In this document: positions 1 through 64,000 of the stretch, piece by piece
Layout of the letters: the number at the start of each line of letters is the position of its first letter
How positions within the stretch are numbered: position 1 is the first letter of the stretch
IMG/VR virus record: IMGVR_UViG_3300045988_130413
Direction: 5' to 3' (one strand)
Length of the DNA stretch: 64,000 nt
Origin: a virus
Program-made: the position numbers and the translations under genes
The notes under the pieces: model-generated
What the model saw: the letters and a program-made list of their open reading frames with translations, nothing else
Told to the model about the DNA's origin: nothing
Database searches by the model: none

Positions 1-2611
1 AATCCCAATAAATAGGATTCCAATTTGTTGCAATATATAATGTTTGAACACCAATGAAACTATAAGCCAAAGCATGAATAACACTAAATGAATAACCCAT
101 CTGTGGACCAACTCCACATTTCCATACATACTGGCCAAGTTTCTCACTTGCCGCCTGTGCCAATACTTTTTCATGTAAAGCTGGAATTTTATTCATCTGC
201 TTTTTACCAACAATCTTACGAGCCGCATTTGCTTCTCCAAGACTGAAGTGACAAATCTTATCATCCATCAACATTCTCATTAACTGTTCCTGTGAAGGTG
301 GAACTCCATAAGAACTCTTAAAGTAAGGTTCAAGAGTTTTTTGCTCTTCTTTGGTAAGACCAAATCTTGTCATTTCATCATACCATAATTGAATGTTTTG
401 TTTAAAACGATAATATTTATCCATCGGGCGTTCTTCTCCATCTTCGCCCATAAGTCTCATTAAACCATTCGCATCCGCCATTTCCAATACATTCTGAGGT
501 TTTAATTTCTTTGCAACCTGCGCACCAACCTGAGAATCAAACTGGAAAGTATTAATAACAGATACTTTACCCAATGCATCCCAAATCTTCTGATCATTTA
601 AAGGTAAAACATTAGGATGAAAATATTTATCATAGACTTCCCGCAAACTTAATTCTGGCTCAATTTCATTATCCTCTTGGAGTAATTGAATAGTTTGAAC
701 TAACTTATCCTGAACCTCAGTTACAAGAAAATCATATTTTGTTAATCCCATATACTCTGCATCATGTAAGTCAAACTGAGTAGTAATCTCACCTTTTGGA
801 GTTTTCATAAAAGCACTATGCTCAAATGGGTCATCTCCAAATAAAATTACACCAGATGCATGAGAACCTCTATGGTTTACAAGACCTTCAATAGCTACAA
901 TAATATCCAATAAACCTGGATATTTATTTACTTCATTTACAAATGTCTTAACTGGCTTACGGCCTTTTTCTGGATTTCCATAAACAACTTCTTTAATTGT
1001 CCATAAAAATCCTCTTTCCTCTGGAATTAATGAACTCATATACTGAGCTTCATCAACGTCAATTCCTTCTGGATAATCCTCACTTCTATAACCTCTACAA
1101 GCTGTCTGAATTGCAGATTTAGTTCCTTCTGTACCGAATGTTGCTACAAGAGTACATCCAAGATTTTTCTTTGCCCATTCCATGATATTATCATAGAACA
1201 TCTTTCCACGCTCTTCTTTAATCTTACGAAGAATCTCCGGACGTTTAGATGGGCATATGTCGATATCAATATCGCCAAGTTCAATTCTCTCTTCGTTGAG
1301 GTAACGGAAGAAAGGTAAATCCCACTCGATTGGGTCCAACTGAGTAATTCCCATAAGGTAATGATTAAGTGCGGCACAACTGGAACCACGACCAGCACCT
1401 ACCATTGAACCGCAATCCCAAATCATATCAATATAATGTTGAAGTGTATTTGGATAACGGAACATATTTGTTTCAAGTTTTTCACTAATGATACTTTTAA
1501 CTCGTGCTTCTTCTTCAAGTTCATCAAGATAACGTCTATCATTAATTTTTTCAAGTTTTTCAAGCTGATTTAAACACTCATTTACCCAATAACGATTCTG
1601 AATATCATCATCCATTAACATTGCAGATAAATGTGGATATTGTTTAAATCCTCTTACTTTTGGATAATCTTTAACTTCTACAGATGGAATATCCTGCTTA
1701 TGAAAAAGACTATAATATTCAATTTTATTTTGTAAATCTAAAGTGTTTTCAAAAATTACATCTACATATCCATCTGGAAAACATGGAGATAATAACTCTT
1801 CTACTTCATCGCTATCCATAAGTCTGGCAAATTCATAAAAGTCATCAACTTCACGCTCTCCACCTTTTGAATTAAGATATGCTTTATGAATCATTCTATC
1901 TTCTTTTGTTAAATAATGAGAGTCAGTTCCAACAACCATTTTAACATTATATGCAGTTGCAATTTTAAATAACTGAGAATTTACAGTCATTTGGTCTTCT
2001 TTATTAGATGGAGCGCATTCAATATAAAAATCATCTTCAAATAAGTCCAGAACAAAATCCATAAAATCTTGAATCTTTTTCTGAAACTCCATTGCCATCT
2101 TTTGGTCATTTACTTTTAATGCTTCTGCATATAATAAAGACCATGAAGATAATTCTCCACCAATACATGCACTTGTTGCAATTAAATGACCTTTATAATG
2201 TTTTACAATCTCAGTTAATTCATCTTTTAAAGTCGGAACTCTTTCCATACCTCTATCCATATATGAATAATACCAAGTTGTAGAACTTAACTCTCTTAAT
2301 GCTTTATGACCGATTGCATCTTTAGCAATTAAAATAAAGTGATAATATTTCTGACCATGATTTCTTGTATCAGTTAAATAAATCTCATTTCCTAATCCAA
2401 TCACAAAATCAGGATTTGTCTCTCTTAATTCCGTTGCAATTTTATTTATTTCAACGTGCGCACAAAGGGCCTCATGGTCAGTTATACAGATACCACTAAG
2501 TCCTAATTCGATTGCTTTATTGATTAAATCTTTTGGGTGATTGGTTGAATCCAAAAGACGTAAGTTTGAATACTCTGTATGGTTATGACAATTAAACCAC
2601 TTTTTGCTCAT
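1..2611 (-). CDS. dnaE: DNA polymerase III alpha subunit (DnaE-like), N-terminal PHP domain; 5' part only, C-terminus lies beyond window start
   Basis: Manual translation from ATG at 2611 gives MSKKWFNCHNHTEYSNLRLLDST...ITDHEALCAH (PHP domain) and an open frame to position 1 with no stop; SD AAGGAG upstream; not in ORF track because it runs off the window. Confidence 0.85.
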   Translation of the reverse strand, partial: MSKKWFNCHNHTEYSNLRLLDSTNHPKDLINKAIELGLSGICITDHEALCAHVEINKIATELRETNPDFVIGLGNEIYLTDTRNHGQKYYHFILIAKDAIGHKALRELSSTTWYYSYMDRGMERVPTLKDELTEIVKHYKGHLIATSACIGGELSSWSLLYAEALKVNDQKMAMEFQKKIQDFMDFVLDLFEDDFYIECAPSNKEDQMTVNSQLFKIATAYNVKMVVGTDSHYLTKEDRMIHKAYLNSKGGEREVDDFYEFARLMDSDEVEELLSPCFPDGYVDVIFENTLDLQNKIEYYSLFHKQDIPSVEVKDYPKVRGFKQYPHLSAMLMDDDIQNRYWVNECLNQLEKLEKINDRRYLDELEEEARVKSIISEKLETNMFRYPNTLQHYIDMIWDCGSMVGAGRGSSCAALNHYLMGITQLDPIEWDLPFFRYLNEERIELGDIDIDICPSKRPEILRKIKEERGKMFYDNIMEWAKKNLGCTLVATFGTEGTKSAIQTACRGYRSEDYPEGIDVDEAQYMSSLIPEERGFLWTIKEVVYGNPEKGRKPVKTFVNEVNKYPGLLDIIVAIEGLVNHRGSHASGVILFGDDPFEHSAFMKTPKGEITTQFDLHDAEYMGLTKYDFLVTEVQDKLVQTIQLLQEDNEIEPELSLREVYDKYFHPNVLPLNDQKIWDALGKVSVINTFQFDSQVGAQVAKKLKPQNVLEMADANGLMRLMGEDGEERPMDKYYRFKQNIQLWYDEMTRFGLTKEEQKTLEPYFKSSYGVPPSQEQLMRMLMDDKICHFSLGEANAARKIVGKKQMNKIPALHEKVLAQAASEKLGQYVWKCGVGPQMGYSFSVIHALAYSFIGVQTLYIATNWNPIYWD

Positions 2612-2659
2612 TTATTATTTTCCTCTATCTATACTATTCTCAATTATATAAATATTATA

Positions 2660-3301
2660 TCATATTTTTTCAATACTGTCAAAAGGATATTCTTTTCCTG
2701 TGATTTCACTACAGATAGTATTCCATGAATAAAATAATGGTTGATAAACTGGTGGAATCCATTCAAAAGAAGAACAAATAATTAAAACATCTGGAGCATA
2801 TTTGTCATCTTCTAAATTAAAGTCTTTTAAGACATAATCTTCTGTAACATATCTTGCGGCCTCGCTTGGATAAGGGTCAGAATTTTCATTGTGAATCCAA
2901 TAAAAAGTATCAACCATTTTCTTATCTCTTGCATATTTGACCCAATTACTTAAATCATATTTAAACATTGGGCGCATCCAGTCCGCAGACTCCATATCAT
3001 ATCCTAAGTCATGATGATGGTCAATATTATATAAATCAATCTGCTCATCATGAGGAATCGTTTTAAGAATATCAATCACTTTATCATGGCTATTTACAAA
3101 ATAAATTTCTTGATTTTGCTTTGCCGCACGTACAATATAACGAGTTAGATAATCATAAATATATAAATTGGCGGGGATATTTGTAAGAAATGAAAATTTA
3201 TCTACATAATCTTTCATTGGGTCTTCAATATCCACCATATTATTATAAAAACTAATACTTGGTTCCATAATAATATCAAAATCTATTGTAACTACATTCA
3301 T
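2660..3301 (-). CDS. hypothetical protein
   Basis: 213-aa ORF, compact spacing with neighbours, no recognisable motif. Confidence 0.4.
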   Translation of the reverse strand: MNVVTIDFDIIMEPSISFYNNMVDIEDPMKDYVDKFSFLTNIPANLYIYDYLTRYIVRAAKQNQEIYFVNSHDKVIDILKTIPHDEQIDLYNIDHHHDLGYDMESADWMRPMFKYDLSNWVKYARDKKMVDTFYWIHNENSDPYPSEAARYVTEDYVLKDFNLEDDKYAPDVLIICSSFEWIPPVYQPLFYSWNTICSEITGKEYPFDSIEKI

Positions 3302-3302
3302 A

Positions 3303-4491
3303 TTATTTTCTCCTTACAATCACTTTTTCAGATGCTCTGGTTATTGCAGTATAAAGCCATCTTGCATGTTCTAACCTTACTCTTGGAAATGGCTCTTCAA
3401 GAACTAAAACATTATCCCATTCAGAACCTTGAGCCTTATGTCCCGTAATTCCATATCCATAAGTAAAAAATTTTGGAACTAAATCTCCAACTCTTTCACG
3501 ATACTTACCAATTTTATAAATATCTCTATTATCAAGACATCTTGCTCCATGAGTAAGCATAGTTTTATCCAGATATAAATCTTTATAAATATCTCCTTCA
3601 TCAGTCTCCATATCGCATTGAATGGCTTGTACTGATGGGACAGAAGCTCCAATCCAATATGGGAAATAAATAAATCTATTTTTAGGGTTTTTTAAATAGC
3701 CAATGGTACCATTAACTAAGGCATTATGGTCATCACTAATATCTTCCCAATAATTTTGTCTACAAAGAATTTTATCTCCATCTTCTGGAAGCGGGCCTCT
3801 TCCCAACAGATTTCTTGCATAAACATTAATCTCTTCAACTGCGGCATTGGTTCCACAAATAATCTGATCAGCCCAAAGCACCATACCAGCTTCATAATCT
3901 TTTTGGTCAATTACTTGAACATTTTTTCCTTTAAATAGCTCTAAAGGTTTCATTTCTCGAATGTCAATGCTAAGTCTAATAATTTCAGAATCTGCGGCCT
4001 GCCGCATAATTTCATCTAAGAAAATATGAGGGTTATCAAGTAAGTGATTATCTTGGTCTTTCTCTATTGGAGGAATCTGAAATGGATCGCCTAAACAAAT
4101 AACATACACCTTATGTTTAAAAAGCTGTTGCATCATACCTACTGGCACCATTGAAATCTCATCCACTACAATAATACTATATTCAATAGTAGATTTTGGC
4201 TTTCTAAAAAAACCTCCACCTGGTCTTGGGATATGCTCATAAAGTAATTTATGTAAAGTGCAAGCATTCTTATTTCCCTTTTTACGAAGAACTTCTGCTG
4301 CCTTACCGGTAAAAGTGGCATATGCCACTTTACTCGGATCGACATCAAGGGCCTCGATGATGAACTTCACGAGTGTGGACTTACCAGTACCTACCTTAGG
4401 CGTAGCCAGCAATCACAGTATATTTTTCATTACTGTGAAATCTGGCTACGGCAATTTTCAAACCTTCGAGTTGTTTTTTAGTTAACTCCAT
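3303..4491 (-). CDS. Dda/RecD-like SF1B DNA helicase; requires +1 frameshift near 4405-4412
   Basis: Walker A VGTGKST, Walker B VVDEISMV, C-terminal GHKAQGSEW; the ORF track starts at a TTG with no RBS, but 31 upstream codons (MELTKKQLEGLKIAVARFHSNEKYTVIAGYA) with a strong AAGGAGG RBS at ATG 4491 lie in the +1 frame and end at TAA 4405. Confidence 0.7.
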
Positions 4492-5020
4492 AAGATTCTA
4501 CTTCCTCCTTTTCTTCTAAATTTAACTCATCTAAAGACCAAAGTCCTGCATGGAATTCTTTATGACAATTAGAGCATAATAGAATACATTTTTTACTTTC
4601 TTCAACAGCCTCTTTTAATTTAAAATGGTCATTGCTAATAGTAAAATCCTTCTGAGATGGGTCTAAATGATGAAATTCAAGTGCTTTAAGACATTTATTA
4701 TACCCACATCTTATGCATTTTCCACCTCTGGCCTCTTTTATTTTTGCTAAAAAAGCTCCTCTTGTTAGTTGAACACCTTCTGGCATACAATCATAACAAC
4801 ACATTCTTTGATTAGCTGCAGCACTTTTAGGAATAAATTTTTTACCACATATCGGACATTCTTTTTCTTGCAATCCTTTATTATGAGGATCTAATCCAGC
4901 TGCTTTAGCTTCAGCATATTTTTTTCGTCTTGCAGCATTCATACATTCATTACTGCAATATTTTTTAGTTGATTTCTGTGCTTCAAATTCTTTTCCGCAC
5001 ACTGTACAAATTACTTTCAT
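4478..5020 (-). CDS. HNH endonuclease with CxxC zinc fingers
   Basis: Multiple CxxC pairs; HNH-like region LEFHHLDPSQKD...LLCSNCHKEFH. Confidence 0.65.
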   Translation of the reverse strand: MKVICTVCGKEFEAQKSTKKYCSNECMNAARRKKYAEAKAAGLDPHNKGLQEKECPICGKKFIPKSAAANQRMCCYDCMPEGVQLTRGAFLAKIKEARGGKCIRCGYNKCLKALEFHHLDPSQKDFTISNDHFKLKEAVEESKKCILLCSNCHKEFHAGLWSLDELNLEEKEEVESYGVN

Positions 5021-5128
5021 TTCATAAATTCTCCTTTTTAATAATATATTTTATTTCTTATATATTATTAAAATTTTTAAATAATACTTTCGTTAGTTTT
5101 GTCCTAACTTTTTTCTCTTTCCGCGTAT

Positions 5129-5386
5129 CTAACCATTTATTTCATTACTCTCTTTCATATACATTAATCTGATCATTTGCTGTTTAAATGGCGTTGGAAT
5201 CCTATGATAACGCCAATATAAACATACTCGCTCTTTTTTAAATCCCATTATCTTAAAATTTCCATTCCATAAATATGAACTTTTCATATATGTTTTCATG
5301 GAAATTGAGAATATATCGCTTTTAGTTAATTTAAAAGCTCTAATTGAGTCATTATTTGTTTGATCGAAGTGGGTGGTCTTCTGCAT
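5129..5386 (-). CDS. hypothetical small protein
   Basis: 85-aa ORF, overlaps neighbour by 35 nt. Confidence 0.25.
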   Translation of the reverse strand: MQKTTHFDQTNNDSIRAFKLTKSDIFSISMKTYMKSSYLWNGNFKIMGFKKERVCLYWRYHRIPTPFKQQMIRLMYMKESNEING

Positions 5387-5657
5387 GGGCTTCTAATATC
5401 TCCTCTAATACGTTATAAAAATGCATACACTGACCATCTTCCCAAGCTTTACGGGAAAAATGTCTACCTTCTTTTAATGCTTCTCTTTCTTTATATTCAC
5501 CAAGCTCTTTGATAGCCATAGCATATCGAAAATATAAACTATCAAAAGCAAAATTAATTCTTTCAAGTAAAATTTTATTTAACTGGTCTCTATTGATTAC
5601 TGTTACATCTAATTTATTTTTTAATTCTTCAGCTTCTCTTATCATAATACATACCAT
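5352..5657 (-). CDS. hypothetical protein
   Basis: ORF preceded by TTGATT-17-TGGTATAAT promoter and AAAGGGATGG RBS. Confidence 0.4.
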   Translation of the reverse strand: MVCIMIREAEELKNKLDVTVINRDQLNKILLERINFAFDSLYFRYAMAIKELGEYKEREALKEGRHFSRKAWEDGQCMHFYNVLEEILEAHAEDHPLRSNK

Positions 5658-5817
5658 CCCTTTTGATTATATAAATATTATACCATTTTTTAAGTAAAAA
5701 ATCAATATAAGGCATTTTTGGTGAAAAATTTCTAAGACCACTTTTTATTTTGGATTACGGTTGTTAGGACCCATCACCGCCGGAAGACCTGCTATTCTCG
5801 CATATGGGTACAAAAAT

Positions 5818-5840
5818 ATGGCGTACATTATATACGCCAT
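5818..5840 (-). terminator. rho-independent terminator hairpin downstream of recJ-like gene
   Basis: ATGGCGTA-loop-TACGCCAT followed by U-run on minus strand. Confidence 0.5.
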
Positions 5841-5846
5841 ATAATT

Positions 5847-7679
5847 TTAAAAATAATATTTAGTCTCTCCAGTAATTTCATAATCGCTAACTTTAATCTG
5901 AGGAGTTATACGACCATTCCACTCATTAATTGCACAAGTTCCTATAACTGTAACATTTTTACTACCAGTAGCATTAGTAGGAAGTAATGAATCAAATTCT
6001 TCATCAGTAATTCTAAATTTAATTAAGCTTGTTCCATTGGGTAAAGTGATTTTAAATGAAGGACATCTGCCGCCTTTTCCCATATAAGATAAATTATCTT
6101 TAGTTACTTTGATATTCTTAATTACAACAATTGGTTCCGCAAGCTCTTGTCCCCAAATAGTATTTAATTCAGCTAAATCAATAATATCATTTGCTTTAAA
6201 GTCATTTGCATCCCAGATAAAATCAACTTTTTGACATGGTGTAAATGAACATTCTTTTAAAGCTTCATTTGAATACTGAATAAAATCACTAAACTTCTCT
6301 TCTGGAATAGCTGCACCAAATGCATTAGGATGGCCTTCTGCAAGACTGGCATAACCGCTATCTCGAATAAATGTTCTTAAATCATTAAAATTAGAAGTTT
6401 CATAGCTTCTGCCAGAACCTTCTAAACTAATACTACCATCCTCTTGTGGATGTTCCATAAGAATAAGAAATGGATGATTATATTTAGCCATTAATTGGTT
6501 TGCAATAAGTCCAGTTAAGTTTTTATTTATTGCTCCAGCAGCAAGCTTAACTGCAATAATTTTATTTTCTTCAAGAGATTTATCTTTTATAATTCTTTCA
6601 ATCGTTTGAAGACTTGCATCAATAGCTTTAGACTGATTACGTTTAATATTTGTGCAATTGCGGCAAGCCTGCTCTACACGAGTTTCAAACTGACCTTTAC
6701 ACCCTCTTTTAGTAGAAGGAATTTGGTCATAAGCCTTAAAATCTAACATAGATTCAAAAAGCATAAGTTTCTCATTCGCAGAACCCATACGAATAGTTCC
6801 ATTTATTTGCGGCGCAATATAAAAACTAACTGCAAATGGACATAAGCCTCCTGCTCGGCTAATGGAATAATCTTGTACCTTTACCATCTCTTTAAAGAAT
6901 GGGTTTTCAACAGATGCTAAGCCAAGATTAATAATTTCTCTTGTTTCAAAATCTCTAATATCCATCATATCTGCAATGATTCCAAGTGCTGCCAAATCAA
7001 GATAATAACTTGCCCAATCTGTTCCCATGATTGAATCAAAATAAGAACAAAATTTATAAACCATACCTACACCAGATAAGGACTTAGTTGGATAATCACA
7101 TAATTGATTATTTATTACACATGCATCTTCTGAAACCTTTTCAGCTTCATGATGGTCAATAACCAATACATCAATACCAAGTTCTTTAAGCTTTTTATGT
7201 ACTTCATAATTATTACTTGACGAATCTGGTGCAATAATTAGCTTATAATCTTCATTTATAAAATCTGGAATAAACTCTTCATAAAGTCCGTGCTGTTTAC
7301 CAGAATGTAATCCATATGAAATTTTTGTCTGAGTATATCCTGGAAATAATCGGTTTAAATAGTTAATAAGGAATGCCGCAGATGTGAAACCATCACAGTC
7401 ACTATCTACTTGAATATAAATCTTATCCTGTTGGCTAATATGTTTTGCCAACATTCTTACTCCTTCATCTATATTCATAATTAAACCGGGGTCTAAAATA
7501 TCTTCTTTAGTTGTATTAAGATAATGAGGAATGTCTTTTGGGTCTACTCCTCGTATTGCAAATACCCGCTCTACCACTGTATATTCATTTTTAATTGGGA
7601 GCAATGGCGTTTTAAGTTGATAATCCATATTTGATTTCAACCTCCTTTCATTTTGTCCATCACACTCCCTTATCATCAA
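5847..7679 (-). CDS. recJ: RecJ-like single-stranded DNA exonuclease (DHH family)
   Basis: DHH motifs VDSDCDGFTSAA and LVIDHHE, 610 aa. Confidence 0.75.
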   Translation of the reverse strand: MMIRECDGQNERRLKSNMDYQLKTPLLPIKNEYTVVERVFAIRGVDPKDIPHYLNTTKEDILDPGLIMNIDEGVRMLAKHISQQDKIYIQVDSDCDGFTSAAFLINYLNRLFPGYTQTKISYGLHSGKQHGLYEEFIPDFINEDYKLIIAPDSSSNNYEVHKKLKELGIDVLVIDHHEAEKVSEDACVINNQLCDYPTKSLSGVGMVYKFCSYFDSIMGTDWASYYLDLAALGIIADMMDIRDFETREIINLGLASVENPFFKEMVKVQDYSISRAGGLCPFAVSFYIAPQINGTIRMGSANEKLMLFESMLDFKAYDQIPSTKRGCKGQFETRVEQACRNCTNIKRNQSKAIDASLQTIERIIKDKSLEENKIIAVKLAAGAINKNLTGLIANQLMAKYNHPFLILMEHPQEDGSISLEGSGRSYETSNFNDLRTFIRDSGYASLAEGHPNAFGAAIPEEKFSDFIQYSNEALKECSFTPCQKVDFIWDANDFKANDIIDLAELNTIWGQELAEPIVVIKNIKVTKDNLSYMGKGGRCPSFKITLPNGTSLIKFRITDEEFDSLLPTNATGSKNVTVIGTCAINEWNGRITPQIKVSDYEITGETKYYF

Positions 7680-7962
7680 AATTAATTTTATTCACTGAAC
7701 TAACTTCTTTTCCATATCTAGCTTTTTCTTCAAGGGATTTTTTCATTTCATTTAACATACCTACAAATTCATTAAATTCCCAATAATCTTGAAAAGTAAA
7801 ACTAATCATATTTGCATCAATAATATCTAATACTTCCCTATGCGCCCGAGAAAACTTACATTTGGCACCATATCTATCTCCATGAATAGGCACTTCTATA
7901 CTAAAGCCGGCATAATCTCTTAATGGATATTTATTAGGGTTAAAAGGTTCATCTACTATCAT
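7660..7962 (-). CDS. hypothetical protein
   Basis: 100-aa ORF overlapping neighbours by a few nt (operon-style). Confidence 0.4.
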   Translation of the reverse strand: MIVDEPFNPNKYPLRDYAGFSIEVPIHGDRYGAKCKFSRAHREVLDIIDANMISFTFQDYWEFNEFVGMLNEMKKSLEEKARYGKEVSSVNKINFDDKGV

Positions 7963-9065
7963 AATAAAATCCTTTCTTTAAATAATATAAGAAATTTTTC
8001 AGATCCTTCATCTATTGGACTTGCTTTATATCCAGTAATCATATTCTTATCAAATATAAAGCTAATATTTACATCATTCTTATATTTATCATTAATTCTT
8101 GTAAGATTTCTTGTTAAGTGTTTAAATTCTTTATCTCCAATTTCTTGAAACTGTCTATCAAAAGCAATAATAATTTCTTTTGCCCCAGCATCTTTTAATA
8201 ATTGAATTTGTCTTGCGGACAAGCTTGAACCGCAACAAGCAACTGAAATATTATTATCCCAACCAAAATAACTTGCATACATCAACACAGATTTTTCAGA
8301 TTCAAAAACAATAGCTTTTCCCATTGTTTTAATATTATTTTTGCTCCAATTTAAACCATATAAATTCATTCCAAGAGGATGATTATATAATAGTTTATTA
8401 ACTCGCATGGGTCTATATTTACCATATATTTCAGCCTCATCCGCAATTAAAGTTCTACCTCTTAAACCAATGAATCTACCATTAACATCGAAATGCGGAA
8501 TTGTAATTTGGTCTGCTCCTGGATAATAACCTATCTGAGCAAGTTTCATAACTTCATTAGTTATTCCCTCTTTTATCCAAGGCATAATAAGAACATTATA
8601 ATTAAATCGTGTTAAAATATCTGTATTAAATTCTTTTAATTCTATCTTATTTTCTCTTAACTCTATTTCTTTTATTTTTTCATAATTCGCTAAAAGTTTC
8701 CAATCTTCAATTTTATCATCAGATTCAGAACCATCTTCATTTTTTCCTGCGATACCGAATCTTCTTGCAACCCAACGTACCGCATCATTTAAGTCATATT
8801 CTTCTGACCATTGAATCTTAGCAACTTTTCTGGTTAATTCAAAAATATCAAAATAACTATCACAACCAGTATAACATCTAAATAAACCTGAATTATTATA
8901 GTAATACAGTTTACGACTTCCTTCTCCTGGTTCATTATGACATATAGTAGAAGAGAGGATTCCAAAGCCAGTATACTCTGGGTCTCCTCCCCACTCTTGC
9001 AATAACTCAAATATATTTTCTAATTCTAAGACTTCTCTAATTTCACTCTTATCATAATTAATCAT
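7959..9065 (-). CDS. dnaG: DnaG-like DNA primase (zinc-binding + TOPRIM)
   Basis: Zn-binding segment CHNEPGEGSRKLYYY...FRCYTGCDSYFDIFEL resembles DnaG CPFHxE...FYHCFGCG; TOPRIM-like IVFESEKS / IIAFDRQ. Confidence 0.6.
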   Translation of the reverse strand: MINYDKSEIREVLELENIFELLQEWGGDPEYTGFGILSSTICHNEPGEGSRKLYYYNNSGLFRCYTGCDSYFDIFELTRKVAKIQWSEEYDLNDAVRWVARRFGIAGKNEDGSESDDKIEDWKLLANYEKIKEIELRENKIELKEFNTDILTRFNYNVLIMPWIKEGITNEVMKLAQIGYYPGADQITIPHFDVNGRFIGLRGRTLIADEAEIYGKYRPMRVNKLLYNHPLGMNLYGLNWSKNNIKTMGKAIVFESEKSVLMYASYFGWDNNISVACCGSSLSARQIQLLKDAGAKEIIIAFDRQFQEIGDKEFKHLTRNLTRINDKYKNDVNISFIFDKNMITGYKASPIDEGSEKFLILFKERILL

Positions 9066-9254
9066 TTACTTTTCACTTTCTGGCCAAAAGAATGTTAAAT
9101 CTGTTATTGCAGTTAAATCTATTCCAGTTTGTTCTTCAAACTCTTTCATTGGACCAGTTATTTTATATTCGTCTGCTGACAGAGTTAATTTTCTGCCAGC
9201 AACGAATTTATCCTGTCCCATAAGTCGAAGAATTGTTATTTCTTGCTTATCCAT
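9066..9254 (-). CDS. hypothetical protein
   Basis: 62-aa ORF abutting primase. Confidence 0.3.
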   Translation of the reverse strand: MDKQEITILRLMGQDKFVAGRKLTLSADEYKITGPMKEFEEQTGIDLTAITDLTFFWPESEK

Positions 9255-9258
9255 AATA

Positions 9259-9561
9259 TTAACCTGGAATAACTCTTACGCAAGTTCCAAGCAATCCGAA
9301 CTGCTCATTTACCCAATTGCAAAGATATACCTGAGTCTCGCCGCCATCTTTCTTACACTCTTTAAGAATGTCCTCATACATAGGAATAGGCATTTTATAT
9401 TCAAACTGCATACCAGCTCTGATTTCTTTTGGAGCTACATACTGACGAGCAACTTTTGCTACTCTACTTTCTTTCTTCTTAGTTTTCTTCTTTGTAAAAT
9501 TGTTTATCTTATAATTTTTCTTACTGTAATTTTTTTCACTCTTCATCATCGTCCCAAGCAC
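9259..9561 (-). CDS. hypothetical lysine-rich protein
   Basis: 100-aa ORF. Confidence 0.35.
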   Translation of the reverse strand: MLGTMMKSEKNYSKKNYKINNFTKKKTKKKESRVAKVARQYVAPKEIRAGMQFEYKMPIPMYEDILKECKKDGGETQVYLCNWVNEQFGLLGTCVRVIPG

Positions 9562-11095
9562 CTTTCTCTACAATAATTTTTATATCATCCATGTTAATAA
9601 GTTCATAATCATATGTAGTGCAGAACATAGGCTGGATTCTACAAGTACCTAAATCTGCTTTACACCACATAATAATTCCTTTATATCTACCACGTCTATT
9701 TTTATAAACAGACATTTTAATAGTAGGCTTTTCAAAAATATTTGAAGAAAGAATTGAATCAAGAGCATCAATATCTTCTTCTTTAACACTTAATAAAATT
9801 GAACCATAATCAATCTTATCAGCAATAGATTTTGCACCACGAAGTAAATTCTGGTCAGGAGTTTTAGCTTCTTGATAATCTCCATTTAACTGCGTTGCAG
9901 ACATAATAAAGACTCCATACTGATTACAAATATCTTTTAATTTATTTGATAACATAAATAAGATATTATCTTCACGAAGTTTAACTCCACCACTTCTTTT
10001 TGTGATTTCTTCCAAAATTTTCAAACTGGTATGAATATAATCGTGAAAAATATACTTAACATCATGGTCACGAATATTTTTCTTAATTACATTCTCAACA
10101 TCTTTCAATGAAAAATCTGGTAATTCTTCTACATATAATGGACTGCTTTCAAGAATCTCTCCAGCTTTAATGACTCGCTCTTCTTCATCGCCCTCATACT
10201 CACCATTAATGATATGCTCTTCATTTACATTAGAAAGGAAAGCTAACATCATTGTTTGGATTTCTTCAAGTTCCTGCTCTGTTGTAATAAATAAAGTTGG
10301 TTCAGATGTACCATTCTTAATCCATCCAAAAGACTCATCATATATCTTATTACAAGCTATATTACAAGCGTCTGCAATCATTGAACGAGTCTTTCCTATA
10401 CCAGTTGCCGCAGAACGTAAATAAAACTTCTTTAATCTTGCTCCACGAGTAACTGTATTTACTAATCTTCCATAAAGAGGTACTCCTACTTCTGGATGGT
10501 CTTTAAATTTCTGGATTAATTGTAAAACACCTTTTCCAGCTTGAATAGCTTCTCCAGTAGTATCATCAACATATTTTAAACGAATATCACTTATCTTGCG
10601 GTCAACCTTATCCGCAATTTCTTCTAAAGAAGAATTATCTAATAAGTCTTCTTGAAGTTGTTTCTTTTTTATATCTAAGATATTATCTGGGTCATAAATA
10701 TCAGAAACATCTACTCCATAATTATCATACGCTCTTAATAATGTCATCTTCTTTAATCTATTATAATAGAAATCAAAAGATAACTGAGATGCAACATCAG
10801 CTACTTTTAATAGCCATTTATCACCATCATTTTTTTTATATATTGCCGCAGATTTTGGTCTTGAACTTAAAAAATCCGCTAAGTTTTCTAACGTAATAGT
10901 TTTTGCTCCAAGTTCATAAACCTTATAAATAGCACCAAATACAGTTCTATGAAATTCATCTGGAAAATCTTCATCTGTAATAGTATATTTATCTTCAAAC
11001 TCCAAAATCTGAGGATTATTATAAACACATCCAATTACCTGCATTATTGCAGTCACATCGACATACTTACTCGCCACTCTCAGCTTCCTCCTCAT
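9536..11095 (-). CDS. dnaB: DnaB-family replicative DNA helicase
   Basis: Walker A region YLRSAATGIGKTRSMIADACNIA matches the DnaB ARPSMGKT..ALN pattern; N-terminal domain; 519 aa. Confidence 0.7.
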   Translation of the reverse strand: MRRKLRVASKYVDVTAIMQVIGCVYNNPQILEFEDKYTITDEDFPDEFHRTVFGAIYKVYELGAKTITLENLADFLSSRPKSAAIYKKNDGDKWLLKVADVASQLSFDFYYNRLKKMTLLRAYDNYGVDVSDIYDPDNILDIKKKQLQEDLLDNSSLEEIADKVDRKISDIRLKYVDDTTGEAIQAGKGVLQLIQKFKDHPEVGVPLYGRLVNTVTRGARLKKFYLRSAATGIGKTRSMIADACNIACNKIYDESFGWIKNGTSEPTLFITTEQELEEIQTMMLAFLSNVNEEHIINGEYEGDEEERVIKAGEILESSPLYVEELPDFSLKDVENVIKKNIRDHDVKYIFHDYIHTSLKILEEITKRSGGVKLREDNILFMLSNKLKDICNQYGVFIMSATQLNGDYQEAKTPDQNLLRGAKSIADKIDYGSILLSVKEEDIDALDSILSSNIFEKPTIKMSVYKNRRGRYKGIIMWCKADLGTCRIQPMFCTTYDYELINMDDIKIIVEKGAWDDDEE

Positions 11096-11594
11096 CTAAA
11101 AATGCAAATAATCTCCGCTTTCTCAAATTCCTTTTTGGGGGTTCGATTTTTATAACTTTTTCTTTTGAAACAAATTCTTGAACATCTTTATTCTGATTTT
11201 TTTGATTCGCTTCCCAAATGGAATAATAATAATTAAAAGCATCTTTATAAACATAAGGAACGATACCTATGCCGCCATTTGCCTTTTCTGTAGAATTACC
11301 TTTTATCTCATAAAAATAAACTAAAGCTTTTCTAATTCCTGAATAAGTATATTGGTATTGTTCAATGTATGTATTTATTTGTTTTCTAACTCTTGGAGTT
11401 ATAAAGTCATCGCCCAACAATTTAATGATATATTCTTCTAAAGCTATTTTATCAGCTTCTTCTTGTTTTAATCGACTTTGCTCTTTACTTGCACATTCAG
11501 TATGAGCGTATCTTCTTGGTGAGACTTGAACAAAAGAATATTTATCTCTATCAAACGTTTGATGACAATATATACATTTTACTTTATGTGCCAA
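11067..11594 (-). CDS. hypothetical protein with N-terminal zinc ribbon
   Basis: CIYCHQ...HTEC. Confidence 0.4.
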   Translation of the reverse strand: MAHKVKCIYCHQTFDRDKYSFVQVSPRRYAHTECASKEQSRLKQEEADKIALEEYIIKLLGDDFITPRVRKQINTYIEQYQYTYSGIRKALVYFYEIKGNSTEKANGGIGIVPYVYKDAFNYYYSIWEANQKNQNKDVQEFVSKEKVIKIEPPKRNLRKRRLFAFLDEEEAESGE

Positions 11595-11697
11595 ATATTC
11601 TTACTCCTTTCTCCCAATCTATAATAATATTATATCATTTTTCAATAAAAAAGTCAATCCAAGGATATAACTTGGATTGACTTTAAGATTATATATC

Positions 11698-12675
11698 TTA
11701 GCTATGCATTAATTCATCTTCAATCTCAGTTACAATTAAGTTAATCATCTCAACTTGCTCTGGAGTTGCATCCGCAATTTTACGACCTTTACCAAGATAT
11801 TTTTCAATAATCTTTGTAATCTTAGGTCCATTAGCCTCAGAAGTTTGCATTAAATTGCCAACTAACTCCTGGAACTTATTCATTAATGCATCATAATTTA
11901 ATTCCTCTTTTTCAACAGGTTTTTCACGTTCATCTGTAACATACTGATTACCATGCTCAAGAGCTTCTTTATCAATAGCTTTATGAATCTCTTCTACAAG
12001 ATTATCATAACTCATTGGAAACTCACTTGCGATATATTTAAAACGACCACCGCAACTAATAGAATCATCTGGACAACGAAGTGTTAATACAGACATTTCA
12101 TTCTTATTAGACTGATGAGCATATCCATAAATATCAGCCATACCTTCAATAACCTGTCTTGTTGAGTTACTAAGTGCAGGACGAATTACAATTCTTTCTG
12201 TTCCATCATCATTTGTAATTGTCTGCTCTTTGTGGTGACCGATGAAAAATACTGCGTATCCTAACTGAGTTAAACCTCTAAATACATCATTAAATTCATC
12301 TTTAAAAGCAGTCCAACCTTTTCCATATCCAAGGTCTCCAAGAGCCTCAATACCTTTTTGCTGACAGATATATTTCTGACAAAAATCAGAAGCAATATCA
12401 ATAGTGTCAACAACTACGGCATCAAAATTAGCCTTAACTTCTGGCTTTTTAAGCTCTCTCATAACCTGTTTCATATCTCCCCAAGAAGTAACATCCTGAG
12501 CAATTACACCAGGTAATGCGTTATATCCACGTTCAAAAGCAAGTAAAAGTGTTTTTGGCATCTGAACTGCTAAAGTTGTTTTTCCTGTTTTAGGAGCCCC
12601 ATAGATATAAGTGATATATCCACTTAAATCTTTACTAACCTTATGTGGCTCAATATTTAATAAATTAATTCCCAT
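11698..12675 (-). CDS. Sak4-like RecA-fold ATPase (AAA_24 family, recombination)
   Basis: IYGAPKTGKTTLA P-loop; likely start MGINLL at 12675 with AAGGAG RBS (ORF track extends to 12717). Confidence 0.6.
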   Translation of the reverse strand: MGINLLNIEPHKVSKDLSGYITYIYGAPKTGKTTLAVQMPKTLLLAFERGYNALPGVIAQDVTSWGDMKQVMRELKKPEVKANFDAVVVDTIDIASDFCQKYICQQKGIEALGDLGYGKGWTAFKDEFNDVFRGLTQLGYAVFFIGHHKEQTITNDDGTERIVIRPALSNSTRQVIEGMADIYGYAHQSNKNEMSVLTLRCPDDSISCGGRFKYIASEFPMSYDNLVEEIHKAIDKEALEHGNQYVTDEREKPVEKEELNYDALMNKFQELVGNLMQTSEANGPKITKIIEKYLGKGRKIADATPEQVEMINLIVTEIEDELMHS

Positions 12676-12726
12676 TCTTTTCTCCTTCTTGCGGCATTGG
12701 CATCCGACCACCCGCAATTTTTATTT

Positions 12727-12900
12727 TAATCAATTCTTACAACATCTTTTAAAATTTCACAATTAGGATTTGCACTGTCACCATTATAAAATTCATTTTG
12801 TATATAAATATCTTCTTTTGATACAATTCCCATATCATTTACTACAATCGCATCTTTTGGATACGACTGTAGTAAAATAATTAATTCAGAAACTGTCATT
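12727..12900 (-). CDS. hypothetical 57-aa protein (translationally coupled, TAATG overlap)
   Basis: Manual translation MTVSELIILLQSYPKDAIVVNDMGIVSKEDIYIQNEFYNGDSANPNCEILKDVVRID; below ORF-track size cutoff. Confidence 0.3.
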
Positions 12901-13846
12901 AGAAGTTAAATGCGCCGCCGCCCTTTGCAGGAGTTGCAGAAGTTGGAGCGGCTGCCTGTCCTTTAGAAGCCTTATACTCGTCCTGACGTTTCTTCACATC
13001 AGCAAGATAAACTTCTCTATTTGCAAGAGCCTCAGTCAGCTCTGCCGCAGTAATTGTGCTTACATCATCCCATACATATGGATCTGGAAGAGCCCAAGTG
13101 ATAACCCAATCTTTTCTATTAGACTGAACTGTTCTTACATAAGGCTCACCAAATGCAGACTCTTCAGTAATTGTACGAGTAATTACTTCAGATACCTGAC
13201 GACCTTTTACTTTTGTAAATACAGGTTCTTTTGCAGATGCGCCAAGTCCCTCAAAATAAGAGATAGCTCCTGGATTAATTGCTGAAAATTCAACAGGAAG
13301 AACTGCACCTCTGAAATCGAAAATCGCACCTTTGATAATAGCTTTCTCAGGAGTATTCTGCTCTTCATTTGCATCAATAGTTCTTACATTTGTAATAAGA
13401 ATATCAGCTTCAAAAGTATTTCTCATTTTCTCGTCTTCGTTCAAATCAACGCAAGTATGAACAAATCCGCCCTCATTTCTCTTTACAGAAATAAGTTTCT
13501 CTTCACCATTTTTATCAGAGTAAAACTCATTTAAACCAACCGCAGAATCAACACGAACTTTTGCGGCATTCTCTTTGCCATGTTCCATTACAGAACCAAG
13601 TTCTCCATTGATAATCTGATTAAGAATACCAAATGTTGCATTTGTATTTCCTTTTGCAGTTGTTGCTGTTACATATGTAAAATGAACAGGTACAATATTT
13701 GTCATATCATTATCAGTGGCAATACTAAGATTACCCATAATAAATTTAGTTCCTGGATGTTTTGAATTTGCGCCAGACTCTCTTAACTGTAAGTCATGCT
13801 CATAAATAAACCCTTCCACATGTGTACGATTCACCATACTCTTCAT
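12899..13846 (-). CDS. hypothetical protein, possible ssDNA-binding protein
   Basis: Sits next to Sak4-like ATPase; OB-like N-terminal region; weak call. Confidence 0.3.
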   Translation of the reverse strand: MKSMVNRTHVEGFIYEHDLQLRESGANSKHPGTKFIMGNLSIATDNDMTNIVPVHFTYVTATTAKGNTNATFGILNQIINGELGSVMEHGKENAAKVRVDSAVGLNEFYSDKNGEEKLISVKRNEGGFVHTCVDLNEDEKMRNTFEADILITNVRTIDANEEQNTPEKAIIKGAIFDFRGAVLPVEFSAINPGAISYFEGLGASAKEPVFTKVKGRQVSEVITRTITEESAFGEPYVRTVQSNRKDWVITWALPDPYVWDDVSTITAAELTEALANREVYLADVKKRQDEYKASKGQAAAPTSATPAKGGGAFNF

Positions 13847-13888
13847 ATTATTCTATTCTCCTTAATTATATTTATTCTTTTTATTTGA

Positions 13889-14272
13889 TTAGTCATTAAT
13901 ATTAACTGTTTTTCCATTATCTGTTAAAGCATAGACAACTGGGTCTGACCCAATCTTCTCAACATAGCCATCTTTAACAAGTTTCTGAATTGCTCCAGAT
14001 ACAGTTCTTGAAGAAACAAACATTCCTTCTGCAATATCTTTTGCTTTACCCATTGGCATATCAGAAACATGCTCCTGCATATATTTTAAAATCATTTTTC
14101 CATTATCAGTAAATAATGGTTTATCAGAAGTACCTTTTCCTTTAAAAGCCTCCCAATAAGCAATTACATCTGGGTCAACATCTGCCATATCTAAATCTGC
14201 AAATAATGAATCTATACATTCAATAAATTTTTCTTTTTTACTCATTCTTTTTAACTCGCTTTCATCTTTCAT
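13889..14272 (-). CDS. winged-helix (MarR/GntR-like) DNA-binding protein
   Basis: KDIAEGMFVSSRTVSGAIQKLVKDGYV HTH. Confidence 0.5.
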   Translation of the reverse strand: MKDESELKRMSKKEKFIECIDSLFADLDMADVDPDVIAYWEAFKGKGTSDKPLFTDNGKMILKYMQEHVSDMPMGKAKDIAEGMFVSSRTVSGAIQKLVKDGYVEKIGSDPVVYALTDNGKTVNIND

Positions 14273-14320
14273 CTTATAAGTATATTATAACATTTTTTTT
14301 AAATAAAAATCAATATTGTT

Positions 14321-15217
14321 TTACTTACTTTCTGTTGTATTGTTGTCTGTAAAGATAAAATCGTCAGAATAAGGTAAAGAATGAGCAAATTTAATGAAAC
14401 TCTCATTGATAAATTCTTCGCCATCTCCAGACCATTCTGTAAGTTTATGATGGCCCCTCTGATGAACCATAGCCAGAACGTTTTCATAATTCATTGTGAC
14501 AGTTCTTGTCTGAAGCCAAGATTCTGGTAACCAACGAACGAGTTCTTTCCAATAACGTTTATCTTTAGTTTGTAAATAAGCAAGTCTAAGCTCTTCTAAT
14601 CTATCAATAAGGTCATCAACAAACATATCCATATGCCAGTGGTCAGTAAAACCATTTTCTCCAGCAAGAGATTGGTCTGTAAAATCGACAGATAAATCTT
14701 GGTCATAATCATCAATTTCAAAACAATCTTTTGTGATTGGCTTACTTGTAAGTTTATGCATTGTAGAAGTAGAATTAGCTGTAGTACCTACTTTATAAGT
14801 ATCAAATTCCTTCCACCAGAAAAGTGGGGCTGTAATGTCAACTGTTACCATAATTTGTCTTAAAAATTTTCTATGCTCGGAACCGCCATTAATAAGAGCC
14901 TTAGCAAGCTTCATATCATTCGGACCAATAAAAGCGACATTAGCTAACTGATGGTCAAAATTAATTTCAAGAATACCATTATTTAAAAGCCATCTATCAT
15001 ATTCTTCTTGAGCCATAAGAGCCTCATTATCTGCATCAGATGGATAATTAGGGAATTTTTTCTGAACCCACTCTTCAGCAACTTCATAATCATGCTCATC
15101 ATCATCTATATTGATAAGCCCAAAATAACTATCGCTTAAATTCCAAGAATTTTTTGGATTTCTCATTCCTCTTAAAGCATTTTCAAAATTATAAACTTTT
15201 ATATTTTCAAATTTCAT
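14321..15217 (-). CDS. ThyX-fold (flavin-dependent thymidylate synthase-like) protein with divergent active-site motif
   Basis: GSEHRKFLRQIMVTVDITAPLFWWKEF matches ThyX pattern HETPFEH..F..H.KAPIFVARQW but RHR...S motif is replaced (DTYKVGTTANSTS). Confidence 0.45.
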   Translation of the reverse strand: MKFENIKVYNFENALRGMRNPKNSWNLSDSYFGLINIDDDEHDYEVAEEWVQKKFPNYPSDADNEALMAQEEYDRWLLNNGILEINFDHQLANVAFIGPNDMKLAKALINGGSEHRKFLRQIMVTVDITAPLFWWKEFDTYKVGTTANSTSTMHKLTSKPITKDCFEIDDYDQDLSVDFTDQSLAGENGFTDHWHMDMFVDDLIDRLEELRLAYLQTKDKRYWKELVRWLPESWLQTRTVTMNYENVLAMVHQRGHHKLTEWSGDGEEFINESFIKFAHSLPYSDDFIFTDNNTTESK

Positions 15218-15220
15218 TCT

Positions 15221-15544
15221 TTATTTACCTCTGGTTTTTGTATCATAACTAATTGAATATGGTTTCATATCTTCTGCTTTAATTGATAAACTTCCAGTAG
15301 TAGTTGTTACTGTTGGTGTACTAATTTTAGCATTATTAGTAACATCTGGATTATTTAATAAAGTTACATTACCGTTTGTTGCAGTAGTCCAATAGTAAGG
15401 ATTTGGACGATTAGGATAAGTTGGTATAGGTCTATTTCCCTCATTATAACCTTCCCAATAAGCTTCATTTAAAAGGTCTTGAAGTTCTTTCTGCGTTAAA
15501 GTAATATAACCTTTTTGGTCAGTTGTAAATACTTTAATCTTCAT
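15221..15544 (-). CDS. hypothetical protein
   Basis: 107-aa ORF. Confidence 0.35.
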   Translation of the reverse strand: MKIKVFTTDQKGYITLTQKELQDLLNEAYWEGYNEGNRPIPTYPNRPNPYYWTTATNGNVTLLNNPDVTNNAKISTPTVTTTTGSLSIKAEDMKPYSISYDTKTRGK

Positions 15545-15827
15545 TTGATACTGTAAATCCTTTCAACTTAAAATGATTTTTCATTAATATATAATAAGAA
15601 AATTGTTCAATATTATCAACAAAGACCTCTTTAGCAGTGTCAGATATGTCTCCTGCGGTAAGGGCTTCTTGATAACTAATAAAATCAATGCCAGTTATTC
15701 CATAAGAATAAGCTCTTTCTCTCATATCTTGCGGACACTGACAAATAATCGGAACACCGGCTTCTTTTGCAAGTAAGAATAATCGAGAAGTTTTTCCTGT
15801 CCCTCGTCCATCAATAATTCTATACAT
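15534..15827 (-). CDS. small P-loop protein
   Basis: GRGTGKTS Walker A. Confidence 0.35.
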   Translation of the reverse strand: MYRIIDGRGTGKTSRLFLLAKEAGVPIICQCPQDMRERAYSYGITGIDFISYQEALTAGDISDTAKEVFVDNIEQFSYYILMKNHFKLKGFTVSNED

Positions 15828-15842
15828 AACAATTTTCTCCTT

Positions 15843-16835
15843 TTATTTTATACTATAACCAAATTCTTTTGCTTTAAAAAAATCTTGCCAATAATCTTCT
15901 CTATCATTTAATTGAGATTTTGTACACTCTTCAATGATTTCAAATGAAAAATTTTCAACTCCAACAGTCTGCATAATAGGATAAAGTTTATTGCGGGTCG
16001 GAGTATCTGCGCCCAATCCACGCTTAATATGCTGTTTCCAACGTTCAGCAATATTCGTACTCTGTCCGACATAACACATATTATTTTGTAAATTTGTGAT
16101 TTTATAAATACCGCAATGAACGCCAGAACCAATTACTCTACCAATTAAATCAGTATAAGGTTTTTCATAATATGTTTTCCATATAACCTTATTAACAGGT
16201 TCAGGATTTCTAAAATGAGAAATAATTTTCCTTAATTCACAAATTTCATCTAAATCATCTTGAGTTAAATTTAATTTATAAAAATCAGTTTTATTCTTAT
16301 TCTCTTCATTGCGTTTATCATATGCAACTGCGGCCTCTACCTTATGCCGCAAATCTTCTAACTGAGATTCTTCAAATTGAATTTTTTCATTTAATTTCTT
16401 TATCTTTTGGACACTTTCTTGCTCTTTGTCCAAATAATCCTGTACTAAATCTTTAGCCAATTCTTCATAACTATCTTCTAAACTGTGCTTGGTATCCATG
16501 AAAATAGCATGAATTTCTTCTGTATCAGTGTGAAATTTCTGTTTATAAAAATCAAGCATTTGTTGATAATATTTCTTCGCACTTTCTTCTGAAGTCTTAT
16601 ACTCTTTATCAACATCTTGTTTTAATTGTTTATATTCTTGCAATTTTTGTTCATATTGTTCTTTTAAGTAATCCGTTCTTTGCTCCATTGCTTGTAACTC
16701 AAATTGAACGGCTTTATTCTTTTCGAGAATTTCTTTATCTTCCTCTTGAGTAACTTTGACTTTTGGTTGCATAAACAGATATACTAACCCAGCCCCCAAT
16801 ATAAGACAAAAAATTGCTATAATTACAGTAATCAT
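15843..16835 (-). CDS. membrane-anchored coiled-coil protein with C-terminal GIY-YIG nuclease domain
   Basis: N-terminal TM helix MITVIIAIFCLILGAGLVYLF, ~200 aa K/E/Q-rich coiled coil, then GIYKITNLQNNMCYVGQSTNIAERWKQH...FSFEIIEE. Confidence 0.6.
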   Translation of the reverse strand: MITVIIAIFCLILGAGLVYLFMQPKVKVTQEEDKEILEKNKAVQFELQAMEQRTDYLKEQYEQKLQEYKQLKQDVDKEYKTSEESAKKYYQQMLDFYKQKFHTDTEEIHAIFMDTKHSLEDSYEELAKDLVQDYLDKEQESVQKIKKLNEKIQFEESQLEDLRHKVEAAVAYDKRNEENKNKTDFYKLNLTQDDLDEICELRKIISHFRNPEPVNKVIWKTYYEKPYTDLIGRVIGSGVHCGIYKITNLQNNMCYVGQSTNIAERWKQHIKRGLGADTPTRNKLYPIMQTVGVENFSFEIIEECTKSQLNDREDYWQDFFKAKEFGYSIK

Positions 16836-16850
16836 ATTTTGTTAAAAAAA

Positions 16851-16872
16851 GAGATAAGTGTTACCTTATCTC
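16851..16872. terminator. bidirectional hairpin terminator
   Basis: GAGATAAG-TGTTAC-CTTATCTC flanked by A-run and T-run. Confidence 0.5.
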
Positions 16873-16901
16873 TTTTAATTTATATTACAAAAATAATTTA
16901 A

Positions 16902-17177
16902 TTACTCAGCTTCATCTTCAGCGTCTGGGTCGAAGCTCATGCCAGCTGGTGTAAGAGACAAGAACTTAACTGCCTTATGACTTCCGTCCTCAAGCTCAAC
17001 TTCTGCAGGAGTACGAACTCCAAGACCTTTTCTCTGAATAGCGGAAGTAAAGATTCCATCTACACGTTTCTTCTCAATTCCGAGTGCCTCTGCTACATCT
17101 GCTGCTGTAACCTTCGCATCTCCGATAGTCTTTAAATACTCAAATACTTTACGTGAATTTTCTTTCATTTTTGCCAT
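16902..17177 (-). CDS. hypothetical acidic-tailed DNA-binding-like protein
   Basis: 91-aa ORF, HTH-like AADVAEALGIEKKRV. Confidence 0.35.
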   Translation of the reverse strand: MAKMKENSRKVFEYLKTIGDAKVTAADVAEALGIEKKRVDGIFTSAIQRKGLGVRTPAEVELEDGSHKAVKFLSLTPAGMSFDPDAEDEAE

Positions 17178-17276
17178 AATAACAAATCTCCTTTAATTAA
17201 ATAATTTTATTGTTTGTGTAATTTTTCTAAGCTCTCTTAGCTTATGTAATTATTATATCAAAAAAATATTTTTAAG

Positions 17277-17471
17277 TCAAGAATTATTTTTTAAAATTTT
17301 TTGAACCATCTCATCGACACGTTCTATTTCCTCTAATGAGGAGAGCTTACTGGATAAAGCAATTATTGTATCCATCGCATATTTTCTTTCCTTTTGATCA
17401 GTGGAATTCTGAATAGTTGATTCAGCCTTTGCGATTTGTTTAGCTAAATTCTTGATTTCTTTCTTATTCAT
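17277..17471 (-). CDS. hypothetical coiled-coil protein
   Basis: 64-aa ORF. Confidence 0.3.
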   Translation of the reverse strand: MNKKEIKNLAKQIAKAESTIQNSTDQKERKYAMDTIIALSSKLSSLEEIERVDEMVQKILKNNS

Positions 17472-17524
17472 ATTTTTTTCTATCCTTATCTTTATTACAA
17501 TTTAATTATAACATTTTTTTTAAA

Positions 17525-19465
17525 TTAAGTCAAAAACTTTTGTACGAAATTCTGTTCCGAAAGAATAGGAATCTCAAGCTTTTTGGCTGCTAAGTTTTTA
17601 GAAGATGTTGAATTTACATCATTGTTAATAAGATACTTTACATTCTTACTAATAGAACCTACTACTTTACCACCAGCAGATTCAATAGCAGACTGCAATG
17701 CCGCACGATTTTTAAACATGGTTAATTTACCTGTAATAACTACAGTAACGCCATCAAGAGTCTGCGCCGCAGATTCTTCAACTTCTTCTACTTCTGGAAT
17801 AGAAATATAATTATTATAAATTCTATCTGCTTCAGAATAATCGAACTTCCAAATAGCTAAAGTTTTACTATCTGCAAAGCCTTCAAATTGAGCAAAATCA
17901 AATCTATTATTAACTTTATCTCTAAAATCAGAATATGACTTAATATATTTTGTGAGTTCTTTTGCTACACTATTTCCAATTAACGGGATGCCAAGAGCCA
18001 CAATAAATTTATCCAAAGATACTTCTTTAGATTTTTCTATTGCATTTAGAATATTATCAACAGATTTTACACCAAAACCTGGTTTCTTAATCCATTCTTC
18101 TCTGTATTGTTTTAATTCAAAAATATCTCCAATAGAACTAATCCAGCCCCAATCAATTAATTTTTCAATAGTAGCTTTTGAAACCCCCTTTATATCTAAA
18201 CCTTTTTTGCCTGCAAAATGGTCTAATCGAGTAGACAATTTTCCTTCGCAATTTGGATTTGGACAATATACATTCTCTACACCAGAATCAGATTCTTTAA
18301 CAGTCAATGGTTCATCACAACATGAGCATCTTAATGGCATACGAATACGATATTTAGCTTCAATATGCTCAGGATGTTCTGCCCATGTAACTTGCGGGAT
18401 AATCATATTCATTTTTGCTACTTTAATTTTTTGTCCTCTAAAAGGAGTCTTTAAAACTTCTTTTAAGACACTTAAATTATGTAAACTTGCTCTTGAAATA
18501 ACAGAACCGTCCGCGTCAACTGACTCAAAAATAGCTACAGGAGTATATACACCTGTTCTACCCATACTCCATTCAATACCTTCAAGAGTAGTTTCATATT
18601 CCTCATCATAAAATTTAAAAGCATATGCCGCACGAACATGATGAATAGTTTCTCCTAAACTTTGACCATATGTGATATTATCAAATCTTCCAACTAATCC
18701 GTCTATTGGATAACCAAGAGTCTTAGCCAATTCAATAAGATATTCTCTTGCATCCCAATCAAAACTTGGGGTAAATGGAACAATAATGAAGCCTAAACTT
18801 CTTGCAGATTCAAGTTTTTTCATAAAAGAATTTTCTTCATCAAATCCTTTTATAACATTCCAAGCTACAAAAGTTAAGTTACGCTTTTTACATTCATTTG
18901 CATCCAAAAGACGAATACTTCCAGATGCGAAGTTACGAGGATTTTTATATTCATCTTCAAAGGGTTTGAAATCCTTATATGTACAAATTACTTCACCATC
19001 AATTATAAATTCATCTTTATAATCAATAGTTTGCGGGATAGACCTTAATGTGTGGGCATTATGAAGAATGTCCTCGCCAATGATTCCGTCTCCACGGGTT
19101 TCCGCAGATACAAGTTTACCATCAACATATCTTAAACTACAAGTTAATCCGTCCATTTTAAGCATTTCGCAAACATCTTCAAATGGATTAAGCTTGGCAA
19201 AATAGCCAATAAATTCATCCCAATCTTTAGTTTTATCCAAAGACAGCATTTTATGATTATGCTTAACCTTCTGTAACTCAGATATTACTTCATATGAAAT
19301 ACTATTTGTAGGAGAATTAGGAAGAACAATACCCGTTTCTTTTTCCATTTCTTTTAATTTAAAATATAATTCATCCCACTCTTTGTCTGATACTTCTGGA
19401 TGTCCCTCATCATATGCTTTTGTCCAATTATTTAAGGTTTGAACAATATTATTCATTTCATTCAT
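17525..19465 (-). CDS. ligA: NAD-dependent DNA ligase
   Basis: KMDGLT (KxDG), Zn finger CPNPNCEGK, C-terminal BRCT-like; 646 aa. Confidence 0.8.
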   Translation of the reverse strand: MNEMNNIVQTLNNWTKAYDEGHPEVSDKEWDELYFKLKEMEKETGIVLPNSPTNSISYEVISELQKVKHNHKMLSLDKTKDWDEFIGYFAKLNPFEDVCEMLKMDGLTCSLRYVDGKLVSAETRGDGIIGEDILHNAHTLRSIPQTIDYKDEFIIDGEVICTYKDFKPFEDEYKNPRNFASGSIRLLDANECKKRNLTFVAWNVIKGFDEENSFMKKLESARSLGFIIVPFTPSFDWDAREYLIELAKTLGYPIDGLVGRFDNITYGQSLGETIHHVRAAYAFKFYDEEYETTLEGIEWSMGRTGVYTPVAIFESVDADGSVISRASLHNLSVLKEVLKTPFRGQKIKVAKMNMIIPQVTWAEHPEHIEAKYRIRMPLRCSCCDEPLTVKESDSGVENVYCPNPNCEGKLSTRLDHFAGKKGLDIKGVSKATIEKLIDWGWISSIGDIFELKQYREEWIKKPGFGVKSVDNILNAIEKSKEVSLDKFIVALGIPLIGNSVAKELTKYIKSYSDFRDKVNNRFDFAQFEGFADSKTLAIWKFDYSEADRIYNNYISIPEVEEVEESAAQTLDGVTVVITGKLTMFKNRAALQSAIESAGGKVVGSISKNVKYLINNDVNSTSSKNLAAKKLEIPILSEQNFVQKFLT

Positions 19466-19491
19466 TTATATATTCTCCTTTTGGAAAAGAT

Positions 19492-19513
19492 AAGTGGGAA
19501 ATAAATCCCACTT
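19492..19513 (-). terminator. hairpin terminator after gyrA-like gene
   Basis: AAGTGGGA-AATAAA-TCCCACTT. Confidence 0.5.
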
Positions 19514-21890
19514 AAATTTTTGTCACAGAAGTAATTTCACCATTCTTAATTAACTGATTACCTGTTGCAATTCTGCTTGCAAGAGGAATATCTTTTGCGG
19601 AGATACAGATTGAATTTAATTTGCCAACAACAAGAATATTATCTTCGTCCGCAACTAAAGCACCAGAAATAACTGTTCCTGTTTCTTCTGTTGGCTTATA
19701 AATAATTAAGCCTTTTCCCGCACGTTTCTGAAGAACTAATTCATCCATTTCAATCTTCTTTCCAAGACCTTTAGATGAAAAGATTGCAATGTAATCTGTC
19801 TTATTACGAACTGGTAATGCTGCAACTACAAAATCATCTTTCTTTAAAGTAATTCCTTTAACACCTGCTGTTGCTCTACCAGAAGCTGAAATCTCTCCAG
19901 AATTAATCTTAATTCCCATACCATTAGAGGTTAAAAGAACTAAATCTTCATCTTTAACAAGATTTACAGATACTAATGTATCATCCTCTTTAAGATTAAT
20001 AGCAATAATTCCAGTCTTTTTCTTTGTATTTGTATATTCCTCTAATGAAGTTTTCTTTGTAATTCCGTTCTTTGTTACAAATAATAAATACTTTGCATCA
20101 GTATCTCTATAAATAGAATAAATTAAATTAGGTTCTTCATCAGTATCCATCGCAATTAAAGACTTAATTGACTGACCTTTAGATACATTTGTACCTACTG
20201 GAATATCATTTACAAGGATACGATACATTTTTCCTTTTGTTGTAAATACCATCAGAGAATCAATAGTATTTGTGCGGATAGTAGTTTTAACAACATCACC
20301 CTGTGTTTTAACACCTTTTCCGTTTCTTCTCTGGGTTCTGAAACTTGTAGAAGGAATACGTTTAATCAAACCGTCTTCTGTCATTACAACAACGCATTTT
20401 TCTGGTTCTACATATTCAATCTCTTTTTCTTCTTTTGTGATATTTACCTGTGTGATTGTAGTTCTACGAACATCTCCATATGAGGTTTTAATCTCTGTAA
20501 AGTTCTTTTTCATTTCTGGAACTGGATTTAAAAGAATCTGATTTAATTCGCCTTCTTTAATTAATAAAGAATCTTTTTCATTCCTTATTTCAACAGACTC
20601 TAATTTTGCTAAACGAGATAATTTCATATCCAAGATTGCTTTAGACTGTGCCTCGCTAAGATTATATTTATTCATAAGAACAACTTTAGCTTCAGCCGCA
20701 CTTGCAGACTTTTTAATGAGTGAAATGATATTATCAATATCCTCTAAAGCAATAAGTAATCCTTCAAGAATATGAATTTTAGCCTGAACTTTTTCAATAT
20801 CAAATTTAGTTTTTCTTAAAAGAACATCTTTTTGATGCTCAATATAGTTTTCTAATAATTGTTTGATATTAAGAAGTCTTGGCTTTTTGTCAACCAGTGC
20901 AACTTGGTTGAATGAATACGTACTTTCAAGTCTTGTGGATTTAAAAAGTTTTGCAATAATTGGAGCTGTTGACACTCCTTTTCCCAATTCAATAACAAAC
21001 CTGACACCTTTTTGGTTTGATTCATCGCGAATCGTTGTAATGCCATTAATCTCACCTTGTTCACAAAGGTTGTCAATTTCAACAATTAAATCCTCCTTTG
21101 AAACCTTATAAGGCATTGAAGTGAAAACAATACTATCTCCGCTTTTGGAAGATTCGATTGTATATTCACCTCTTAATCTTGCACGACCTTTTCCTGTAAG
21201 ATAAGCTGTTTCAAGTTCATCTTTATTAATAAGTAATCCACCTGTTGGAAAATCTGGACCTTTAATATAGTTTAAAAGCTCTCTAATGTCGCATTCTGGA
21301 TTTTCCAAAAGATGAATAGCTGCATCCATAACTTCTGATAAATTGTGAGGTGCAAATGAACAAGCCATTGCCCATGCAATTCCAGAAGTACCATTCACGA
21401 TAAGATTTGGAACGCGGCCAGGTAAATAAACTGGTTCCTGCTCTTCATCTGTATAAGCATTCATCCAATCTACTGTATTCTTTTTAATATCAGCAAGCAT
21501 TTCTTCTCCGAGCTTAGAAAGCTTACATTCTGTATATCTGTATGCAGCCGGTTCATCACCATCTCGGCTTCCATTATTACCATGCCAAGAAATGAGTGGA
21601 TATCTCATATTCCATTCCTGTGACATCCATACTAATGCACCATAAATAGAACTATCACCATGCGGATGAAATCTACCCATTGTATCTCCGACCGGCTGAG
21701 CGCACTTTACAAATTTCTTATTATTCATAAAACCTTTATCAAACATATCATATAAGATACGTCTATTAACAGGTTTTAATCCATCTTCTGCTGAAGGTAA
21801 AGCTCGATCTGAAATGATACTCATTCCATAATCAAGTAAACTCTGTTCAATTTCATCTTTAATATTTACTTGAATAATATTCTCACTCAT
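19512..21890 (-). CDS. gyrA: type II topoisomerase subunit A (GyrA/ParC-like)
   Basis: HPHGD motif, active-site AAYRYTE, 792 aa. Confidence 0.85.
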   Translation of the reverse strand: MSENIIQVNIKDEIEQSLLDYGMSIISDRALPSAEDGLKPVNRRILYDMFDKGFMNNKKFVKCAQPVGDTMGRFHPHGDSSIYGALVWMSQEWNMRYPLISWHGNNGSRDGDEPAAYRYTECKLSKLGEEMLADIKKNTVDWMNAYTDEEQEPVYLPGRVPNLIVNGTSGIAWAMACSFAPHNLSEVMDAAIHLLENPECDIRELLNYIKGPDFPTGGLLINKDELETAYLTGKGRARLRGEYTIESSKSGDSIVFTSMPYKVSKEDLIVEIDNLCEQGEINGITTIRDESNQKGVRFVIELGKGVSTAPIIAKLFKSTRLESTYSFNQVALVDKKPRLLNIKQLLENYIEHQKDVLLRKTKFDIEKVQAKIHILEGLLIALEDIDNIISLIKKSASAAEAKVVLMNKYNLSEAQSKAILDMKLSRLAKLESVEIRNEKDSLLIKEGELNQILLNPVPEMKKNFTEIKTSYGDVRRTTITQVNITKEEKEIEYVEPEKCVVVMTEDGLIKRIPSTSFRTQRRNGKGVKTQGDVVKTTIRTNTIDSLMVFTTKGKMYRILVNDIPVGTNVSKGQSIKSLIAMDTDEEPNLIYSIYRDTDAKYLLFVTKNGITKKTSLEEYTNTKKKTGIIAINLKEDDTLVSVNLVKDEDLVLLTSNGMGIKINSGEISASGRATAGVKGITLKKDDFVVAALPVRNKTDYIAIFSSKGLGKKIEMDELVLQKRAGKGLIIYKPTEETGTVISGALVADEDNILVVGKLNSICISAKDIPLASRIATGNQLIKNGEITSVTKI

Positions 21891-22168
21891 TAAGACTCTC
21901 CCTTATCAAATAATTCTTTATAATATTGCATTTTTACATCCATCAAACTTTCATCTATAACTCTTTCTATAAAATTATAAATTGAATCAGCACTAACAAC
22001 AACATCTTCTGATGGAACATATAAATAACCAGAACCAGTATTTAAAAGAGGATTTTGTTTATGATATTCTTTCATATATTTATCATATTCTTCTTTTGTC
22101 ATAGGTTCTTCAACTGATTTAACAAATTGTAATAATTGTTTTTTTAACTGTTCTTTATTCTTATCCAT
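21890..22168 (-). CDS. hypothetical protein
   Basis: 92-aa ORF. Confidence 0.35.
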   Translation of the reverse strand: MDKNKEQLKKQLLQFVKSVEEPMTKEEYDKYMKEYHKQNPLLNTGSGYLYVPSEDVVVSADSIYNFIERVIDESLMDVKMQYYKELFDKGES

Positions 22169-22192
22169 ATATAATATATTACCATAAAAAAA

Positions 22193-22639
22193 TTAAATTG
22201 TCAAATAGTTACCAGGTTTAACCTTACCAGTTGCCAGATTATCTGCCAGCTCATTGAATGGATTTTTAGAATGTCCTTTTACTTTTACAAAAGTAACTTC
22301 AATCATTTTAGATACTTCAAAAAAAGCCTGCACAACTTCTAAATTTTCAGGCACTCTTCCATCTCCTTTAATCCATCCATTTCTTTCCCAATTATACATC
22401 CAATTTGAAAAAGTATTAATTGCATATGCAGAATCAGAGTAAATTAATACATCTTCTTTAGCTAATACTCCTTGACAGGCCGCATAAAGAATAGCTTTCA
22501 TTTCTTGCTCATTGTTAGTTGTATTATCCTGTCTACTGGAATAGGTGCTTAAAATAGTACCTTCTGTATCGACTTGAACGACCCCAAAGCCACCTGGGCC
22601 TGGATTTGGACTCGCAGAACCGTCTGTATAAAATATCAT
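22193..22639 (-). CDS. rnhA: ribonuclease HI
   Basis: MIFYTDGSASPNPGPGGFGVV, full RNase H fold length. Confidence 0.8.
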   Translation of the reverse strand: MIFYTDGSASPNPGPGGFGVVQVDTEGTILSTYSSRQDNTTNNEQEMKAILYAACQGVLAKEDVLIYSDSAYAINTFSNWMYNWERNGWIKGDGRVPENLEVVQAFFEVSKMIEVTFVKVKGHSKNPFNELADNLATGKVKPGNYLTI

Positions 22640-22641
22640 AT

Positions 22642-22881
22642 TTACTCCTTTACTTCAATGTCTGTATTACACAAATCTCCAATTACATCATTATGCGGAA
22701 AACATTGCTGCCATAGTTTAAATTGTTCAGCAACAGTATCTATATCTAAATCATATTTCATTACATCAAAATGTAAGATTACTTTGTCCCCATCTTTTAT
22801 AGGAGTTATTTTAGTAATTGCGGCCATATCTGGCTTCTGAGAAAAATCTCCAGCTAATTCAATTATCTTTTTTTCTTCCAT
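22642..22881 (-). CDS. hypothetical protein
   Basis: 79-aa ORF. Confidence 0.35.
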   Translation of the reverse strand: MEEKKIIELAGDFSQKPDMAAITKITPIKDGDKVILHFDVMKYDLDIDTVAEQFKLWQQCFPHNDVIGDLCNTDIEVKE

Positions 22882-23222
22882 TCTGTTACCTCTTTTAAAA
22901 CTGTATGTTTTTCAACTTCAGTAATATCGTCATCAAAGTCATAATAATCTTCTTGCATTTCTGTTAAACCTCTGTCATAGCAAACAGAAAAATAGCGTCC
23001 ATTAATACAAATAATTCCTTCTACAATTTGATTCCATCTGCGAGGTTCATCATATGACTCATCTGATAATCCATATTCCCATATAAGAAATTGAGTTATT
23101 GTGCCATAATCATAAGCTTCATTAAAATTATTTTTAGGCTTGCCCGCATCATACCACTTTAAAAATTGGGATTCAAAGTGTTCTGACTCTTCTGGTACAA
23201 ATTCAAATATTTTTGCTTCCAT
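22863..23222 (-). CDS. hypothetical protein
   Basis: 119-aa ORF with AAGAGG RBS. Confidence 0.4.
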   Translation of the reverse strand: MEAKIFEFVPEESEHFESQFLKWYDAGKPKNNFNEAYDYGTITQFLIWEYGLSDESYDEPRRWNQIVEGIICINGRYFSVCYDRGLTEMQEDYYDFDDDITEVEKHTVLKEVTEWKKKR

Positions 23223-23386
23223 TTAATAACCTCTTTAGCTTTTAAATATTCTTTCCACACTTTTGGAGTTACATGTATCCAGCCGTCTTCAACTCCAACG
23301 GCCAGATACATTGCATCATTATACGTCAATATTTGCTCTCCACGCATTCTCTTCGATAAATTTCTTTCTATAAACAACTGACTCAC
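23159..23386 (-). CDS. hypothetical protein (overlaps gyrB exon 2 in another frame)
   Basis: 75-aa ORF; may be spurious given overlap with exon 2. Confidence 0.25.
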   Translation of the reverse strand: MSQLFIERNLSKRMRGEQILTYNDAMYLAVGVEDGWIHVTPKVWKEYLKAKEVIKWKQKYLNLYQKSQNTLNPNF

Positions 23387-23507
23387 CCATCAATCCCATG
23401 AAAGTTTTAGCAGCTTCTTCTGCATCTTCCATACATATCTGTTTAAGAGTTCTGGTTTCTGGATTCATAACTGTTTCAGCCATTTCGGACGGGTCCATCT
23501 CACCTAC
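23320..23507 (-). CDS. gyrB: type II topoisomerase ATPase subunit (GyrB/ParE-like), exon 2 (C-terminal 61 codons)
   Basis: Translation (L)GEMDPSEMAETVMNPETRTLKQICMEDAEEAAKTFMGLMGESVVYRKKFIEENAWRANIDV aligns with GyrB C-terminus [22 protein letters not shown]...[25 protein letters not shown]. Confidence 0.7.
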
Positions 23508-24539
23508 GTATTACTCCAATGTCACCATTGGTACTGACTATTTCTTCACTCCGGCTAACGTATTAACTGCCTTCATCATGTCCACCTTTTTGAAATACGT
23601 ATCAATAGTATTTCTACTTCCCGACAAAGGGAATAGTCGATACAGGCTTAAACTATAATTTTTTTCCAGTTTCTATAAGACCAAACATTTTCAAAAGATT
23701 TATAAGTTAATTTGTCAGAATAATCATTGTAAACGGAAGATAACTGCTCTCCATTTTTCTTTCTTAAGCGAATATTTTTAACATCTTCTTCTGTTAATTT
23801 AGACCTTCCGTTTTTAGAACCTACATTTGAAGTATTATGAGCATGAAAATCTTTATTTTCTTTTGTATAAACTTCTGGCATTATTGTTTTCCATGTTGAA
23901 CCATTCCAAATTTTATGAAAGCCAGATTCCCCAATTAAATGAGCATATAATAAATAAACGTCTTTTTTTCTTTCGTGATTTTTATATCTCGTTCTAATAT
24001 CAATCACATCCTTTTCAGTTAATTTATGACTTGGATGACATTCACCTGCATTAAATTGTCCTCCTGGAGTCATATTATATTGATTAGGATATGTACTATA
24101 ATATCCAATCCAATATTGTTCTTTATCATTTAATTCTTCTTTTTTGCATTCTTCTAAAACGGAAAAATCAAAATTTTGTAATCCAAATTGAATAAATGCT
24201 TTATAAAGACTTTTATTAGATTCTCTTGCCCAATTTGTAGGATTTTTATGTTCTATAAATCTTTCTTCTATTTGAGTGCTTTGTCCAATATAAGCATCTC
24301 CATTAATTTTGTTTGTTATCTTATAAATTCCTATCATATTGAATACCTCACATAATAAAATGTAAGATAATCTCTTATAGTTTTTTCCCACGAGATTATC
24401 TCCAAGAATATTTAAGTTTTATCCATTTCAGGATTTCCTGAAATACCCAAAATATTTTGAAGACTGCCTCGTTAGCTATTATCTAAGATAATAACCCCTC
24501 TGATTAGAGGAAAAGTGGATAAGGGCCAGACTATCTCTT
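23508..24539 (-). mobile_element. group I intron (1032 nt) in gyrB-like gene, carrying a GIY-YIG homing endonuclease ORF
   Basis: 5' exon ends in U; intron IGS GCCCUU 12 nt downstream pairs with exon AAGGGU (G-U at splice site); intron ends in G before TAGGTGAG; structured GC-richer flanks; splicing restores RMKG-L-GEMD (RYKGLGEMN motif). Confidence 0.65.
23648..24391 (-). CDS. GIY-YIG homing endonuclease (I-TevI-like, NUMOD repeats), intron-encoded
   Basis: IGIYKITNKINGDAYIGQSTQIEERFIEH..., repeated HKLTEKDVIDIR / SKLTEEDVKNIR. Confidence 0.75.
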   Translation of the reverse strand: MGKNYKRLSYILLCEVFNMIGIYKITNKINGDAYIGQSTQIEERFIEHKNPTNWARESNKSLYKAFIQFGLQNFDFSVLEECKKEELNDKEQYWIGYYSTYPNQYNMTPGGQFNAGECHPSHKLTEKDVIDIRTRYKNHERKKDVYLLYAHLIGESGFHKIWNGSTWKTIMPEVYTKENKDFHAHNTSNVGSKNGRSKLTEEDVKNIRLRKKNGEQLSSVYNDYSDKLTYKSFENVWSYRNWKKIIV

Positions 24540-26250
24540 ACCCTTTCATACGACCCAGCTCAAAAGATTTTTTAGTTGTCTTTCTGAACTCCTCAAGAGC
24601 CGCATCATCTTTCAGATAAGTAATCTTAGTTCCTTGTGTAACTTTATACAGTGGAGGAACTGCCGCAAAAATATATCCATCTTCAATTAACTGCGGAGCA
24701 AATTTCCAAATGAAAGTCAAAAATAATGCTCTAATGTGGCTACCATCAACATCCGCATCGGCTGTAATAACAATTTTACCATAACGCAGTTTATCTTTAT
24801 TTACAATTACTTTTCCGTCCTTAATTTCAAGTCCAAAAGCAGTAATCATACCATCAATTTCTGCGTTCTTTAACGCCTTCGCAAGGTCTGCCTTCAATAC
24901 GTTAAGAATCTTTCCTCTTACGGGGAACACAGCCTGGGTAGCTCTATCCCTGGCTTCTTTTGTTGAACCGGCCGCAGATTTTCCCTCTACAATAAACACT
25001 TCACAAGAAGCTCTATTTCGAGAACTCGCATCTGCTAATGTACCAGGCATTACTGCTCTTTTCTTCACATCTGCTTTACGAACTGTTTCTTTAGCTTTTT
25101 TAGCTTTCTCTCGTGCGGCACGTGCTAATAAAGCCTTATTAATAATTGCTTTTGCATCATTAGGATGACTGTCAAGCCAAATTGCAATCTCTTTTGATAC
25201 CAGCTTCTGGACCATTGTACGTCCTTCACTTGAATCAAGTTTCTCTTTTGTCTGACCTGAAAAGACTGGGTCTGGCATCACAAAAGAAAGAACTAATACA
25301 AGACCTTCTTTTAACTCATCTCCTACAATATTAGAATCCTTCTCTTTAAGAAGTTTATTCTCTCTTGCATAATTATTAATTGCAGAAGTTAATGCAGTTC
25401 TAAATCCAGTAAGATGAGTTCCAGCTGTATTTGGAATTGAGTTTGTATATAATTTATAAGTATCAGTATAACTATCGTTATACAGCATTGCTAATTTTAC
25501 ACCAATTCTATCTTCGGAAGCTTCGGCATAAAAAACAGATGTAATAGTATTTTTCTTTTTATTCAAATCTTGAATATAATCCAGAATACCATTCTGAGAA
25601 ACAATTACATCTTCAGCTTTGTCTTTATATTTTAATGTAAAAGTTAATCCAGGAGAAAGATATGCTAATTCCTGAATCTGTCTTTTTAATTCTTCATAAT
25701 CAAGTGAAATTTCTTCTTTAAAAATCTCAATATCTGGATGAAAAATAATTGTTGTTCCAGTATCTTTTCCCGCATACTTTTCAACCTTAAAATCTTTTCT
25801 TTCACCTTTTTCAAATGTCATTGTTGCAATTTTACCATCTCTTTTGGAAGTGACAATAAATTTATCAGACAATGCATTTGTCGCTTTTGCACCAACACCA
25901 TTCATACCACCAGATGTATTATATCCAGTTTTACCAGAACTATCAAATTTAGCTCCTGTATGAAGTTTTGTAAAAATATTTTCAAGAGTTTCTGAACCGT
26001 CTGCCGCCTTTCCAAAAGGAACACCACGTCCATCATCAGAAACTTTTACCATGTCATCTTCTGTTACTTCAATATTACACTTTGTACAATATCCGTTTAA
26101 ATACTCATCAATTACGTTAGAAATAATTTCAAGAGTAATATGTCTAACTCCATCTGGTCCGATTGAGCCTATATACATACCAGGTCTAAGCCTGATGGCT
26201 TCGATACCTTCCAAAGTTTTTATGTCTTTTACACCATAATTCTCAGACAT
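24540..26250 (-). CDS. gyrB: type II topoisomerase ATPase subunit (GyrB/ParE-like), exon 1
   Basis: GHKL ATPase and TOPRIM domains; ends ...PPLYKVTQGTKITYLKDDAALEEF...GRMKG at the 5' splice site. Confidence 0.85.
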
Positions 26251-26300
26251 ATAAATCTCCTTTCAGTTTTAAAATCATCATTTTTTCTTATCATACATAT

Positions 26301-26329
26301 ATTATAGCATAAAAAAATAATAAAATCAA
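26301..26329 (-). promoter_or_regulatory. consensus phage promoter (TTGATT-17-TATAAT) upstream of gyrB
   Basis: Member of a >20-copy conserved motif. Confidence 0.55.
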
Positions 26330-26361
26330 TTCTTAAAATTTTAGTTACGGTCAAAAAAAAA

Positions 26362-26394
26362 TACCCTAAAAGAGAAAAATCTTCTCTTTTAGGG
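26362..26394 (-). terminator. hairpin terminator after holin-like gene
   Basis: ACCCTAAAAGAGA-loop-TCTCTTTTAGGGT. Confidence 0.5.
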
Positions 26395-26405
26395 TTAAAA
26401 ATCAA

Positions 26406-26807
26406 TTATCCTTTAGCTTTATCTTCATCAATTTGACGCATTGCTGCTTCATATATAATACCGCCTGCGGTATTCTCTTTTGCGGACTTCAATGCATAGA
26501 CCGCATATCCTACGACCTCACTCACGACCGCACCTATTAATGCTACTAATGGAGTAAAGTCTGGATTCGCCATGGTAAGAGTTGTTAAATCAAGGCTCTT
26601 TAAAGTTACAAAGCCTGTGAAAAGTTCTATAATTGTGCAATTTATAAACAAGAAAAGAATAAGGAGTTTTGAAGTAGATATTTTAGGAAGGAATTGTTTT
26701 TTAAATTCTCTTTTTTCTTGTTTTAATTTATACTTTCTTTCAAGAACTTCTTTTTCTCTTTGCCAGCGATGTTCTTTAATAGTTATATCACGTTCTTCTT
26801 TAGTCAT
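26406..26807 (-). CDS. putative holin / small membrane protein
   Basis: Two predicted TM helices, immediately downstream of endolysin. Confidence 0.4.
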   Translation of the reverse strand: MTKEERDITIKEHRWQREKEVLERKYKLKQEKREFKKQFLPKISTSKLLILFLFINCTIIELFTGFVTLKSLDLTTLTMANPDFTPLVALIGAVVSEVVGYAVYALKSAKENTAGGIIYEAAMRQIDEDKAKG

Positions 26808-26809
26808 AA

Positions 26810-28540
26810 TTATTTACGTAAATATGTACTTGAAGCAAATCCTGTATAAGTTACGTTCTTATATGTGAATTGGACATACAGCCATTTACAACCATTGCTA
26901 ACTGAGTAATATCCATAATTAGCTACTTTTGTTCCTTTTGGAATTGTAACCATAAGAGCTTTAGATGTACCTGCTCCATGGCGGATATTTAAATCAGCTG
27001 TTGTACGATATGTACCTGCAAGAGATTTATTGAATCCAGTTGCACCTTCTTTTGCAGTCATACTTTTTTTACTACTGGATGGTTTTGGTTTAGTGGCTGT
27101 AGGAGCCTTCTTTTTAGCTACATATGAATAATAGGTTTTAGTAGAATTAGAAGTATAAGCATAGCCGCATGAAGCACCTGGCCATACAATTTTATACCAA
27201 CCATTAGATAAAATTTCTAATACTTCTACTTTAGTTCCTTTGGAAATAGTTCCATAAGAAGAGCTATTTGTATTGGAATTACTTCTAATATTCATCTCGG
27301 TTTTTGCTGTTGCAGTACCAATTCCCTTTCCAACATAAGTCATATTAGTTTTTGCTGGAGCTGGGCTTGATTGTGGTGAGTTAGAATTAGCTGCTAAACG
27401 TCCTCTTGTAACATTTGTCGCTGTATGATGAGCATCATTAAGTAAAACATCTCCAGGAAGTAAATAATCATATCCAGAAAGATATTTATCTGCGGTTAAG
27501 ACTGTGAATCCAGCAGCCTTAAAACCGGCTCTCATATCGCCTGTATAGCTTGCACTAATATTTTGTAAAGCTGGAATACCAAGTAAATATCCTACTGCTC
27601 TAATATTAGCAATTACACCTGCAGAACAATCTGCTTCACATGCGATAGTAATTTGAGCAGGGTCATAGTTAGATGCTTTTAAATGAGCCCAATAAGTATC
27701 TCTCTCATATTGGTCATAACCAACTAAATTATTAAGAGCTGCGGCACAGCTTAATTCAGCCATTTTTTGACCTACTCTTGGGTCTTTTTCATATCTTAAT
27801 ACGCAGTTCCATGGTCTATTATACCAAGAACGTAAGTACCATTCTCTACCAGTCTGGTCACCAGCTCTTCCACTATGATATACACCATTTTCATCTGAAC
27901 CTGAATTAGAAATATAGTGAGTGCCAGTAGAATTAATATAGTTATTATAATTTGCCACTATTGAGTTTCCTCCTTTATTAGATGCATATGCATCATAATA
28001 CCTCTGACCATATTTAGCTCTTGTTGCTTTAACAGTTTCACCTGTATTAGCAGGACATTCAAAACGAGTTAAGACCATATCAGAAGCTTGTCTTACGCTT
28101 GTTGCATTTTTTAAAGTTGATAAAACTGTAGAATAATTATTTTTTAATTCAGTTATAAGCCATTGCAATTGAATTAATTCATTGCCAATAGAAGCTTGTT
28201 TCATTTTTGCTAAATCGTATAATCCTGCTTTACGACCTGGACTTGTCCATTGGCAAAGCCCATATCCGTATTGCTTATTAGGGAGTGGATGCAGAAAAGT
28301 TTCTCTTGAAATTTTTCCATTATCAACTGCCGCAGTATAAGTAGAATCGTTCCATACTTGACCATGTTCTTTTAATCTATTTAAGCATAAAACTTCTACT
28401 CTATTTGGAATCATACCAGATTCAGCATAGATGTTACCCATTAATCCGGCAACACCATATGGGTTATTAATTTCTTTAATTAGATAATTCCAAATATTTT
28501 TTTCAATTGAAGCCATATTTATATAAACCTCCTCTTCCAA
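26810..28540 (-). CDS. endolysin / peptidoglycan hydrolase with C-terminal SH3b-like cell-wall binding repeats
   Basis: N-terminal lysozyme-like motif GLMGNIYAESG; two C-terminal SH3b-like repeats (NGWYKIV..., GCKWLYVQF...). Confidence 0.6.
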   Translation of the reverse strand: MEEEVYINMASIEKNIWNYLIKEINNPYGVAGLMGNIYAESGMIPNRVEVLCLNRLKEHGQVWNDSTYTAAVDNGKISRETFLHPLPNKQYGYGLCQWTSPGRKAGLYDLAKMKQASIGNELIQLQWLITELKNNYSTVLSTLKNATSVRQASDMVLTRFECPANTGETVKATRAKYGQRYYDAYASNKGGNSIVANYNNYINSTGTHYISNSGSDENGVYHSGRAGDQTGREWYLRSWYNRPWNCVLRYEKDPRVGQKMAELSCAAALNNLVGYDQYERDTYWAHLKASNYDPAQITIACEADCSAGVIANIRAVGYLLGIPALQNISASYTGDMRAGFKAAGFTVLTADKYLSGYDYLLPGDVLLNDAHHTATNVTRGRLAANSNSPQSSPAPAKTNMTYVGKGIGTATAKTEMNIRSNSNTNSSSYGTISKGTKVEVLEILSNGWYKIVWPGASCGYAYTSNSTKTYYSYVAKKKAPTATKPKPSSSKKSMTAKEGATGFNKSLAGTYRTTADLNIRHGAGTSKALMVTIPKGTKVANYGYYSVSNGCKWLYVQFTYKNVTYTGFASSTYLRK

Positions 28541-28585
28541 AATATCTTCTTCAAAGGTTTTAACATGTTTCCATTATAAATAAAA

Positions 28586-28617
28586 AAACCAGAAGAGATA
28601 TTAATCTCTTCTGGTTT
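28586..28617 (-). terminator. hairpin terminator
   Basis: AAACCAGAAGAGAT-loop-ATCTCTTCTGGTTT. Confidence 0.5.
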
Positions 28618-28620
28618 ATA

Positions 28621-29868
28621 TTACATTCTTTCTGCAATTTTAGCAATTTTAGAACGATGAATCATTTTTAATTCAATTTCGCCATATATATCTTCGCCTC
28701 GATAGACCTTTGATACTCGTCTCATACCATTATTATTTCCGGCAAATGCAATGTCATCAACTTGCGTTTTTTCATCTCCATCTATAATACATACGCTATC
28801 TTCACCAATTCTTTGTAAAGCAAGTTTCATAAGTGTAATATCAAGATTTTGAGCTTCTGAAATATATATCCCAGCATTCATTCCAGTAGTGTCATAACCT
28901 CTAATATCAGAGAATGGAAGTAAAACAATTTGTTCTTCATCCATTAATCTTTCTAATTCAATTCGACTTCCTATTTTACTTGCAAGGACATTTCCAATTT
29001 GTGAATCTAAAAGTTTTTCATCTTTAGTACCTGGTAAATATCCTAATTTAGCAGAATTTTTTGTAGCAACTGTATTACAGAAAATAATAATTTTATCAAT
29101 CTTACCACGCTCTAATTGACTCATTAAGTATCCAAGAGATAGGTATGTTTTACCTGAGCCCGCAGGTCCTTTTACCAGAGTTATTTTGTTATTTGTAAAA
29201 CTATCTGCGACAAGTGTCTGATAAATATCTCCTTTAAGCGGTTTAACTTCACCGAACCATTTAGAATTAAAGCTTCTAAATTGAGTATGGCGATATTCAG
29301 AGCCTGTCCATACAGCAGAATCAACTGGTTTTCCATCTTTGTCTTTTACAATGATATATTCATTTACTTTTAAATTATAAATATTTTCAGTAGGATTAGA
29401 ATAAAAATTAGACATCATTTCATCATCCATTATAATCTCTTTATATCCACTGTAATCATCTTTTGGAGGATATATAGACATAATACATTGCACTGGTAAA
29501 AATGCGGTAGCAGTAACTTTTAAAGTCAAATCATTCGTTACAAAGAAAAAATCTTCTCTCTCGCTTATTTTTAAATTATTAAAATAAGAATATGCAGTCG
29601 CTAAAATTTTAATATCATTATTTACTTCAAATCCTTTTTCAGTAAAAGGATAAATAAAAAATGTTTTATATAATACAACTTCATATTTTGCGGGATTCGC
29701 ATTTAAAAAAGATAGGATTTTTCTTGCAATATATTTAACTTCAGAATCTTTAGAAGTTGATGTTTTAATCTTCTCAAGTTCCGCTAATGTAATAGAAGAT
29801 ATGATGAACTTCTCTTCTGGCATAGTTTCAAAGTTATCTAATAATGCACATGTGTCATAAAATTTCAT
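28621..29868 (-). CDS. phoH: PhoH-like ATPase with N-terminal PIN domain
   Basis: GPAGSGKTYLS, IYISEAQNLD...CIIDGD PhoH motifs. Confidence 0.7.
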   Translation of the reverse strand: MKFYDTCALLDNFETMPEEKFIISSITLAELEKIKTSTSKDSEVKYIARKILSFLNANPAKYEVVLYKTFFIYPFTEKGFEVNNDIKILATAYSYFNNLKISEREDFFFVTNDLTLKVTATAFLPVQCIMSIYPPKDDYSGYKEIIMDDEMMSNFYSNPTENIYNLKVNEYIIVKDKDGKPVDSAVWTGSEYRHTQFRSFNSKWFGEVKPLKGDIYQTLVADSFTNNKITLVKGPAGSGKTYLSLGYLMSQLERGKIDKIIIFCNTVATKNSAKLGYLPGTKDEKLLDSQIGNVLASKIGSRIELERLMDEEQIVLLPFSDIRGYDTTGMNAGIYISEAQNLDITLMKLALQRIGEDSVCIIDGDEKTQVDDIAFAGNNNGMRRVSKVYRGEDIYGEIELKMIHRSKIAKIAERM

Positions 29869-30113
29869 TCGTCTTCCTCTTCTTCCTCTGGTTCATTATT
29901 TTGTACTACAAATCCAATGGCGTGTGTATTTTCTGGCTCAAGTTCTTCTGCCATCTTTTGGATTTGTATATTATATTTAGAAATTGTCATGTTTAGTTTA
30001 CCTTTGGCAACCTCTAAAGCAGTGACAATTACTATTGTTAGAGCCTCTATTACAGGAATTATTAATTCAATAAAAATTATTCCTAAAATAAAAAATATTA
30101 AGTTTTGAATCAT
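29865..30113 (-). CDS. small membrane protein with acidic tail
   Basis: TM segment, C-terminal EEEEDE. Confidence 0.35.
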   Translation of the reverse strand: MIQNLIFFILGIIFIELIIPVIEALTIVIVTALEVAKGKLNMTISKYNIQIQKMAEELEPENTHAIGFVVQNNEPEEEEEDE

Positions 30114-30159
30114 TCGTTCCTCCTTTTTAACTCCTTATATATATTTGAAAATAGAGAGA

Positions 30160-30618
30160 TTAAATTGAAGGTTTTTGTCCTACATCGTCCTTCTTTGTTC
30201 TATTGGCTCTAATTTTTTGATAGAATTTTTCTTTTTCAGAAATATACTGTTTAAGTTTTTGCTTAGTATGAGTTAGCAAATCACGAACTGTATCTAAGTC
30301 AGATTCTACTTGATAGAAGTTTCTCTGCAAAGACCTATTTTCGTAAGATTTTGGATTAAACTTTTTGCTATACTTCATTTCATCCATCACTTTTTTTAAT
30401 GCTTTAAAAGCTGGCTTTAACTCATTATCACGAATATGAGTATAATATTTAATCTCTGCTCTCCATAAAGCAATTTGATATCCAGTCTTTTCGTTAGCCA
30501 TATCCATATCATCTGGATGTACGCTGGCAATGCCTGTAAATATATTATTTCCATCTACTAAAATGCAAGTTGCAGTTTTAGTAGTATCATCCCAGTAGAA
30601 CTTAGGTTCTTGTTTCAT
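30160..30618 (-). CDS. hypothetical protein
   Basis: 152-aa ORF. Confidence 0.35.
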   Translation of the reverse strand: MKQEPKFYWDDTTKTATCILVDGNNIFTGIASVHPDDMDMANEKTGYQIALWRAEIKYYTHIRDNELKPAFKALKKVMDEMKYSKKFNPKSYENRSLQRNFYQVESDLDTVRDLLTHTKQKLKQYISEKEKFYQKIRANRTKKDDVGQKPSI

Positions 30619-30775
30619 ATCAAGTCCTCCTTATATTATATAAAAATATTATATCACAAAAATAAGGGAAAATCAAAAAGGGGACATTTTGCTAAAAAAA
30701 ATTGGTGGGTGCGATTTTTAAGCGGCAACGACCGCTGAGGGCGCCTGCGAGCCCGAATTTTCTGGCACAAAAAAA

Positions 30776-30797
30776 ATAGAGTCTTTTAAGACTCTAT
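30776..30797. terminator. bidirectional hairpin terminator
   Basis: ATAGAGTCTT-TTAA-AAGACTCTAT flanked by A8 and T-run. Confidence 0.5.
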
Positions 30798-31172
30798 TTT
30801 ATCTTCTCGTTTAGGTTCCCAGTGTTCAAATTCATCCCAGCCCGCAAACCAGTATCCTAAATTTTCTTCAGTATAAGGTTTAAAAGGACAATCAAATCTT
30901 CCAAATACTTCATTATTCTCATTTGGTTCTCTAATAAATTTAGAATTTAAAATACAAGGACAGTTTTTCTCAACCCATTCTTTTGGAGCTGTAACGCAAT
31001 AATTTAATGACATATCAATTATTGTTTCAACTACAATAATTTTATTTTCAATTAGCCATTGTTCATTTCTAAAAGTTAAATTATCAATATCTAACCAAGT
31101 ATTAAATGGTTCACAATCTGGAAAATCTCTTCCTGCGCTCCAATCATTAACTTCAAAATAAATAATTTCCAT
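30786..31172 (-). CDS. hypothetical protein
   Basis: 128-aa ORF. Confidence 0.35.
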   Translation of the reverse strand: MEIIYFEVNDWSAGRDFPDCEPFNTWLDIDNLTFRNEQWLIENKIIVVETIIDMSLNYCVTAPKEWVEKNCPCILNSKFIREPNENNEVFGRFDCPFKPYTEENLGYWFAGWDEFEHWEPKREDKIES

Positions 31173-31223
31173 ACTTAATCCTTTCTTAAAAAAAAGAGGG
31201 GCTTAAAAGCCCCTCCCAGTTAA

Positions 31224-32756
31224 TTACTCTTCAGTAGGAGCAACAACTGTATCAGCGTTAATAGTTACGCCTTTATTTGCGGCTAAGTTACCACCCATGA
31301 AACCAGCCAGAAGAGTCTTCAGGTCGATTCCAAGAGATTCGCTCAGTCCTTCAGATACCTGAGTTACATTGGTCATGATGTCGCCCGCAAGCTTAGAGGT
31401 GTCTCCACCAAACATCATAATCTTATCAACATTTGTGTATCCTTTACCAACAGCTTCAGCAATTGCCGGTAACTGCTCGAAGTAAACTTTAAGTGCCTGT
31501 AACTGCATGTCCTGCTTAGCAGCTTCACCATACTGCTTCATAGCCTCTGCCTTCTTCTGAAGACCTTCAGCCTCAGCTTCAAGTTTAGCTCTAATAGCAG
31601 CAGCTTCTGCTTCACCTTTTGCCTGGGCTGCAGCTGCATCAGCTTCACCCTGTGCTTTTACGGCTTCTGCAAGAGCTTTCTTAGCATCTGCATCTCTCTG
31701 TGCTTCTGCAAGAGCAGCTTCTGCCTGCTTTGTTCTCTCGAACAACTCAGCCTCAGATTTCTTCTGAGTCTCATACAGTTTAGCATCTGCTCTCTGCTGT
31801 ACTGCATACTTCTCAGCTTCAGCAGTTTTCTTAACTTCAGCTTCCAGAGCACGCTCTTTAATAGCAACTTCTCTTTCTTTCAACTCAATCTGCTTTTCCT
31901 GACGAGCAATATCTGCTTCAGTAGCAGCAACGTCTTTTAACTGACGCTGTTTCTCTTCCTCAATTGCCTGTGCCGCATTAGCCTGAGCCTTTGCAGTATC
32001 AGCAGTCTTTTTGAGGTCTGCCTGCTTCATCTCGAACTCGTTGTTACGAACTGCAATTTCCTCAGCTGCCTGAACTTTAGCATCATTAGATTTCTTTGCG
32101 TTAGCTGCCTCAGCAACAGCGATTTCTCTCTGTGCATCAGATTTAGCGATTGCCGCATTCTTTCTAATCTGCTCAACGTTATCAATACCTAAGTTGTCAA
32201 TAACGCCGCCCTCATCAGAAAAGTTCTGAACATTAAAGGAAACAAGCTCAAGTCCGAATCTGGCAAGATCAGGAACTACATTCTGCTGAACTTTTTCGCT
32301 AAACGCTTTTCTATCAGATACCATCTCAGTCAGTTTCATCTGACCAACGATTTCACGAATATTTCCTTCCAGGAGGTCATTAACTCTTTCTGCAATTACT
32401 TCACGTTTAACGTTCAAGAAGTTCTGAGCCGCAAGTGCAATCATTTCATCAGTTCTTCCAACCTGTACAGAAACAGTAGAATCAACTTTTACGTTGATGT
32501 ATTCTGCTGTTGGAACAGCGGTACGAGTTTTTACATCAATCTGAATCGCACCAAGAGACAACTTATCAAGTTTCTCAAAGAAAGGAATCTTAATACCAGA
32601 TTTACCAATCAAGATTCGAGGTTTCTTGTGCGGACCAGAGATGATATAAGCTACATCAGGTGAGGACTTCACATATCCTGTCGCAAGAATTGCAATCAAT
32701 ACTACTGCAATAATAATTACAGGGATAAATGGAAGAATTGAACTTAAAATATTCAT
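31224..32756 (-). CDS. flotillin-like SPFH/band-7 membrane protein
   Basis: N-terminal TM, SPFH domain, long Ala/Glu/Lys-rich coiled coil typical of FloT/YqiK. Confidence 0.65.
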   Translation of the reverse strand: MNILSSILPFIPVIIIAVVLIAILATGYVKSSPDVAYIISGPHKKPRILIGKSGIKIPFFEKLDKLSLGAIQIDVKTRTAVPTAEYINVKVDSTVSVQVGRTDEMIALAAQNFLNVKREVIAERVNDLLEGNIREIVGQMKLTEMVSDRKAFSEKVQQNVVPDLARFGLELVSFNVQNFSDEGGVIDNLGIDNVEQIRKNAAIAKSDAQREIAVAEAANAKKSNDAKVQAAEEIAVRNNEFEMKQADLKKTADTAKAQANAAQAIEEEKQRQLKDVAATEADIARQEKQIELKEREVAIKERALEAEVKKTAEAEKYAVQQRADAKLYETQKKSEAELFERTKQAEAALAEAQRDADAKKALAEAVKAQGEADAAAAQAKGEAEAAAIRAKLEAEAEGLQKKAEAMKQYGEAAKQDMQLQALKVYFEQLPAIAEAVGKGYTNVDKIMMFGGDTSKLAGDIMTNVTQVSEGLSESLGIDLKTLLAGFMGGNLAANKGVTINADTVVAPTEE

Positions 32757-32804
32757 GTACTTAACTCCTTTTTCTCATATAATAATTTATTTAATTTTCA
32801 AGGT

Positions 32805-33074
32805 TCAACAATGATATTCATATTTTACTAACCAGTATTCTTTGCCATCTTCTTTATAGAGAACAGCATGGTCATCATATGGCGTTGTTACCAAACTTTT
32901 AAGTTTTTGAACAGCTTCAGTTTTATTTCTATAAACTGCATTTTTATGAAAAGTTAAATTTCCATGATACCCACTTGATTCTTGCGGGTCATAAGCAAAA
33001 CTGTTTAAATCTCGTAAAATTTGGGATTCTTTTGTAGAGCTGTCATAACTCTTATACCCAATTAAATGGCTCAT
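32805..33074 (-). CDS. hypothetical protein
   Basis: 89-aa ORF. Confidence 0.35.
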   Translation of the reverse strand: MSHLIGYKSYDSSTKESQILRDLNSFAYDPQESSGYHGNLTFHKNAVYRNKTEAVQKLKSLVTTPYDDHAVLYKEDGKEYWLVKYEYHC

Positions 33075-33622
33075 AGCATATCTTTACACTCCTCATATTT
33101 ATTTTTTATATCTTCAATAACTGTATCAAGTGAAACTGGATAACAGTTATGAGAATCAACTCCTACATGATACATGAAAAAATTATCTTCATAAAAATTA
33201 ACATTCTGATGTGTATGACCAAATAAATTTAAAGTCATATGATGTAATCCTGAATCATCAACATTACCAGTTAATGTTGGATAATGACTCATATAAAAAT
33301 TATATTTTCTATATTTTAAAACTGTCGAATATCCAAGGCATTCAAGACCATTTTCTTTATAAAGATTAACTCTTGTATTTGTATCATGATTTCCAATGAT
33401 AAAATACTTTTTACCATTTAGCCGTTTTAAACATTCGAGTCCGTGTTCATTATCTTTCAGCATCAAATCGCCTAAGATATACACTTCATCTTCTGGCTGC
33501 ACCAACTCATTCCATCTTTTAATAATTTCTTCATCATGGTCAACAATATTCGGAAAACCTCTCGGTTCGTAGATAAAAAACTTATCATGACCAAAATGAA
33601 GGTCTGAAGTCACATAAATCAT
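33071..33622 (-). CDS. calcineurin-like binuclear metallophosphoesterase (Pnkp phosphatase-like)
   Basis: DLHFGH, GDL, GNHD motifs; 4-nt overlap with upstream kinase gene. Confidence 0.6.
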   Translation of the reverse strand: MIYVTSDLHFGHDKFFIYEPRGFPNIVDHDEEIIKRWNELVQPEDEVYILGDLMLKDNEHGLECLKRLNGKKYFIIGNHDTNTRVNLYKENGLECLGYSTVLKYRKYNFYMSHYPTLTGNVDDSGLHHMTLNLFGHTHQNVNFYEDNFFMYHVGVDSHNCYPVSLDTVIEDIKNKYEECKDML

Positions 33623-34203
33623 TCTACATACTCCTTATCGGCATCTCCTACAATCAAAATATGTTTGTAGGTATATTTTTCATTGTAAGTTGGCTTATCA
33701 AAAGTATAAAACATTCTTCTGATTGTTCCTCTTGGAACATAAGCACGTCCCATTCCTTTTCGATTTTCATTCTGAGCAAGAATCTGAGCAAGTGGTAAAT
33801 TAAATACAACTGGAATAATATCTACTCCATCTAAATCAAGTCTATCAAGGACTCGATTTCTTGCTTTTTCACTCAGATGAGTTGCATCTGCGAAAACTGC
33901 AATATCATCAGTTGCTTCATTTAAAGCATTTTTAATTCTATTACAGAACTCATCAAAGACATCATCTTCATACTTAAAAATATTTTTATCATCTTCGTTT
34001 AAGAACTCAGCTCTTACTTCATCTCTTGACACATGTACACACTTGTAAGTCGTTGCCTGTGCCATTTCCTTCTTGACGTAAGTCGTCTTGCCTGATCCTG
34101 CAGGTCCGCACATAAGAAAGAGAATCTTGTGCTTCATCTTTATACACCCCATTTTCAAAATTTTCTTTAAACTCAAGAACATCCTCATATGATTTACATT
34201 CAA
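33619..34203 (-). CDS. P-loop polynucleotide kinase-like protein
   Basis: MCGPAGSGKTTYV Walker A; probable real start MKHKILF (~34137). Confidence 0.55.
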   Translation of the reverse strand: MNVNHMRMFLSLKKILKMGCIKMKHKILFLMCGPAGSGKTTYVKKEMAQATTYKCVHVSRDEVRAEFLNEDDKNIFKYEDDVFDEFCNRIKNALNEATDDIAVFADATHLSEKARNRVLDRLDLDGVDIIPVVFNLPLAQILAQNENRKGMGRAYVPRGTIRRMFYTFDKPTYNEKYTYKHILIVGDADKEYVE

Positions 34204-34369
34204 TATGATTTACTTCTTGTTTGCAGAATACACAGTACATTTTCTTTCTATGAAATCTACCATGTTGATGACTATTACGACGTGGTAAACTCATATTTTT
34301 ATGACCGCAATTCATACAATAGAAATCATTGATTATCATTTTTCCATTTCTTCGTCCCATTAGTATCAA
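34019..34369 (-). CDS. small zinc-ribbon protein (3' part overlaps kinase gene in another frame)
   Basis: CMNCGH...CVFCKQ; overlap suggests the true end is uncertain. Confidence 0.3.
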   Translation of the reverse strand: MILMGRRNGKMIINDFYCMNCGHKNMSLPRRNSHQHGRFHRKKMYCVFCKQEVNHIECKSYEDVLEFKENFENGVYKDEAQDSLSYVRTCRIRQDDLRQEGNGTGNDLQVCTCVKR

Positions 34370-34396
34370 TTCCTTTTAATTATTTATTACATATAT

Positions 34397-34425
34397 ATTA
34401 TATAATATTTTTTATAAAATATCAA
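34397..34425 (-). promoter_or_regulatory. consensus phage promoter, copy 1 of tandem pair
   Basis: TTGATA-17-TATAAT. Confidence 0.5.
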
Positions 34426-34447
34426 TTAAGATATTTTATTTAGTGTC

Positions 34448-34472
34448 GGAAAGGATTTTTAAAATCCTTTCC
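34448..34472 (-). terminator. perfect hairpin terminator between tandem promoters
   Basis: GGAAAGGATTTT-TAAAATCCTTTCC. Confidence 0.55.
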
Positions 34473-34488
34473 TTAACTTTCTATATAT

Positions 34489-34517
34489 ATTATATAATAT
34501 TTTTTATAAAATATCAA
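34489..34517 (-). promoter_or_regulatory. consensus phage promoter, copy 2
   Basis: TTGATA-17-TATAAT plus conserved downstream ATATATAGAAAGTTAAGG. Confidence 0.5.
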
Positions 34518-34742
34518 TTAAATATCAATTTCTGCATCTAACATAAAATTTTCAGCCTTAATTTTTTCCCAAGCTTCTTCTCTCTTCTTTTTTCGATGGA
34601 AGATAGATTTAACTTTCATAACTTCTGATATTGCCTCTGCACTGACCATAGCAGTAAGCATTGACCATTGCCCATCACAAGCTCGTCTATTAGCCCAGTC
34701 AGAGAACTCGTCAAATGTAACATCTTTCATTTTTTTCTTCAT
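34518..34742 (-). CDS. hypothetical protein
   Basis: 74-aa ORF. Confidence 0.35.
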   Translation of the reverse strand: MKKKMKDVTFDEFSDWANRRACDGQWSMLTAMVSAEAISEVMKVKSIFHRKKKREEAWEKIKAENFMLDAEIDI

Positions 34743-34745
34743 TTT

Positions 34746-35924
34746 TTATCTCCTCTGCATAATTCCAAAAGGATTGTCGCTATAATAGTCTCCTTCAATT
34801 TGAGGAGCATATTCATTACAATGAGTAATGATAATTTTTTTAGAAAATCTTGTATCAAGTTTGACTTTTTCAAAATCATTGTCAATTCGAGTAATTACAT
34901 CACTTTTTTTCATTACACCATATCTTAATCCGCCCTGGAAATCATTGTGTACATTTGTTTTATCAAACATCTCTGTATTGATTTCTTTTTTCTGAGCCTC
35001 CTGCTCAATAGGACCAACCCCATGTCTGGTTACATATGAACGTGTTACATAGCAAGCATCAACTGAAATGTCTTTTTTATCTGCTAAAATCTCAAAAGGA
35101 TATGTTACTCCTGTACGAGAAGTGGTATGCCAAATATCATCATAATAAAAATCAAGTCCTAATCCTTGACCATTTTCAAAGATAAAACTATCAAACTTAT
35201 TATAAAGATTATCAAAAGTAATAATTTCATTTCTCTCAAGGAAAAATAATATATCACTTCTAAAATTACAAATTAAAGACTGTCTACCAACAGAATGTTT
35301 ATCAAAATACTCTCTGTAAGTAGTAATTTTATCAAGCTGCACTCCACGTTTAAAAAGAATTACAAGACAATCTCTCCAAATTTCTTCCATATGAAAAAGA
35401 TATTCTTCGTCTGTCCAGCTTGCAAAATCAGCAACCGTAAAATGAGTCTTCATTGTAGGGTCGCCATATCTGTCCTCAATAGCACACCAAGAGCCAAAAC
35501 CGCAAGAACCATATTCTCTTTCACCATTCTGCTCGGCAATCCAATTTTCTGTAATATGGTCAATCATCATATCAAAAGGAGTAATTACTTTTGCTTCTGG
35601 ATCAACATATCCCTTTAAATTCAAAGGAAATAAATGCTGTTCTAATAATTCATAATACTCCTTTGTATAAGTCATAGGATGAATAAAAAAGGTTTTCGCA
35701 AAAAAAGTTGGAACTCCTTCTGCGGTTCCACTCCCAAAATGATGATATACATGCCGTAACTTGGTTGTATAATCAACTGTATGACCACGCTGAGCTGTTC
35801 CATTGTGAAAGATTACTACTGGCTTTAAGCCTCGATTAAGAGCATCTTCACAAAAATGATTTGTTACAAGACCTTTTCCTTCATCTCCAAAGTTTGCTCC
35901 AATAACAATTTTACTTTCTTTCAT
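34746..35924 (-). CDS. adenylosuccinate synthetase-family protein (PurA/PurZ-like)
   Basis: N-terminal GANFGDEGKGLV P-loop and NGTAQRGHTV match PurA GDEGKGK / GGHNAGHT; divergent elsewhere. Confidence 0.6.
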   Translation of the reverse strand: MKESKIVIGANFGDEGKGLVTNHFCEDALNRGLKPVVIFHNGTAQRGHTVDYTTKLRHVYHHFGSGTAEGVPTFFAKTFFIHPMTYTKEYYELLEQHLFPLNLKGYVDPEAKVITPFDMMIDHITENWIAEQNGEREYGSCGFGSWCAIEDRYGDPTMKTHFTVADFASWTDEEYLFHMEEIWRDCLVILFKRGVQLDKITTYREYFDKHSVGRQSLICNFRSDILFFLERNEIITFDNLYNKFDSFIFENGQGLGLDFYYDDIWHTTSRTGVTYPFEILADKKDISVDACYVTRSYVTRHGVGPIEQEAQKKEINTEMFDKTNVHNDFQGGLRYGVMKKSDVITRIDNDFEKVKLDTRFSKKIIITHCNEYAPQIEGDYYSDNPFGIMQRR

Positions 35925-35925
35925 C

Positions 35926-36237
35926 TTAATCTAACCTTTCATCACAGTATTTATCTACAAAAGTTTCAAAGCCCATTCTCGCACAAATTACATCAAGCTC
36001 ATCGGCTGTCTCTTTAACAGAATCTTTAATAGAATAAATAATCCAATTATATTCCTGCTCAACAGTTTCATCTTCATCATTTAATCCAAAAGATTCAGCA
36101 ACATTATAAGCCATTTCATAACCATAATCATTGGCTTCTTCAATGTCATTTACATCTACAACTTGACAATTATAGATTCCATGCAGTCCTTGATAAATAC
36201 CTTCAGTTGCATAAATATAAACTCTCATAAAAAACAC
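35926..36237 (-). CDS. hypothetical acidic protein
   Basis: 103-aa ORF. Confidence 0.35.
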   Translation of the reverse strand: MFFMRVYIYATEGIYQGLHGIYNCQVVDVNDIEEANDYGYEMAYNVAESFGLNDEDETVEQEYNWIIYSIKDSVKETADELDVICARMGFETFVDKYCDERLD

Positions 36238-36258
36238 CTTCCTTAACTTTCTATATAT

Positions 36259-36287
36259 ATTATATTATATTTTTAATAAAAAATCAA
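36259..36287 (-). promoter_or_regulatory. consensus phage promoter
   Basis: TTGATT-17-TATAAT. Confidence 0.5.
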
Positions 36288-36308
36288 AGGAGGACTATTG
36301 TCCTCCTT
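36287..36308 (-). terminator. hairpin terminator
   Basis: AAGGAGGAC-TATT-GTCCTCCTT followed by U-run. Confidence 0.5.
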
Positions 36309-36315
36309 TTATATT

Positions 36316-37236
36316 TTAAATATCCCAGCTCACTTCAGAAGAAGCTGTATCATTATCATTAATGTCAATTTTAACTGGACCAGTTTCAAAAGCTGTTCCT
36401 GTTTCACTTCCATGACTAATTACAATATCTGTAATAATCTTTGCAAGACCATTTAAGCCAGATACGAAGTAATGGTCATTTCCTACAAGTTCTTTCCAAG
36501 ACTCATCTAAGTCTGGATGTCTGCTGCACAGCCACTGATAAGAGCTTTCTTTATCATCAATGGAGATATGGTAAACATCAAATTTGTCAAAAACTTCTTT
36601 CTTTAAATCTCCTGTTTCAACATCACCTTGAAGAGAATCTCCTGTGCAATCAGCTAATCCCCATTTTGGTAAATAAGGATTCGGCTTTTCATCTCCCATT
36701 GTAATGATAATGCCTTTCTGACCTCTATCCCAGCAATCAAGTTTGCAATGGTTTAATCCCATGTACCAAGCGGCTGTATAAGACTCAAAACTATTACCAC
36801 CACCGCCGCCTTCAAAATACATCTTATCAAGCTGCTCCGCAATTCTAATATCAGATTCAAACTGAGACATCTGAATTGGTGCTCTGTCATAAGCGAGGTC
36901 TCCGATTCCCATTACGCAAAACTCAACGTCCTTAATAGAGTTATCTGCATAAATATCAGTCATAATCTCATTCAGTTTCTTAGCAACCTGGACTGCGGCG
37001 CCGCCCATAGAACCAGTTACATCAAGTGCCAAAATAACTGGAACTGTATGCGGATGTTCGTCAGAATCACAACATTCACGCATTACTCCTTTTGGATTTA
37101 AAGCTGCGTCAAGTTTACGAGATGTATAAAACTCCTGTGCTGAAAAAGCCATTGTATCAAACTCGTCAAGGGAAACTCCCCTTGAACGAGATGTATAATC
37201 ACTAAATGCCTTAGTTGTCCAACTTCCTCCACCCAT
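36316..37236 (-). CDS. von Willebrand factor A (VWA) domain protein
   Basis: MIDAS motif LALDVTGSMGG. Confidence 0.6.
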   Translation of the reverse strand: MGGGSWTTKAFSDYTSRSRGVSLDEFDTMAFSAQEFYTSRKLDAALNPKGVMRECCDSDEHPHTVPVILALDVTGSMGGAAVQVAKKLNEIMTDIYADNSIKDVEFCVMGIGDLAYDRAPIQMSQFESDIRIAEQLDKMYFEGGGGGNSFESYTAAWYMGLNHCKLDCWDRGQKGIIITMGDEKPNPYLPKWGLADCTGDSLQGDVETGDLKKEVFDKFDVYHISIDDKESSYQWLCSRHPDLDESWKELVGNDHYFVSGLNGLAKIITDIVISHGSETGTAFETGPVKIDINDNDTASSEVSWDI

Positions 37237-37997
37237 TAGTCTTCGTCCTCCTCATCATCATCTGTGTTAACTACCGGAGCATCACCAAAATCAAAAGCTC
37301 CATCAAACATATTCTCAAACATGTTTCCGCTATTTCCCATCATCATAAACATCATAGGATTCATGCCACCCATGTTCATAGAACCGCCTGTGTTATTTCC
37401 ATTAAACATCTGGCTCATCATCATCATGCTCATCATAGAAGACATAGAACCATTGTCCTTAGTCATATTCATAAATGGACTGAAAATCTTACCATAGCAG
37501 TATGTTTTTCCCATGAAGACATGATGCTCTGGAATAGTCTCCTGAATGGTAGAATCTTTATAACTGAAAGTCTTAATGGAATTTTTTCCTACCTCAATAA
37601 CTGCTCTTGGTTCGTTATTAACCAGAATAATGTCACCAACGGCAACTTTAAATGTAGGAACTACCCAAAATGCTCCATCCATATCAAAAGCGAAATTATC
37701 GCAGTTTGTAAGTTTCATTGTTTTAACATTGAATGTTTTGTAGCCATTCTGCACTTTAATGGCAATCTTACCATTAGCACCCATCTTGCAATAACCTTTT
37801 GCTACCGGCTTAAACATTCCATTAAACATATTTCCAAAATCAAACATATTCTCTTCTTTCCTTTCCTTCTGCTCTTTTTCTGTATCTCTGACAATAGCCC
37901 AATGATCCATTATATCGCCTATATTTCTTAGAGTTTTATCTAAGATTTCTGAAAAGTTTGGATCATCAATACCGAAAGCATATCCATTTTTTATCAT
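37236..37997 (-). CDS. hypothetical protein with Met/Gly/Asn-rich low-complexity tail
   Basis: 253-aa ORF, C-terminal MMSMMMMSQMFNGNNTGGSMNMGGMNPMMFMMMG. Confidence 0.4.
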   Translation of the reverse strand: MIKNGYAFGIDDPNFSEILDKTLRNIGDIMDHWAIVRDTEKEQKERKEENMFDFGNMFNGMFKPVAKGYCKMGANGKIAIKVQNGYKTFNVKTMKLTNCDNFAFDMDGAFWVVPTFKVAVGDIILVNNEPRAVIEVGKNSIKTFSYKDSTIQETIPEHHVFMGKTYCYGKIFSPFMNMTKDNGSMSSMMSMMMMSQMFNGNNTGGSMNMGGMNPMMFMMMGNSGNMFENMFDGAFDFGDAPVVNTDDDEEDED

Positions 37998-38022
37998 TTC
38001 TTTTCTTTAACTTTCTATATAT

Positions 38023-38051
38023 ATTATATTATATTTTTTTTATTTTATCAA
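38023..38051 (-). promoter_or_regulatory. consensus phage promoter
   Basis: TTGATA-17-TATAAT. Confidence 0.5.
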
Positions 38052-38059
38052 TTTACATA

Positions 38060-38428
38060 TTACTTATCCTCATCATCATAACAGTAAAAATGCTCATCAG
38101 GATCTTTTCTTACAGAATCCATACATCCATTAGGAACTTCAAGAGCTTGAACTGGAGTTAAATCTCCATATAACTTTTGATACCAGCTTGGATGATGGCA
38201 TTTAATATAAGCAGGGTCGCCTACACAATCCGTATATCCTCTCGGACATACTGGATTATATCTCCGAAACTGAGAATACTGAGGTACTTCTGCATATATA
38301 GGATTTTCTCTGCATTTAATGCAAAGACTTTTTGGTGCTACACATTTATCACATCTTGTCATTTTATTAATCCTCAAAACCGCTATTTGCGTCAAACAGT
38401 ACATTTTGTTCCCAAGTATCCAAATCAA
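38060..38428 (-). CDS. hypothetical Cys-rich protein
   Basis: Many CxxC pairs. Confidence 0.3.
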   Translation of the reverse strand: MIWILGNKMYCLTQIAVLRINKMTRCDKCVAPKSLCIKCRENPIYAEVPQYSQFRRYNPVCPRGYTDCVGDPAYIKCHHPSWYQKLYGDLTPVQALEVPNGCMDSVRKDPDEHFYCYDDEDK

Positions 38429-39107
38429 TTAATGGCAAACTTCCTGTGAAGAAACATCCACCATCAATATCAATTTTATGAGCTTTGCCCGCAGAATCTT
38501 TGCAGTAGAAATATGCTCCAGGAGAAGCTTTCTTTCCGCTCATCTCACACATATACTCATAACAATAATGACTTAAAAGAGGAACAGGAGTATGTCCATG
38601 AATCATAACTACATTATCCATTCCGCCTTCTTCATCCCATTCATCATCAAAATGCTCTCGGTTCCAGATGAAATCATCTTCAAATTCCGGAAATCCTAAG
38701 TGCGGACCAGGCGTAAAACCTGAATGAGATAAGATTACAACTTCTCCATTTTTATTATCATAACGATACCATTTAGGAAGATTGTCGATAATATTAATGT
38801 ATTTTTCATCACTTCCATCTTCTTCCCATTCTGCAACAGTAGATTGACCGCCATTAGCACAATGAAGTCTTGTGCAATGCTTTGTCCGCATAGAATCTGC
38901 GAACATCTGTTCGTGATTGCCGCAGATTAAGAAGAAATGTTCAGAATCTTCAAGAACTTCTTTTAAAATCTTAAATCCTGCTGGACCTCTATCTACACAA
39001 TCACCTAAAATATAGCAAAAACTATTGTCTGCATATACAATATTTTTCACCATTTCCCATAAATCGTACTGACCATGAAGATCAGAACAACAATATACAT
39101 GACTCAT
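38367..39107 (-). CDS. lambda-phosphatase-like Ser/Thr protein phosphatase (metallophosphoesterase)
   Basis: SDLHGQ, GDCVDRGP, GNHE motifs. Confidence 0.7.
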   Translation of the reverse strand: MSHVYCCSDLHGQYDLWEMVKNIVYADNSFCYILGDCVDRGPAGFKILKEVLEDSEHFFLICGNHEQMFADSMRTKHCTRLHCANGGQSTVAEWEEDGSDEKYINIIDNLPKWYRYDNKNGEVVILSHSGFTPGPHLGFPEFEDDFIWNREHFDDEWDEEGGMDNVVMIHGHTPVPLLSHYCYEYMCEMSGKKASPGAYFYCKDSAGKAHKIDIDGGCFFTGSLPLIDLDTWEQNVLFDANSGFED

Positions 39108-39135
39108 ATTTTACGCCTCATATTCTTTATAATAA

Positions 39136-39336
39136 TTATTTGTTGTTTACTTGAAAAGATGTTACTAAAAGTCCTTCATTTTTTAATAAAGCGACAATTT
39201 CATCTTCTGGAATTTCATACCAACCAGGATTCTGATACTGAAGAACCTGATAAGCTAAAGACTCTAAAGCATCTTCCAGTTCACATCTGTCACAGCCACC
39301 AAATTCAATCATTTTTATTTTTCCTTTCTTTTTCAT
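39136..39336 (-). CDS. hypothetical protein
   Basis: 66-aa ORF. Confidence 0.3.
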   Translation of the reverse strand: MKKKGKIKMIEFGGCDRCELEDALESLAYQVLQYQNPGWYEIPEDEIVALLKNEGLLVTSFQVNNK

Positions 39337-39347
39337 TTGATATATAT

Positions 39348-39376
39348 ATTATATAATATTTTTTATAAAAAATCAA
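39348..39376 (-). promoter_or_regulatory. consensus phage promoter
   Basis: TTGATT-17-TATAAT. Confidence 0.5.
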
Positions 39377-39552
39377 TGCCCTATCTTTTTGATAGGGCAT
39401 TACGTTAATAATGTATTATATTTAAAATAATTTGTGCGAGCCCGCCAAAAATGAAACCTGTTATATAGATATGACTTGGCTCATTAAATTTAGTGCTTAA
39501 AATAGCACCTGCTACACAAACCACTATAAATATAATAAAAAAGACAATATCC

Positions 39553-40092
39553 TTAATCCAATGTTTGAAAGTCAAAAGTGCCACCTCTTTCTTTCATTTC
39601 AGCCTGATATATATTTCGATCATAAGAGCCATGTGCACAGGCTGCGGTCATTGCTCTTTGATGACAAATATCGCATCTACAACATCCAAAAGTACCAATA
39701 CCTGTTGGATAAAACATATACGTGTATCCGCCACCTGAACAGCCGTGATATCCATGCGGATTTCCATGAACTTCAGTATCATGTTTCTTTTTCCAATCTC
39801 TGATAGCTACGCTTTCCTTCTCAGTAATTGGGAAACCTCTCCACATATCAGCCAATGCCGCATCTCTCTGTTTCTTCATATCCTGCATTTCTTTAGTTGC
39901 GTATGCTTCTTTTTCAAAATTATCTATCTTCTCTCTCAAAGACTCAATAGCTTTCTGCTTATCAAGAAGATTGACTTTAATATTGTCAAGGTATTCATCA
40001 ATAGTTTCTTCCCTGTTTAAAATAGGGATAGAATGACTTATAGACTTACCATTTTTATATTTATACATTGTTCCATCAGGACTATTAAACAT
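39553..40092 (-). CDS. hypothetical Cys/Gly-rich protein
   Basis: 179-aa ORF. Confidence 0.35.
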   Translation of the reverse strand: MFNSPDGTMYKYKNGKSISHSIPILNREETIDEYLDNIKVNLLDKQKAIESLREKIDNFEKEAYATKEMQDMKKQRDAALADMWRGFPITEKESVAIRDWKKKHDTEVHGNPHGYHGCSGGGYTYMFYPTGIGTFGCCRCDICHQRAMTAACAHGSYDRNIYQAEMKERGGTFDFQTLD

Positions 40093-40102
40093 ATATAACC
40101 TC

Positions 40103-40564
40103 CTACTGGTTCAAAAGTTCAGTCAGAACTTTATTGATAAGTTTTCCATCTGCCTTACCTTTAAGTTTAGGCATAATGTTTTTCATAACCATGCCTTTCA
40201 TTTTTGGTCCGATTGGCTCTGTAACAACCTGAGTAAGCTCAATTAACTCTTCATTAATAAAAGCTCGAATTTCATCCTCTGTCATAAGAGTTGGCGCAAA
40301 TTCTTTAATTACTTCAAGTCTATACTTATAAGATTCCAAAAGGTCTGTTCTTGTGGCAGGGCAAGTATCAATCATTTCCTGTACAGTTTTCTGTTCTTTT
40401 AAAATAACTGCATCAACCATGTCTTCTGGAATATTATTTCGACAATTTTTATCAATAGCCGCCTTTTTAATAGCATCAACAAGACTGGAAATAACATCTT
40501 TTCGAGCCTTGTCTTTAGCCTTCATTGCAGTAACCATCTCTTTCATAACTGTATCAAGTGTCAT
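40103..40564 (-). CDS. GatB/YqeY-domain protein
   Basis: KDKARKDVISSLVDAIKKAAIDK... typical of YqeY. Confidence 0.55.
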   Translation of the reverse strand: MTLDTVMKEMVTAMKAKDKARKDVISSLVDAIKKAAIDKNCRNNIPEDMVDAVILKEQKTVQEMIDTCPATRTDLLESYKYRLEVIKEFAPTLMTEDEIRAFINEELIELTQVVTEPIGPKMKGMVMKNIMPKLKGKADGKLINKVLTELLNQ

Positions 40565-40565
40565 T

Positions 40566-40862
40566 TTAATTCTCTCCTTTGTAATATTCTTTTACAAAAT
40601 CTTCTACTGGCGCAAAAGCTTTATAAGTTGACGATAATGCAACTAATTCTTTTACTCCTACAATTCCTGGAATATTTAAAAGCTCTTTAATTGCTAATGT
40701 TTCATTTGGAAACTGCTGTCTCTCAATATGACATTCTAAATCATCTTCATTTAAACATGGAATGAAAACGTATCTCCATGTATTAAACATTTCATCTTTT
40801 GAAATACAAAGTCTCCGATATGAATTTTTATTATCTTTTGAAATATGTAATTCAAGAAACAT
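40566..40862 (-). CDS. hypothetical protein
   Basis: 98-aa ORF. Confidence 0.35.
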   Translation of the reverse strand: MFLELHISKDNKNSYRRLCISKDEMFNTWRYVFIPCLNEDDLECHIERQQFPNETLAIKELLNIPGIVGVKELVALSSTYKAFAPVEDFVKEYYKGEN

Positions 40863-41116
40863 TATTTCCCCAGCCTCTCTTCAAAAGTAGTAATAAAATC
40901 TTCAACGCTTCTTTTTGGAGAAGCTGTTAAAAGAATTTCTATAATGTTTGGATATTTTCGTAAATCTCTAATAGCATCTATTTCTGACGCAAAAGTGCAT
41001 TTACAAATATGATGTTTAGTGAGATTTACATAACGATATTTCTGGAGATTCTTATCAAAAAGAATCTCCACTTCCTGCGGATCTTTATCTGAATAAAAGA
41101 TTTTAAAATGGAACAT
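40862..41116 (-). CDS. hypothetical protein
   Basis: 84-aa ORF. Confidence 0.35.
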   Translation of the reverse strand: MFHFKIFYSDKDPQEVEILFDKNLQKYRYVNLTKHHICKCTFASEIDAIRDLRKYPNIIEILLTASPKRSVEDFITTFEERLGK

Positions 41117-41307
41117 TAATATTTCTCCTTTCTTAAAATCCTATCCATTTTTTGTCTGCGGTTATCCGTTCTGGCGGGCTTACCACCTGGCTTCTTTTTA
41201 TACGTTGGGCAAGTCTGGCAATGACCGTAGAAGTCAGCCTCTTTGCCCAAATCACATTTTCCGTTACATACATAATGAATACAAGCGATTTCTCGCGTCT
41301 TTGCCAT
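41116..41307 (-). CDS. small zinc-finger protein
   Basis: CIHYVCNGKC...HCQTC. Confidence 0.35.
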   Translation of the reverse strand: MAKTREIACIHYVCNGKCDLGKEADFYGHCQTCPTYKKKPGGKPARTDNRRQKMDRILRKEKY

Positions 41308-41325
41308 TTTCTTTACTCCTTTTTA

Positions 41326-41505
41326 TTTATTTCCTAAAGTCATCTATAGTCATTATTAGATTCAAAACAAAACAAATTCCCCAACAAATAGCACAAAAGA
41401 TTGAAGTTCCAATCCTAAAATCTGTTGTAGCGAATGAAGCCTGCACACAAAAAAGAAGACAAACCACTAAATCTAAAAGTGCCGTTATAAGATACAAAAA
41501 TCCCA
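41326..41505 (-). CDS. 59-aa hydrophobic membrane peptide
   Basis: Manual translation MGFLYLITALLDLVVCLLFCVQASFATTDFRIGTSIFCAICWGICFVLNLIMTIDDFRK with AAGGGAG RBS; below ORF-track cutoff. Confidence 0.3.
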
Positions 41506-41525
41506 TAATATTTACTCCCTTCTTA

Positions 41526-41555
41526 GAAGTTCCATTCCTTAAGAATGGAACTTCA
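41526..41555 (-). terminator. perfect 12-bp hairpin overlapping RNA ligase stop codon
   Basis: GAAGTTCCATTC-CTTAAG-GAATGGAACTTC. Confidence 0.5.
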
Positions 41556-42729
41556 GTAGAAATTCATTGGAAACCGCTTTAAAGGACTGAACACCATCCT
41601 GAGAACGGAATACAAGACCTTCACGCATCTTTCCATCTACTACAGAATCACCGGTCGCAATAGCAAGAAGTTCATCAACTGTATCTGGAAGGATAAAGTT
41701 TTCATCCACAATCGGCACCCACGGAATACCATACTCCATCATTAATTTGCTTGCCCGCTTAGAATCCCAACGACCTTCCGCAGAAGTGATGAAGTTAAAT
41801 CCCATAAAGTTATGCTCTTTCAGAGAGTATTCTCTCTTCTGGATACCCTGACCATAAGTTTCACCTTGAAGTGTTACCCATTCAAGGTCTGGACGATTTC
41901 TGAGAATCTCCTGGAGAGTTGCTTCAACATTGTATTTTTCAGCCATTTCAACGTAAACGTTGGTATCATAAAAACAAGACTTATCTGGCTTATCAAATAC
42001 TACGTTACGAGAGCAGATATAAAACTCAAATTTTTCTTTCTTCAAGAAACGAGTTTTAGTTCTTTTCATTGTAAAGGTAGTAGAAGTACCATCAATTTTT
42101 TCAGTTGCAACCCATGGATTTTTATTCTCAAGAATCCAAGGCATGTTCTGTACACGCTCTTCATCTGTTTTAGAAACCCATGCCGGCCATCCGGTCTTCT
42201 TATCAGAAGTTTTACCAAAGAACAAGAATAAGATTTTCTTACCCCAAGTTCTACGCATTAACCATCTAAAAGGCTGATGAGAAAACAATTTTCCATGTCT
42301 CTGAGCCATCTTTTTGTACTTATCTACAGAAGATGCTTTACGAGCATTATCTTCTTCAACTGCATAAGTTACTTTTAATTTCTGAGTTAAAAAGTCACCA
42401 AGTTTATAAGCATCTTTCTCCCAACCGAAGTCCTCAAAGCCCATCAACAGACCCTGAGAAATTACAGTACCTTTAAAATATTTCTGAGTCTTAATTTTAA
42501 AATGCTTCGGCTCAAGAAACATAAATGGCTCTTCTGCTGGAACTTTAGAATCAATCTCAAAGTAAACAGCTAAATCACCTGGCTTAAACTGGTCTTTACG
42601 AACCATAATATGCCAACCATTTACGATAGCTACTTCTACTCTGTCAGCTCCTTCAATAGGACGAATCTCGTCAACTTTGACAACATAAGCAAGCTCTCTT
42701 TCTTTCTTTTCATTCAGCATACCTATCAA
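41539..42729 (-). CDS. ATP-dependent RNA ligase (Rnl-family nucleotidyltransferase with N-terminal OB-like domain)
   Basis: Motif I VATEKIDGTS (KxDG), motif IV/V EGLVFR; consensus promoter upstream. Confidence 0.65.
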   Translation of the reverse strand: MIGMLNEKKERELAYVVKVDEIRPIEGADRVEVAIVNGWHIMVRKDQFKPGDLAVYFEIDSKVPAEEPFMFLEPKHFKIKTQKYFKGTVISQGLLMGFEDFGWEKDAYKLGDFLTQKLKVTYAVEEDNARKASSVDKYKKMAQRHGKLFSHQPFRWLMRRTWGKKILFLFFGKTSDKKTGWPAWVSKTDEERVQNMPWILENKNPWVATEKIDGTSTTFTMKRTKTRFLKKEKFEFYICSRNVVFDKPDKSCFYDTNVYVEMAEKYNVEATLQEILRNRPDLEWVTLQGETYGQGIQKREYSLKEHNFMGFNFITSAEGRWDSKRASKLMMEYGIPWVPIVDENFILPDTVDELLAIATGDSVVDGKMREGLVFRSQDGVQSFKAVSNEFLLKFHS

Positions 42730-42752
42730 TCTCCTTTATTTATTGTAAATAT

Positions 42753-42781
42753 ATTATATAAAATTTTTAAAAGTAAATCAA
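42753..42781 (-). promoter_or_regulatory. consensus phage promoter upstream of RNA ligase
   Basis: TTGATT-17-TATAAT. Confidence 0.5.
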
Positions 42782-43353
42782 TTAAGGTCTGTTTCTTTCA
42801 AACAATCGTGGTAAATTTTAATAAGGGTTTTTTTATTTAGAAATGCCTTATTTCCAATGCCATTTTGCTCTCTCCACGCTAAACGATATAATACTTTATC
42901 TATAAACATTTTAGTCGCAGGGTGCATTGCAATAGGATTTTTAGTTTTATTCTGCCACCATTTATATTCTCCTTGATATGTAAAAGTATTTCCCATATAA
43001 GCATGTCCCGCACCTAAATAATCACAAAGTAATTCCAAAAGATATTTGTCTGGCATTGGGAGTGCAGTGCCACCTTTATCGAAATTATCCTGCCAGTACT
43101 CGTAGTGGTGTCGATTCCGACCTTTATGATGCTGCCAAGCTAAAGACATTCCATTTTCTTCTTTACAAGCATCTATTGGAGAGCGAGTCCCCTGCCAATA
43201 TTTGACACCTTCCCAAAATTCAACAGGAGAAAATTTAGATAAATCGTGTGTAATTCCCTGCTTATAAAGACCAATTTTAAAGCAGTATTTTCCTACCCAA
43301 TATTTATGTTTACATACAGTTTTTAAATGTCCAAAAAAGTTTTTAATTTTCAT
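42778..43353 (-). CDS. hypothetical protein
   Basis: 191-aa ORF. Confidence 0.4.
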   Translation of the reverse strand: MKIKNFFGHLKTVCKHKYWVGKYCFKIGLYKQGITHDLSKFSPVEFWEGVKYWQGTRSPIDACKEENGMSLAWQHHKGRNRHHYEYWQDNFDKGGTALPMPDKYLLELLCDYLGAGHAYMGNTFTYQGEYKWWQNKTKNPIAMHPATKMFIDKVLYRLAWREQNGIGNKAFLNKKTLIKIYHDCLKETDLN

Positions 43354-43372
43354 ATTTTATTCCTCTAAATAT

Positions 43373-43762
43373 TCATACTCTATTTAAATATTCATACTCT
43401 ATTTTATGCAAAGAATCATCTTTTTTATAATAAACATAAGTACATTTTACCTGTATCTCATCTCCTTCTTTAATGGTATTAAAGATAGAAGAAGAAACGT
43501 CTACTTTTTCATTATTTACGCCATATAAATAATATGAATGAGTTGTAACAGGAATAAGAACCTTCCCGCTCATTACAACAGAATGATGTACATCATCCTC
43601 TTTATTTATAACTTCAACTGTTCTTACTTCAGTTTTTAAATAAAATTGGTCATAATACTTCTTTATCCCAGCTATAATTCCAATACAAGCTGCGACAATA
43701 AGCACCACAACTACAATGTGCTTCATAATTTCTTTTAATCTTTGTTTTTTCCAATAGTTCAT
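43373..43762 (-). CDS. membrane protein
   Basis: N-terminal TM HIVVVVLIVAACIGIIAGI. Confidence 0.35.
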   Translation of the reverse strand: MNYWKKQRLKEIMKHIVVVVLIVAACIGIIAGIKKYYDQFYLKTEVRTVEVINKEDDVHHSVVMSGKVLIPVTTHSYYLYGVNNEKVDVSSSIFNTIKEGDEIQVKCTYVYYKKDDSLHKIEYEYLNRV

Positions 43763-44091
43763 TATTCAACTCTCCAACCGGCTTCCTTACAAACTCTTTT
43801 CATATTCTGAACTCCAACAGGATTCATACTATGAAATTTAAAAGTCGCATAAATATGCCAGCCCCGCAGTCTTTGGCAACATTCAAGCCAGTCAAGAATT
43901 TTAATATAGTCTCCGCCTTTCTCATAATATTCACCGGCATCATGATCTAAATTAATTTCATTAACTTCAAGAATGTCTCCTTCTGGTCTGACAAGAGTAA
44001 TAAGACACATTTCTGCGTCCCAAACACTCTTAATCCAAATATAAGATTCATCTGGTGCGGGCCGCATATCATCAATCCAAAGTTTAATCAT
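43762..44091 (-). CDS. hypothetical protein
   Basis: 109-aa ORF. Confidence 0.35.
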   Translation of the reverse strand: MIKLWIDDMRPAPDESYIWIKSVWDAEMCLITLVRPEGDILEVNEINLDHDAGEYYEKGGDYIKILDWLECCQRLRGWHIYATFKFHSMNPVGVQNMKRVCKEAGWRVE

Positions 44092-44092
44092 A

Positions 44093-44911
44093 TTATTTCA
44101 CCTCAAATTTCCAATAATAGAAGTTATACTGTTTCTTTGTATTGTAGGATTTTTTAATCCTTTTGGCTACATTGTTTACATTTACAGTTGGATTGTTTCT
44201 CATACTCTTATCATATGATTTAACATATTCAACTGCTTCTTTAAGATTCTCAAATTTCTTAGTTCTTTCTTCTTCAAAATTTTTAGTAGGGCAACAGAAA
44301 ACATCAAAACGAGTATCTTCATATTCGATTTGGTCAGTTGTAATTTCCTTATACTCCATAAAGACATTTGCATCTACTTCAGAAGCTTTCTCATTTTTAC
44401 AGCCTTCATAAACCTCTTTTAACATCTTCGCATCATCAAGAGAATTATGGGTCTGAACAATCTCTTCTCCTCTAAAATATTCGCAAACTTTAGCAAGATT
44501 AATCAGCTTAATTAAGCCAAAATGAACTTTGACGGCAGGAGCAAAATCCTTCATATCTGTATTCATATAGCCAAGAATTGCTTTTGCCTTAAAGCTATTT
44601 GTTTTGCGGAAGGTCGCTTTGATAAAATCTGTATCACAATTCCCATAACAATAAAACTCAGGAATATCATCGCCGCAATCTTCAAAGCAAAAATCAAAAA
44701 ACTTATTGAATACTTCTTCTGGAGAAGGAGCTGCCTCAACCATTTCTGTAGTAATACCTGTTAAATCAGTGATAAACTTAGAAACATTCTTCTTTGTATT
44801 CTCTGGAGTATGTACAAGAGAATAAAATTCTTTTCCATCTTCTCGAACACATCCAATAGAAATAATGTAATTGGAAAACTGCATTGCTTCAAAGTCAATA
44901 AAATATTTCAT
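44093..44911 (-). CDS. DEDDh 3'-5' exonuclease (DnaQ/RNase T-like)
   Basis: Exo I FIDFEA, Exo III HNSLDDAKML. Confidence 0.6.
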   Translation of the reverse strand: MKYFIDFEAMQFSNYIISIGCVREDGKEFYSLVHTPENTKKNVSKFITDLTGITTEMVEAAPSPEEVFNKFFDFCFEDCGDDIPEFYCYGNCDTDFIKATFRKTNSFKAKAILGYMNTDMKDFAPAVKVHFGLIKLINLAKVCEYFRGEEIVQTHNSLDDAKMLKEVYEGCKNEKASEVDANVFMEYKEITTDQIEYEDTRFDVFCCPTKNFEEERTKKFENLKEAVEYVKSYDKSMRNNPTVNVNNVAKRIKKSYNTKKQYNFYYWKFEVK

Positions 44912-44929
44912 AATGTATCAATCCTCTCT

Positions 44930-45112
44930 TTAGTCAAGTCTTACTTTTTTAGTATAAAGTTTCTTTTCAACGATGCTTCCGCATTCTGGACATCTAAAAT
45001 AAGAAAAAATAGAATTTCGACATTCATCTTGTGACGCAATAAATACACAATGACATTTTGAACATTTTAACCGATAACCATATTTTTCGCCAGATTTAAA
45101 AATTTTAATCAT
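44930..45112 (-). CDS. zinc-ribbon protein
   Basis: CSKCHC...CPECG. Confidence 0.35.
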   Translation of the reverse strand: MIKIFKSGEKYGYRLKCSKCHCVFIASQDECRNSIFSYFRCPECGSIVEKKLYTKKVRLD

Positions 45113-45145
45113 TTCTTTTTATCCTTTCCTTAACTTTCTATATAT

Positions 45146-45174
45146 ATTATATTATAATTTTAATAAAAAATCAA
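45146..45174 (-). promoter_or_regulatory. consensus phage promoter
   Basis: TTGATT-17-TATAAT. Confidence 0.5.
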
Positions 45175-45186
45175 TAAAGGAAAAAC

Positions 45187-45975
45187 TTATTCAGTTTTTC
45201 CTTTATCAAAATTAGGAGATTTTCTAAAATAAGCAGGAAGTAAATAATTTGGGTCGTTCCATCTTTTCCATATCTCGTCTAAGTCTTCGATTACTTTAAA
45301 ATATTGTTCAACGTGCGGGCGCTCTATTCTGTCTGCATGAAAGTGACCAAAAAGCCAAACATTCCAATTAATCTTATCTTTAAAAGAATCAAACCAAACT
45401 TCCATAGAATCATCTACAGTGGACTGGTCAATCATAGATAAAAACAAATCAGTTGGTTCCCAACTTAATGGACAAGTATGAGTAAAGACAAAATCAAAAT
45501 TTTGTCCTGCATACATCGCTTCAATAGTCTGCATTTCTGCTTCTGTTAACTGCTCATTTGGATACCAAGTATAATGATTTTCAAGTCTATACCACTTATC
45601 CACAGAATAAGCTCCACCTATTACAAGCGTATTATGACCAAGAAAATCATAATTAGAGCCATCCATGAGATAATGGATATGAGGATAACCGGGTTCAATG
45701 AAAACATAATTCGCAACATCATCATCCCAAACCTCTTCAATACCTTTAACATCTTCTGGACGAGCTTCATGATTCCCCCTTACTAAATAAAATGTGCATC
45801 CATATTGTTCAAGTTGCATCTTAATATCATGTCGCCTTGCCGCACTCTTGTAAAAATTAACCCCTGCATCTCCTAAGATAATAATACCAGTCTCTTTTGG
45901 ATTTTGTATTTCAAGCCATTCAAAACGATCCATACAGCCATGAGTATCTCCTGTTACAAAAAACTGTTTAATCAT
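45187..45975 (-). CDS. calcineurin-like metallophosphoesterase
   Basis: GDTHG, GDAG, GNHE, GHFH motifs. Confidence 0.65.
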   Translation of the reverse strand: MIKQFFVTGDTHGCMDRFEWLEIQNPKETGIIILGDAGVNFYKSAARRHDIKMQLEQYGCTFYLVRGNHEARPEDVKGIEEVWDDDVANYVFIEPGYPHIHYLMDGSNYDFLGHNTLVIGGAYSVDKWYRLENHYTWYPNEQLTEAEMQTIEAMYAGQNFDFVFTHTCPLSWEPTDLFLSMIDQSTVDDSMEVWFDSFKDKINWNVWLFGHFHADRIERPHVEQYFKVIEDLDEIWKRWNDPNYLLPAYFRKSPNFDKGKTE

Positions 45976-46793
45976 TCCCTTTCCTCCAACTCAAAAGCAA
46001 TACTTTTCTTCATAATTTCTGCTTGAACTTCTTGAAGAAGATTTTCAGCTTCTTCATCAGTATAGTTAAATTCAGAATCTTTTGTATATGGGGCACAAAT
46101 TTTATCAATATGAGCCATATGTTCATCTGCAACTTTAATAGCTTTTTCTTTTGGATAAAGACCAGTTTTAATGTCTTTTAAATATTGCGGGTTAGCTGGA
46201 CATAAACATTCTTTATATGGTGCTCCAGCGATATATTTATCGAGGTATTCATCAATTCTTACAAGCTGATAAAGCTGTTTTGGGTCATAGTTAAACTTTT
46301 CAAAAGCTTCTTTATGTGCTTCAGTCTCTTTAATAAGAGCATATCTTTTTCCAAGAGCAATACCAGACATAGCCTTTACTGCGAAATAAGGATTATAATG
46401 TGCAATAACTTCATTTTCCGCAATTAATTTATTCCATTCTTTTTCATACATTGGATTGATGATTTTATAATTAGTGAAAAGAATCTCAATAAAATTTAGA
46501 TTCTGTTTGCGGAAAGTATCAAACATAAGTCTAATATCTTTAAAGTCAATATGCTCTCCATTAGCCCTAAAATGAGTTGTAGACATAGGCTTACGATTAT
46601 AAATAAAATCATTTAATGTTGGAGTGGTAATAAGTTTTGTATCAATATCAGAATCTTCAGTCTCAAGACCGTAATTCTGACTACCTTGCAGAAAAATACC
46701 TACAATATTATTTTTAGCAAAGTATTGTTTAGATTCAAGATAATGCTCTTGAATACCACTCGCAGTTTTAATTATTGTATTAAGGTCTGCCAT
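45972..46793 (-). CDS. Pol-beta superfamily nucleotidyltransferase
   Basis: GIFLQGSQNYGLETEDSDIDT (GS...DxD). Confidence 0.55.
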   Translation of the reverse strand: MADLNTIIKTASGIQEHYLESKQYFAKNNIVGIFLQGSQNYGLETEDSDIDTKLITTPTLNDFIYNRKPMSTTHFRANGEHIDFKDIRLMFDTFRKQNLNFIEILFTNYKIINPMYEKEWNKLIAENEVIAHYNPYFAVKAMSGIALGKRYALIKETEAHKEAFEKFNYDPKQLYQLVRIDEYLDKYIAGAPYKECLCPANPQYLKDIKTGLYPKEKAIKVADEHMAHIDKICAPYTKDSEFNYTDEEAENLLQEVQAEIMKKSIAFELEERE

Positions 46794-46825
46794 ACTTTCT
46801 CACCTTCCTTTAACTTTCTATATAT

Positions 46826-46854
46826 ATTATAATAAATTTTTAATAAAAAATCAA
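46826..46854 (-). promoter_or_regulatory. consensus phage promoter
   Basis: TTGATT-17-TATAAT. Confidence 0.5.
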
Positions 46855-46883
46855 AAAGGGAGAAAATATTTAAACTTTCTCCC

Positions 46884-47240
46884 TTAATCATCGGTTGCCC
46901 ATTGTCCCTTTTTAATCAATCTTACAAGTTCATAATCATGCTGGGTTGGTTCAACATAAAATTTATATTTCGCAGAAGCATACTCAGGAATGTCAAAATG
47001 ATGATTTGCGTTCCATACATAATCTAAACAATCAATAACAGCTTGTTGTTTATCTTTATCAGTTCCATTTGTGTTTGCAGAAATATAAGCTAAGATTTCT
47101 TCTTCTTCGCTTCCCCAATCATAAGATGGAAAAATTTGCATCTTTTCCGCAGGTTTATGTCGAAAAGACATACCTAAAGATGTAAATAATACACATAAAA
47201 GAATAATTAAAAACATTTTTTCTTTCCAGTTAAAATTCAT
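46884..47240 (-). CDS. secreted/lipoprotein-like hypothetical protein
   Basis: Signal-peptide-like MFLIILLCVLFTSLG. Confidence 0.35.
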   Translation of the reverse strand: MNFNWKEKMFLIILLCVLFTSLGMSFRHKPAEKMQIFPSYDWGSEEEEILAYISANTNGTDKDKQQAVIDCLDYVWNANHHFDIPEYASAKYKFYVEPTQHDYELVRLIKKGQWATDD

Positions 47241-47254
47241 ACATGAATCCTTTC

Positions 47255-47683
47255 TTATAAGAAATAATGTAATACAGGAATATATTTATCCCGCAATTTT
47301 TCAGTAAGCGTATCAGTTAAAGTCATATGGTCTTTCATATCTGCCTGTTTAACGATAAAAGCATAATCATCTTTTGCGTCAATAATTTTATGAATATAAT
47401 CTTCATATTTTTCTTGAGGGTCTTTTGTTAAAAGAACTAATGAATTATAACTCTCTATTCCCAGAATAGACATTAAATCTTCTTTTGGACATTCAGTGTC
47501 TTCTAACAAATCGTGCGCCAAAGCAATCATATAAGCTTTTGTTATATCCATTTTTAAAAGGTCAGCTTTTGCGGTCGCATATTCAGCAACCCGCAAAGCA
47601 TGAGCTAATTTTTTCTTAGGATAATATTGAGCTGCTAAAGTGAATAATTTATTCATTTTTGTAATATCATAATTATAACCCAT
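47255..47683 (-). CDS. HD-domain phosphohydrolase (YfbR-like 5'-deoxynucleotidase family, DatZ-like)
   Basis: HALRVA...ALAHDLLEDT (H..HD..D). Confidence 0.6.
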   Translation of the reverse strand: MGYNYDITKMNKLFTLAAQYYPKKKLAHALRVAEYATAKADLLKMDITKAYMIALAHDLLEDTECPKEDLMSILGIESYNSLVLLTKDPQEKYEDYIHKIIDAKDDYAFIVKQADMKDHMTLTDTLTEKLRDKYIPVLHYFL

Positions 47684-47991
47684 TAATGTCCCTCCTCACA
47701 AATACCTAAAGAAATTTCTCCTGTATATCCGCAATAATACATGGAAAGTTTCTTAGAGCCTTTTTTAGAAAAATAATACCAGGTATCCTGTTCCCAGCCA
47801 TTAGTATCCCAGTCATCATCTCTATCATAACCAAGTTTATCAAAAACATCCATAAACTGACATGGACCAAGGTTTAAAAGGCTAAGTTCAATATTTGTAG
47901 CATTACCAACTTCAAGCTCATGAATTACACCTCTTATAAAAGGCATTACTTTATCAATATCTTCCTCAGAAATGCTATATCCTCTTATCAT
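47683..47991 (-). CDS. hypothetical protein
   Basis: 102-aa ORF. Confidence 0.35.
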   Translation of the reverse strand: MIRGYSISEEDIDKVMPFIRGVIHELEVGNATNIELSLLNLGPCQFMDVFDKLGYDRDDDWDTNGWEQDTWYYFSKKGSKKLSMYYCGYTGEISLGICEEGH

Positions 47992-48856
47992 TTATTCTTC
48001 TCCTATATAAATTAAATCATCAACGTATTTGCGGTCTTCGCCTTTTAAAATAGGCATATTTTTATCAATAGCCCAGATAGGTCTTTCTTCAATAATTGTA
48101 GTTGTAACTCTATCTTCTCCAAAAGGCTGAGGTTCTCTTTTTATATTTTCAGTTACTTTTGTTGCAACTTTAATACATGCAGTTCCTCGTTTACATGGTA
48201 TTGTAAAGTCATTCCAGTTAATGCCATATTTGGTCATTAACATATCTTGAATCATATTACAAGTTTTATCTTGAAGTTCATCATGTGAAAAATGAGCTTG
48301 TCCAACCATTTGAATACTATTTCTTGTTGCATCAAGTTGCCGCCAATAAATGAGGTTAGTTACCTCTTCTTTTGGAATGTTAAAACATCTGGCATCAAAC
48401 ATTGCCCCTTTTTCTACTGCACTTATATAATTGTCAAGTAAGCCTTCTCTTCTCTTTACAAGGGGGTCATGAGTTAAATTATATTCAACTACATTTTCAG
48501 AAAAATATTTGTTAAAAGCCATTGTTGCCATAGAAGCTGATACAGAGGTTAATTTTTGAACCTCATAATCAAACCAAGCATCTGAAGTGAATTTTTGATA
48601 ATCTACTAAAATCAGAGTAATTTCATCTGATTGTGTATATCCAAAAACGCAACCTTGAATATTTTCACATAGATATTTCATTGTTTGTTGCATTGTATCC
48701 ATTAGCACAAAGTCAAATGGTTTTTGAAAACCTCTTGTAAAAGTATGAAACGCCTTGCCGTCAAAGACGTATCGCTACTGGTGTTCTTCTCATAAGAACA
48801 GTTTTACTAACTTTTTCATAATTTTTCATTCTGTTAGCTAAATCACTTCTATCCAT
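47992..48856 (-). CDS. Thg1-like 3'-5' nucleotidyltransferase (tRNA-His guanylyltransferase family); needs +1 frameshift at CUU UGA C (~48763-48769)
   Basis: N-terminal frame MDRSDLANRMKNYEKVSKTVLMRRTPVAIRL then stop; +1 frame continues DGKAFHTF...FVLMDTMQQTMKYL...VFGYTQSDEITLIL...YWRQLDATRN, matching Thg1 VVVRLDGRNFHRF...IAYGQSDEYSFVF...SWRQ. Confidence 0.65.
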
Positions 48857-49151
48857 GCGATGTATACCATTCTTTTAAAGTTTTTATACACTTATCATAA
48901 TAATCATATTCGCTTTTTCTTATTTTTCCCTTATGCCATAAAATTTGATATGGCTTTAAATGTCCATAAGCCCAAAAATCATAAGTATATTCGCCATCAT
49001 GCCACATTAAATGTGGACAAAATACTTCATTTAATCTTGCGGGAATGTATTTTATCTTTACTTTTATAGGATGCTTAATCTTAGCTTTAATAGCTTCGAT
49101 TAAGCAATTACTATAAAAATATTCAGAGATATATGTCATAATTTTGGACAC
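48849..49151 (-). CDS. hypothetical protein
   Basis: 100-aa ORF, stop overlaps Thg1-like start (ATGGATAG). Confidence 0.35.
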   Translation of the reverse strand: MSKIMTYISEYFYSNCLIEAIKAKIKHPIKVKIKYIPARLNEVFCPHLMWHDGEYTYDFWAYGHLKPYQILWHKGKIRKSEYDYYDKCIKTLKEWYTSHG

Positions 49152-49345
49152 CAGCCTGGAATATCAGTATATCTTCTTAAATGCCAATCATCACCTGCAA
49201 CCAATTTGTCATGTCCTTTTACATCTTTAACGAGTTTACAATAACATCCTTCCTCATGGTCCCAAGAATCTGGAGTATAAATAGGACGAACATCATGATC
49301 TGGACAATCAAGGCAATTTGTAATTGTAATAGTAAAAGAATTCAT
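49136..49345 (-). CDS. hypothetical Cys-rich protein
   Basis: 69-aa ORF. Confidence 0.3.
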   Translation of the reverse strand: MNSFTITITNCLDCPDHDVRPIYTPDSWDHEEGCYCKLVKDVKGHDKLVAGDDWHLRRYTDIPGWCPKL

Positions 49346-57817: not shown

Positions 57818-58906
57818 ATGATTTATTTAGATAATAATGCGACAACTAAGCCTTTTCCAGAAGTAATTAAAATATTTGAAGAATCTTCTTTTGCTAATCC
57901 ACATTCAACCCATTCTGCAGGTTTATTAGCAGATAAAGAGCTACAGTCCGCAAAAGAAAGTATTGCAAAAGATATTGATTGCGAACCAGACGAAATATAT
58001 TTTGTAGGAAGTCCAACAGAAGCCTGTAATTGGGCAATTCAAATTTTACGAGATAAAGAATGTAAAATAAATTATCATAAATATGAACATAGCGCAGTAT
58101 TAAAACCTATTTTAGCTTTTCCAGAAGTAGAGAATCCTAAACGAAATGGATATGTACAAATGCTTGTAAATAATATTTATGGAGAAATTTATAATATCCC
58201 CATAAGAGAACATGAAGATGATATTATTTTTTGTGATGGTACTGCGGCGATTGGGCATATTCCTTTTAGTTTTAAAGAATCTGGTATTGATATGCTTGCT
58301 TTTGGAGCACATAAATTCAATGGATTAAGAGGAATCGCTTGTTTAATAATTAAAAAAGATTTACTTCCAGTCCGTTCATTATTATGGGGTGGAGATATAA
58401 CTGGCGGCACTCCTTGCCAAGGTCTTGCATCTGCAATGGCATATGCTTTACATAAAAATATTGAGCATATGAGCGAAAATACAAAAAAGACTAAAGAAAT
58501 GCAAGATTATATTATTAATGAACTAACTACAATTCCATTTTCACGAATTAATGGACCGATAGGAAATAATAGAATTTCTAATAATGTAAATATTAGTTTT
58601 TCATATATATCTGGTTCAGATTTACAAAAGTATCTTAGTGATTATAATATTTGTGTTTCTACTGGAAGCGCTTGTGATTCAAGCAGTTTTGTTGAGTCCA
58701 GAGGTGGTATTTGTGTGCGGCCATTGAAAAAAGATAATCGAAGAGAACCTGAATTGGTTACAATATTTAAAGCCGGTGGAATGGATGAAGATGATGCAAA
58801 AAGTTCAATTAGAATTACCTTAGATGCAAATTATAATACTATGGAAGAAATTGAAGAGTTTATTAACACCCTTAAAAATATTATTAAATTAAATAGACCT
58901 ATATAA
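57818..58906 (+). CDS. NifS/IscS-like cysteine desulfurase (class V aminotransferase)
   Basis: LDNNATT, FANPHSTHSAG, PLP-lysine region AFGAHKFNGLRGIACLII; only plus-strand gene. Confidence 0.7.
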   Translation: MIYLDNNATTKPFPEVIKIFEESSFANPHSTHSAGLLADKELQSAKESIAKDIDCEPDEIYFVGSPTEACNWAIQILRDKECKINYHKYEHSAVLKPILAFPEVENPKRNGYVQMLVNNIYGEIYNIPIREHEDDIIFCDGTAAIGHIPFSFKESGIDMLAFGAHKFNGLRGIACLIIKKDLLPVRSLLWGGDITGGTPCQGLASAMAYALHKNIEHMSENTKKTKEMQDYIINELTTIPFSRINGPIGNNRISNNVNISFSYISGSDLQKYLSDYNICVSTGSACDSSSFVESRGGICVRPLKKDNRREPELVTIFKAGGMDEDDAKSSIRITLDANYNTMEEIEEFINTLKNIIKLNRPI

Positions 58907-58907
58907 C

Positions 58908-58945
58908 AAAAAATCCAGTCTTAATAATAAGACTGGATTTTTTGT
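58908..58945. terminator. bidirectional terminator
   Basis: A6-TCCAGTCTTA-ATAA-TAAGACTGGA-T6. Confidence 0.6.
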
Positions 58946-59283
58946 TTTTCTTTTTGTTCACGTCTATCTCTTTCAATTTTACGCATTTCTTTTAGTCGCT
59001 TACAATTATTGCATCCATGATGATCACAATTACAATCCCAACAGCCATCAGTATCTAACCAAAACCAATTTGGTGGTTGCGGTTTAGGTTTGCGAAAAAT
59101 CTTTTTCTTGCTCATCCATACTCTCCCATCTGCGACGGTCCATTCGACACCAGTTACGCTTGCCCGCACTATAATGTCCTTTTGGATTTGTTTTAAACTG
59201 ACCAGAGCAACATTCACATGAACAAAAATTCTTATTTTTACTATAGGCATGAAGATTTCTATACCATCCATCTTCCCATCCAT
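58921..59283 (-). CDS. hypothetical Cys-rich protein (frame-overlapping with 59084..59365)
   Basis: CWDCNCDHHGCNNC; 200-nt overlap with neighbour in another frame. Confidence 0.25.
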   Translation of the reverse strand: MDGKMDGIEIFMPIVKIRIFVHVNVALVSLKQIQKDIIVRASVTGVEWTVADGRVWMSKKKIFRKPKPQPPNWFWLDTDGCWDCNCDHHGCNNCKRLKEMRKIERDRREQKEKQKIQSYY

Positions 59284-59365
59284 ATACTACTTCAGCAATA
59301 TATCTTTTGTGTTTTGCTTTTCTGATAGATTGTTTTCTTCTAATTCCTCTGGCATTTCTTCGCAT
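59084..59365 (-). CDS. hypothetical basic Cys-rich protein
   Basis: AGGAGG RBS 6 nt before ATG; CSCECCSGQ. Confidence 0.4.
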   Translation of the reverse strand: MRRNARGIRRKQSIRKAKHKRYIAEVVYGWEDGWYRNLHAYSKNKNFCSCECCSGQFKTNPKGHYSAGKRNWCRMDRRRWESMDEQEKDFSQT

Positions 59366-59414
59366 ATGAAACCTCCTATATTAAAAATATAAAGGGGGCA
59401 TATGCCCCTTTATA

Positions 59415-59765
59415 TTAAAGTGTTTTTTCAATAGCCGCAACATTGGCTTTTGCTACATTGCAAGCCTCATTTGCGTCTAAAAGATATTCCTGCATTTTTA
59501 CAAGATGTGTCTGAGCTTCGATAACTTCCTGGAGCGCCTCAGAAACTTTACTTGCGGCTCTCTTAGCTCTTTTTTCTGCAATCTTTGCATTACAACGGGC
59601 AATAGCAAGCTCAGTACCTTTTTCTACATCAAAGGTGTCTCTTGGGTCTGCCTTTGCATAGCCTTTTACATTTTTACCTGCATAAGTGCTTACTGCAATT
59701 ACTTTCCGCTGATTCTGGTCTACAAATACCCGATATTTTTCTTTACCAAAAGTAGTTTTCATCAT
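59415..59765 (-). CDS. hypothetical protein
   Basis: 116-aa ORF behind consensus promoter. Confidence 0.4.
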   Translation of the reverse strand: MMKTTFGKEKYRVFVDQNQRKVIAVSTYAGKNVKGYAKADPRDTFDVEKGTELAIARCNAKIAEKRAKRAASKVSEALQEVIEAQTHLVKMQEYLLDANEACNVAKANVAAIEKTL

Positions 59766-59805
59766 TTTTTAAATCTCCTTTATCTCTTATCTTTAATATA
59801 AATAT

Positions 59806-59834
59806 ATTATATAATATTTTTTATATAAAATCAA
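59806..59834 (-). promoter_or_regulatory. consensus phage promoter
   Basis: TTGATT-17-TATAAT. Confidence 0.5.
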
Positions 59835-59859
59835 TATGGCAATCTTTTTGTCTAAAAAA

Positions 59860-60295
59860 TTCTAAAACGCTTTTTTGTTTTGGGTTTGCGGTTCTCTCGT
59901 TCGGGTCCGGCGCGAGCAGCTTATGCTTTTCATATGAGCTGGATTTATATAAAAAATAGCCAATAAAAACCTTTTCATGCGACCCCTTACTTTGCAAGCG
60001 TTCATTATTCATGCTCCTTGCACTAAACCCACCTATAAAAATCCATCAGGGGCCTGGTTCACTACTTTAGTTTTTATTGACTATCTTCCCATTAACAAAG
60101 TCTTTATTCAATATGGTCAACTTAAATAGGATTGTTTAAAAGACTGTATTAAGGATACCTTATAATTCGTGCCATATTCACTACACATAAATAAAATACC
60201 TATTATTTTTAAGAGCCTGCCTACCTCTTATGCAGCAGTTAGTCCCTGCTTGCCGAAGCCAGTTATTAAAGGGAACTGTTAGGTTGCACCCTGAT
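59860..60295 (-). ncRNA. ORF-free, GC-richer structured region downstream of interrupted tRNA 2 (candidate ncRNA)
   Basis: ~435 nt without convincing ORF (the 59821..60012 ORF is likely spurious), many local hairpins. Confidence 0.25.
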
Positions 60296-60339
60296 GGGGA
60301 GTGATGGAGTCGAACCACCCGAGACCGAAGCCACCAGTT
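60296..60339 (-). tRNA. 3' half of second interrupted tRNA gene (T-arm + acceptor 3' strand)
   Basis: AACTGGTGGCTTCGGTCTCGGGTGGTTCGACTCCATCACTCCCC; ACTCCCC pairs with GGGGAGT at 60812-60818. Confidence 0.4.
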
Positions 60340-60762
60340 TTATGCCTTATCCAAGATTTGAACTTGGTATTTATAAGTTTGAAATCCTTGATTATTTATT
60401 GTAGGAGCATTTCGTAAAGCTATTCTATTACGATTACCAGCTTTAAGAATATCTTTTACTGGAATACACCACATGTCTAAATTTTTATTTACACAAAATA
60501 AAAAATCAAGCTCAGAATGATTTATAATATTATCATAGACGGCTCCTTTTGTCCCTCCTGTATTTCTCAAACTAATTTCTCCACTTTCAGTTTGAGTAGC
60601 TTTACATTGTACAGTTTTTAAAACACCGTCTTTTTCAATTATCAAATCATACCACTGAGTGTCATTTAATGGAAGAGAAACTGTATATCCTTGACAAGTA
60701 AAATAATTTATTGCCATACTTAATCCAATTCTTCCAATTTGTTTTCTATTAATTTCATTCAC
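60340..60762 (-). CDS. Hjc-like PD-(D/E)xK nuclease encoded inside interrupted tRNA gene (paralogue 2)
   Basis: GTG start with AGGAG RBS; GYTVSLPLNDTQWYDLIIE...LKTVQCK aligns with 54605..55027 product. Confidence 0.5.
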   Translation of the reverse strand: MNEINRKQIGRIGLSMAINYFTCQGYTVSLPLNDTQWYDLIIEKDGVLKTVQCKATQTESGEISLRNTGGTKGAVYDNIINHSELDFLFCVNKNLDMWCIPVKDILKAGNRNRIALRNAPTINNQGFQTYKYQVQILDKA

Positions 60763-60780
60763 TATAAAATCTCCTATTAA

Positions 60781-60818
60781 GACCAGACTGGCCTGCTACC
60801 CCTACAGTATAACTCCCC
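60781..60818 (-). tRNA. 5' half of second interrupted tRNA gene
   Basis: GGGGAGT-TA-TACT-GTAGGGGT-AGCA-G-GCCAG-TCTGGTC. Confidence 0.4.
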
Positions 60819-60823
60819 GAGAT

Positions 60824-61174
60824 TTAAATGAAATCAACTTTATCAAACATTGGAGCATAACTCTTAACATGATTATGAGTTAAAATGCCCATCAAAGTTT
60901 CTTTATCATTTTCTTCTATAATATAAATATGAACTGTATCACTTGTAATAGCTTGTCTACCTTTTGGAGCAGTTAATAATTTAGCACATTTCTCAACTCT
61001 TTGCATATCAGTTGTGTTTAATTCCATGCGTCCTCGACTACTAACAACCGCAAATATTGGTTTGCCATTTTTAATTTTCGGCTTTGTATCAATAATCTTA
61101 CCGCACCAATTAATATTATATTCTTCATGTACATCTGTTACAATAAGATGAGTCTTTACTAAAACTTCTGCCAT
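60824..61174 (-). CDS. hypothetical protein
   Basis: 116-aa ORF. Confidence 0.35.
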   Translation of the reverse strand: MAEVLVKTHLIVTDVHEEYNINWCGKIIDTKPKIKNGKPIFAVVSSRGRMELNTTDMQRVEKCAKLLTAPKGRQAITSDTVHIYIIEENDKETLMGILTHNHVKSYAPMFDKVDFI

Positions 61175-61180
61175 TATTCT

Positions 61181-61372
61181 TTACTCCTTAAAAGAATTGA
61201 AGAAATTCATTATATCTTCATTCACCTGTCTTGTTTCAATATTCTCACTCCTTGGAGCAGATTTAGAAACATGAGATGGATGTTGCTCTTTCCAACAGGG
61301 AAGAAAATGTTTTGAAAGACTTTCTTCTTTTTCAAATTTTCTTTTACAAGTAGGACAAATATACATATTCAA
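61181..61372 (-). CDS. small zinc-finger protein
   Basis: CPTCKRKF...HFLPC. Confidence 0.35.
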   Translation of the reverse strand: MNMYICPTCKRKFEKEESLSKHFLPCWKEQHPSHVSKSAPRSENIETRQVNEDIMNFFNSFKE

Positions 61373-61380
61373 TCTCCTTT

Positions 61381-61800
61381 TATTTATAAGCTACTCTTGT
61401 AGAAATAGTGTGATTAAAAATAGCCAGATACTAAAATATTCTTTCTTAGCAGGAAAGCGCCCTATATGAGCAATATAATTGCTGTATGTATCTGTTTATT
61501 CACTTCATTAAAAGATGACGCTTTTAATGAAATTAGCTTTCGATACCATCTCTGTCAAGCCCTTAGCTTATAAGGACAGTGAAGTGTAAGCCCCTCACCA
61601 GAATCTCATGCTTCCCATTGATTTACAAGGCTATAGCACAAAGCAACCTTGGGAGACTCTCATAGGTCATCTATGGCTGAGCATCTTCCTTAACTCAGAC
61701 TTTAAAATATTAAACCGTGCTACTTATTCCTAAACTATTTCGTAGCTATCTCCATCAGCATCATTTCAGATACTATACACATAAGATTTTGTGATTTAAT
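61381..61800 (-). ncRNA. ORF-free structured region upstream of tRNA-Gln (candidate ncRNA/leader)
   Basis: ~420 nt, no ORF on either strand, moderate GC. Confidence 0.25.
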
Positions 61801-61806
61801 ATTAAA

Positions 61807-61878
61807 CTGGGGTAGCTGGATTCGAACCAGCGAATACGGCAGTCAAAGTGCCGGGCCTTACCGCTTGGCGATACCCCA
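61807..61878 (-). tRNA. tRNA-Gln (anticodon UUG)
   Basis: TGGGGTATCGCCAAGCGGTAAGGC...CGGCA-CTTTGAC-TGCCG...GCTGGTTCGAATCCAGC-TACCCCA; near-identical framework to E. coli tRNA-Gln. Confidence 0.85.
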
Positions 61879-61883
61879 TCATT

Positions 61884-61950
61884 TCAAGACACATTTTGAA
61901 TTATTGCCTAACCACTTGGCTATTTATGCACCCTGAGCATAAAACTGGAT
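61884..61950 (-). ncRNA. rearranged/possibly permuted tRNA-like element
   Basis: 17-nt exact copy of the tRNA-Gln T-arm (CTGGATTCGAACCAGCG), then TTTATGC, 7-nt spacer, complementary GCATAAA, then U8-A9 and D-arm GCC-AAGTGGTTA-GGC. Confidence 0.3.
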
Positions 61951-62302
61951 TCGAACCAGCGTTAATAATTTGCTATAAGCAAAATTTGCTGTGTGTGTCT
62001 TAAAAGATATTTCTTAAATTTTTAAAAGAGAGGTTTTTAATTAACAAGACTCGTAAAGTTCTAATAGTAATCCTATCAATAATCCCTATTTACTTCAACT
62101 CAAATTATTGGTCATCGGCTGGAGCCGGACTACCGGCGTTCTTGTTATCCTTTTAATTACATTAAAAGAAATTTGCTGATCCGAGTCTATTATATTTTTA
62201 ATAATCGGGTGGATTTGCACTCGCCTTACCTCTGTAACCTACAGAACCCTTGGAAGATAAACTTCCTTAGCACCTTGCAATTATTATTTACTTTATATAT
62301 TT

Positions 62303-62331
62303 ATTATATCATTTATTTTATAAAAAATCAA
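62303..62331 (-). promoter_or_regulatory. consensus phage promoter driving ~320-nt untranslated leader and tRNA array
   Basis: TTGATT-17-TATAAT. Confidence 0.45.
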
Positions 62332-62953
62332 ATGATATAATGCCTGGCGTTTCAGGTACTTTTTAACCCTAACTTGCGGAATGCCGCAAGGTCTGATATT
62401 CACGCGTGCTCCTTTAGTACCATGGGGCTTAGGTCTCGACCAAGTAGCGGTACTCATTTCATAGCCGGGGCTCTTGGAAGATGGTTTAGTTCGTTTTATA
62501 CCGCCTACTCCTTAGGGCGGGAGTCCTATGGAATGGATTCGAACCATTCTAATAGTTATATATTCTCGATTGTACTTATTAAAATACTCATAATGTTTTT
62601 CCTGACTATTATCATTATTTTCTTAAAACAGTTTACTCTCTACCTTCAAACCTTTTCTTAACGATACCCAAGTGTTTTTCTAAAATATTCCAGCCAGTTG
62701 AAATAAATAGAAATCAATCGTGCATAGGATAATATATACTTTTTAATACTTGGTGTGCTATTACGCCAAAAGAGAATTCATCCTTACCAGTTACGGGGTG
62801 ACTTCATACTTCTTTTCCAGATGTGTGCGGTTTTAGATAAATATTCTGGATTTTAACTTATCATCCTTCTTACTCCTACTTGAAGAAGCCTCACACATAA
62901 AAGCTCTACTCTTTAAAAGATGGCTGCCTCTAAGCCAACTTTCCAAGTATTAA

Positions 62954-63027
62954 TCGGAATGGCGGGATTCGAACCCACGACCTCTTCATCCCAAATGAAG
63001 CGTGCTACCAAGCTGCACCACATTCCG
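62954..63027 (-). tRNA. tRNA-Pro (anticodon UGG)
   Basis: Acceptor CGGAATG/CATTCCG, anticodon arm CTTCA-TTTGGGA-TGAAG, T-arm GTGGG-TTCGAAT-CCCGC. Confidence 0.85.
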
Positions 63028-63249
63028 TTTTAATTCTCAAGACGAAATCCTCCCGTGAGGACAAGATACAATCAGGAGTCGAACCTGAAGGTTTTTAGTA
63101 TATGCAGTATATTCTTTTGAATTAAATAATATTGCAGACTTCGTCTTTTAGTTAATAAAGTCTTTTCTTTCTTTACCGCCACCTCATTCTTTAGACGGAA
63201 GAAATTTCAAAACTGATTGGAAAGAGTACCTTTATTAACTTATATATTT

Positions 63250-63278
63250 ATTATATCATTTATTTTTATAAAAATCAA
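63250..63278 (-). promoter_or_regulatory. consensus phage promoter upstream of tRNA-Pro leader
   Basis: TTGATT-17-TATAAT. Confidence 0.45.
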
Positions 63279-63307
63279 TTTATTTTATTTTTTGATTTTT
63301 ATAAAGA

Positions 63308-63379
63308 TGGAAGTGGAAAGAATCGAACTTTCGTGACGGCGTTATCAGCACCGCATACTAACCGTTGTATGACACTTCC
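63308..63379 (-). tRNA. tRNA-Ile (anticodon GAU)
   Basis: Acceptor GGAAGTG/CACTTCC, D-arm ATAC-AACGGTTA-GTAT, anticodon arm CGGTG-CTGATAA-CGCCG, T-arm GAAAG-TTCGATT-CTTTC. Confidence 0.85.
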
Positions 63380-63403
63380 GAATCCAAAAGACCTTTGCAG
63401 GTC

Positions 63404-63646
63404 TTACATAACTTCTGGATTTTCGTTGAAGAATTTTAAGAACTTAGCTTCATCTTCTTTTGAAGAACAAAACAGTTCTAATTCATCTCCTCTTTCTCCA
63501 AGTAATGCTCCAATAGCAACATACTGTGTTAAGAGAGATTTCATATTGTATTTATCACCATACTGAGAAGTAAGTGTTACATCTCCTTTACAAGTGTTTA
63601 CTATTGCAAGAAAATCTTCTACCTGTGAAATCTTTGTCAATTTCAT
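63404..63646 (-). CDS. hypothetical protein
   Basis: 80-aa ORF. Confidence 0.35.
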   Translation of the reverse strand: MKLTKISQVEDFLAIVNTCKGDVTLTSQYGDKYNMKSLLTQYVAIGALLGERGDELELFCSSKEDEAKFLKFFNENPEVM

Positions 63647-63662
63647 AATATAAACTCCTTTC

Positions 63663-64000
63663 TTATGAAAGTGGATGATTTACAGTTTGTAAATTAGAAC
63701 GAACTTCTAATTTATATTCATCTTTTATCAAATAATCTACAAGAACTTCAATTAATTCTAAATCATTCATTTGCCGTCCTTCCAGTTTAAAATGATTAAA
63801 ACCTAAAGGTAAATAAATATTTTCAATATCTTGCGGGCTAATATAGTTTTTATATTTTCTTAACTCGTAATATCTTGAACCACGACTTGAACAAGTAAAA
63901 TTAATATCTGTCTTTCCATATAATTCAATCTCTGCGATTGCTTGATAATGCTTTTGCCGATTAGGACAATTAGGAATACAACAAGGGTCAGCAAGTATTT
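63663..64000 (-). CDS. hypothetical Cys-containing protein, 3' part only (5' end beyond window)
   Basis: Open minus-strand frame to the window end terminating ...NLQTVNHPLS-stop; contains CCIPNCPNRQ. Confidence 0.3.
   Translation of the reverse strand, partial: ILADPCCIPNCPNRQKHYQAIAEIELYGKTDINFTCSSRGSRYYELRKYKNYISPQDIENIYLPLGFNHFKLEGRQMNDLELIEVLVDYLIKDEYKLEVRSNLQTVNHPLS

Follow-up and report, generated by a model that had tools for sequence, protein, structure and literature searches.

The introns of the orf142 gene of phage Twort are experimentally self-splicing, and only one of them encodes an endonuclease. In T4, the topoisomerase genes 39/60 with mobA are truly split, and the products gp39 and gp60 assemble as protein; NrdA of Aeromonas phage Aeh1 with mobE is also of the split-gene type. 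The Twort introns (I1-I3) are members of subgroup IA2 (Landthaler and Shub, 1999), and PDB 1Y0Q is the crystal structure of the ribozyme. Many group I introns, mostly IA-like, were described in core genes of Bastillevirinae (NAR 2025, PMC11878797) and of the Jug gut jumbo phages (Sci Adv 2026, PMC12880540), often split by a nuclease-bearing loop. For the Jug phages, metatranscriptome reads confirmed 37 of 76 predicted introns (PMC12880540). Topoisomerase or gyrase genes as intron hosts are absent from the text of PMC11878797; the text of PMC12880540 names topoisomerase/gyrase a single time, among the conserved single-copy core genes that it lists, and not as an intron host.

Here, a window of 64,000 nucleotides (the whole stretch of DNA that was analyzed, from an uncultured phage) was found to contain a GyrB-like gene interrupted near its 3′-end. 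The insert is best explained as a mobile, Twort-like group I intron of the phage type IA2, located at the KGLGEM Leu codon of a topoisomerase B-subunit gene (probability about 0.93). Subgroup IA2 is suggested by the presence of P7.1 and P7.2 and by homology to the Twort IA2 introns. Splicing, the endonuclease activity and its target are what we infer from the sequence. The understanding of group I introns is unchanged by this locus; what is new is the host gene and the phage group in which the known phenomenon occurs. The genomes of this phage group have a size of ~195 kb, compared to 360-402 kb in the Jug jumbo phages.

Interrupted GyrB-like gene and its empty sites

The following features were located at the gene level:
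26250..24538, minus strand: GyrB-like ORF, 570 aa, ending ...ELGRMKG and stop
24540..26250, minus strand: exon 1, type IIA topoisomerase B-subunit (GyrB-like), from ORF and Pfam; last base T24540
23507..24539, minus strand: putative group I intron, 1,033 nt, A24539 to terminal G23507, from empty sites and family covariance models
23648..24337, minus strand: GIY-YIG homing endonuclease gene in the P6 loop, 229 aa, ATG 24337 to TAA 23648, intact
23506..23319, minus strand: exon 2, GyrB C-terminal domain (L)GEMDPSEMAETVMNPETR...ANIDV and stop (PF00986 DNA_gyraseB_C, E 2.9e-17)
19512-21890: partner A-subunit gene, intact, near the GyrB-like gene

A sequence-only reading had already proposed a group I intron at this position, which is borne out by exact empty sites, a covarying ribozyme core and family models that match the Twort introns. 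The ORF list agrees with it that the GyrB-like ORF stops at 24538 after ...GRMKG. This stop codon (TAA) consists of the last exon U and two intron bases. The last exon nucleotide had correctly been given as U (T24540), which is fixed by the sequence and the empty sites. The GyrB C-terminal tail lies downstream as described, with the PF00986 match in support; its coordinates had to be shifted from 23507-23320 to those listed above, and the length of the insert had been given one nucleotide too short (1,032 nt).

Exon 1 contains the Pfam domains HATPase_c, DNA_gyraseB, Toprim and GyrB_hook. The insertion splits the Leu codon of the conserved KGLGEM motif between its first and second base. Joining of the exons as GGG U↓UA GGU (the arrow marks the junction) results in ...RMKG-L-GEMD... 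in frame, as had been predicted, and in a product of 632 aa with the junction-spanning stretch ...GRMKGLGEMDPSE... that equals its continuous homologues. Among the best 120 database proteins, more than 100 continuous proteins of 632 aa are 97-99% identical to the joined product over 100% of its length. The continuous homologues carry PF02518, PF00204, PF01751 and PF00986. Once the exons are joined, the GHKL ATPase, transducer, Toprim and C-terminal tail domains are all found in one polypeptide. The GyrB-like gene should be annotated as one joined CDS of 632 aa, since gene callers give two fragments and overlook the intron.

The intron boundaries are exact because empty-site alleles exist in related contigs. 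In 9 of 11 related viral contigs, an unaligned gap of 1,037 nt of the window corresponds to 4 nt, so that exactly 1,033 nt are missing. The same insert was found in the other two (L002 and L010) with ~98% identity. Exon 1 DNA (up to 24542) is 94-97% identical in the close relatives and 75% in the more distant contig L008; for exon 2 DNA the values are 96-98% and, in L008, 84% over 99 nt. A megablast search of the region against GenBank phages gave no match, and a blastn search with the 3′ half of the intron matched only Enterococcus phage EF1/EF5 and Lactococcus phage LW81.

Decay occurs in the intron family, with degenerate endonuclease ORFs in some relatives (L031, L073), and the insert could in principle be a dead mobile element in a GyrB-like pseudogene of the phage. 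Such an inactivated gene is very improbable in view of exons that are 94-98% identical at the DNA level to uninterrupted alleles of close relatives, and of a joined product with 97-99% protein identity and no frameshift or stop. In addition, the A-subunit gene nearby and the endonuclease ORF are intact, and the same insert is retained in two other contigs.

Intervening or recoding elements of other kinds are known from related settings: bacterial and archaeal GyrB genes are intein hosts (passages in PMC4760082 and PMC4071816), and T4 gene 60 has a 50-nt translational bypass (passage in bioRxiv 10.1101/2022.08.31.505936). The insert cannot be an intein, since its reading frame does not match that of the exons and an in-frame stop is present at its very beginning. 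Neither a reverse transcriptase nor a group II match was found in the insert, and no known bypass comes close to 1,033 nt in length. The reading frames rule out all three of these elements (intein, group II intron, bypass as in T4 gene 60), and the probability left for them is negligible.

Predicted splice sites and RNA fold

For the analysis of splice sites and fold, at least 120 IMG/VR loci of the intron family were recovered by an exact 21-base pattern. Two elements at the splice sites were read from the sequence:
24521..24545, minus strand: P1, exon AAGGGU (24545-24540) paired with guide GCCCUU (24526-24521), 13-nt loop
24527..24531, minus strand: P10 guide part GUCUG, pairing with the exon-2 start UAGGU (23506-23502)

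The P1 pairing of AAGGGU and GCCCUU with a G-U pair at the splice site (U24540.G24526 wobble) holds as first described, with the guide located at intron nt 14-19. At other insertion sites the guides follow their exons (UGGU/GCCA, ACGU/GCGU, GAGGU/GCCUC and AGGCU/GGCCU). A P1 of at least 6 bp was found in 47% of the family introns, compared to 20% when exon and guide were taken from different introns. P10 of the window comprises 5 pairs, of which 3 are wobble; in L126, the guide GUCCG together with UGGGU in exon 2 represents a compensatory P10 change. The intron ends in G, in agreement with the sequence-only reading, and this omega G is G23507, the last intron nucleotide. A G precedes exon 2 in all homologues with a readable junction (L002, L010, L007, L009, L039, L045, L126, L027 and LW81). 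The rule of a U at position −1 paired to a guide G, together with a terminal G, is kept in the readable homologues at three sites of the gene.

The fold consists of the following elements, in 5′ to 3′ order:
24513..24519, minus strand: P3 5′ strand UCCACUU, pairing with 23587-23581 (best-helix table, 81 introns)
24496..24511, minus strand: hairpin hpA UCCUCU-AAUC-AGAGGG, first of two hairpins between P3 and J3/4 (covariation)
24475..24495, minus strand: hairpin hpB GUUAUUAUC-UUA-GAUAAUAGC (covariation), followed by J3/4 UAA (24474-24472)
24391..24471, minus strand: P4 CGAGG/UCUCG enclosing the P5 arm (P4 and P5 pairs counted in the family)
within 24391..24471, minus strand: P5 GUCUUC/GGAGAU, and, from the window sequence alone, P5a AAUAUUU/AAAUAUU and P5b UAUUUCAGG/CCUGAAAUG
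24387..24389, minus strand: P6 5′ strand GGG, pairing with CCU 23646-23644 across the ORF
23644..23646, minus strand: P6 3′ strand CCU, one base past the ORF stop codon
23633..23639, minus strand: P7 5′ strand CGACUAU (R element), pairing with AUAGUC[A]G 23541-23534; preceded by J6/7 GUAU
23619..23632, minus strand: P7.1 hairpin UCCC-UUUGUC-GGGA (4/4 pairs change on both sides, 100% paired)
23592..23614, minus strand: P7.2 hairpin GAAAUAC/GUAUUUC with the conserved loop UAUUGAUAC (6/7 pairs change on both sides, 98% paired)
23581..23587, minus strand: P3 3′ strand AGGUGGA (aligned pair count)
23547..23580, minus strand: P8 CAU/GUG and GGC/GCC, loop AGUUAAUACGUUA (position covaries in the family)
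23534..23546, minus strand: J8/7 AAGAA and P7 3′ strand AUAGUC[A]G (S element) (partial RF00028 match; model R1)
23516..23531, minus strand: P9 hairpin CCAAUG-GUGA-CAUUGG with GNRA loop (6/6 pairs change on both sides), followed by AGUAAUAC and the terminal G23507

For the 3′ half (27 sequences, window excluded), 96.9% of all cells pair, compared to 35-40% with the partners slid. In this half 21 pairs change on both sides, and none of 500 shuffles reached the observed value. The corresponding frequency of paired cells in the 5′ half is 93.7%. When whole ORF-deleted introns were analyzed with the P3/P7 pseudoknot included, 57 pairs in 10 helices were 90.4% paired, compared to ~41% in the slid control, and 38 of the 57 pairs change on both sides. 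Covariation backs P3, P4, P5, P6 (spanning the ORF), P7.1, P7.2, P8 and P9. P7 is invariant in the family, partly through the search pattern used for its collection, and contributes no covariation evidence. The R and S elements are present, with a P7 guanosine-binding helix and a J8/7 of the AAGAUAUAGUC type. A ribozyme core, whose absence the sequence-only reading had named as counter-evidence, was thus found and is backed by covariation in related introns.

All 86 family members examined have P6 triplets that pair, in 7 different combinations, and P6 is 100% paired in the whole-intron alignment. For P3, written as a pseudoknot with P7, 5 pairs show changes on both sides in 29 introns. In tight 12-nt windows, at least 6 bp of P3 were found in 53% of the matched and 17% of the mismatched cases; this contrast is modest because the anchors shift by 1-2 nt, and the aligned count is the better test. 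P8 of the window is weak, short and interrupted (3 + 3 bp). When a plain MAFFT alignment of 86 ORF-deleted introns was used as input, RNAalifold identified P4, P6, P7, P7.1, P7.2 and P9 and missed the long-range P3.

A P2 between P1 and P3 was not identified, and two covarying hairpins are located between P3 and J3/4 instead. The canonical IA2 order P1-P2-P3-J3/4-P4 does not apply to the intron of the window. A first hand-drawn fold of the single sequence (P3 GUCUUCA/UGAAGGC, P4 UUUUG/UAAAA, P6 AAAUAU/GUAUUU, P7 GAC/GUC) was dropped because the homologous introns revealed the real P3, P4, P5, P6 and P7. A candidate pairing was noted between GUAUC before P7 and GAUAC in the P7.2 loop, both segments being fixed by the search pattern. 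The P9 loop type was also tabulated against the P5 type across the family.

Intron family and relatives

Two covariance models were built without the window. Model R1 matched 23502-23651 with 104.4 bits (E 1.1e-23) and model R2 matched 24381-24535 with 75.2 bits (E 8.6e-18); these matches to the intron halves were the only strong ones in 64 kb. The same models match the Twort orf142 introns, with 47.7 bits for I2 (E 3e-11) and 35.8 bits for the 5′ half of I1 (E 1e-8), and I3 was also matched. The Twort orf142 sequence is annotated "contains group 1 introns". The ribozyme core of the window is tied to proven group I introns by these matches.

The proposed check with the Rfam model Intron_gpI (RF00028) stayed below the gathering threshold (50 bits), with no match for the whole region and none for the 5′ segment. 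The 3′ segment alone gave a partial match of 18.4 bits (E 0.0095) over J8/7-P7-P9, in which GUGAAGAAAUAGUC is aligned to the consensus UgAAGAUAUAGUC. Nothing at threshold was found for 25 related loci and the ORF-less members, and the ORF-less LW81 homologue scored 14.7 bits over its full length (E 0.21). These negatives were taken as uninformative since our own family models match the Twort introns. Rfam and GISSD models were described to match only one side of nuclease-split phage introns, or to fail (PMC11878797). Phage intron counts that rely on Rfam are therefore too low, the standard model missing even the ORF-less members of the family. R1 and R2 retrieve both family members and Twort introns.

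The Twort introns and the family of the window share the P7 strands CGACUAU / AUAGUC[N]G, the P7.1 and P7.2 hairpins, GAAAU before the P3 3′ strand, a GNRA loop on P9 and a P4-P5 arm with CCUAA...UAUGG. In the Twort introns, a P2 hairpin is located before P3 and nothing is found between P3 and J3/4, whereas the family of the window lacks P2 and has the two covarying hairpins (36 model positions), which the Twort alignment skips. The host genes also differ: the Twort host CDS is annotated as "tail tube protein" in one Twort genome record, and that of the window is GyrB-like. Twort orf142 resembles the B-subunit gene in that several introns can occupy one phage gene. Homologous introns were found in relatives at three sites of this gene (PVRG↓K, DADVDG↓S and KG↓LGEM).

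ORF-less copies of ~280-310 nt occupy the identical codon position in L045, L126, L027 and Lactococcus phage LW81. The LW81 intron (KY554777.1, LW81_101 and LW81_102; ...SKG↓LGEL...) shares the first bases AAGAG, the guide GCCCUU and the terminal G with that of the window, and scored 108.4 bits with R1. It differs by the lack of an endonuclease ORF and by a P5 that carries a CCUAAG/UAUGG receptor. The ORF-less copies at KG↓LGEM favor splicing, because a phage could not tolerate a stop-filled insert in an essential replication gene unless the insert were removed.

The T4 genes 39/60 code for the same protein family and, like the locus, are interrupted near the C-terminal part in association with a homing endonuclease. 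By analogy, an endonuclease cassette could have cut the gene, with two parts that are translated separately and assemble as protein, and the RNA structure would be a relic. Fragmented phage replication genes assembling as protein are documented (passage in PMC3045599), ATG 23498, 8 nt into exon 2, opens an ORF of 59 aa, and the homologous LW81 gene is annotated in GenBank as two "subunit B" CDS with no intron. This ATG is, however, the Met codon of the conserved GEM and is also present in intron-less alleles. Only 0-1 nt separate it from the sole purine-rich stretch (AGGUGAG), a spacing too short for a ribosome-binding site, and none was found at a usable distance from ATG 23498. A relic would not retain compensatory changes in ten helices, an exon-matched guide and a terminal G, and no endonuclease is available to account for the ORF-less copies at the same codon. 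Unlike T4 39/60, the locus has a ribozyme fold, a guide and splice-site rules, and its joined frame equals that of uninterrupted homologues. A split gene is considered improbable.

Endonuclease gene and proposed homing

The I-TevI-like GIY-YIG ORF claimed for the insert was supported for the catalytic domain only. The ORF matches PF01541 with 36.1 bits (cut-off 22.6; E 7.9e-9) and, over its full length, phrog_7168 "homing endonuclease" (E 3e-35). It is preceded by a Shine-Dalgarno-like GUGAGGU (24351-24345). Its N-terminal domain matches the catalytic domain of I-TevI (PDB 1MK0/1LN0; E 7e-6), and the alignment to 1MK0 includes GIY, YIG, the Arg of EERF, the Glu of KEQYW and the Asn of QYN. The PDB matches are only to catalytic-domain chains of 97 residues. 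Beyond residue ~95, no PDB sequence or Pfam match to an I-TevI-type linker, zinc finger or helix-turn-helix was found; two KLTExDVxxIR-type repeats of ~55 aa follow the catalytic domain.

The T4 td intron is similar in being a group I intron in a phage gene of nucleotide/DNA metabolism with a GIY-YIG ORF looped out of P6. The J3/4-P4 segment is UAA-CGAGG in the window and UAAA-CGGGG in td. The host gene and the insertion site differ from td/I-TevI, and the DNA-binding domain of I-TevI has no match here.

Under the group I intron reading, transcription of the GyrB-like gene would run through the intron, and the RNA would fold into the P3-P9 core. The U.G pair at 24540, presented by P1, would be the point of attack for an external guanosine that is bound in P7. 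The freed 3′-OH of exon 1 would then attack after the terminal G23507, with P10 aligning exon 2, resulting in an mRNA for the 632-aa protein. On unspliced RNA, translation would stop exactly at the junction (GGG UAA) and yield a protein without the C-terminal domain. When relatives without the intron co-infect, the endonuclease presumably cuts their alleles near the insertion site, and repair would then copy the intron and flanking exon sequence (homing). Among the sampled alleles, intron-less and intron-bearing ones show 3-4 synonymous differences right at the junction, and homing into the sampled intron-less alleles may be blocked by these differences.

Closely related gut phages carry or lack homologous introns with endonuclease genes at three conserved motifs of the B-subunit gene, and they also differ in a free-standing GIY-YIG gene at its start. 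These differences offer a natural system for the study of homing, of endonuclease decay and, given the synonymous changes right at the junction, of target-site immunity. A more far-reaching reading is possible, though we regard it as rather unlikely: the introns may represent a large Twort-related clade, mostly unannotated and undetected by Rfam, of a non-canonical IA2 type (no P2, two-hairpin module between P3 and J3/4). This clade would have repeatedly colonized catalytic motifs in phage replication genes (three B-subunit sites), and its presence or absence among 94-98% identical phages would be a live homing polymorphism. If true, this polymorphism could be used to study how introns mediate competition between gut phages.

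Gene structure and intron-less alleles

The GyrB-like exon 1 ORF (570 aa, minus strand) begins at position 26250 and terminates with a TAA stop codon at 24540-24538 after ...ELGRMKG. Using Pfam, the domains HATPase_c, DNA_gyraseB (E 1e-49), Toprim and GyrB_hook were identified in this ORF. The C-terminal domain absent from exon 1 (PF00986, E 2.9e-17) is encoded at 23506-23319 on the minus strand, which agrees with the gyrB-like gene with a downstream C-terminal tail proposed in the sequence-only reading. Joining of T24540 to T23506 yields GGG U|UA GGU, the in-frame junction put forward there, and a 632-aa product (...GRMKGLGEMDPSEMAETVMNPETR...). The insert comprises 1,033 nt (24539-23507) with AA as first bases and G as last base. 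Since it starts with AA, the last exon U and the AA form a stop codon. The coordinates of the sequence-only reading were exact except for the start of exon 2, the end of exon 2 and the insert length, each of which was off by one base.

Predicted spliced junction and possible intron-less target sequences
Spliced junction: exon 1 ...GUAUGAAAGGGU + exon 2 UAGGUGAGAUGGAC...
Intron-less target, as in the related phage contig L001: ...ATGAAGGGTCTTGGCGAG...
Intron-less target, engineered: ...AAAGGGTTAGGTGAG...

The predicted spliced protein was compared with a large protein collection, and more than 100 of the best 120 matches were continuous proteins of 632 aa with 97-99% identity over 100% of the query. 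The source contigs of these homologues are up to about 200 kb long. For the comparison at the DNA level, 11 related IMG/VR contigs (L001-L011) were used. In nine of them (L001, L003, L004, L005, L006, L007, L009, L011 and, more distant, L008), the flanking sequences align as far as window position 24542 and again from 23504; with only 4 nt in between, the missing stretch is exactly 1,033 nt. The same insert was found in L002 and L010 with about 98% identity.

The intron-less alleles read ...ATGAA(A/G)GGTC|TTGG(C/T)GAG..., with the variant GGTT|TGGGC in L007, and the intron-bearing alleles ...ATGAAAGGGT|TAGGTGAG.... Because MKGLGE is encoded by both types, the 3-4 differences, which cluster between -2 and +6, are synonymous. 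Only the intron-bearing version provides the U at -1 and the GGGU that P1 requires.

Ribozyme structure and covariation

A first fold of the window intron, based on the single sequence, was wrong and was superseded by the comparative data, which gave the following elements.

Elements of the window intron (all on the minus strand; 5' strand / 3' strand)
24545-24540 / 24526-24521: P1
24531-24527 (guide) / 23506-23502 (exon 2): P10
24519-24513 / 23587-23581: P3
24511-24506 / 24501-24496: hairpin hpA
24495-24487 / 24483-24475: hairpin hpB
24474-24472: J3/4, UAA
24471-24467 / 24395-24391: P4
24464-24459 / 24403-24398: P5, with long P5a/P5b extension
24389-24387 / 23646-23644: P6, endonuclease ORF in its loop
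23639-23633 / 23541-23534: P7, A23535 bulged
23632-23629 / 23622-23619: P7.1
23614-23608 / 23598-23592: P7.2
within 23580-23547: P8
23531-23526 / 23521-23516: P9, GUGA loop
23507: terminal G

The intron family was collected by the exact pattern GTATCGACTATN{8,38}CTATTGATAC, which was found in at least 120 DNA stretches in IMG/VR. P7 and the loop of P7.2 do not vary, in part because this pattern fixes both, and therefore bear no covariation evidence. In the alignment of the 3' halves (27 sequences, excluding the window and near-identical copies), 96.9% of the cells were paired versus 35-40% with the partners slid by 1-3 columns. Changes on both sides were observed in 21 of 29 pairs, and none of the measures was reached in 500 shuffles. 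For the 5' halves (26 sequences) the corresponding values were 93.7% and 36-54%; here three measures were reached by none of 500 shuffles, the number of pairs with both-sided changes by 20 and that of further pair types by 116.

When whole introns with the ORF deleted were aligned (29 sequences, among them the window), the 57 pairs of 10 helices were paired in 90.4% of the cells versus about 41% when slid. The long-range helix P3, pseudoknotted with P7, contains five pairs each of which shows AU, CG, UA and GC, and P6 is paired to 100%. The P6 triplets flanking the ORF always pair in 86 distinct introns, in seven combinations (GGG/CCU 54, GAC/GUU 11, GGC/GCU 10, GUC/GAU 6, GAU/AUU 3, GUG/CAU 1 and GCG/CGU 1). 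A CCUAAG...UAUGG motif in P5, which is the 11-nt GAAA-tetraloop receptor, is accompanied by a GAAA loop on P9 in 25 of 25 introns, and is never present in introns with GUGA or GUAA loops on P9, including the type of the window. This association is consistent with the L9-P5 contact known from group I introns. The guides match their own exons at differing sites (AAGGGU/GCCCUU, AGCGUU/GGCGCU, AUUGGU/GCCAAU, GAGGAU/GUCCUC), with a pairing of at least 6 bp for 47% of own pairs versus 20% of mismatched exon-guide pairs.

Reading frames, empty-site alleles and covariation contradict a split gene with separately translated parts. The same three observations contradict a pseudogene as the interpretation of the interrupted gene, as well as an insert that represents an intein, a group II intron or a bypass element. 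We infer that the group I intron of the window is spliced and capable of homing.

The search with Infernal and Rfam Intron_gpI (RF00028), proposed as a check of the ribozyme, formally failed, given the results for the region, its segments and the homologues. In the whole region no group I intron was found. The 201-nt 3' segment alone gave a partial RF00028 match (18.4 bits, E 0.0095), aligning GUGAAGAAAUAGUC and the next hairpin to J8/7-P7-P9, and the 5' segment gave no match. None of the related loci reached the gathering score; the compact ORF-less homologue of Lactococcus phage LW81 aligned to RF00028 end to end with just 14.7 bits (E 0.21).

GAGAUUAUCUU (24374-24364), located in the P6 loop 13 nt before the Shine-Dalgarno-like site of the endonuclease, is an 11-nt complement of the 3' strands of P5/P4, GAGAUAAUCUC (24402-24392). 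A 7-9-nt version is kept at the equivalent place in the family loci L031, L073 and L055. The complement may form an alternative pairing through which ribozyme folding is coupled to expression of the endonuclease, or may simply reflect shared ancestry.

Endonuclease and homologous introns

The GIY-YIG ORF between the exons (PF01541, E 7.9e-9) extends from ATG 24337 to TAA 23648 on the minus strand and encodes 229 aa. GUGAGGU precedes the ATG by 7 nt, and a single base separates the stop codon from the 3' strand of P6. A full-length match was obtained with phrog_7168 'homing endonuclease' (E 3e-35). The predicted similarity to I-TevI holds for the catalytic domain, to which residues 3-90 align (1MK0/1LN0, E 7e-6) with the GIY, YIG, Arg, Glu and Asn positions kept, whereas the C-terminal 135 residues match no sequence in Pfam or PDB. 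This part contains two repeats, each about 55 aa long and following the pattern ...(S/H)KLTE(E/K)DV..IR...W...W, which presumably bind DNA. In L031 and L073, two loci of other phages with an intron of the window's kind at KG|LGEM (bar, junction), a stop codon directly follows YIG and only C-terminal fragments are open, with intact ribozyme parts. These degenerate ORFs represent the decay phase expected of a homing cycle.

Insertions with GIY-YIG ORFs were also found at two other sites of the topoisomerase B gene of relatives, at both of which the intron is absent in the window.

Introns at further sites of the topoisomerase B gene
L009 2803-3986 and L010 5329-6509: PVRG|KILN, equivalent to window 24912/24911
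L007 5510-6602: DADVDG|SHI, equivalent to window ~24742-24738

These insertions and the window insert have two blocks in common, GCUAACG(A/G)GG...AAUC(U/C)CGUG(G/U)GAAA and GUAUCGACUAU-hairpin-AGUA-hairpin with loop UAUUGAUAC ... GAAAU ... AAGA(N)AUAGUCAG-hairpin. L010 carries two introns in its topoisomerase gene and an endonuclease gene upstream. In L006 (3076-4004) and L010 (3150-3996), equivalent to window ~26195-26243, a free-standing GIY-YIG gene (247-249 aa) of a lineage distinct from the intron ORFs is located right at the beginning of the topoisomerase gene, whose N-terminus is replaced; a short duplicated piece of the original 5' end is found upstream. Ribozyme motifs were not seen at this site.

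The family also includes ORF-less members of about 280-310 nt. Three of them (L045, L126, L027) are located at the KG|LGEM position in topoisomerase genes of other phages, and two of the three begin with AAGAG(A/U)UAGUC(U/C)GGCCC like the window intron. An ORF-less copy is present in Lactococcus phage LW81 (KY554777.1; L133 2318-2629) at ...SKG|LGEL..., where the topoisomerase B gene is recorded as two 'subunit B' CDS (LW81_101, LW81_102) with no intron annotated. In Enterococcus phage EF1 (MF001358.1; L132 2033-2164) a family match lies between two 'hypothetical protein' CDS, likewise without intron annotation. Both LW81 and EF1 are phages that have been isolated and sequenced. Among 50 upstream exons of family members, the host genes identified were GyrB/Toprim (14), DNA polymerase III alpha (11), DnaB (6), NrdD (4), DHH/RecJ (2) and topoisomerase IV subunit A (1).

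Relation to known introns and genomic context

Two covariance models, R1 (3' halves) and R2 (5' halves), were built without the window. R1 matches window 23502-23651 (104.4 bits, E 1.1e-23) and R2 24381-24535 (75.2 bits, E 8.6e-18); no further strong match was found in the 64-kb window. Weak R1 matches at 60066-60152 (+) and 58101-58207 (+) (20.1 and 18.8 bits; E 0.005 and 0.01) skip most of the model in AT-rich sequence and are probably due to chance.

The introns of phage Twort self-splice in vitro, and a crystal structure exists for I2. In the original Twort record AF132670 the CDS is annotated 'contains group 1 introns'. In this record R1 matched I2 (47.7 bits, E 3e-11), I3 (21.2 bits) and I1 (11.7 bits), and R2 matched the 5' half of I1 (35.8 bits, E 1e-8) and I2 (17.4 bits). 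In the R2 alignment to I1, the 36 model positions of hpA and hpB are replaced by 2 nt. According to this alignment, P2 is missing from the family of the window and two hairpins are inserted between P3 and J3/4, whereas Twort has P2 and neither hpA nor hpB.

The presence of group I introns encoding GIY-YIG endonucleases in DNA-metabolism genes of phages is classical, e.g. T4 td with I-TevI, and several introns in one gene are known from Twort. The novelty here lies in which gene is interrupted and where, in the phage group, in a polymorphism affecting three motifs of a single gene, and in a family that escapes Rfam. Gut jumbo phages carry a mean of 18.5 introns per genome, and metatranscriptomics confirmed 37 of 76 predicted ones (PMC12880540). 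Type IA2 accounts for more than half of the group I introns of viruses (PMC11835236). Topoisomerase/gyrase is not mentioned as host in a 2014 review of bacterial and phage group I introns (PMC3984707), nor in a survey of Bastillevirinae (PMC11878797).

The window represents a phage replication module, and related contigs are 120-200 kb in size. The best GenBank phage relatives of the topoisomerase protein, human faecal 'Bacteriophage sp.', are just about 44% identical.

Further genes of the window
19512-21890: topoisomerase II A subunit
Other module genes: NAD-dependent ligase, RecJ-like exonuclease, DnaB-like helicase, RNase H, PhoH, RNA ligase, endolysin-like protein with SH3 domain
53622-63379 (minus): six tRNA genes in a 10-kb stretch (Rfam tRNA, 58-74 bits)

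An adenylosuccinate-synthetase-like protein of 392 aa (PF00709, E 1.4e-18; phrog_1211) is encoded at 34746-35924 (-). It could be an enzyme of the PurZ type, and this would point to 2-aminoadenine in the DNA of the phage. A perfect hairpin (CCCUAAAAGAGAAG...CUUCUCUUUUAGGG) with a U run behind it was identified at 26353-26395 (-), just upstream of the promoter-like region of the topoisomerase gene. It gave a weak SR6_antitoxin match in Rfam (E 0.4) and most likely serves as intrinsic terminator for the preceding gene.

Follow-up and report, generated by a model that had tools for sequence, protein, structure and literature searches.

A phage accessory-gene region with putative RNA-end repair enzymes and a Thg1-like gene predicted to be read through a +1 frameshift

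Several genes in a 64,000-nt stretch of viral DNA (IMG/VR record IMGVR_UViG_3300045988_130413; hereafter the window) were described in a first-pass annotation as a coordinated toolkit for RNA and tRNA repair, which raises the question of what these genes encode and whether they belong together. The source is a ~190-kb low-GC gut phage, whose host is probably a member of the Clostridia. On the minus strand, each of the seven reported open reading frames is found at its stated position or close to it; their catalytic motifs are intact, and their domain assignments hold. The core idea of a set of enzymes that heal, restore and seal RNA ends has profile, structural and contextual evidence behind it, although several specifics were wrong or overstated. 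Phage RNA-repair inventories have been catalogued earlier (Iyer et al., 2021), and the same inventory has been described in jumbo phages (PMC7824862).

Enzymes and tRNAs encoded in the region

The features outside the Thg1-like gene are as follows.

31224-32756 (-), Band-7/flotillin protein (Pfam Band_7), a conserved downstream neighbour of the kinase-phosphoesterase pair
33071-33622 (-), calcineurin-type metallophosphoesterase MPE1, 183 aa (Pfam Metallophos_2; phrog_547 phosphoesterase, 2.6e-45; PDB 1xm7)
33619-34137 (-), P-loop polynucleotide-kinase-like protein of AAA_33/KTI12 type, 172 aa (Pfam AAA_33, 2e-17)
38367-39107 (-), third metallophosphoesterase-like protein, with DLH, GD, GNHE and GH motifs read from the sequence and no Pfam match at E<=0.01
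41539-42729 (-), Rnl5-family ATP-dependent nick-sealing RNA ligase with an N-terminal OB domain (Pfam PHA02142 OB and RNA_ligase)
42778-43353 (-), DUF5662 protein, directly upstream of the ligase (Pfam DUF5662, 1.1e-33)
43762-44091 (-), cRec (cyclic-phosphate-processing receiver) domain protein (Pfam cREC_REC, 7.9e-13)
44093-44911 (-), DEDDh (RNase T/DnaQ-like) 3'-5' exonuclease with a C-terminal extension of ~100 aa (Pfam RNase_T, 3e-17)
45187-45975 (-), second metallophosphoesterase MPE2 (Pfam Metallophos, 1.4e-8; phrog_1649)
45972-46793 (-), divergent RlaP-type Pol-beta nucleotidyltransferase, motif GSQNYG...DSD
47255-47683 (-), small alarmone hydrolase (RelA/SpoT/Mesh1-type HD domain), with conserved motifs HALR, HDLLED and ADMKDH
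49347-50156 (-), microbial PARG/macro-domain protein (Pfam PARG_cat_microb, 4.3e-29)
51841-53364 (-), DUF2828 and DUF7788/vWA protein (phrog_850, 'RNA-binding protein')
54172-54246 (-), tRNA-Lys(UUU) (ARAGORN; Rfam, 73.7 bits)

The cRec domain, the DUF5662 protein, two of the metallophosphoesterases (MPE2 and the third) and the PARG/macro protein are additions to the earlier description. The cRec family has been described previously (PMC7824862), and in one other locus (L101) the DUF5662 gene lies beside NAD-salvage genes.

The kinase contains a Walker A motif (GPAGSGKT, 34084-34107) and an SRD motif (34021-34029). It was correctly recognized as a P-loop kinase; its start, placed originally at TTG 34203, is probably ATG 34137, because homologues are 160-172 aa long. 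It matches phrog_505 ('polynucleotide kinase'), and its closest PDB match, a weak one suggestive of Pnkp, is the kinase domain of Clostridium thermocellum Pnkp (4gp7, E 3.6e-4), with T4 Pnk (1ly1) at E 0.05; the NCBIfam matches, to PSTK and bacterial Pnkp, are both sub-threshold. The protein groups with Pnkp/PSTK/KTI12-type kinases and not with dNMP kinases. As reported, the kinase gene overlaps that of a calcineurin-type phosphoesterase: a 4-nt ATGA joins its stop to the start of MPE1, in which the DLH, GDL, GNHD and GHTH motifs are intact. Kinase-phosphoesterase pairing is conserved in other loci at 34-47% identity, and the order kinase-MPE-Band7-PIN/PhoH is kept at 34-54% identity, the position of the Band-7 gene being conserved in L101, L103 and L105.

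The ATP-dependent RNA ligase with a KIDGT motif I (42085-42099) was likewise identified correctly. It belongs to the Rnl5 (Naegleria/Deinococcus) RNA ligase family and not to a DNA ligase family: its best PDB match is Naegleria gruberi RNA ligase NgrRnl (5cot, E 1.2e-27), covering both domains, and it matches NCBIfam TIGR02306 (the DraRnl family) and phrog_968. The analogy drawn with T4 Pnkp/Rnl1 is loose: Rnl5 enzymes seal nicked duplexes, with RNA as the 3'-OH strand (PMC7261155, PMC4408790). Since Rnl5 needs a duplex nick and its physiological role is uncharted, it does not follow that breaks in anticodon loops would be sealed. The DEDDh exonuclease is confirmed by its RNase_T match and by the motifs DFE and HNSLDD.

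Two further elements of the proposed tRNA maintenance system did not hold up. Six uninterrupted tRNA genes lie at 53.6-63.4 kb, including the tRNA-Lys(UUU) gene, which both ARAGORN and Rfam recover; neither ARAGORN nor Rfam, at the gathering threshold or at E<=1, detected the interrupted tRNAs that had been described. The supposed Rsr is the DUF2828/vWA protein, without a Pfam TROVE match at E<=0.01.

Arrangement of the genes

The genes were also said to form a coordinated system. Terminator-like hairpins and promoter-like sites break up the array into several small predicted transcription units, with no single operon; the PARG/macro gene and the Thg1-like gene share one of these. The complete arrangement is kept only in strains that are ~95% identical. 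The other genes of the set are rare near the Thg1-like gene in more distant phages: within 10 kb of it in 74 such loci, the ligase was found once, the nucleotidyltransferase and the kinase four times each, and the HD protein six times.

Short transcription units and poor conservation of the block would be expected if these were unconnected accessory ('moron') units, a possibility to which we give appreciable but minor weight. There would then be no healing-and-sealing pathway, and tRNA would be a substrate of the Thg1-like protein and RlaP alone. The alarmone hydrolase, PARG/macro protein, cRec protein and phosphoesterases would break down nucleotide or ADP-ribose signals of host immunity, in keeping with the assignment of HD-alarmone phosphodiesterases, macro, cRec and calcineurin-like phosphodiesterases to counter-nucleotide defence in jumbo phages (PMC7824862). 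The DEDDh protein and Rnl5 would work in DNA replication or repair, in tasks such as proofreading and the sealing of ribonucleotide-terminated nicks. Indeed, the nearest relatives of the DEDDh protein are DNA polymerase III proofreading domains (its PolC/DnaQ-type NCBIfam matches being sub-threshold), the phage encodes a DnaE-type polymerase, and a DraRnl knockout sensitizes cells to ionizing radiation. However, the phage has its own NAD-dependent LigA for DNA (17525-19465). Further, the conserved kinase-phosphoesterase pairing and the apparent translational coupling both of kinase with MPE1 and of RlaP with MPE2, which overlaps the nucleotidyltransferase stop by 4 nt, have the look of end-healing modules. 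In other phages, the Thg1-like gene abuts an Rnl5 ligase gene (L092) or, in frameshifted form, has a DUF2828/vWA homologue directly upstream (L094); in L105 the kinase gene has an Rnl5-type gene 3 kb away.

The Thg1-like gene, its shift site and its 5' cassette

Three features describe this gene.

47992-48856 (-), Thg1-like 3'-5' polymerase gene: frame 0, 48856-48764 (31 codons), then +1 frame, 48760-47992
48760-48769 (-), shift site CGT CTT TGA C: CUU (Leu) in the P site, followed by an in-frame UGA and then C
48761-48950 (-), 5' cassette (homing-endonuclease co-conversion tract), ending at the shift site

The gene was correctly identified as Thg1-like; its description as a single open reading frame was read across a frameshift. 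The interval spans 865 nt (3n+1), and a TGA at 48763-48761 closes frame 0 after 31 codons, with Thg1 homology resuming in the +1 frame, which at the site begins with GAC, the codon for the catalytic Asp of RLDG. Unrepaired, the Pfam Thg1 match covers profile positions 46-130 (57.6 bits); with the shift repaired it covers 2-130 of 130 (108.3 bits), and the repaired protein, 288 aa at full length, matches BtTLP (4kgk, 3.9e-53) and phrog_4717 (3.3e-84). Judging from these reading frames, it appears that the Thg1-like protein can be made only by +1 ribosomal slippage at this site.

The pattern CGT CTT TGA Y recurs in ~16 distinct loci. These come from more than 12 assemblies, among them that of the cultured isolate E. 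plexicaudatum ASF492, and yield 15 unique sequences, in which there are ~9 N-terminal variants. In 9 of these ~16 frameshifted loci the Thg1-like gene is immediately preceded by one for a LAGLIDADG homing endonuclease, as against 0 of 79 intact loci; the association spans two lineages that are 52% identical to each other. Over 48856-48761, the window's cassette is 100% identical to that of strain L005, and the cassette is ~67% identical to intact sister strains. Both the window and L005 keep the post-endonuclease flank TATACATCG. Around the shift site, the intact allele reads ...ATTAGGCTGGACGGCAAGGC..., to which the frameshifted allele adds a T. On this comparison, the window is apparently a derivative from which the endonuclease has been deleted and in which the cassette has been retained. 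The combination of cassette and LAGLIDADG endonuclease resembles the T4 mobA/gene 60 cassette, a precedent described, as is the 'savior indel' concept, in PMC5009743.

The shift site of bacterial release factor 2 (prfB), whose motif has been defined and whose frameshift rate is set by the concentration of RF2 (PMC12421855), has exactly the same heptamer, CUU UGA C. The phage site could be a regulatory sensor as in prfB, with Thg1-like output rising when RF2 activity drops, for instance late in infection or in translational stress, and with an incidental endonuclease link. Several frameshifted lineages persist with no endonuclease nearby, and the Arg codon before CUU is always CGT in frameshifted genes and mostly AGA or AGG in intact ones. 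We nevertheless regard this as rather unlikely. The SD-like element behind prfB's high, tunable efficiency is absent from the phage genes; the link to the endonuclease and the fact that the cassette ends at the shift site argue for an origin in endonuclease immunity, and the invariant CGT could reflect common descent of the cassette alone.

It is less likely still that the Thg1-like gene is a pseudogene, with the extra T a scar of endonuclease-driven recombination and no full-length protein made. The stop after 31 codons would fit such an account, as would the negative search for an SD-like element and a conserved downstream structure, for want of which shift efficiency may be low. A close sister strain (L009) has an in-frame TAA in its Thg1-like gene, and thus at least some lineages can dispense with the gene. 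Substitutions between the window and L005 are 36:1 synonymous to nonsynonymous, but 31 of the 37 sites are standing variation common to intact alleles, so this ratio is no proof of selection after the shift arose. Against decay, the insertion created exactly the prfB slippery stop and not an arbitrary indel. The site is retained in genes 43-59% identical to that of the window, free of secondary disabling mutations, and the +1 frame is open for 226-269 codons in all complete copies. One clade (the L085 group and L089) is frameshifted in all its members, yet diverse. Moreover, third-position variability moves from frame 0 to the +1 frame right at the site, and the same is seen in codons 8-19, a stretch that the search pattern does not cover and that precedes the first in-frame Met.

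A possible pathway for RNA ends

The nucleotidyltransferase and the HD protein had been likened to the head and HD domains of bacterial CCA-adding enzymes. Both domains are confirmed, the HD domain by a Pfam match at threshold; the nucleotidyltransferase's own Pol-beta match is below the Pfam threshold, and Pfam RlaP (PF10127) is matched by 17 of 28 homologues (49-82% identity). A split CCA-adding enzyme is very improbable: the two genes lie ~460 nt apart and both superfamilies occur in such enzymes, but the gap between the genes contains a terminator-like hairpin and a promoter-like site, the HD profile matches RelA/SpoT-family hydrolases alone and no CCA enzyme ((p)ppApp hydrolase 7smg at 3.6e-14, then SAH, Mesh1 and Rel; Foldseek TM 0.73 to 7smg), and the predicted nucleotidyltransferase structure (AF2 pLDDT 94) is nearest in fold to KNTase and HalB, with no CCA-adding enzyme among the matches listed.

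For the substrates of these enzymes and any cooperation between them, we infer the following scheme. Host ribonucleases would leave 5'-OH and 2',3'-cyclic-phosphate or 3'-phosphate ends, which the translationally coupled kinase and MPE1 would heal. The cRec and macro/PARG proteins and the two remaining phosphoesterases may assist in this step. RlaP adds one or two NMPs onto the 3'-OH of damaged RNA (PMC12776372), and the phage enzyme may similarly restore one or two lost 3' nucleotides. Thg1-like proteins repair 5'-truncated tRNA (PMC3061083); the phage enzyme would refill truncated acceptor stems in a template-dependent manner, and the Rnl5 ligase would close 3'-OH/5'-phosphate nicks held in duplex structure. 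The alarmone hydrolase would most likely degrade (p)ppGpp or (pp)pApp, or strip the 3'-pyrophosphate that toxSAS enzymes, which have a role in antiphage immunity, add to tRNA CCA ends (PMC11245113).

Synthesis of the Thg1-like enzyme itself would depend on slippage: with CUU in the P site and the weak stop UGA-C in the A site, peptidyl-tRNA-Leu may slip onto UUU, and GAC would be read next, as in prfB minus its SD-like stimulator. Together with the gene's 5' end, the extra T would form a cassette travelling with a LAGLIDADG homing endonuclease, whose gene is inserted immediately upstream; this added nucleotide most likely shields the carrier genome from cleavage, and frameshifting would compensate for it. 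Overall, we favour, with some reservation, the reading that this region is an island of accessory genes for RNA-end repair and counter-defence, in which the Thg1-like gene is expressed via a +1 frameshift and its cassette is mobile with the endonuclease. The gene set is a known kind of RNA-repair and anti-defence inventory; its novelty lies in the +1 frameshift in the Thg1-like gene.

The shift site of the Thg1-like gene

The Thg1-like gene at 47992-48856 (minus strand), given in the first-pass annotation as a single interval, contains a TGA after codon 31 and resumes in the +1 frame. From the ATG at 48856 the sequence runs to GCG ATA CGT CTT TGA CGG CAA GGC, where frame 0 ends after 31 codons; skipping of one T yields ...AIRL-DGKAFHTFTRGF... 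and regains the catalytic Asp of the RxDG motif. Only after this +1 repair does the Pfam Thg1 match span positions 2-130 (108 bits), with the RxDG and SDE carboxylates present. The nearest relative of the repaired protein is the Bacillus thuringiensis TLP (BtTLP; 4kgk, E 3.9e-53), which aligns over residues 6-229 and has the RxDG Asp and SDE in common with it. The phage protein differs from BtTLP in an insert of about 23 residues, a longer C-terminus and its need of recoding for expression.

The shifted junction was sought with a degenerate pattern in three sequence collections. Matches were obtained in seven viral contigs, nine metagenome contigs, a Clostridia MAG and the cultured isolate Eubacterium plexicaudatum ASF492; a further match, in a Nitrospirota repeat protein, was in-frame and was discarded as chance. 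Removal of duplicates left about 16 distinct frameshifted loci, with 15 unique sequences among them and some nine variants of the N-terminus. The sequence CGT CTT TGA Y is common to all of these loci, and the +1 frame is open for 226-269 codons in each complete copy, with downstream parts just 43-59% identical to the window's protein. Entropy by codon position was 0.51/0.51/0.93 in frame 0 upstream of the site and 0.36/0.24/1.00 in the +1 frame downstream, peaking at the third position of each frame. The same third-position peak (0.44/0.40/1.02) was found in the +1 frame for codons 8-19 past the site, which fall outside the junction search pattern and, being upstream of the first in-frame Met, could be translated by shifted ribosomes alone. 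The switch in periodicity, together with the open +1 ORFs, indicates that both frames are evolutionarily conserved across the shift site. Among 79 intact homologues the Arg-Leu/Ile-Asp codons are variable, and CGT CTT GAC occurs in one.

A sequencing error at a T-run can be dismissed, since the run is no longer than TTT and more than 12 independent assemblies, one of them from an isolate, show this site. Decoding of the TGA as an amino acid (code 4 or 25) was rejected as well, because downstream frame 0 is without Thg1 similarity and it is the +1 frame that matches BtTLP, at 3.9e-53. A comparison of the window with the close strain L005 (96% identical) gave a synonymous:nonsynonymous ratio of 36:1; however, 31 of these 37 sites are shared with intact alleles, i.e. 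reflect recombination, and the ratio is therefore neither proof of selection nor independent evidence.

Bacteria and phages rarely have conserved +1 programmed frameshifts; the textbook case is prfB. The site in the Thg1-like gene resembles that of prfB in its in-frame TGA, in the preceding CTT that gives the slippery CTTT, and in the following C; the prfB slippery stop CTT TGA C is present in 14 of the 15 unique sequences, and TGA T in the other. In both genes the stop comes early (codon 32 in the window, codon 26 in E. coli prfB). In contrast, the SD-like AGGGGG, which lies 3 nt upstream in prfB and is part of the prfB motif definition (PMC12421855), is absent from that position in the Thg1-like genes, where the preceding 9 nt (GCGATACGT, ATCCTTCGT and the like) contain no purine-rich element. 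Similarly, no conserved stimulatory RNA structure was found near the shift site, folding z-scores being about 0 in most lineages, and the coding sequence itself probably accounts for a weak hairpin over the RGFQKPF codons. Further, as the product is a phage tRNA-repair enzyme and not a release factor, there is no obvious autoregulatory loop.

In L009 (10001-10858), a strain about 95% identical to the window, the Thg1-like gene has an intact junction and an in-frame TAA at codon 45 (44 in window numbering), in the context GGT TTT TAA AAA CCA; relatives have CAA. This is a probable nonsense allele, which suggests that the Thg1-like gene is dispensable in some strains.

Homing endonucleases and the 5' cassette

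Over its first 96 nt, the Thg1-like gene of the window is identical to that of L005 and about 67% identical to L009 and to the intact genes of the close strains L002, L003, L004 and L006 (the L002 allele, for example, reads ...GCAATTAGGCTGGACGGCAAGGCG...). The flanks are about 95% identical in all these strains, and identity returns directly after the inserted T. This confinement of the drop in identity to the first 96 nt, together with the scatter of frameshifted genes on the whole-protein tree, points to the 5' segment as a mobile cassette. A single origin of the frameshift was rejected because the frameshifted genes are polyphyletic on that neighbour-joining (NJ) tree, a pattern better explained by cassette exchange.

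In the E. plexicaudatum prophage on contig AQFT02000004.1, a LAGLIDADG endonuclease gene (Pfam 1.8e-19) lies directly upstream of the frameshifted Thg1-like gene. All eight loci of the E. plexicaudatum group (seven distinct, as L086 and L100 are one locus) have this gene, at 92-100% identity, ahead of the frameshifted one; in L099 and L084/L090, close frameshifted relatives of the window, its place is taken by a second endonuclease lineage (52% identity). The endonuclease has 358 aa in L100 (2085-3161) and 341 aa in L099 (1469-2494). No LAGLIDADG gene was found upstream of an intact Thg1-like gene (0 of 79 loci). By alignment, the order in L099 is o100 (a 100-aa ORF), a 1.15-kb insert with the endonuclease, AAAGGAGTTATACATCG and the ATG; in L005 and the window the post-insert flank is fused straight to o100. 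The retention of this flank marks both as endonuclease-deleted derivatives. At the o100/Thg1-like junction of the window (48857-48870), 12 nt of L005 (AAAGAAAGGAGT) are missing, which alters the C-terminus of o100 (48849-49151) and gives it an 8-nt overlap with the Thg1-like start.

No endonuclease was found upstream of the frameshifted genes of L082/L091, L092 and L094, and no obvious one in L089; the upstream sequence of L096 is too short to judge. In L089 (4100-6540), about 2 kb directly upstream of the Thg1-like gene are without an ORF of at least 80 aa on the coding strand, and this stretch may represent the remains of an endonuclease gene or else a non-coding element.

It is conceivable, at slightly less than even likelihood in our judgement, that the shift site and the LAGLIDADG gene form a mobile 'recoding cassette', in which the single nucleotide added at the catalytic Asp codon abolishes the endonuclease target. 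The extra T is proposed as the determinant of endonuclease immunity in carriers, and a +1 slip at CUU-UGA-C would compensate for it by restoring the frame. The closest precedent is T4, where gene 60 has the homing endonuclease gene mobA on its 5' side and carries a ribosome-bypassed 50-nt insert that is thought to protect from cleavage; a 'savior indel' with compensatory frameshifting is an established notion (PMC5009743). Common to mobA/gene 60 and the Thg1-like cassette are an endonuclease gene immediately 5', an early coding insertion that is recoded, and the behaviour of a mobile cassette. The T4 system makes a 50-nt hop, whereas the Thg1-like gene has a 1-nt insertion with a +1 slip, and its endonuclease is of the LAGLIDADG type.

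Genes of the predicted RNA-repair toolkit

The window has about 32% GC and carries every long ORF on the minus strand. Its first 30 kb hold replication functions (a DnaE-like polymerase, an NAD-dependent DNA ligase at 17525-19465 and topoisomerase subunits), and six ordinary tRNA genes lie at 53.6-63.4 kb. A megablast of INPHARED with the 16-kb toolkit region gave zero matches; thus, the phage is not a deposited one. All seven ORFs named in the first-pass annotation were found, and profile and structure comparisons upheld most of its domain calls; that of a CCA-type nucleotidyltransferase (NTase)/HD pair did not stand, and that of Rsr was not confirmed. Several neighbouring genes had been overlooked, and their products are relevant to RNA-end and nucleotide-signal chemistry.

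Genes accompanying the toolkit (all but the DEDDh exonuclease overlooked in the first-pass annotation)
31224-32756, minus strand: band-7 protein
38367-39107, minus strand: third metallophosphoesterase
40103-40564, minus strand: YqeY
42778-43353, minus strand: DUF5662 protein
43762-44091, minus strand: cRec domain protein
44093-44911, minus strand: DEDDh exonuclease (profile matches)
45187-45975, minus strand: MPE2, an additional metallophosphoesterase
49347-50156, minus strand: PARG/macro protein

The ligase (41539-42729) has, in Pfam, a PHA02142 OB domain at residues 13-96 followed by RNA_ligase at 205-386, with no C-terminal domain. Naegleria gruberi RNA ligase (NgrRnl) aligns with it over the OB and nucleotidyltransferase domains (E 1.2e-27), motif I KIDGT (residue 211) is aligned to KLDGS of NgrRnl, and FKAVS lies at residue 383. 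By these features it is assigned to the Rnl5 family (DraRnl/NgrRnl type); its score against the NCBIfam equivalog TIGR02306 (95 bits) falls below the cut-off of 151, which marks it as a divergent member. Rnl5 ligases, a family of uncharted physiological role, join 3'-OH RNA to 5'-PO4 ends where a duplex is nicked (PMC7261155, PMC4408790, PMC5397189). Rnl1-like repair of anticodon-loop breaks is thus not implied.

The kinase (33619-34137, with the ATG at 34137 as its likely start judging from homologue lengths) is a P-loop kinase of the AAA_33/KTI12 type with Walker A GPAGSGKT and an SRD motif. Among solved structures it is closest to the kinase domain of Clostridium thermocellum Pnkp, 4gp7 (E 3.6e-4, a weak match), and to T4 Pnk, 1ly1 (E 0.05); the catalytic Asp aligns with SSD of CthPnkp, and phrog_505 is matched as well. 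The kinase gene overlaps by 4 nt (ATGA) that of MPE1 (33071-33622), a calcineurin-type phosphoesterase (Metallophos_2) with every metal-binding motif present. The predicted chemistry of kinase, phosphoesterase and ATP-dependent ligase is that of T4 Pnkp plus Rnl1 and of bacterial Pnkp/Hen1, and the CthPnkp phosphoesterase, like MPE1, belongs to the calcineurin superfamily. However, the components in the window are separate small proteins and not one polypeptide, the kinase similarity is weak (E 3.6e-4; 25.8 bits against the NCBIfam bacterial Pnkp cut-off of 750), Hen1 is absent, and the predicted sealing enzyme is neither Rnl1 nor a Pnkp ligase domain but a ligase of duplex nicks that has its OB domain at the N-terminus. 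The fused kinase-phosphatase-ligase architecture was not found: fusion to other repair domains occurs in 0 of 76 kinase homologues, which are standalone except for one zinc-finger fusion (P0240), unrelated to the overlapping ORF 34019-34369 of the window.

The NTase (45972-46793) and the HD protein (47255-47683) had been read as a split CCA-adding enzyme, yet no CCA-adding enzyme was among their sequence, profile or fold matches. The NTase has a Pol-beta fold, GSQNYG and DSD motifs and a helical C-terminal domain; its AF2 model (pLDDT 94) is nearest in fold to KNTase- and HalB-type NTases, and PDB searches by sequence or profile gave no matches. It misses PF10127 (RlaP) itself at E<=0.01, and 17 of 28 homologues (49-82% identity) match that family, the best at 9.1e-8. 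Homology and the model together identify it as a putative divergent RlaP. RlaP enzymes extend the 3'-OH of damaged RNA by one or two nucleotides, a step required first for aminoacylation of excessively damaged repaired tRNAs (PMC12776372). On the same strand, 3.2 kb downstream of the NTase, is the Rnl5 gene, and the six close strains share this arrangement. In the HD protein, HxxR, HDLLEDT and VKxADMKDH are invariant among 24 homologues. With a profile built from these, the best match was the (p)ppApp hydrolase 7smg (3.6e-14); small alarmone hydrolases, Mesh1 and Rel hydrolase domains came next, and the model (pLDDT 92) has a TM of about 0.7 to these structures (0.73 to 7smg). The protein is therefore assigned to the RelA/SpoT/Mesh1 hydrolase family, and as a predicted alarmone hydrolase it may act against toxSAS/CapRel-type defences, which pyrophosphorylate tRNA.

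The 'Rsr' of the first reading (51841-53364) is a DUF2828 protein with a vWA-type DUF7788 (5.2e-42); Pfam TROVE gave no match at E<=0.01. It matches phrog_850, labelled 'RNA-binding protein' in PHROGs, and Rfam scans revealed no Y-RNA-like partner. Neither the interrupted tRNAs that had been reported nor Y RNA or group I introns were detected above noise near the tRNA cluster. Two sub-threshold Rfam tmRNA matches on the minus strand (54565-54582, 15.4 bits; 55762-55829, 13.9 bits; gathering score 47) adjoin tRNA-Lys and tRNA-Leu and are probably noise or degenerate tRNA-like remnants.

Three other genes of the window, encoding a divergent PurA-like protein of adenylosuccinate-synthetase fold (34746-35924), a 306-aa vWA-like protein (36316-37236) and a Met/Gly-rich 253-aa protein (37236-37997), are, in distant phages, those met most often close to the Thg1-like gene (18-19 of 74 loci). 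An assignment of the first as PurZ (Z-genome) was rejected, as a PDB sequence search gave weak matches to ordinary PurA alone. A 229-aa ORF at 23648-24337, beginning MIGIYKITNKINGDAYIGQS, reads as a GIY-YIG endonuclease; it sits between topoisomerase/gyrase-like genes (19512-21890 and 24538-26250) and may be a free-standing homing endonuclease.

Linkage of the genes and significance

From 49151 to 41539, intergenic gaps range from -8 to 90 nt, and the RlaP and MPE2 genes overlap by 4 nt, as do those of the kinase and MPE1. The larger gaps hold terminator-like hairpins (20 such sites observed versus 6.7±2.6 in shuffled sequence), followed by promoter-like sites, TTGATT-N17-TATAAT; these are consensus matches only. 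These sites suggest several short transcription units.

Predicted transcription units (o followed by a number denotes an ORF)
PARG, o69, o100, Thg1-like, o102, alarmone hydrolase, o118
RlaP, MPE2
o60, DEDDh, cRec, o129, DUF5662
Rnl5 through YqeY and o179

Between 36259 and 46854 (minus strand), TTGATT-N17-TATAAT recurs at 46854, 45174, 42781, 39376 and 36287; at four of these five positions it comes immediately after a terminator-like hairpin, and it may represent a phage early-promoter consensus.

Conservation was assessed in 80 phage loci centred on Thg1-like genes. The whole toolkit arrangement is common to six strains about 95% identical to the window; in the other 74 loci, toolkit genes lie within 10 kb in few cases (ligase 1, RlaP 4, kinase 4, HD 6, MPE1 9). 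The order of kinase, Metallophos_2, Band_7 and PIN-PhoH is retained in distant phages at 34-54% identity, and L105 has an Rnl5-type gene 3 kb from the kinase. The Thg1-like gene adjoins an Rnl5 ligase in L092 and a DUF2828/vWA gene in L094. In Fusobacterium phage Fnu1, a Thg1-like gene occurs together with a prohibitin and with a 738-aa protein that is annotated 'RNA ligase' and bears the note 'metallophosphoesterase'. The first ~140 positions of phrog_8238, a 737-aa 'RNA ligase' family, match the window kinase, and from the similar length and the annotation we infer that the Fnu1 protein is a member of this family and a Pnkp-like kinase-phosphatase-ligase fusion. Thus, the toolkit is best read as a loosely linked functional network and not as an operon.

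The kinase-MPE1 pairing is kept in L101 and L105, whereas in L103 it is split by a GIY-YIG gene; this homing-endonuclease-like gene (6602-7540 in both L103 and L104) takes the position held elsewhere by the Metallophos_2 partner. Homing endonucleases seem to remodel the island repeatedly. A PIN_4 and PhoH fusion (28621-29868 in the window), conserved downstream of kinase-MPE-Band7 in L101, L103 and L104, may be an RNA-directed nuclease/ATPase of the same island. In the 183-kb relative L101 (1-4440), the kinase-MPE module is preceded by DUF5662 and an NAD+ salvage set (isochorismatase/nicotinamidase, NAPRTase, NMNAT-like and NAD synthase), which links the island to NAD+-centred conflict.

An inventory of phage and bacterial RNA repair, drawn up through comparative genomics by Iyer and colleagues (Iyer et al., 2021, Viruses 13:63; PMC7824862), lists for jumbo phages ATP-dependent ligases, polynucleotide kinase, phosphoesterases, RlaP, Thg1, ROT/TROVE, cRec, macro, HD-alarmone phosphodiesterase and tRNAs. 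As this is the same parts list, the toolkit itself is not of a new kind. However, the inventory names RtcB, Rnl1 and Rnl2, whereas the window ligase is of the Rnl5 type and its Thg1-like gene is recoded. The coordinated tRNA repair system proposed in the first-pass annotation is supported in its domains and active sites, but one coordinated pathway is not demonstrable; the observation is thus partly confirmed and its interpretation partly supported. Plausibly, the toolkit is an RNA-repair and counter-defence island. It provides a well-resolved gut-phage example for the predicted phage RNA-repair repertoire, and the presence of Rnl5 alongside a kinase/phosphoesterase pair, RlaP and a Thg1-like gene offers concrete candidate partners and substrates for Rnl5.

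The frameshift outweighs the toolkit in importance. Literature searches on a Thg1/TLP frameshift returned no papers, and those on phage TLPs nothing addressing these proteins or a frameshift in them. Within the literature searched, no earlier report seems to exist of the conserved prfB-type +1 site in a Thg1-like gene or of its link to a homing endonuclease, which raises the interest of the locus. Here an unrelated gene reuses the prfB heptamer: the SD-like element is missing, the site spans deep divergence, and it is linked to a homing endonuclease. It offers a natural test of the shifting capacity of bare CUU-UGA-C. It also carries a warning, since automated annotation will label such Thg1-like genes pseudogenes. 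As one carrier is a cultured mouse-gut isolate, the idea is directly testable. If the recoding-cassette reading is true, this would be the first reported prfB-type +1 site outside prfB in a phage gene, within the literature searched, operating without an SD-like stimulator in Clostridia-infecting phages and in the cultivable host Eubacterium plexicaudatum ASF492, and the second natural case, after T4 mobA/gene 60, of recoding as homing-endonuclease immunity.

Follow-up and report, generated by a model that had tools for sequence, protein, structure and literature searches.

Why should a phage gene for a Thg1-like enzyme carry one nucleotide too many within the codons of its catalytic motif, and by what means could a full-length protein still be made from it? 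The question is raised by IMG/VR virus record IMGVR_UViG_3300045988_130413, of which a stretch of 64,000 nucleotides (hereafter the window) was analyzed. A sequence-only reading of the window had placed a +1 frame change at CGU CUU UGA C, and had offered either expression-level control of the enzyme or a homopolymer indel error as its cause. The explanation that we consider probable is a different one: a mobile endonuclease cassette has brought a 1-nt insertion into its target site, and the insertion is corrected by prfB-type +1 slippage that does without a Shine-Dalgarno (SD) stimulator.

The gene and its frame junction

The Thg1-like gene lies on the minus strand (48856-47992) and is 865 nt long, that is, 3n+1; its position and letters are as first read (Table 1). 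ORF1 opens with ATG at 48856-48854, is translated as MDRSDLANRMKNYEKVSKTVLMRRTPVAIRL, and aligns with residues 4-29 of the Bacillus thuringiensis Thg1-like protein (PDB 4KGK). Within the shift heptamer, the P-site CTT occupies 48766-48764 and the 0-frame TGA 48763-48761, the skipped base being the T at 48763. The +1 frame opens with GAC at 48762-48760, the C of which closes the Asp codon and also serves as fourth base of the stop signal; it reads DGKAFHTF... and ends with TAA at 47994-47992. When T 48763 is skipped, a joined protein of 287 aa (~33 kDa) results.

Table 1. Features of the Thg1-like locus in the window
Feature	Position	Strand	Remarks
ORF1, 0 frame, 31 codons, ATG...CGT CTT	48764..48856	-	N-terminal segment of the Thg1-like fold
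CGT, E-site codon at the moment of shift	48767..48769	-	invariant across all split alleles
Shift heptamer CTT TGA C	48760..48766	-	identical in the 18 alleles, except L113 with GAT for GAC
ORF2, +1 frame, 256 codons + TAA	47992..48762	-	catalytic Asp of RLDG first, SDE motif, remaining enzyme
100-aa ORF upstream of ORF1	48849..49151	-	TAG stop overlaps ORF1 codons 2-3 (ATGGATAG)
Endonuclease-loss scar, junction of GAATGG with TATACATCGC	48857..48872	-	upstream gene meets remains of the cassette 5'UTR

The joined product matches the Pfam Thg1 family PF04446 over residues 8-161 (E 3.5e-31; 108.3 bits, cutoff 29.2), and the match spans profile positions 2-130 of 130; the C-terminal domain PF14413 stays below its cutoff (18 bits vs 26.3). 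The alignment with 4KGK (E 3.9e-53, residues 6-229) is gapless over the junction (PVAIRLDGKAFHTFTRG vs PVIVRIDGAHFHTYTKG), and D32, the first +1 codon, and S76-D77-E78 pair with the equivalent 4KGK residues. D-G and SDE are invariant among relatives. Both the Thg1-like identity and the +1 change at CGU CUU UGA C, as proposed in the sequence-only reading, are thereby borne out. The window protein shares with 4KGK the Pfam Thg1 domain, the RxDG catalytic Asp and the SDE motif; unlike 4KGK, it requires the frame to move by +1 once codon 31 has been read, and has an insertion of ~23 residues (around NVVEYNLTHDPLVKRREGLLDNY) that is hypervariable among relatives. Its predicted activity is 3'-5' nucleotide addition, or tRNA 5'-end repair. 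The surrounding phage region also encodes tRNAs and an HD-domain protein.

The heptamer CTTTGAC occurs six times in the window, both strands counted, and taken alone it is at chance level. What goes beyond chance is its placement, precisely where homology puts the frame junction, together with its recurrence there in 17 other contigs.

The same extra base in other genomes

The split CGT CTT T GAY was found in 18 alleles (the window and 17 other contigs), the joined proteins of which are down to 51% identical. Viral, metagenome and genome collections all supplied carriers, one of which is the isolate Eubacterium plexicaudatum ASF492 (contig AQFT02000004.1). One of them, L004, is 96.3% identical to the window over 6.9 kb, with 238 differing positions; other carriers are 51-66% identical in protein, and the carriers include genomes 4% to about 40% divergent in DNA. 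Both ORFs are open in all 16 alleles whose gene lies wholly inside the retrieved DNA, with ORF1 of 29-33 and ORF2 of 226-269 codons.

The T at 48763 is a real, shared insertion. From the window alone, all that could be seen was a short run of T that differed by one base, and one T too many might have been put down to sequencing or assembly. We give this explanation next to no credence. It is refuted because the same T is present in distinct genomes from many samples, one of them an isolate genome, and the 17 other contigs come from different projects and assemblers; moreover, the run is only three T long, so a homopolymer error was always a weak explanation. A genuinely sporadic break looks different: the sole two-piece match in GenBank, Bacillus phage BCP12, is broken near residue 68, in one genome. 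Of 164 phage records in GenBank that include a Thg1-like gene, none has the split described here. Our literature search found no paper that joins Thg1 and frameshifting, and the main text of the GeneTack survey (its supplements lay outside the search) makes no mention of a Thg1 frameshift.

Among close relatives, 78 of 80 are unsplit (80 of the 324 IMG/VR and metagenome Thg1-like loci were covered), and sister genomes with 94-96% identical backbones have an ordinary unsplit gene. In a scan with the first base left free, every split was C-TTTGA after CGT, and none with ATT+T or GTT+T was found; among intact genes, ATT GAY (50/79) is about five times commoner than CTT GAY (9/79).

The site is conserved at the level of codons. 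Across seven lineages there are 16 columns that are six-fold degenerate and invariant in amino acid, and a single codon is used solely at the CGT and the CTT of the site; the other invariant Arg columns have 2-5 codons each. Mean nucleotide identity of ORF1 between lineages is 0.62. The UGA-C context (GAC) is present in six of the seven lineages, L113 having U, compared with about 25% GAC in intact genes. The cassette UTR described below is common to six of the seven split lineages, which are therefore treated as related. With this shared UTR, the proposition that each lineage had an independent origin is only partly tenable, although the ORF1s of L083 and L116 resemble intact alleles more closely. 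Should the cassette have had a single origin, the split lineages are not fully independent evidence.

Signals at the putative shift site

The sequence-only reading called the site a textbook one of the prfB type. This description fits the CUU UGA C heptamer and fails for its surroundings: two of four prfB-type elements are present (the shifty stop CUU UGA and the C 3' of UGA), and two are absent (the SD-like stimulator and the UAU/UCU spacer codon). Whereas prfB has an AGGGGG SD-like stimulator 3 nt upstream, no internal AGGGGG or GGAGG was found in any allele over the roughly 20 nt that precede CUU; the 12 nt upstream of the site read GTAGCGATACGT in the window and GTCATCCTTCGT, GTGGCTATACGT, GTAATAGTACGT and similar in others, none of them SD-like. 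The spacer (E-site) codon is CGU in every split allele, in place of the UAU/UCU of prfB. As the SD stimulator is absent, frameshift efficiency is probably low, and it would fall as release factor 2 (RF2) activity rises. Weak E-site pairing has been tied to efficient +1 shifting (PMC2377451); the strongly pairing CGU runs counter to this link, and efficiency may be very low. No conserved RNA structure was detected from -60 to +97 (RNAalifold -5.55 kcal/mol, 0 compensatory pairs), and Rfam returned two sub-threshold chance matches and nothing else. The only structural feature at the site is a trivial 4-bp CGUC/GACG palindrome around UUU.

The likeness to prfB (RF2) extends beyond the shifty stop CUU UGA and the C that follows it, which are identical. 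In both, a short ORF1 (31 codons here, about 25 in prfB) is followed by a long +1 ORF with the functional protein, and the mechanism would be the same re-pairing of tRNA-Leu(GAG) from CUU to UUU. Unlike in prfB, there is no autoregulatory loop, since the product is not RF2, and the site is a recent cassette insertion rather than an ancient feature of the family, most close relatives being unsplit.

Could the frame be restored in some other way, by transcriptional slippage, quadruplet CUUU decoding by a phage tRNA, a reassigned TGA or a two-piece enzyme? The phage does encode tRNAs (six in the window, which is 64 kb of a roughly 190-kb genome), yet we regard this group of routes as very improbable. 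A three-T run is too short for polymerase slippage. The six tRNAs are all ordinary, the sole Leu tRNA having anticodon UAA, which rules out a special tRNA within the window. Reassignment is ruled out by TGA terminating 12 of the 60 long window ORFs, and no homology appears when TGA is translated as sense. As to a two-piece enzyme, the +1 frame has no ATG, GTG or TTG start upstream of GAC, as far back as the preceding stop. An ORF2 initiated on its own could not include the catalytic Asp, and independent initiation was rejected on this ground.

A homing endonuclease cassette

Directly upstream of the gene in ten of the 18 split alleles is a LAGLIDADG endonuclease gene. Two further alleles have a C-terminal remnant of it (E 3e-9), five have the cassette UTR without an endonuclease gene, including the window (partial) and L004, and for one the state is unknown. 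The endonuclease domain matches LAGLIDADG_2 PF03161 (E 6e-20 and 4.9e-20, above the 25-bit cutoff); the protein, which is 341 aa long in L138 and 358 aa in L141, has two LAGLIDADG motifs, GALLGDGSL and WYIGDG(G/S), together with NUMOD/HTH DNA-binding domains. The conserved cassette 5'UTR is GAAAGGAGTTATAYA. By comparison, 0/18 of the in-frame CGT CTT GAY alleles have the endonuclease, and 0/18 the cassette UTR.

The architecture and boundaries of the cassette can be read from genomes with and without it. L138 has the backbone of the window, with 1,157 nt that hold the endonuclease inserted at the scar point. In the L084 group, endonuclease and ORF1 form a block of 94-100% identity (100-nt bins) that starts at about -1250 and stops at the extra T; identity is 7-59% upstream of the block and 0.8-0.9 right after the site. 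The empty-site allele L001 reads ...GCAATTAGGCTGGACGGCAAGGCGTTTCATAC..., the no-T form is CGTCTTGACGG and the +T form CGTCTTTGACGG. No endonuclease homolog was found in the window itself, where a scar marks its loss. The L004 scar joins GAATGGAAAGAAAG to GAGTTATACATCGC, and the window is short of 12 nt more; the SD AAAGGAG of L004 and L138 is deleted in the window. Most split lineages, the window not among them, keep a strong ORF1 SD. Because ORF1 in the window has no SD of its own, it is likely translated by coupling to the upstream 100-aa ORF, for which no Pfam family was matched.

These associations bear on the suggestion that the site is a stand-alone regulatory +1 frameshift, tuning the enzyme by RF2 activity, with only an incidental link to the endonuclease. 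The shifty stop and fourth-base C do match the RF2 autoregulatory site (PMC12421855, PMC13245932), any shift at UGA is necessarily RF2-responsive, and the site persists in genomes that lack the endonuclease. Nevertheless, the endonuclease gene or its remnant accompanies 12 of the 18 splits and the cassette UTR five more, compared with none of the 18 in-frame alleles; the cassette boundary falls at the extra T; the sister genomes do well on an unsplit gene; and the SD element behind the high, tunable efficiency of prfB is absent. We therefore judge stand-alone regulation improbable. Expression-level control, as put forward in the sequence-only reading, is not specifically supported as the reason for the site: since the split travels with a cassette edged by the extra T, a compensatory ("savior indel") role is more likely than a regulatory one.

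Selection on the split gene

If not regulation, is it simply decay? Homing may have spread a broken accessory gene, with CUU UGA C incidental and no useful frameshifting, an outcome that we regard as rather unlikely. Several observations fit it. A T inserted into CGT CTT GAC (18 intact alleles) yields the heptamer automatically, and the SD stimulator is absent. The gene is broken in some relatives: it is interrupted by an in-frame TAA in L008, and L095/L106, a cassette variant, has a double lesion with no slippery motif; the Thg1-like gene is evidently dispensable in these. Behind the near-identical cassettes of the L084 group, ORF2 differs at 50% of synonymous sites, a sign of recent invasion. 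An open ORF2 is then no proof of selection after the invasion, and the purifying selection measured there may in large part be "borrowed" from the recent past, when these genes were still intact.

Both ORFs are nevertheless under purifying selection, and the signal in ORF1 is harder to reconcile with decay. Borne by the cassette and useless alone, ORF1 keeps its ATG, open frame and Thg1 N-terminal motifs despite ~38% nucleotide divergence, with dN/dS between lineages of 0.2-0.5 (Fisher p=1.8e-4, three independent pairs); that of ORF2 is 0.12-0.35. CGT CTT T GA is invariant amid varying neighboring synonymous sites, and the site is identical in L083 and L116, even though their ORF1s are nearer to those of intact alleles. 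Five alleles without an endonuclease gene (window, L004, L092, L102 and L113) retain both ORFs intact. Between the window and L004, which share a scar type, ORF2 shows 36 synonymous changes and one non-synonymous change. Taken together, the comparative evidence favors a selected, translationally corrected shift site rather than a defect.

Proposed mechanism and comparison with known systems

In our proposal, the cassette consists of a free-standing LAGLIDADG gene, a conserved 5'UTR, a replacement ORF1 and the extra T, and would invade intact Thg1-like genes in related phages. Judging by where the identity boundary lies, the most likely cut site of the endonuclease is within or beside the highly conserved RLDGKAFHTF coding sequence; with a cut there, repair would copy the whole stretch between the endonuclease gene and the cut. 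Together with the heterologous ORF1, the extra T would keep the invaded allele from being cut again. Later, the window and L004 would have lost the endonuclease by small deletion, with the split retained. During slow termination at UGA, tRNA-Leu(GAG) would re-pair from CUU to UUU and Asp-tRNA would then decode GAC, giving the full-length enzyme as in prfB minus the SD stimulator. The fuller proposition, that the extra T is the immunity determinant of a mobile LAGLIDADG cassette invading Thg1-like catalytic-site sequence and is corrected by SD-independent +1 slippage, we put forward tentatively, as somewhat short of an even chance.

The closest parallels come from phage T4. MobA and the gene 60 bypass insert form one mobile element, the insert has been demonstrated to protect against MobA, and in some genomes the endonuclease has been lost and the recoding cassette kept (Bonocora et al. 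2011 PNAS 108:16351, as described in PMC5009743 and bioRxiv 10.1101/2022.08.31.505936). In both systems, a free-standing endonuclease gene and a downstream recoding element in the target form one mobile unit; a conserved coding segment around the catalytic metal-binding site is disrupted, with recoding, predicted in the present case, to rescue the protein; and the recoding element can outlast a lost or degraded endonuclease, as in the window. As with MobA, the two parts are adjacent, move as a block, and the recoding element occurs only with the endonuclease or remnants. The systems differ in that the endonuclease is LAGLIDADG here and HNH in T4, that a 1-nt insert with predicted +1 slippage takes the place of a 50-nt hopped gap, and that the Thg1-like target is not split into two genes; protection, shown in T4, is here a prediction.

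Other systems share single aspects. The T-even free-standing endonucleases SegF, SegG and MobE perform intronless homing, cutting a neighboring conserved gene in genomes lacking the endonuclease. In these, as proposed here, flanking markers are co-converted, and an identity block is left that spans the endonuclease gene and reaches the cut site; unlike here, donor resistance comes from substitutions or the insertion itself, with no frame change. The "savior" indels in G runs of herpes simplex thymidine kinase (Atkins et al. 2016, PMC5009743) are likewise advantageous indels tolerated through a shift-prone context that restores the frame in some ribosomes; the gain there is drug resistance rather than the presumed endonuclease resistance, and the context is a homopolymer run rather than a stop-dependent +1 site.

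Implications

To our knowledge, the T4 gene 60 bypass was for decades the sole example of a recoding signal within a homing-endonuclease cassette. In a recent survey, the T4 cassette is still called unique. If the proposal is true, the Thg1-like locus would be the second case, after T4 MobA/gene 60, of recoding as endonuclease self-protection, and the first by frameshifting. Confirmation would provide a mechanistically much simpler case, of one base and a prfB-like shifty stop, and would suggest that recoding as endonuclease immunity is a strategy of general use, by which conserved catalytic sites can be invaded with neither intron nor intein. A natural test of SD-less CUU UGA C shifting in Firmicutes, and of the contribution of the invariant E-site CGU, would be gained as well. 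As a side effect, expression of a tRNA-repair enzyme would be coupled to RF2 activity.

Gene callers cut the gene down to an ORF of 238 aa; a recurrent functional gene would thus be mis-annotated in gut phage catalogs. A homolog 36% identical to the endonuclease, found with an alignment query, is also directly upstream of a Thg1-like gene. As one carrier, E. plexicaudatum ASF492, is cultured, the idea is directly testable; the predicted Lys-C junction peptide is TVLMRRTPVAIRLDGK for the joined protein of the window, and its ASF492 equivalent is SVLMNRMPVILRLDGK.

A split gene with a catalytic residue at the junction

The Thg1-like gene is divided into ORF1 and ORF2, the latter in the +1 frame (table below). 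When the T at 48763 is left out, a 287-aa protein results, which matches the Pfam Thg1 family (PF04446; E 3.5e-31) across positions 2-130 of the 130-position profile and aligns with 4KGK, a Thg1-like protein of Bacillus thuringiensis (E 3.9e-53), gap-free at the junction (PVAIRLDGKAFHTFTRG versus PVIVRIDGAHFHTYTKG). These two matches bear out the sequence-only reading in calling the gene Thg1-like and in fixing the frame change by homology at CUU UGA C. The first +1-frame codon encodes the Asp of R-L-D-G, a catalytic carboxylate, and the S-D-E motif is located in ORF2. From its preceding stop up to GAC, the +1 frame contains no ATG, GTG or TTG, and ORF2 alone can therefore not yield active enzyme. 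TGA is a genuine stop in this phage, terminating 12 of 60 long ORFs. The heptamer CTTTGAC, present six times in the window, is by itself unremarkable; what counts is its placement exactly at the junction defined by homology.

Features in the window and their positions
Feature	Position	Strand	Details
ORF1 of the Thg1-like gene	ATG at 48856; stop 48763-48761	(-)	ends CGT CTT TGA; product MDRSDLANRMKNYEKVSKTVLMRRTPVAIRL
ORF2 of the Thg1-like gene, +1 frame	to TAA 47994-47992	(-)	GAC GGC AAG GCG... = DGKAFHTFTRGFQKPF...
Microbial PARG/macro-domain protein	49347-50156		two genes 5' of Thg1-like gene; PF10021, E 4e-29
HD-domain protein	47255-47683		two genes 3' of Thg1-like gene
Pol-beta-type nucleotidyltransferase	45972-46793		Pfam match sub-threshold
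Six tRNA genes	53621-63379	(-)	Cys-GCA, Lys-UUU, Leu-UAA, Gln-UUG, Pro-UGG, Ile-GAU
Intergenic repeat copies	46775-46850, 45110-45185, 36230-36292, 34460-34520	(-)	

The window product also carries a ~23-residue insertion (NVVEYNLTHDPLVKRREGLLDNY...) that is missing from 4KGK, at about 48400-48500 (ORF2 codons ~90-120 past the site). In both allele groups, nucleotide identity falls to 0.23-0.28 some 270-360 nt past the shift site; the region, found in all split groups, is a hypervariable loop inside the Thg1 domain.

The same split in other genomes

Among 80 IMG/VR relatives, 78 have R-[LIV]-D-G in one frame (the state of one, L010, was not resolved with the search pattern), and CGTCTTTGACGG is common to the window and L004. 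With 238 differences from the window in 6.9 kb (96.3% identity), the latter is a distinct genome. Three collections were scanned with TTTGAYGGNARRKCNTTYCAYAC, in which the base ahead of TTT was left free. With C in this position, all Thg1-like matches are +1 splits, every one preceded by CGT; with T (L088, L136), they are normal in-frame R-F-D-G genes. ATT+T or GTT+T splits were absent from the three collections. Besides the window there are 17 carriers, stemming from many projects: L004, L083, L084-L087, L092-L094, L102, L109, L113, L114, L116, L117, L138 (a human-gut Clostridia MAG) and L141 (genome of the isolate Eubacterium plexicaudatum ASF492). Relative to the window's, joined proteins from outside its own lineage show 51-66% identity. 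ORF1 has 29-33 codons counted from the homologous ATG and ORF2 226-269, both open in every carrier whose gene is complete in the DNA examined (16 alleles).

The sequence-only reading had offered a homopolymer indel error as an alternative, which is contradicted by the same extra T in 17 other contigs from many projects, including an isolate genome. Intact genes have ATT GAY at the site in 50/79 cases and CTT GAY in 9/79, so that random T insertions or read errors would be expected mostly at ATT. Given the 17 carriers, among them the distinct L004 genome, and the lack of ATT/GTT splits, we rejected sequencing or assembly error.

A different break is seen in Bacillus phage BCP12 (L151; KX987999.1, 46051-46766), whose unannotated Thg1-like gene changes frame near residue 68. 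It lies away from the site studied, in one GenBank genome only, and is either a sporadic lesion or a sequencing error in the published genome.

Comparison with the prfB frameshift site

The prfB site consists of four elements, namely AGGGGG, a UAU/UCU spacer, CUU UGA and a fourth-base C; its efficiency drops when any one of them is altered, and the complete motif reaches 52.7% in B. subtilis (PMC12421855, PMC13245932). What had been described as a textbook +1 frameshift site retains two of these four elements and lacks the stimulator, as no Shine-Dalgarno-like sequence occurs 5' of CUU in any split allele. RNAalifold gave no conserved structure around the site (-5.55 kcal/mol, 0 compensatory pairs), and an Rfam search of the site returned no RNA family. 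With only two of four elements present, the efficiency of a +1 shift would probably be well below 52.7%. Efficient +1 shifting has been linked to weak, not strong, E-site pairing (PMC2377451), whereas the invariant CGU pairs strongly.

The literature searched contained no paper joining Thg1-like genes to frameshifting, and none of 164 GenBank phage records with a Thg1-like gene had this split. What is new is that a prfB-type shifty stop stands without its stimulator in another gene family, and apparently belongs to a homing-endonuclease cassette; the prfB-type site and the cassette are each of a known kind already.

An endonuclease cassette upstream of the split

Directly 5' of the split gene, 10 of 18 split alleles have a LAGLIDADG_2 endonuclease gene (PF03161, E about 5e-20) with the motifs GALLGDGSL and WYIGDG and NUMOD/HTH DNA-binding domains. 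There are two types with a mutual identity of 50%: one of 358 aa (L084-L087, L109, L114, L117, L141) and one of 341 aa (L138 and L093, both of the window's own lineage). A 30-residue C-terminal remnant (E 3e-9) persists in L083 and L094, and the cassette 5'UTR (GAAAGGAGTTATAYA) occurs without the endonuclease gene in the window (partial), L004, L092, L102 and L113; the upstream sequence of L116 spans 99 nt only.

Empty sites, where the upstream gene ends ...KEWKERGK(stop) and an intact Thg1-like gene follows, are found in L001, L002, L003, L005 and L008, and their ORF1 (MPIRDDLGTRMKTFYENIPKTRLMRRVPVAIRL, AGG CTG GAC) differs from the cassette ORF1. The two flanks of L138 are collinear with those of the window (94.8% and 96.8%), but L138 has 1,157 extra nt that include the endonuclease gene and precede the cassette UTR, cassette ORF1 and extra T. 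Heterology between cassette and empty site ends 1-3 nt from the extra T. The L004 junction (GAATGGAAAGAAAG/GAGTTATACATCGC) would be the expected product of a deletion between AGAAAG repeats at the upstream gene end and in the Thg1 ribosome-binding site. The window scar (48872-48857, GAATGG/TATACATCGC) has 12 nt fewer than L004, and with this extra loss the ORF1 Shine-Dalgarno sequence is gone. The upstream ORF of the window stops within ORF1 codons 2 and 3 (ATGGATAG), which suggests that ORF1 is translated by coupling to it.

Evidence of mobility comes from the seven contigs of the L084 group: in 100-nt bins they share 94-100% identity over the stretch between about -1250 and the site, a block covering the endonuclease gene, UTR and ORF1. 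Identity is 7-59% 5' of this block and 0.8-0.9 in the first bins past the site, and ~50% of synonymous sites differ among the ORF2s. This pattern is expected from an endonuclease cut at or near the site: DNA from the endonuclease gene to the cut would always be co-converted, and DNA beyond the cut only variably.

In L148-L150 (2501-4177), a 36%-identical endonuclease homolog also lies directly 5' of a Thg1-like gene, which is unsplit and diverged past D-G (RIDGRSFKNYTRG versus DGKAFHTFTRG), possibly an immunity via substitution instead of insertion. This homolog and 18 IMG/VR alleles with in-frame CGT CTT GAY GG, which have neither endonuclease (0/18) nor cassette UTR (0/18), fit a mobile cassette.

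Best supported is the reading that a mobile endonuclease cassette bears a 1-nt insertion within the site it targets, whose cut position we infer. The insertion would be retained because the CGU CUU UGA C context lets ribosomes regain the frame, which makes it what PMC5009743 terms a 'savior indel', with frameshifting as the compensation. We lean towards such a functional +1 correction, which we infer. The closest precedent is T4 MobA with the gene 60 bypass insert, where endonuclease and recoding element together make up one mobile element. The gene 60 insert guards against MobA, a role the cassette insertion may share, and some genomes keep the recoding cassette with the endonuclease lost, the same state as the window.

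Selection and decay

The ORF2s of the window and L004 differ by 36 synonymous changes and 1 non-synonymous change; between lineages, dN/dS lies at 0.12-0.35 in ORF2 and at 0.2-0.5 in ORF1. The cassette might instead spread a dead Thg1-like allele, a pseudogenisation that we consider the main rival, though less likely. Genes are intact until invaded, so the openness and selection of ORF2 may be borrowed, and some relatives are plainly broken (L008, L095/L106). But ORF1, which in every case moves with the cassette and has no use by itself, keeps purifying selection and start signals across old lineages: changes affect 27/58 synonymous versus 47/225 non-synonymous sites (Fisher p = 1.8e-4, three non-overlapping lineage pairs). 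Synonymous positions of the site are likewise frozen. In a seven-lineage codon alignment (mean ORF1 nucleotide identity 0.62), a six-fold-degenerate residue (R, L or S) is invariant in 16 columns; 14 of these use 2-5 codons, and CGT and CTT at the site are the sole single-codon columns. GAC, a weak UGA-C stop context, follows in 6/7 lineages versus about 25% of intact genes. Both ORFs are also kept in endonuclease-less descendants, and the ORF1s of L083/L116 have identities of 0.72/0.69 to intact alleles versus 0.60-0.61 to other split alleles, with an identical site.

In L008 (3001-3870), an endonuclease-less, unsplit sister genome, CAA has become TAA at codon 46 (GGTTTTTAAAAACCA); all its relatives have CAA (Gln) there, and the gene is otherwise 95% identical. 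This suggests a gene that the phage lineage is able to lose, or else an assembly error. L095 and L106 (ENA contigs OFGL01002808.1 and OFHA01008941.1), at the position homologous to window 48740-48770, lack the G of CGT (CTT CTC TTT GAC), the frame being regained as VILLFDG, and have a second 1-nt deletion 8 codons 3' (CAT ACG TCA CC), without a slippery motif. These lesions are identical despite different ORF2s and were thus inherited; this cassette variant is probably a decaying allele. L021 (~3030-3045) has an in-frame TAG for the Gln of relatives (FYE(stop)IPK versus FYEQIPK) in an otherwise intact gene. Either a nonsense mutation or TAG-to-Gln recoding might account for it, the latter being known from some gut phages.

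The site itself (48759-48769, (-); CGTCTTTGACG) forms a small inverted repeat, CGTC-TTT-GACG, invariant in 6/7 lineages. It is too small to act as RNA structure inside the ribosome, but may play a part in how the endonuclease recognises DNA or in why CGT is frozen.

Phage, neighbourhood and host

The window has a G+C content of 31-35%, with coding nearly all on (-). GenBank phages include no close relative; its relatives are viral contigs of 150-195 kb. The six tRNA genes fit a large phage keeping its own tRNA pool beside tRNA-repair-type genes. The carriers L138 and L141 point to a Clostridial gut bacterium as the probable host. In the ASF492 locus, too, an HD-domain protein is encoded near the split gene, at a distance of about 2.5 kb. 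Copies of an intergenic repeat of 50-60 nt, TTGAT(T)TTTTATTAAAAATATAATATAATATATATAGAAAGTTAAGGAAGG, lie dispersed in the window just 5' of start codons and resemble a phage promoter (TTGATT ... TATAAT) that recurs together with its leader and ribosome-binding site.

Follow-up and report, generated by a model that had tools for sequence, protein, structure and literature searches.

The tRNA-Tyr(GUA) gene on the minus strand of the window (the whole 64,000-nt stretch of viral DNA analyzed here, IMG/VR record IMGVR_UViG_3300045988_130413) is interrupted in its anticodon loop by a 441-nt insert that encodes a protein assigned by sequence to the I-Ssp6803I homing-endonuclease family, and whose two ends are predicted to fold into an acceptor/T-arm minihelix with a discriminator. 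The folding of these ends as a miniature tRNA suggests that the insert is excised by ordinary tRNA-trimming enzymes. We place somewhat better than even weight on the interpretation that it constitutes a mobile, endonuclease-carrying intron, a tRNA mimic nested in the tRNA-Tyr anticodon loop that would be spliced by tRNA-end enzymes and a ligase. A full-text search of the literature returned no description of such introns, suggesting that this kind of intron has not been reported.

A mobile insert splits a tRNA-Tyr gene in its anticodon loop

Run in intron mode, ARAGORN identified a split tRNA with a 441-nt insert at c[60295,60818]; its drawing has 83 nt, includes a hairpin in the variable arm and ends in A, in line with a long variable arm and an A73 discriminator. 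With the insert taken out, the interrupted gene yields the GUA cloverleaf of a bacterial type II tRNA-Tyr. Both interrupted tRNA genes of the window were missed by standard ARAGORN and by Rfam. Because brute-force joining of exons with ARAGORN is too permissive to define junctions, the exact exon/intron boundaries were set from structure and from the uninterrupted alleles that three sister phages (L044, L045 and L047) carry at this locus, resulting in the following features:

60784..60818, minus strand: tRNA-Tyr(GUA) 5' exon, tRNA nt 1-34 (35 nt), with the acceptor 5' strand, D arm, anticodon stem 5' strand and C32 U33 G34 (ARAGORN intron mode; identical to the L044 allele)
60343..60783, minus strand: intron (mobile insert), 441 nt, at G34/U35 (presence/absence versus L044, L045 and L047)
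60295..60342, minus strand: tRNA-Tyr 3' exon, tRNA nt 35-73 (48 nt), with U35 A36 A37 A38, the anticodon stem 3' strand, long variable arm, T arm, acceptor 3' strand and A73, CCA not being encoded (ARAGORN; L044 allele)

The 5' exon ends in CUG and the 3' exon starts with UAAA, so that the exon joint reads GGCCAGUCUG followed by UAAAACUGG, while the intron begins with GUCUUAAUAGG (G1 = G60783) and ends in GAUAAGGCA (A60343). The first-pass annotation, which had recognized a tRNA gene with a nuclease reading frame inside its anticodon loop, is supported on this point by both the ARAGORN call and the uninterrupted alleles, but its limits for the two halves (60781 and 60339) are each displaced by 3 nt from the true ones (60784 and 60342).

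Joined to each other, the two window exons reproduce the L044 gene exactly, and the uninterrupted exons of L045 are those of the related intron-bearing locus L001. On two exon backgrounds (window/L044 and L001/L045), the insert is thus cleanly present or absent at one and the same locus, and the intact gene that sister phages have at this position identifies it as a recent mobile element. Intact tRNAs in related phages, which the first-pass annotation had coupled with decay of the interrupted copies as evidence against its reading, were indeed found; the decay was not, since the intact alleles lie at the same locus and their exons match exactly, which argues for mobility and not for decay. When L057, a locus with exon and intron elements like those of the window, was spliced in silico, the product was again called as tRNA-Tyr(gta), and of the 32 genes spliced in this way 26 were called as tRNA-Tyr(GUA). 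The same arrangement recurs at about 45 related loci, far beyond chance, in agreement with the earlier proposal of a system rather than an accident. Directly downstream of the 3' exon (60294-60195), a search for structured RNA returned a fold no better than shuffles (z +0.54).

The insert encodes a homing endonuclease of the I-Ssp6803I family

The coding content of the insert is as follows:

60340..60762, minus strand: 140-aa ORF, PD-(D/E)XK homing endonuclease of the I-Ssp6803I family (ORF list; PF11645; 2OST; PHROG 5018)
60771..60775, minus strand: Shine-Dalgarno AGGAG of the intron ORF, 8 nt upstream of GTG (from sequence)

The 140-aa ORF with GTG start and good ribosome-binding site described in the first-pass annotation was thus recovered, and its stop codon UAA (60342-60340) was found to consist of exon nucleotides U35, A36 and A37. 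The product scores 56.6 bits with Pfam PF11645 (PDDEXK_5; cut-off 26.1, E 3.6e-15) and matches PHROG 5018, and its best PDB match is 2OST (E 0.008). Residues D39, E43, Q52 and K54 are invariant in an alignment of 12 diverse homologs (A1) and align with YDL...VQVK of 2OST; from the PD-(D/E)XK motif, we infer that they are the catalytic residues.

Pairwise alignment upheld the paralogy between this ORF product and that of the second interrupted tRNA gene in the window (copy 1; the tRNA-Tyr insert is copy 2), with 25% identity (E 7e-06) and both proteins above the PF11645 gathering score. The Hjc-like label attached to them does not hold: both ORFs are PDDEXK_5 in Pfam, and a Holliday-junction resolvase of the Hjc type is ruled out by the lack of any Hjc model in the Pfam scan of either ORF, Hjc being a close structural neighbor of I-Ssp6803I and nothing more (PMC3384342). 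The only other Pfam match was a weak zinc-ribbon on the copy-1 product.

The intron ends form a covarying acceptor/T-arm minihelix

Outside the ORF and overlapping its 3' end, the following elements were delineated:

60777..60783, minus strand: acceptor-like helix 5' strand, intron nt 1-7, GUCUUAA (pairs with 60350-60344)
60344..60350, minus strand: acceptor-like helix 3' strand, AUAAGGC (alignment A2; MFE fold)
60351..60367, minus strand: T-arm mimic, CCAAG-UUCAAAU-CUUGG (covariation; overprinted on codons for ..QVQIL..)
60343, minus strand: last intron nucleotide, A, unpaired and discriminator-like, with U next (sequence; N/NCCA tail tracking)

Intron nucleotides 1-7 pair with the seven nucleotides preceding the last base, and the adjoining 5-bp stem carries the loop UUCAAAU, so that the insert ends present a 7-bp terminal helix stacked on this 5-bp stem, whose 7-nt loop fits UUCRANU. 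The T-arm mimic coincides with the C-terminal codons of the ORF. An unconstrained MFE fold of the 524-nt precursor contains the outer cloverleaf together with the nested helix and T-arm.

Covariation was assessed on an alignment of 31 distinct homologous introns (A2). In these loci, which were chosen with a pairing filter whose selection bias is limited, but not removed, by slid-partner controls and failed-locus counts, 92.2% of the minihelix cells are paired, versus 69.3% in shuffles (0/500) and 22-47% with slid partners. Both-side changes occur in 11 of the 12 pairs, adding up to 91 compensatory cells. The first helix has 88.9% of its cells paired and both-side changes at all seven pairs (7/7), and the second 96.8% and 4/5, respectively, with the loop U-U-C-A-A-n-U being almost invariant. 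The T-arm motif is found at the ORF 3' end in 39 of 45 intron-type loci versus 2 of 78 other loci, the free-standing homologs being those without T-arm codons.

The intron tail follows the CCA status of the host tRNA gene

Introns terminate in N where the tRNA gene that hosts them lacks CCA, and in NCCA where it encodes CCA. This correspondence holds in 28/28 cases (17 CCA-less introns in CCA-less genes and 11 CCA-tailed introns in CCA-encoding genes), with no discordant pair of intron tail and tRNA CCA (0/28). The positions after the discriminator and after CCA are the two documented RNase Z cut positions (PMC7479834, PMC1540738). In introns with a 34/35 junction as in those with a 35/36 junction, helix nucleotide 1 comes directly after the 5' exon and the 3' junction falls directly behind N/NCCA; the position of the splice sites is thus tied to the intron helix, not to the tRNA.

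Two nested introns have no ORF: L135, of 65 nt, which scores 40.5 bits with the Rfam tRNA model against a gathering score of 29, and L026, of 158 nt, inserted in a tRNA-Gly. In both cases the host tRNA gene is otherwise perfect. No near DNA match was detected among cultured phages in 50,697 phage records. Distant protein homologs in T5-like, Bacillus and Vibrio phages are free-standing within tRNA clusters, a Klebsiella phage homolog has no tRNA annotated in the stretch examined, and matches in bacterial genomes are confined to MAG bins, with no isolate host.

A hairpin-type intron coexists in the same genome

The second interrupted tRNA gene of the window comprises:

54557..55089, minus strand: copy 1, tRNA-Gly(UCC) split at C36/A37 (ARAGORN intron mode, call at c[54556,55089]; uninterrupted alleles L048-L053)
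55053-54593, minus strand: copy-1 intron, 461 nt, hairpin-type (long closing helix)
55027-54605, minus strand: copy-1 paralogous endonuclease ORF (Pfam PF11645, 79.2 bits)

The first-pass annotation regarded the two arrangements as the same, but they differ: copy 2 is inserted at 34/35 with a minihelix, and copy 1 at 36/37 with a long helix. This closing helix is continuous and appears in both the MFE and centroid folds (z -4.88). In the copy-1 class the T-arm is absent, the 3' tail does not track CCA status and the splice geometry is symmetric, with a 3-bp stagger. The copy-1 Gly intron, which resides in the same genome, does not fit the tRNA-mimic model put forward for copy 2, a point against that model.

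Proposed mobility and splicing of the copy-2 intron

At the DNA level, the I-Ssp6803I-family endonuclease would cleave the anticodon stem-loop region of tRNA-Tyr genes that lack the insert in co-infecting relatives, and the insert would then be copied into the cut allele, as the presence/absence pattern on two exon backgrounds suggests. At the RNA level, the minihelix and discriminator would present the intron as a tRNA, with the ORF placed where the D and anticodon arms would be. RNase P, the presumptive first nuclease, would cut directly 5' of intron G1 (G60783), generating the 5' splice site, and an RNase Z-type 3' endonuclease, the presumptive second, would cut directly 3' of A60343, generating the 3' splice site, or after CCA in relatives with CCA-encoding tRNA genes. 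CCA inhibits many bacterial RNase Z enzymes (PMC7479834), so that assigning the cut after CCA in these hosts to a particular enzyme is tentative. The cloverleaf would keep the tRNA halves together, with 3'-OH and 5'-phosphate ends, and an ATP-dependent RNA ligase, most likely the phage's own, would seal them. What we infer here is which two nucleases act, that ligation follows and which ligase carries it out.

The candidate sealing enzyme is encoded as follows:

41539..42729, minus strand: ATP-dependent RNA ligase, NgrRnl/DraRnl type (Pfam RNA_ligase and PHA02142 OB domain)

This ligase matches PHROG 968, PDB 5COT (E 1.2e-27) and TIGR02306 (E 4e-27), and its link to the sealing of the copy-2 intron is putative. 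The NgrRnl/DraRnl family seals nicks in duplexes and is not of the type of T4 Rnl1, a ligase known to act on anticodon loops, which speaks against this link. Besides the ligase, the phage genome codes for a kinase, phosphoesterases and proteins resembling Thg1 and RNase T, in favor of the proposed scheme. Sister phages without the intron have the ligase and repair genes too, which are hence not intron-specific.

Alternative explanations

Self-splicing by a group I or unknown ribozyme overlapping the coding sequence might be expected from the literature on I-Ssp6803I, the sole characterized family member, whose group I intron occupies the anticodon loop of a tRNA. An Rfam scan of 551 nt at E<=10, however, returned no intron or ribozyme match, be it to group I, group II or small ribozymes, and a 12-kb scan at E<=1 no group I core or other relevant match. 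The non-coding part of the copy-2 intron amounts to only 21 nt, too little to accommodate a ribozyme, and the ORF-less L135, at 65 nt, is much smaller than a group I core. A group I intron was rejected on the unmatched Intron_gpI model and on the junctions, the 5' exon ending in G34 instead of U and the intron in A instead of G. We consider self-splicing very improbable. Removal by a dedicated protein endonuclease followed by ligation, with either an archaeal-type bulge-helix-bulge (BHB) endonuclease or, acting on RNA, the PD-(D/E)XK protein that the intron itself encodes, is improbable, if less so. Some archaeal splicing endonucleases are tetramers. The splice geometry of the copy-1 class would suit such an enzyme, I-Ssp6803I is a tetramer according to the literature, and the PD-(D/E)XK superfamily includes tRNA-intron splicing enzymes (PMC3424549). 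Against it, inspection and folding of the copy-2 junctions revealed no bulge-helix-bulge (two 3-nt bulges and a 4-bp helix), and the tRNA-Tyr is of bacterial type II. A single internal loop separates the anticodon stem from the intron helix and is flanked by both splice sites, on which basis a BHB (archaeal-type) intron was rejected. Moreover, ORF-less introns would need the enzyme in trans, and this reading accounts for neither the tRNA mimicry nor the CCA rule.

The strongest competitor, though still an unlikely one, is processing without splicing, in which RNase P and RNase Z would release, and perhaps stabilize, an endonuclease mRNA from the tRNA-cluster transcript, the exons would never be rejoined, the tRNA-Tyr would be dead and homing drive alone would sustain the element. 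In its favor, the insertions appear to be recent, as their exons do not differ from those of uninterrupted alleles, and intact exons could reflect recent homing instead of selection for splicing; the ligase, furthermore, is not specific to intron carriers, and decayed tRNAs exist at L002/L003/L062, L086, the L030 group and L038. Yet most of the decayed exons belong to loci with no minihelix or with a mutated one (none is intact in L002, whose T-loop has a natural mutation at the C56 equivalent, in the L030 group or in L038, while L086 combines an intact minihelix with a degenerate tRNA), and the ORF-less L135 and L026 introns have no mRNA to release. In addition, the 34/35 types have their stop codon in the exon, so that excision would generate a non-stop mRNA, a poor route to protein expression. 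The notion of a purely parasitic insertion, by which a free-standing homing-endonuclease gene would have turned the tRNA into a pseudogene with functionless RNA structure, draws on the close homologs that stand free beside tRNA genes in many phages, cultured ones included. It is strongly disfavored, and its probability is as slight as that of self-splicing, in view of the compensatory covariation in both helices, whose ends coincide with the insert boundaries to the nucleotide, the exceptionless N/NCCA rule and the specificity of the T-arm codons for intronic copies.

Discussion

The proposed splicing of a nested tRNA mimic by tRNA-end enzymes and a ligase shares elements with several known systems. 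As in the Synechocystis tRNA-fMet group I intron that encodes I-Ssp6803I, the copy-2 insertion is located in an anticodon loop, the endonuclease belongs to the PF11645 family with 2OST as its best PDB match, and the presumed target is the pseudo-palindromic DNA of the anticodon stem-loop. Unlike that intron, copy 2 has neither a ribozyme nor the U/omega-G signature, and its ends are those of a tRNA minihelix. Archaeal and eukaryal BHB tRNA introns, some of which harbor homing endonuclease genes, are likewise ribozyme-free and lie in or near the anticodon loop, and are removed by a protein endonuclease and a ligase while the mature domain keeps the halves together, as proposed here for copy 2. 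Copy 2, in contrast, has no BHB motif and resides in a bacterial-type tRNA in a phage setting. Its predicted ends, following RNase P/Z chemistry, are 3'-OH and 5'-P, versus 2',3'-cyclic phosphate and 5'-OH in BHB introns, and an ATP-dependent ligase, not one of the RtcB type, would therefore be expected.

In tmRNA, the 5' and 3' ends pair as an acceptor/T-arm module enclosing an ORF, and minihelix substrates, plant mitochondrial t-elements and the MALAT1 mascRNA are tRNA-like elements processed by RNase P/RNase Z. Copy 2 has this tmRNA topology, its end pairing enclosing an ORF, and here too tRNA-end enzymes would define the ends of a non-tRNA RNA; unlike tmRNA and t-elements, its module is nested in the anticodon loop of another tRNA, is mobile at the DNA level and would need exon ligation. 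Phage ligases reseal anticodon-loop breaks, as in T4 Pnkp/Rnl1 repair, but T4 ligation mends host-made damage and is not a programmed splicing step, as ligation would be for copy 2. Homing endonucleases such as T4 SegB target phage tRNA gene regions (PMC2330249), and the copy-2 endonuclease gene is similarly found in one; SegB, however, is a GIY-YIG enzyme and is located between genes.

For the wider proposal we see roughly even chances: that phages of the gut and rumen harbor a novel class of introns spliced by enzymes, defined by a tRNA mimic and by RNase P/RNase Z plus a phage repair ligase, in which endonucleases ride along, ORF-less forms persist and the copy-1 hairpin class coexists in the same genomes. 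If true, this would represent a third route to tRNA splicing, beside self-splicing and the BHB/EndA pathway, and would account for the invasion of an essential-type RNA gene by a homing endonuclease that brings no ribozyme along. It would also assign a new programmed role to phage RNA ligases, giving RNA ligase/repair modules a routine job beyond countering host anticodon nucleases, and would mean that such phage tRNA genes are systematically missed by tRNA gene finders. The minihelix and ligase would offer a simple, portable design for programmable RNA excision, as well as a concrete model for enzyme-spliced tRNA introns arising from nested tRNA-like elements. Were the intron spliced as proposed, bacteria and their viruses would possess protein-dependent tRNA introns with splice sites set by tRNA mimicry.

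An interrupted tRNA-Tyr gene with uninterrupted alleles in sister phages

ARAGORN in normal mode and Rfam located six ordinary tRNAs on the minus strand of the window, and neither called a tRNA at 60296-60818, where the first-pass annotation had proposed a tRNA gene interrupted by an ORF. In its intron mode, ARAGORN identified two split tRNAs, c[60295,60818] with a 441-nt insert and c[54556,55089] with a 461-nt insert. Because the anticodon chosen by ARAGORN is arbitrary, we searched for uninterrupted alleles with a gapped pattern made from both anticodon-stem strands and took the boundaries from these alleles instead. This search revealed three ~195-kb sister contigs (L044, L045 and L047) in which this position, with the same flanks, is occupied by an intact tRNA gene. 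The joined window halves are identical to the L044 gene, which bears out the proposed interruption and fixes the exact coordinates of exons and insert:

60818-60784, minus strand: 5' exon of tRNA-Tyr, ending in C32 U33 G34 (L044 comparison)
60783-60343, minus strand: insert in tRNA-Tyr (L044 comparison)
60342-60295, minus strand: 3' exon of tRNA-Tyr, starting with U35 A36 A37 A38 (L044 comparison)

As in bacterial tRNA-Tyr, the interrupted gene, a tRNA-Tyr(GUA), has a long variable arm and A73. A further contig with the intron (L001) carries a D-stem variant and matches the uninterrupted L045 exactly in both exons and flanks; the Tyr insert thus occurs on two exon backgrounds, and for each of them an empty allele exists. 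Applied to copy 1, the insert in tRNA-Gly(UCC), this test yielded six uninterrupted tRNA-Gly(UCC) alleles and placed the insert between C36 and A37. Contig 154609 (loci L001 and L050) has the Tyr insert and lacks the Gly insert, and the two inserts therefore segregate independently. In contig 130671, from a sister phage of the window, a hairpin-type intron (L259) lies in tRNA-Thr(UGU) and both window introns are absent, revealing gene-by-gene variation in intron content among near-identical genomes.

The intron ends form a nested tRNA-like minihelix

We compared 43 homologous loci from viral contigs, 80 from metagenomes and 19 from MAG bins. The endonuclease ORF lies within a split tRNA-Tyr at ~45 loci, representing 31-33 distinct sequences. 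With the exception of L002/L003/L062, the L030 group and L038, these loci share an architecture in which intron nt 1-7 form a helix with the 7 nt before the last, unpaired intron nucleotide, and in which a 5-bp stem with a 7-nt loop (U-U-C-A/G-A-n-U) lies directly 5' of the 3' helix strand. In the window, this shared architecture comprises:

60783-60777, minus strand: acceptor-like 5' strand, GUCUUAA
60367-60351, minus strand: T-arm mimic, CCAAG-UUCAAAU-CUUGG
60350-60344, minus strand: acceptor-like 3' strand, AUAAGGC
60343, minus strand: unpaired last intron base, A

The intron ends are the acceptor-stem/T-arm half of a tRNA plus its discriminator. In a gap-free alignment of 31 distinct sequences, 92.2% of cells are paired, compared with 69.3% in column shuffles (0/500 reach the observed value) and 22-47% with slid partners. 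Both-sided changes occur at 11 of the 12 pairs, with 91 compensatory cells, and unconstrained folding of the whole 524-nt precursor yields the outer cloverleaf, the nested helix and the T-arm. The T-arm overprints the conserved C-terminal K-Y-x-V-x-I codons of the ORF, its loop being spelled by V-Q/R-I/F (GUU CAA/CGA AUC) in intronic copies, and 39/45 intron-type loci carry the motif at the ORF end, versus 2/78 other, mainly free-standing, loci.

The junction in the tRNA varies by lineage, falling either between CUG and UAAA (34/35) or between CUGU and AAA (35/36). Measured from the intron helix, the junction never shifts: it lies precisely 5' of helix nt 1, a G in no fewer than 90% of the sequences, and precisely 3' of the tail, which consists of one N or of NCCA. 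The 17 scorable introns with an N tail all reside in tRNA genes not encoding CCA, and the 11 with an NCCA tail all reside in tRNA genes encoding it, with no discordant case overall; L009 and L135 provide two further concordant cases, scored by eye.

ORF-less forms were also identified. At L135 (1658-1722), a 65-nt insert at 35/36 interrupts an otherwise normal tRNA-Tyr and matches the Rfam tRNA model from its first base to the discriminator (40.5 bits; gathering score 29). As a free-standing endonuclease gene lies just upstream of this split tRNA-Tyr, the L135 intron may confer target-site immunity. A 158-nt insert with the same ends occupies the anticodon loop of tRNA-Gly(UCC) at L026 (3985-4142). 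The constant helix-relative junction, the N/NCCA rule and the ORF-less forms tie the minihelix structure to splicing. We regard the minihelix structure, the insertion polymorphism and the CCA rule as secure.

The intron ORF encodes a PDDEXK homing endonuclease homologue

60762-60340, minus strand: endonuclease ORF, 140 aa, GTG start, AGGAG 8 nt upstream

The product of this ORF matches Pfam PF11645 (PDDEXK_5) at 56.6 bits (cut-off 26.1), and the copy-1 product does so at 79.2 bits. Pairwise alignment of the two proteins (25% identity, E 7e-06) upholds their proposed paralogy. The top PDB match of the copy-2 product is 2OST, which we take to be I-Ssp6803I, with the YDL...VQxK motifs within the alignment, and D39, E43, Q52 and K54 are invariant among 12 diverse homologues. 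In the literature, I-Ssp6803I is described as an anticodon-region-specific homing endonuclease from a tRNA-fMet group I intron, with a 23-bp pseudo-palindromic target and with Hjc among its nearest structural neighbours (PMC3984707, PMC3384342). The Hjc-like label initially given to the product was therefore close as to fold and mistaken as to family, given the PF11645 and 2OST matches.

The ORF stop codon, UAA (60342-60340, minus strand), consists of exon nt U35 A36 A37, likewise in all 34/35-type relatives; in 35/36-type introns, it lies inside the T-stem. The ORF regions of several related phages (L007, L008, L018, L026-L028 and L035-L037) contain in-frame TAG where homologues have Gln, as at the invariant Q of NDTQWYD. 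This pattern indicates TAG-to-Gln recoding in those phage genomes. The window itself reads normally.

Copy 1 belongs to a distinct, hairpin-type intron class

The insert at 54553-55089, previously considered to have the same arrangement, turned out to belong to a different class, without the T-arm and with a long continuous helix. In copy 1 (54557-55089, minus strand), the last 10 intron nt pair with anticodon nt 34-36 and intron nt 1-7, followed by a small A/(C,A) internal loop with a conserved GCAUUG motif and by a second covarying helix; the anticodon stem is extended into a ~25-bp helix (z -4.88). Relatives of its endonuclease are placed likewise in tRNA-Gly(UCC), tRNA-Thr(UGU/AGU) and tRNA-Ser(GCU) (class loci L240-L261). 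Without exception, members of this class have the insert at 36/37 and end in three intron bases that complement the anticodon. The CCA rule does not hold for the tail. The implied cuts have a 3-bp stagger that leaves 3' overhangs; RNase III would give 2-nt overhangs instead.

Proposed splicing route

Ribozyme and archaeal-type readings of copy 2 were rejected. Just 21 nt of the insert lie outside the ORF, and Rfam returned no intron or ribozyme match in the 551-nt region, even at E<=10; moreover, the group I signature is absent, G being the last base of the 5' exon and A that of the insert. Both splice sites flank a single internal loop, and the insert hence has no bulge-helix-bulge motif.

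RNase Z cuts CCA-less precursors directly after the discriminator, and several RNase Z enzymes cut CCA-containing precursors directly after A76, leaving a 3'-OH (PMC7479834, PMC1540738). In the proposed pathway, the 5' tRNA half would act as a leader for RNase P, with the cut falling 5' of intron G1, and the 3' half would act as a trailer for an RNase Z-type enzyme, with the cut falling between the discriminator and the next base, which is U in the window. The halves would stay paired through the acceptor and anticodon stems, and their 3'-OH and 5'-P ends would be a direct substrate for an ATP-dependent RNA ligase, for which the window encodes a candidate:

41539-42729, minus strand: candidate ATP-dependent RNA ligase, NgrRnl/DraRnl-like (PDB 5COT, E 1e-27; TIGR02306)

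Other window genes encode a Pnkp-type P-loop kinase, metallophosphoesterases, a Pol-beta nucleotidyltransferase, a Thg1-like protein, an RNase T-like exonuclease and a DUF2828/DUF7788 protein. With its stop codon exonic, an excised 34/35-type intron would be a non-stop mRNA, so that synthesis of the endonuclease must take place on the precursor before splicing; ribosomes passing through the T-arm would presumably hold up processing for a short time.

The main rival explanation is that the precursor is processed without ligation of the tRNA halves. In-silico splicing yields a recognisable tRNA-Tyr(GUA) in 26/32 distinct loci, with many different, internally compensated stems, yet repeated recent homing could also account for such intact products. 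More telling than this count are the loci with a missing or damaged minihelix, which also have damaged exons. In L002/L003/L062, the T-loop is mutated to UUAAAGU, the anticodon is AUA and the variable arm is lost; the L030 group (L030, L032-L034 and L043) has no minihelix and carries a 5-nt insertion (ATTCG) in the 3' exon, with an intact CUGUAAC allele kept in 44 related contigs; and in L038 the anticodon stem lacks its 3' strand. L086 departs from this pattern, combining an intact minihelix with a degenerate tRNA (A33, variable arm lost). The RNase P/RNase Z/ligase pathway, whose enzymatic steps are proposed, is in our assessment the most likely reading, judged slightly more probable than not.

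Genomic context and relatives

A dense RNA/tRNA repair set adjoins the tRNA cluster (28621-29868, 33071-34203, 41539-42729, 44093-48708 and 49347-53364, all minus strand), comprising PIN-PhoH, a Pnkp-like kinase with a metallophosphoesterase, the NgrRnl-like RNA ligase, the RNase T-like exonuclease, a second metallophosphoesterase, the Pol-beta NTase, an HD-domain protein, the Thg1-like protein, a PARG/macro protein, and the DUF2828/DUF7788 protein with a weak VWA-domain match. Across 53500-62000, the minus-strand tRNA region that was examined, the sole ORF of any size on the plus strand is a class-V aminotransferase/cysteine desulfurase-like gene (57818-58906), which may be linked to tRNA thiolation. 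An apparent long hairpin with a UUCG loop just after the 3' exon (60195-60294, minus strand) was no better than shuffles (z +0.54) and was discarded.

Full-text literature searches gave no account of ribozyme-free, tRNA-shaped introns in the tRNA genes of phages, and a comparison with 50,697 deposited phage genomes revealed no near relative of the window phage. Metagenomes, including some whose records bear the name human gut, are one source of related contigs, and MAG bins with the labels Clostridia, Oscillospiraceae, Muribaculaceae and Prevotella are the other. Several cultured phages harbor unannotated, free-standing endonuclease homologues within tRNA clusters. In Escherichia phage SelmaRatti (L217) and Bacillus phage BCP12 (L218), 2-14 nt separate the end of the homologue from a downstream tRNA-Ser gene, and in Vibrio phage Morian (L219) the homologue is followed, after 86 nt, by a tRNA-Asn gene. 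The homologues in these three phages could be tractable models for the DNA-level activity.
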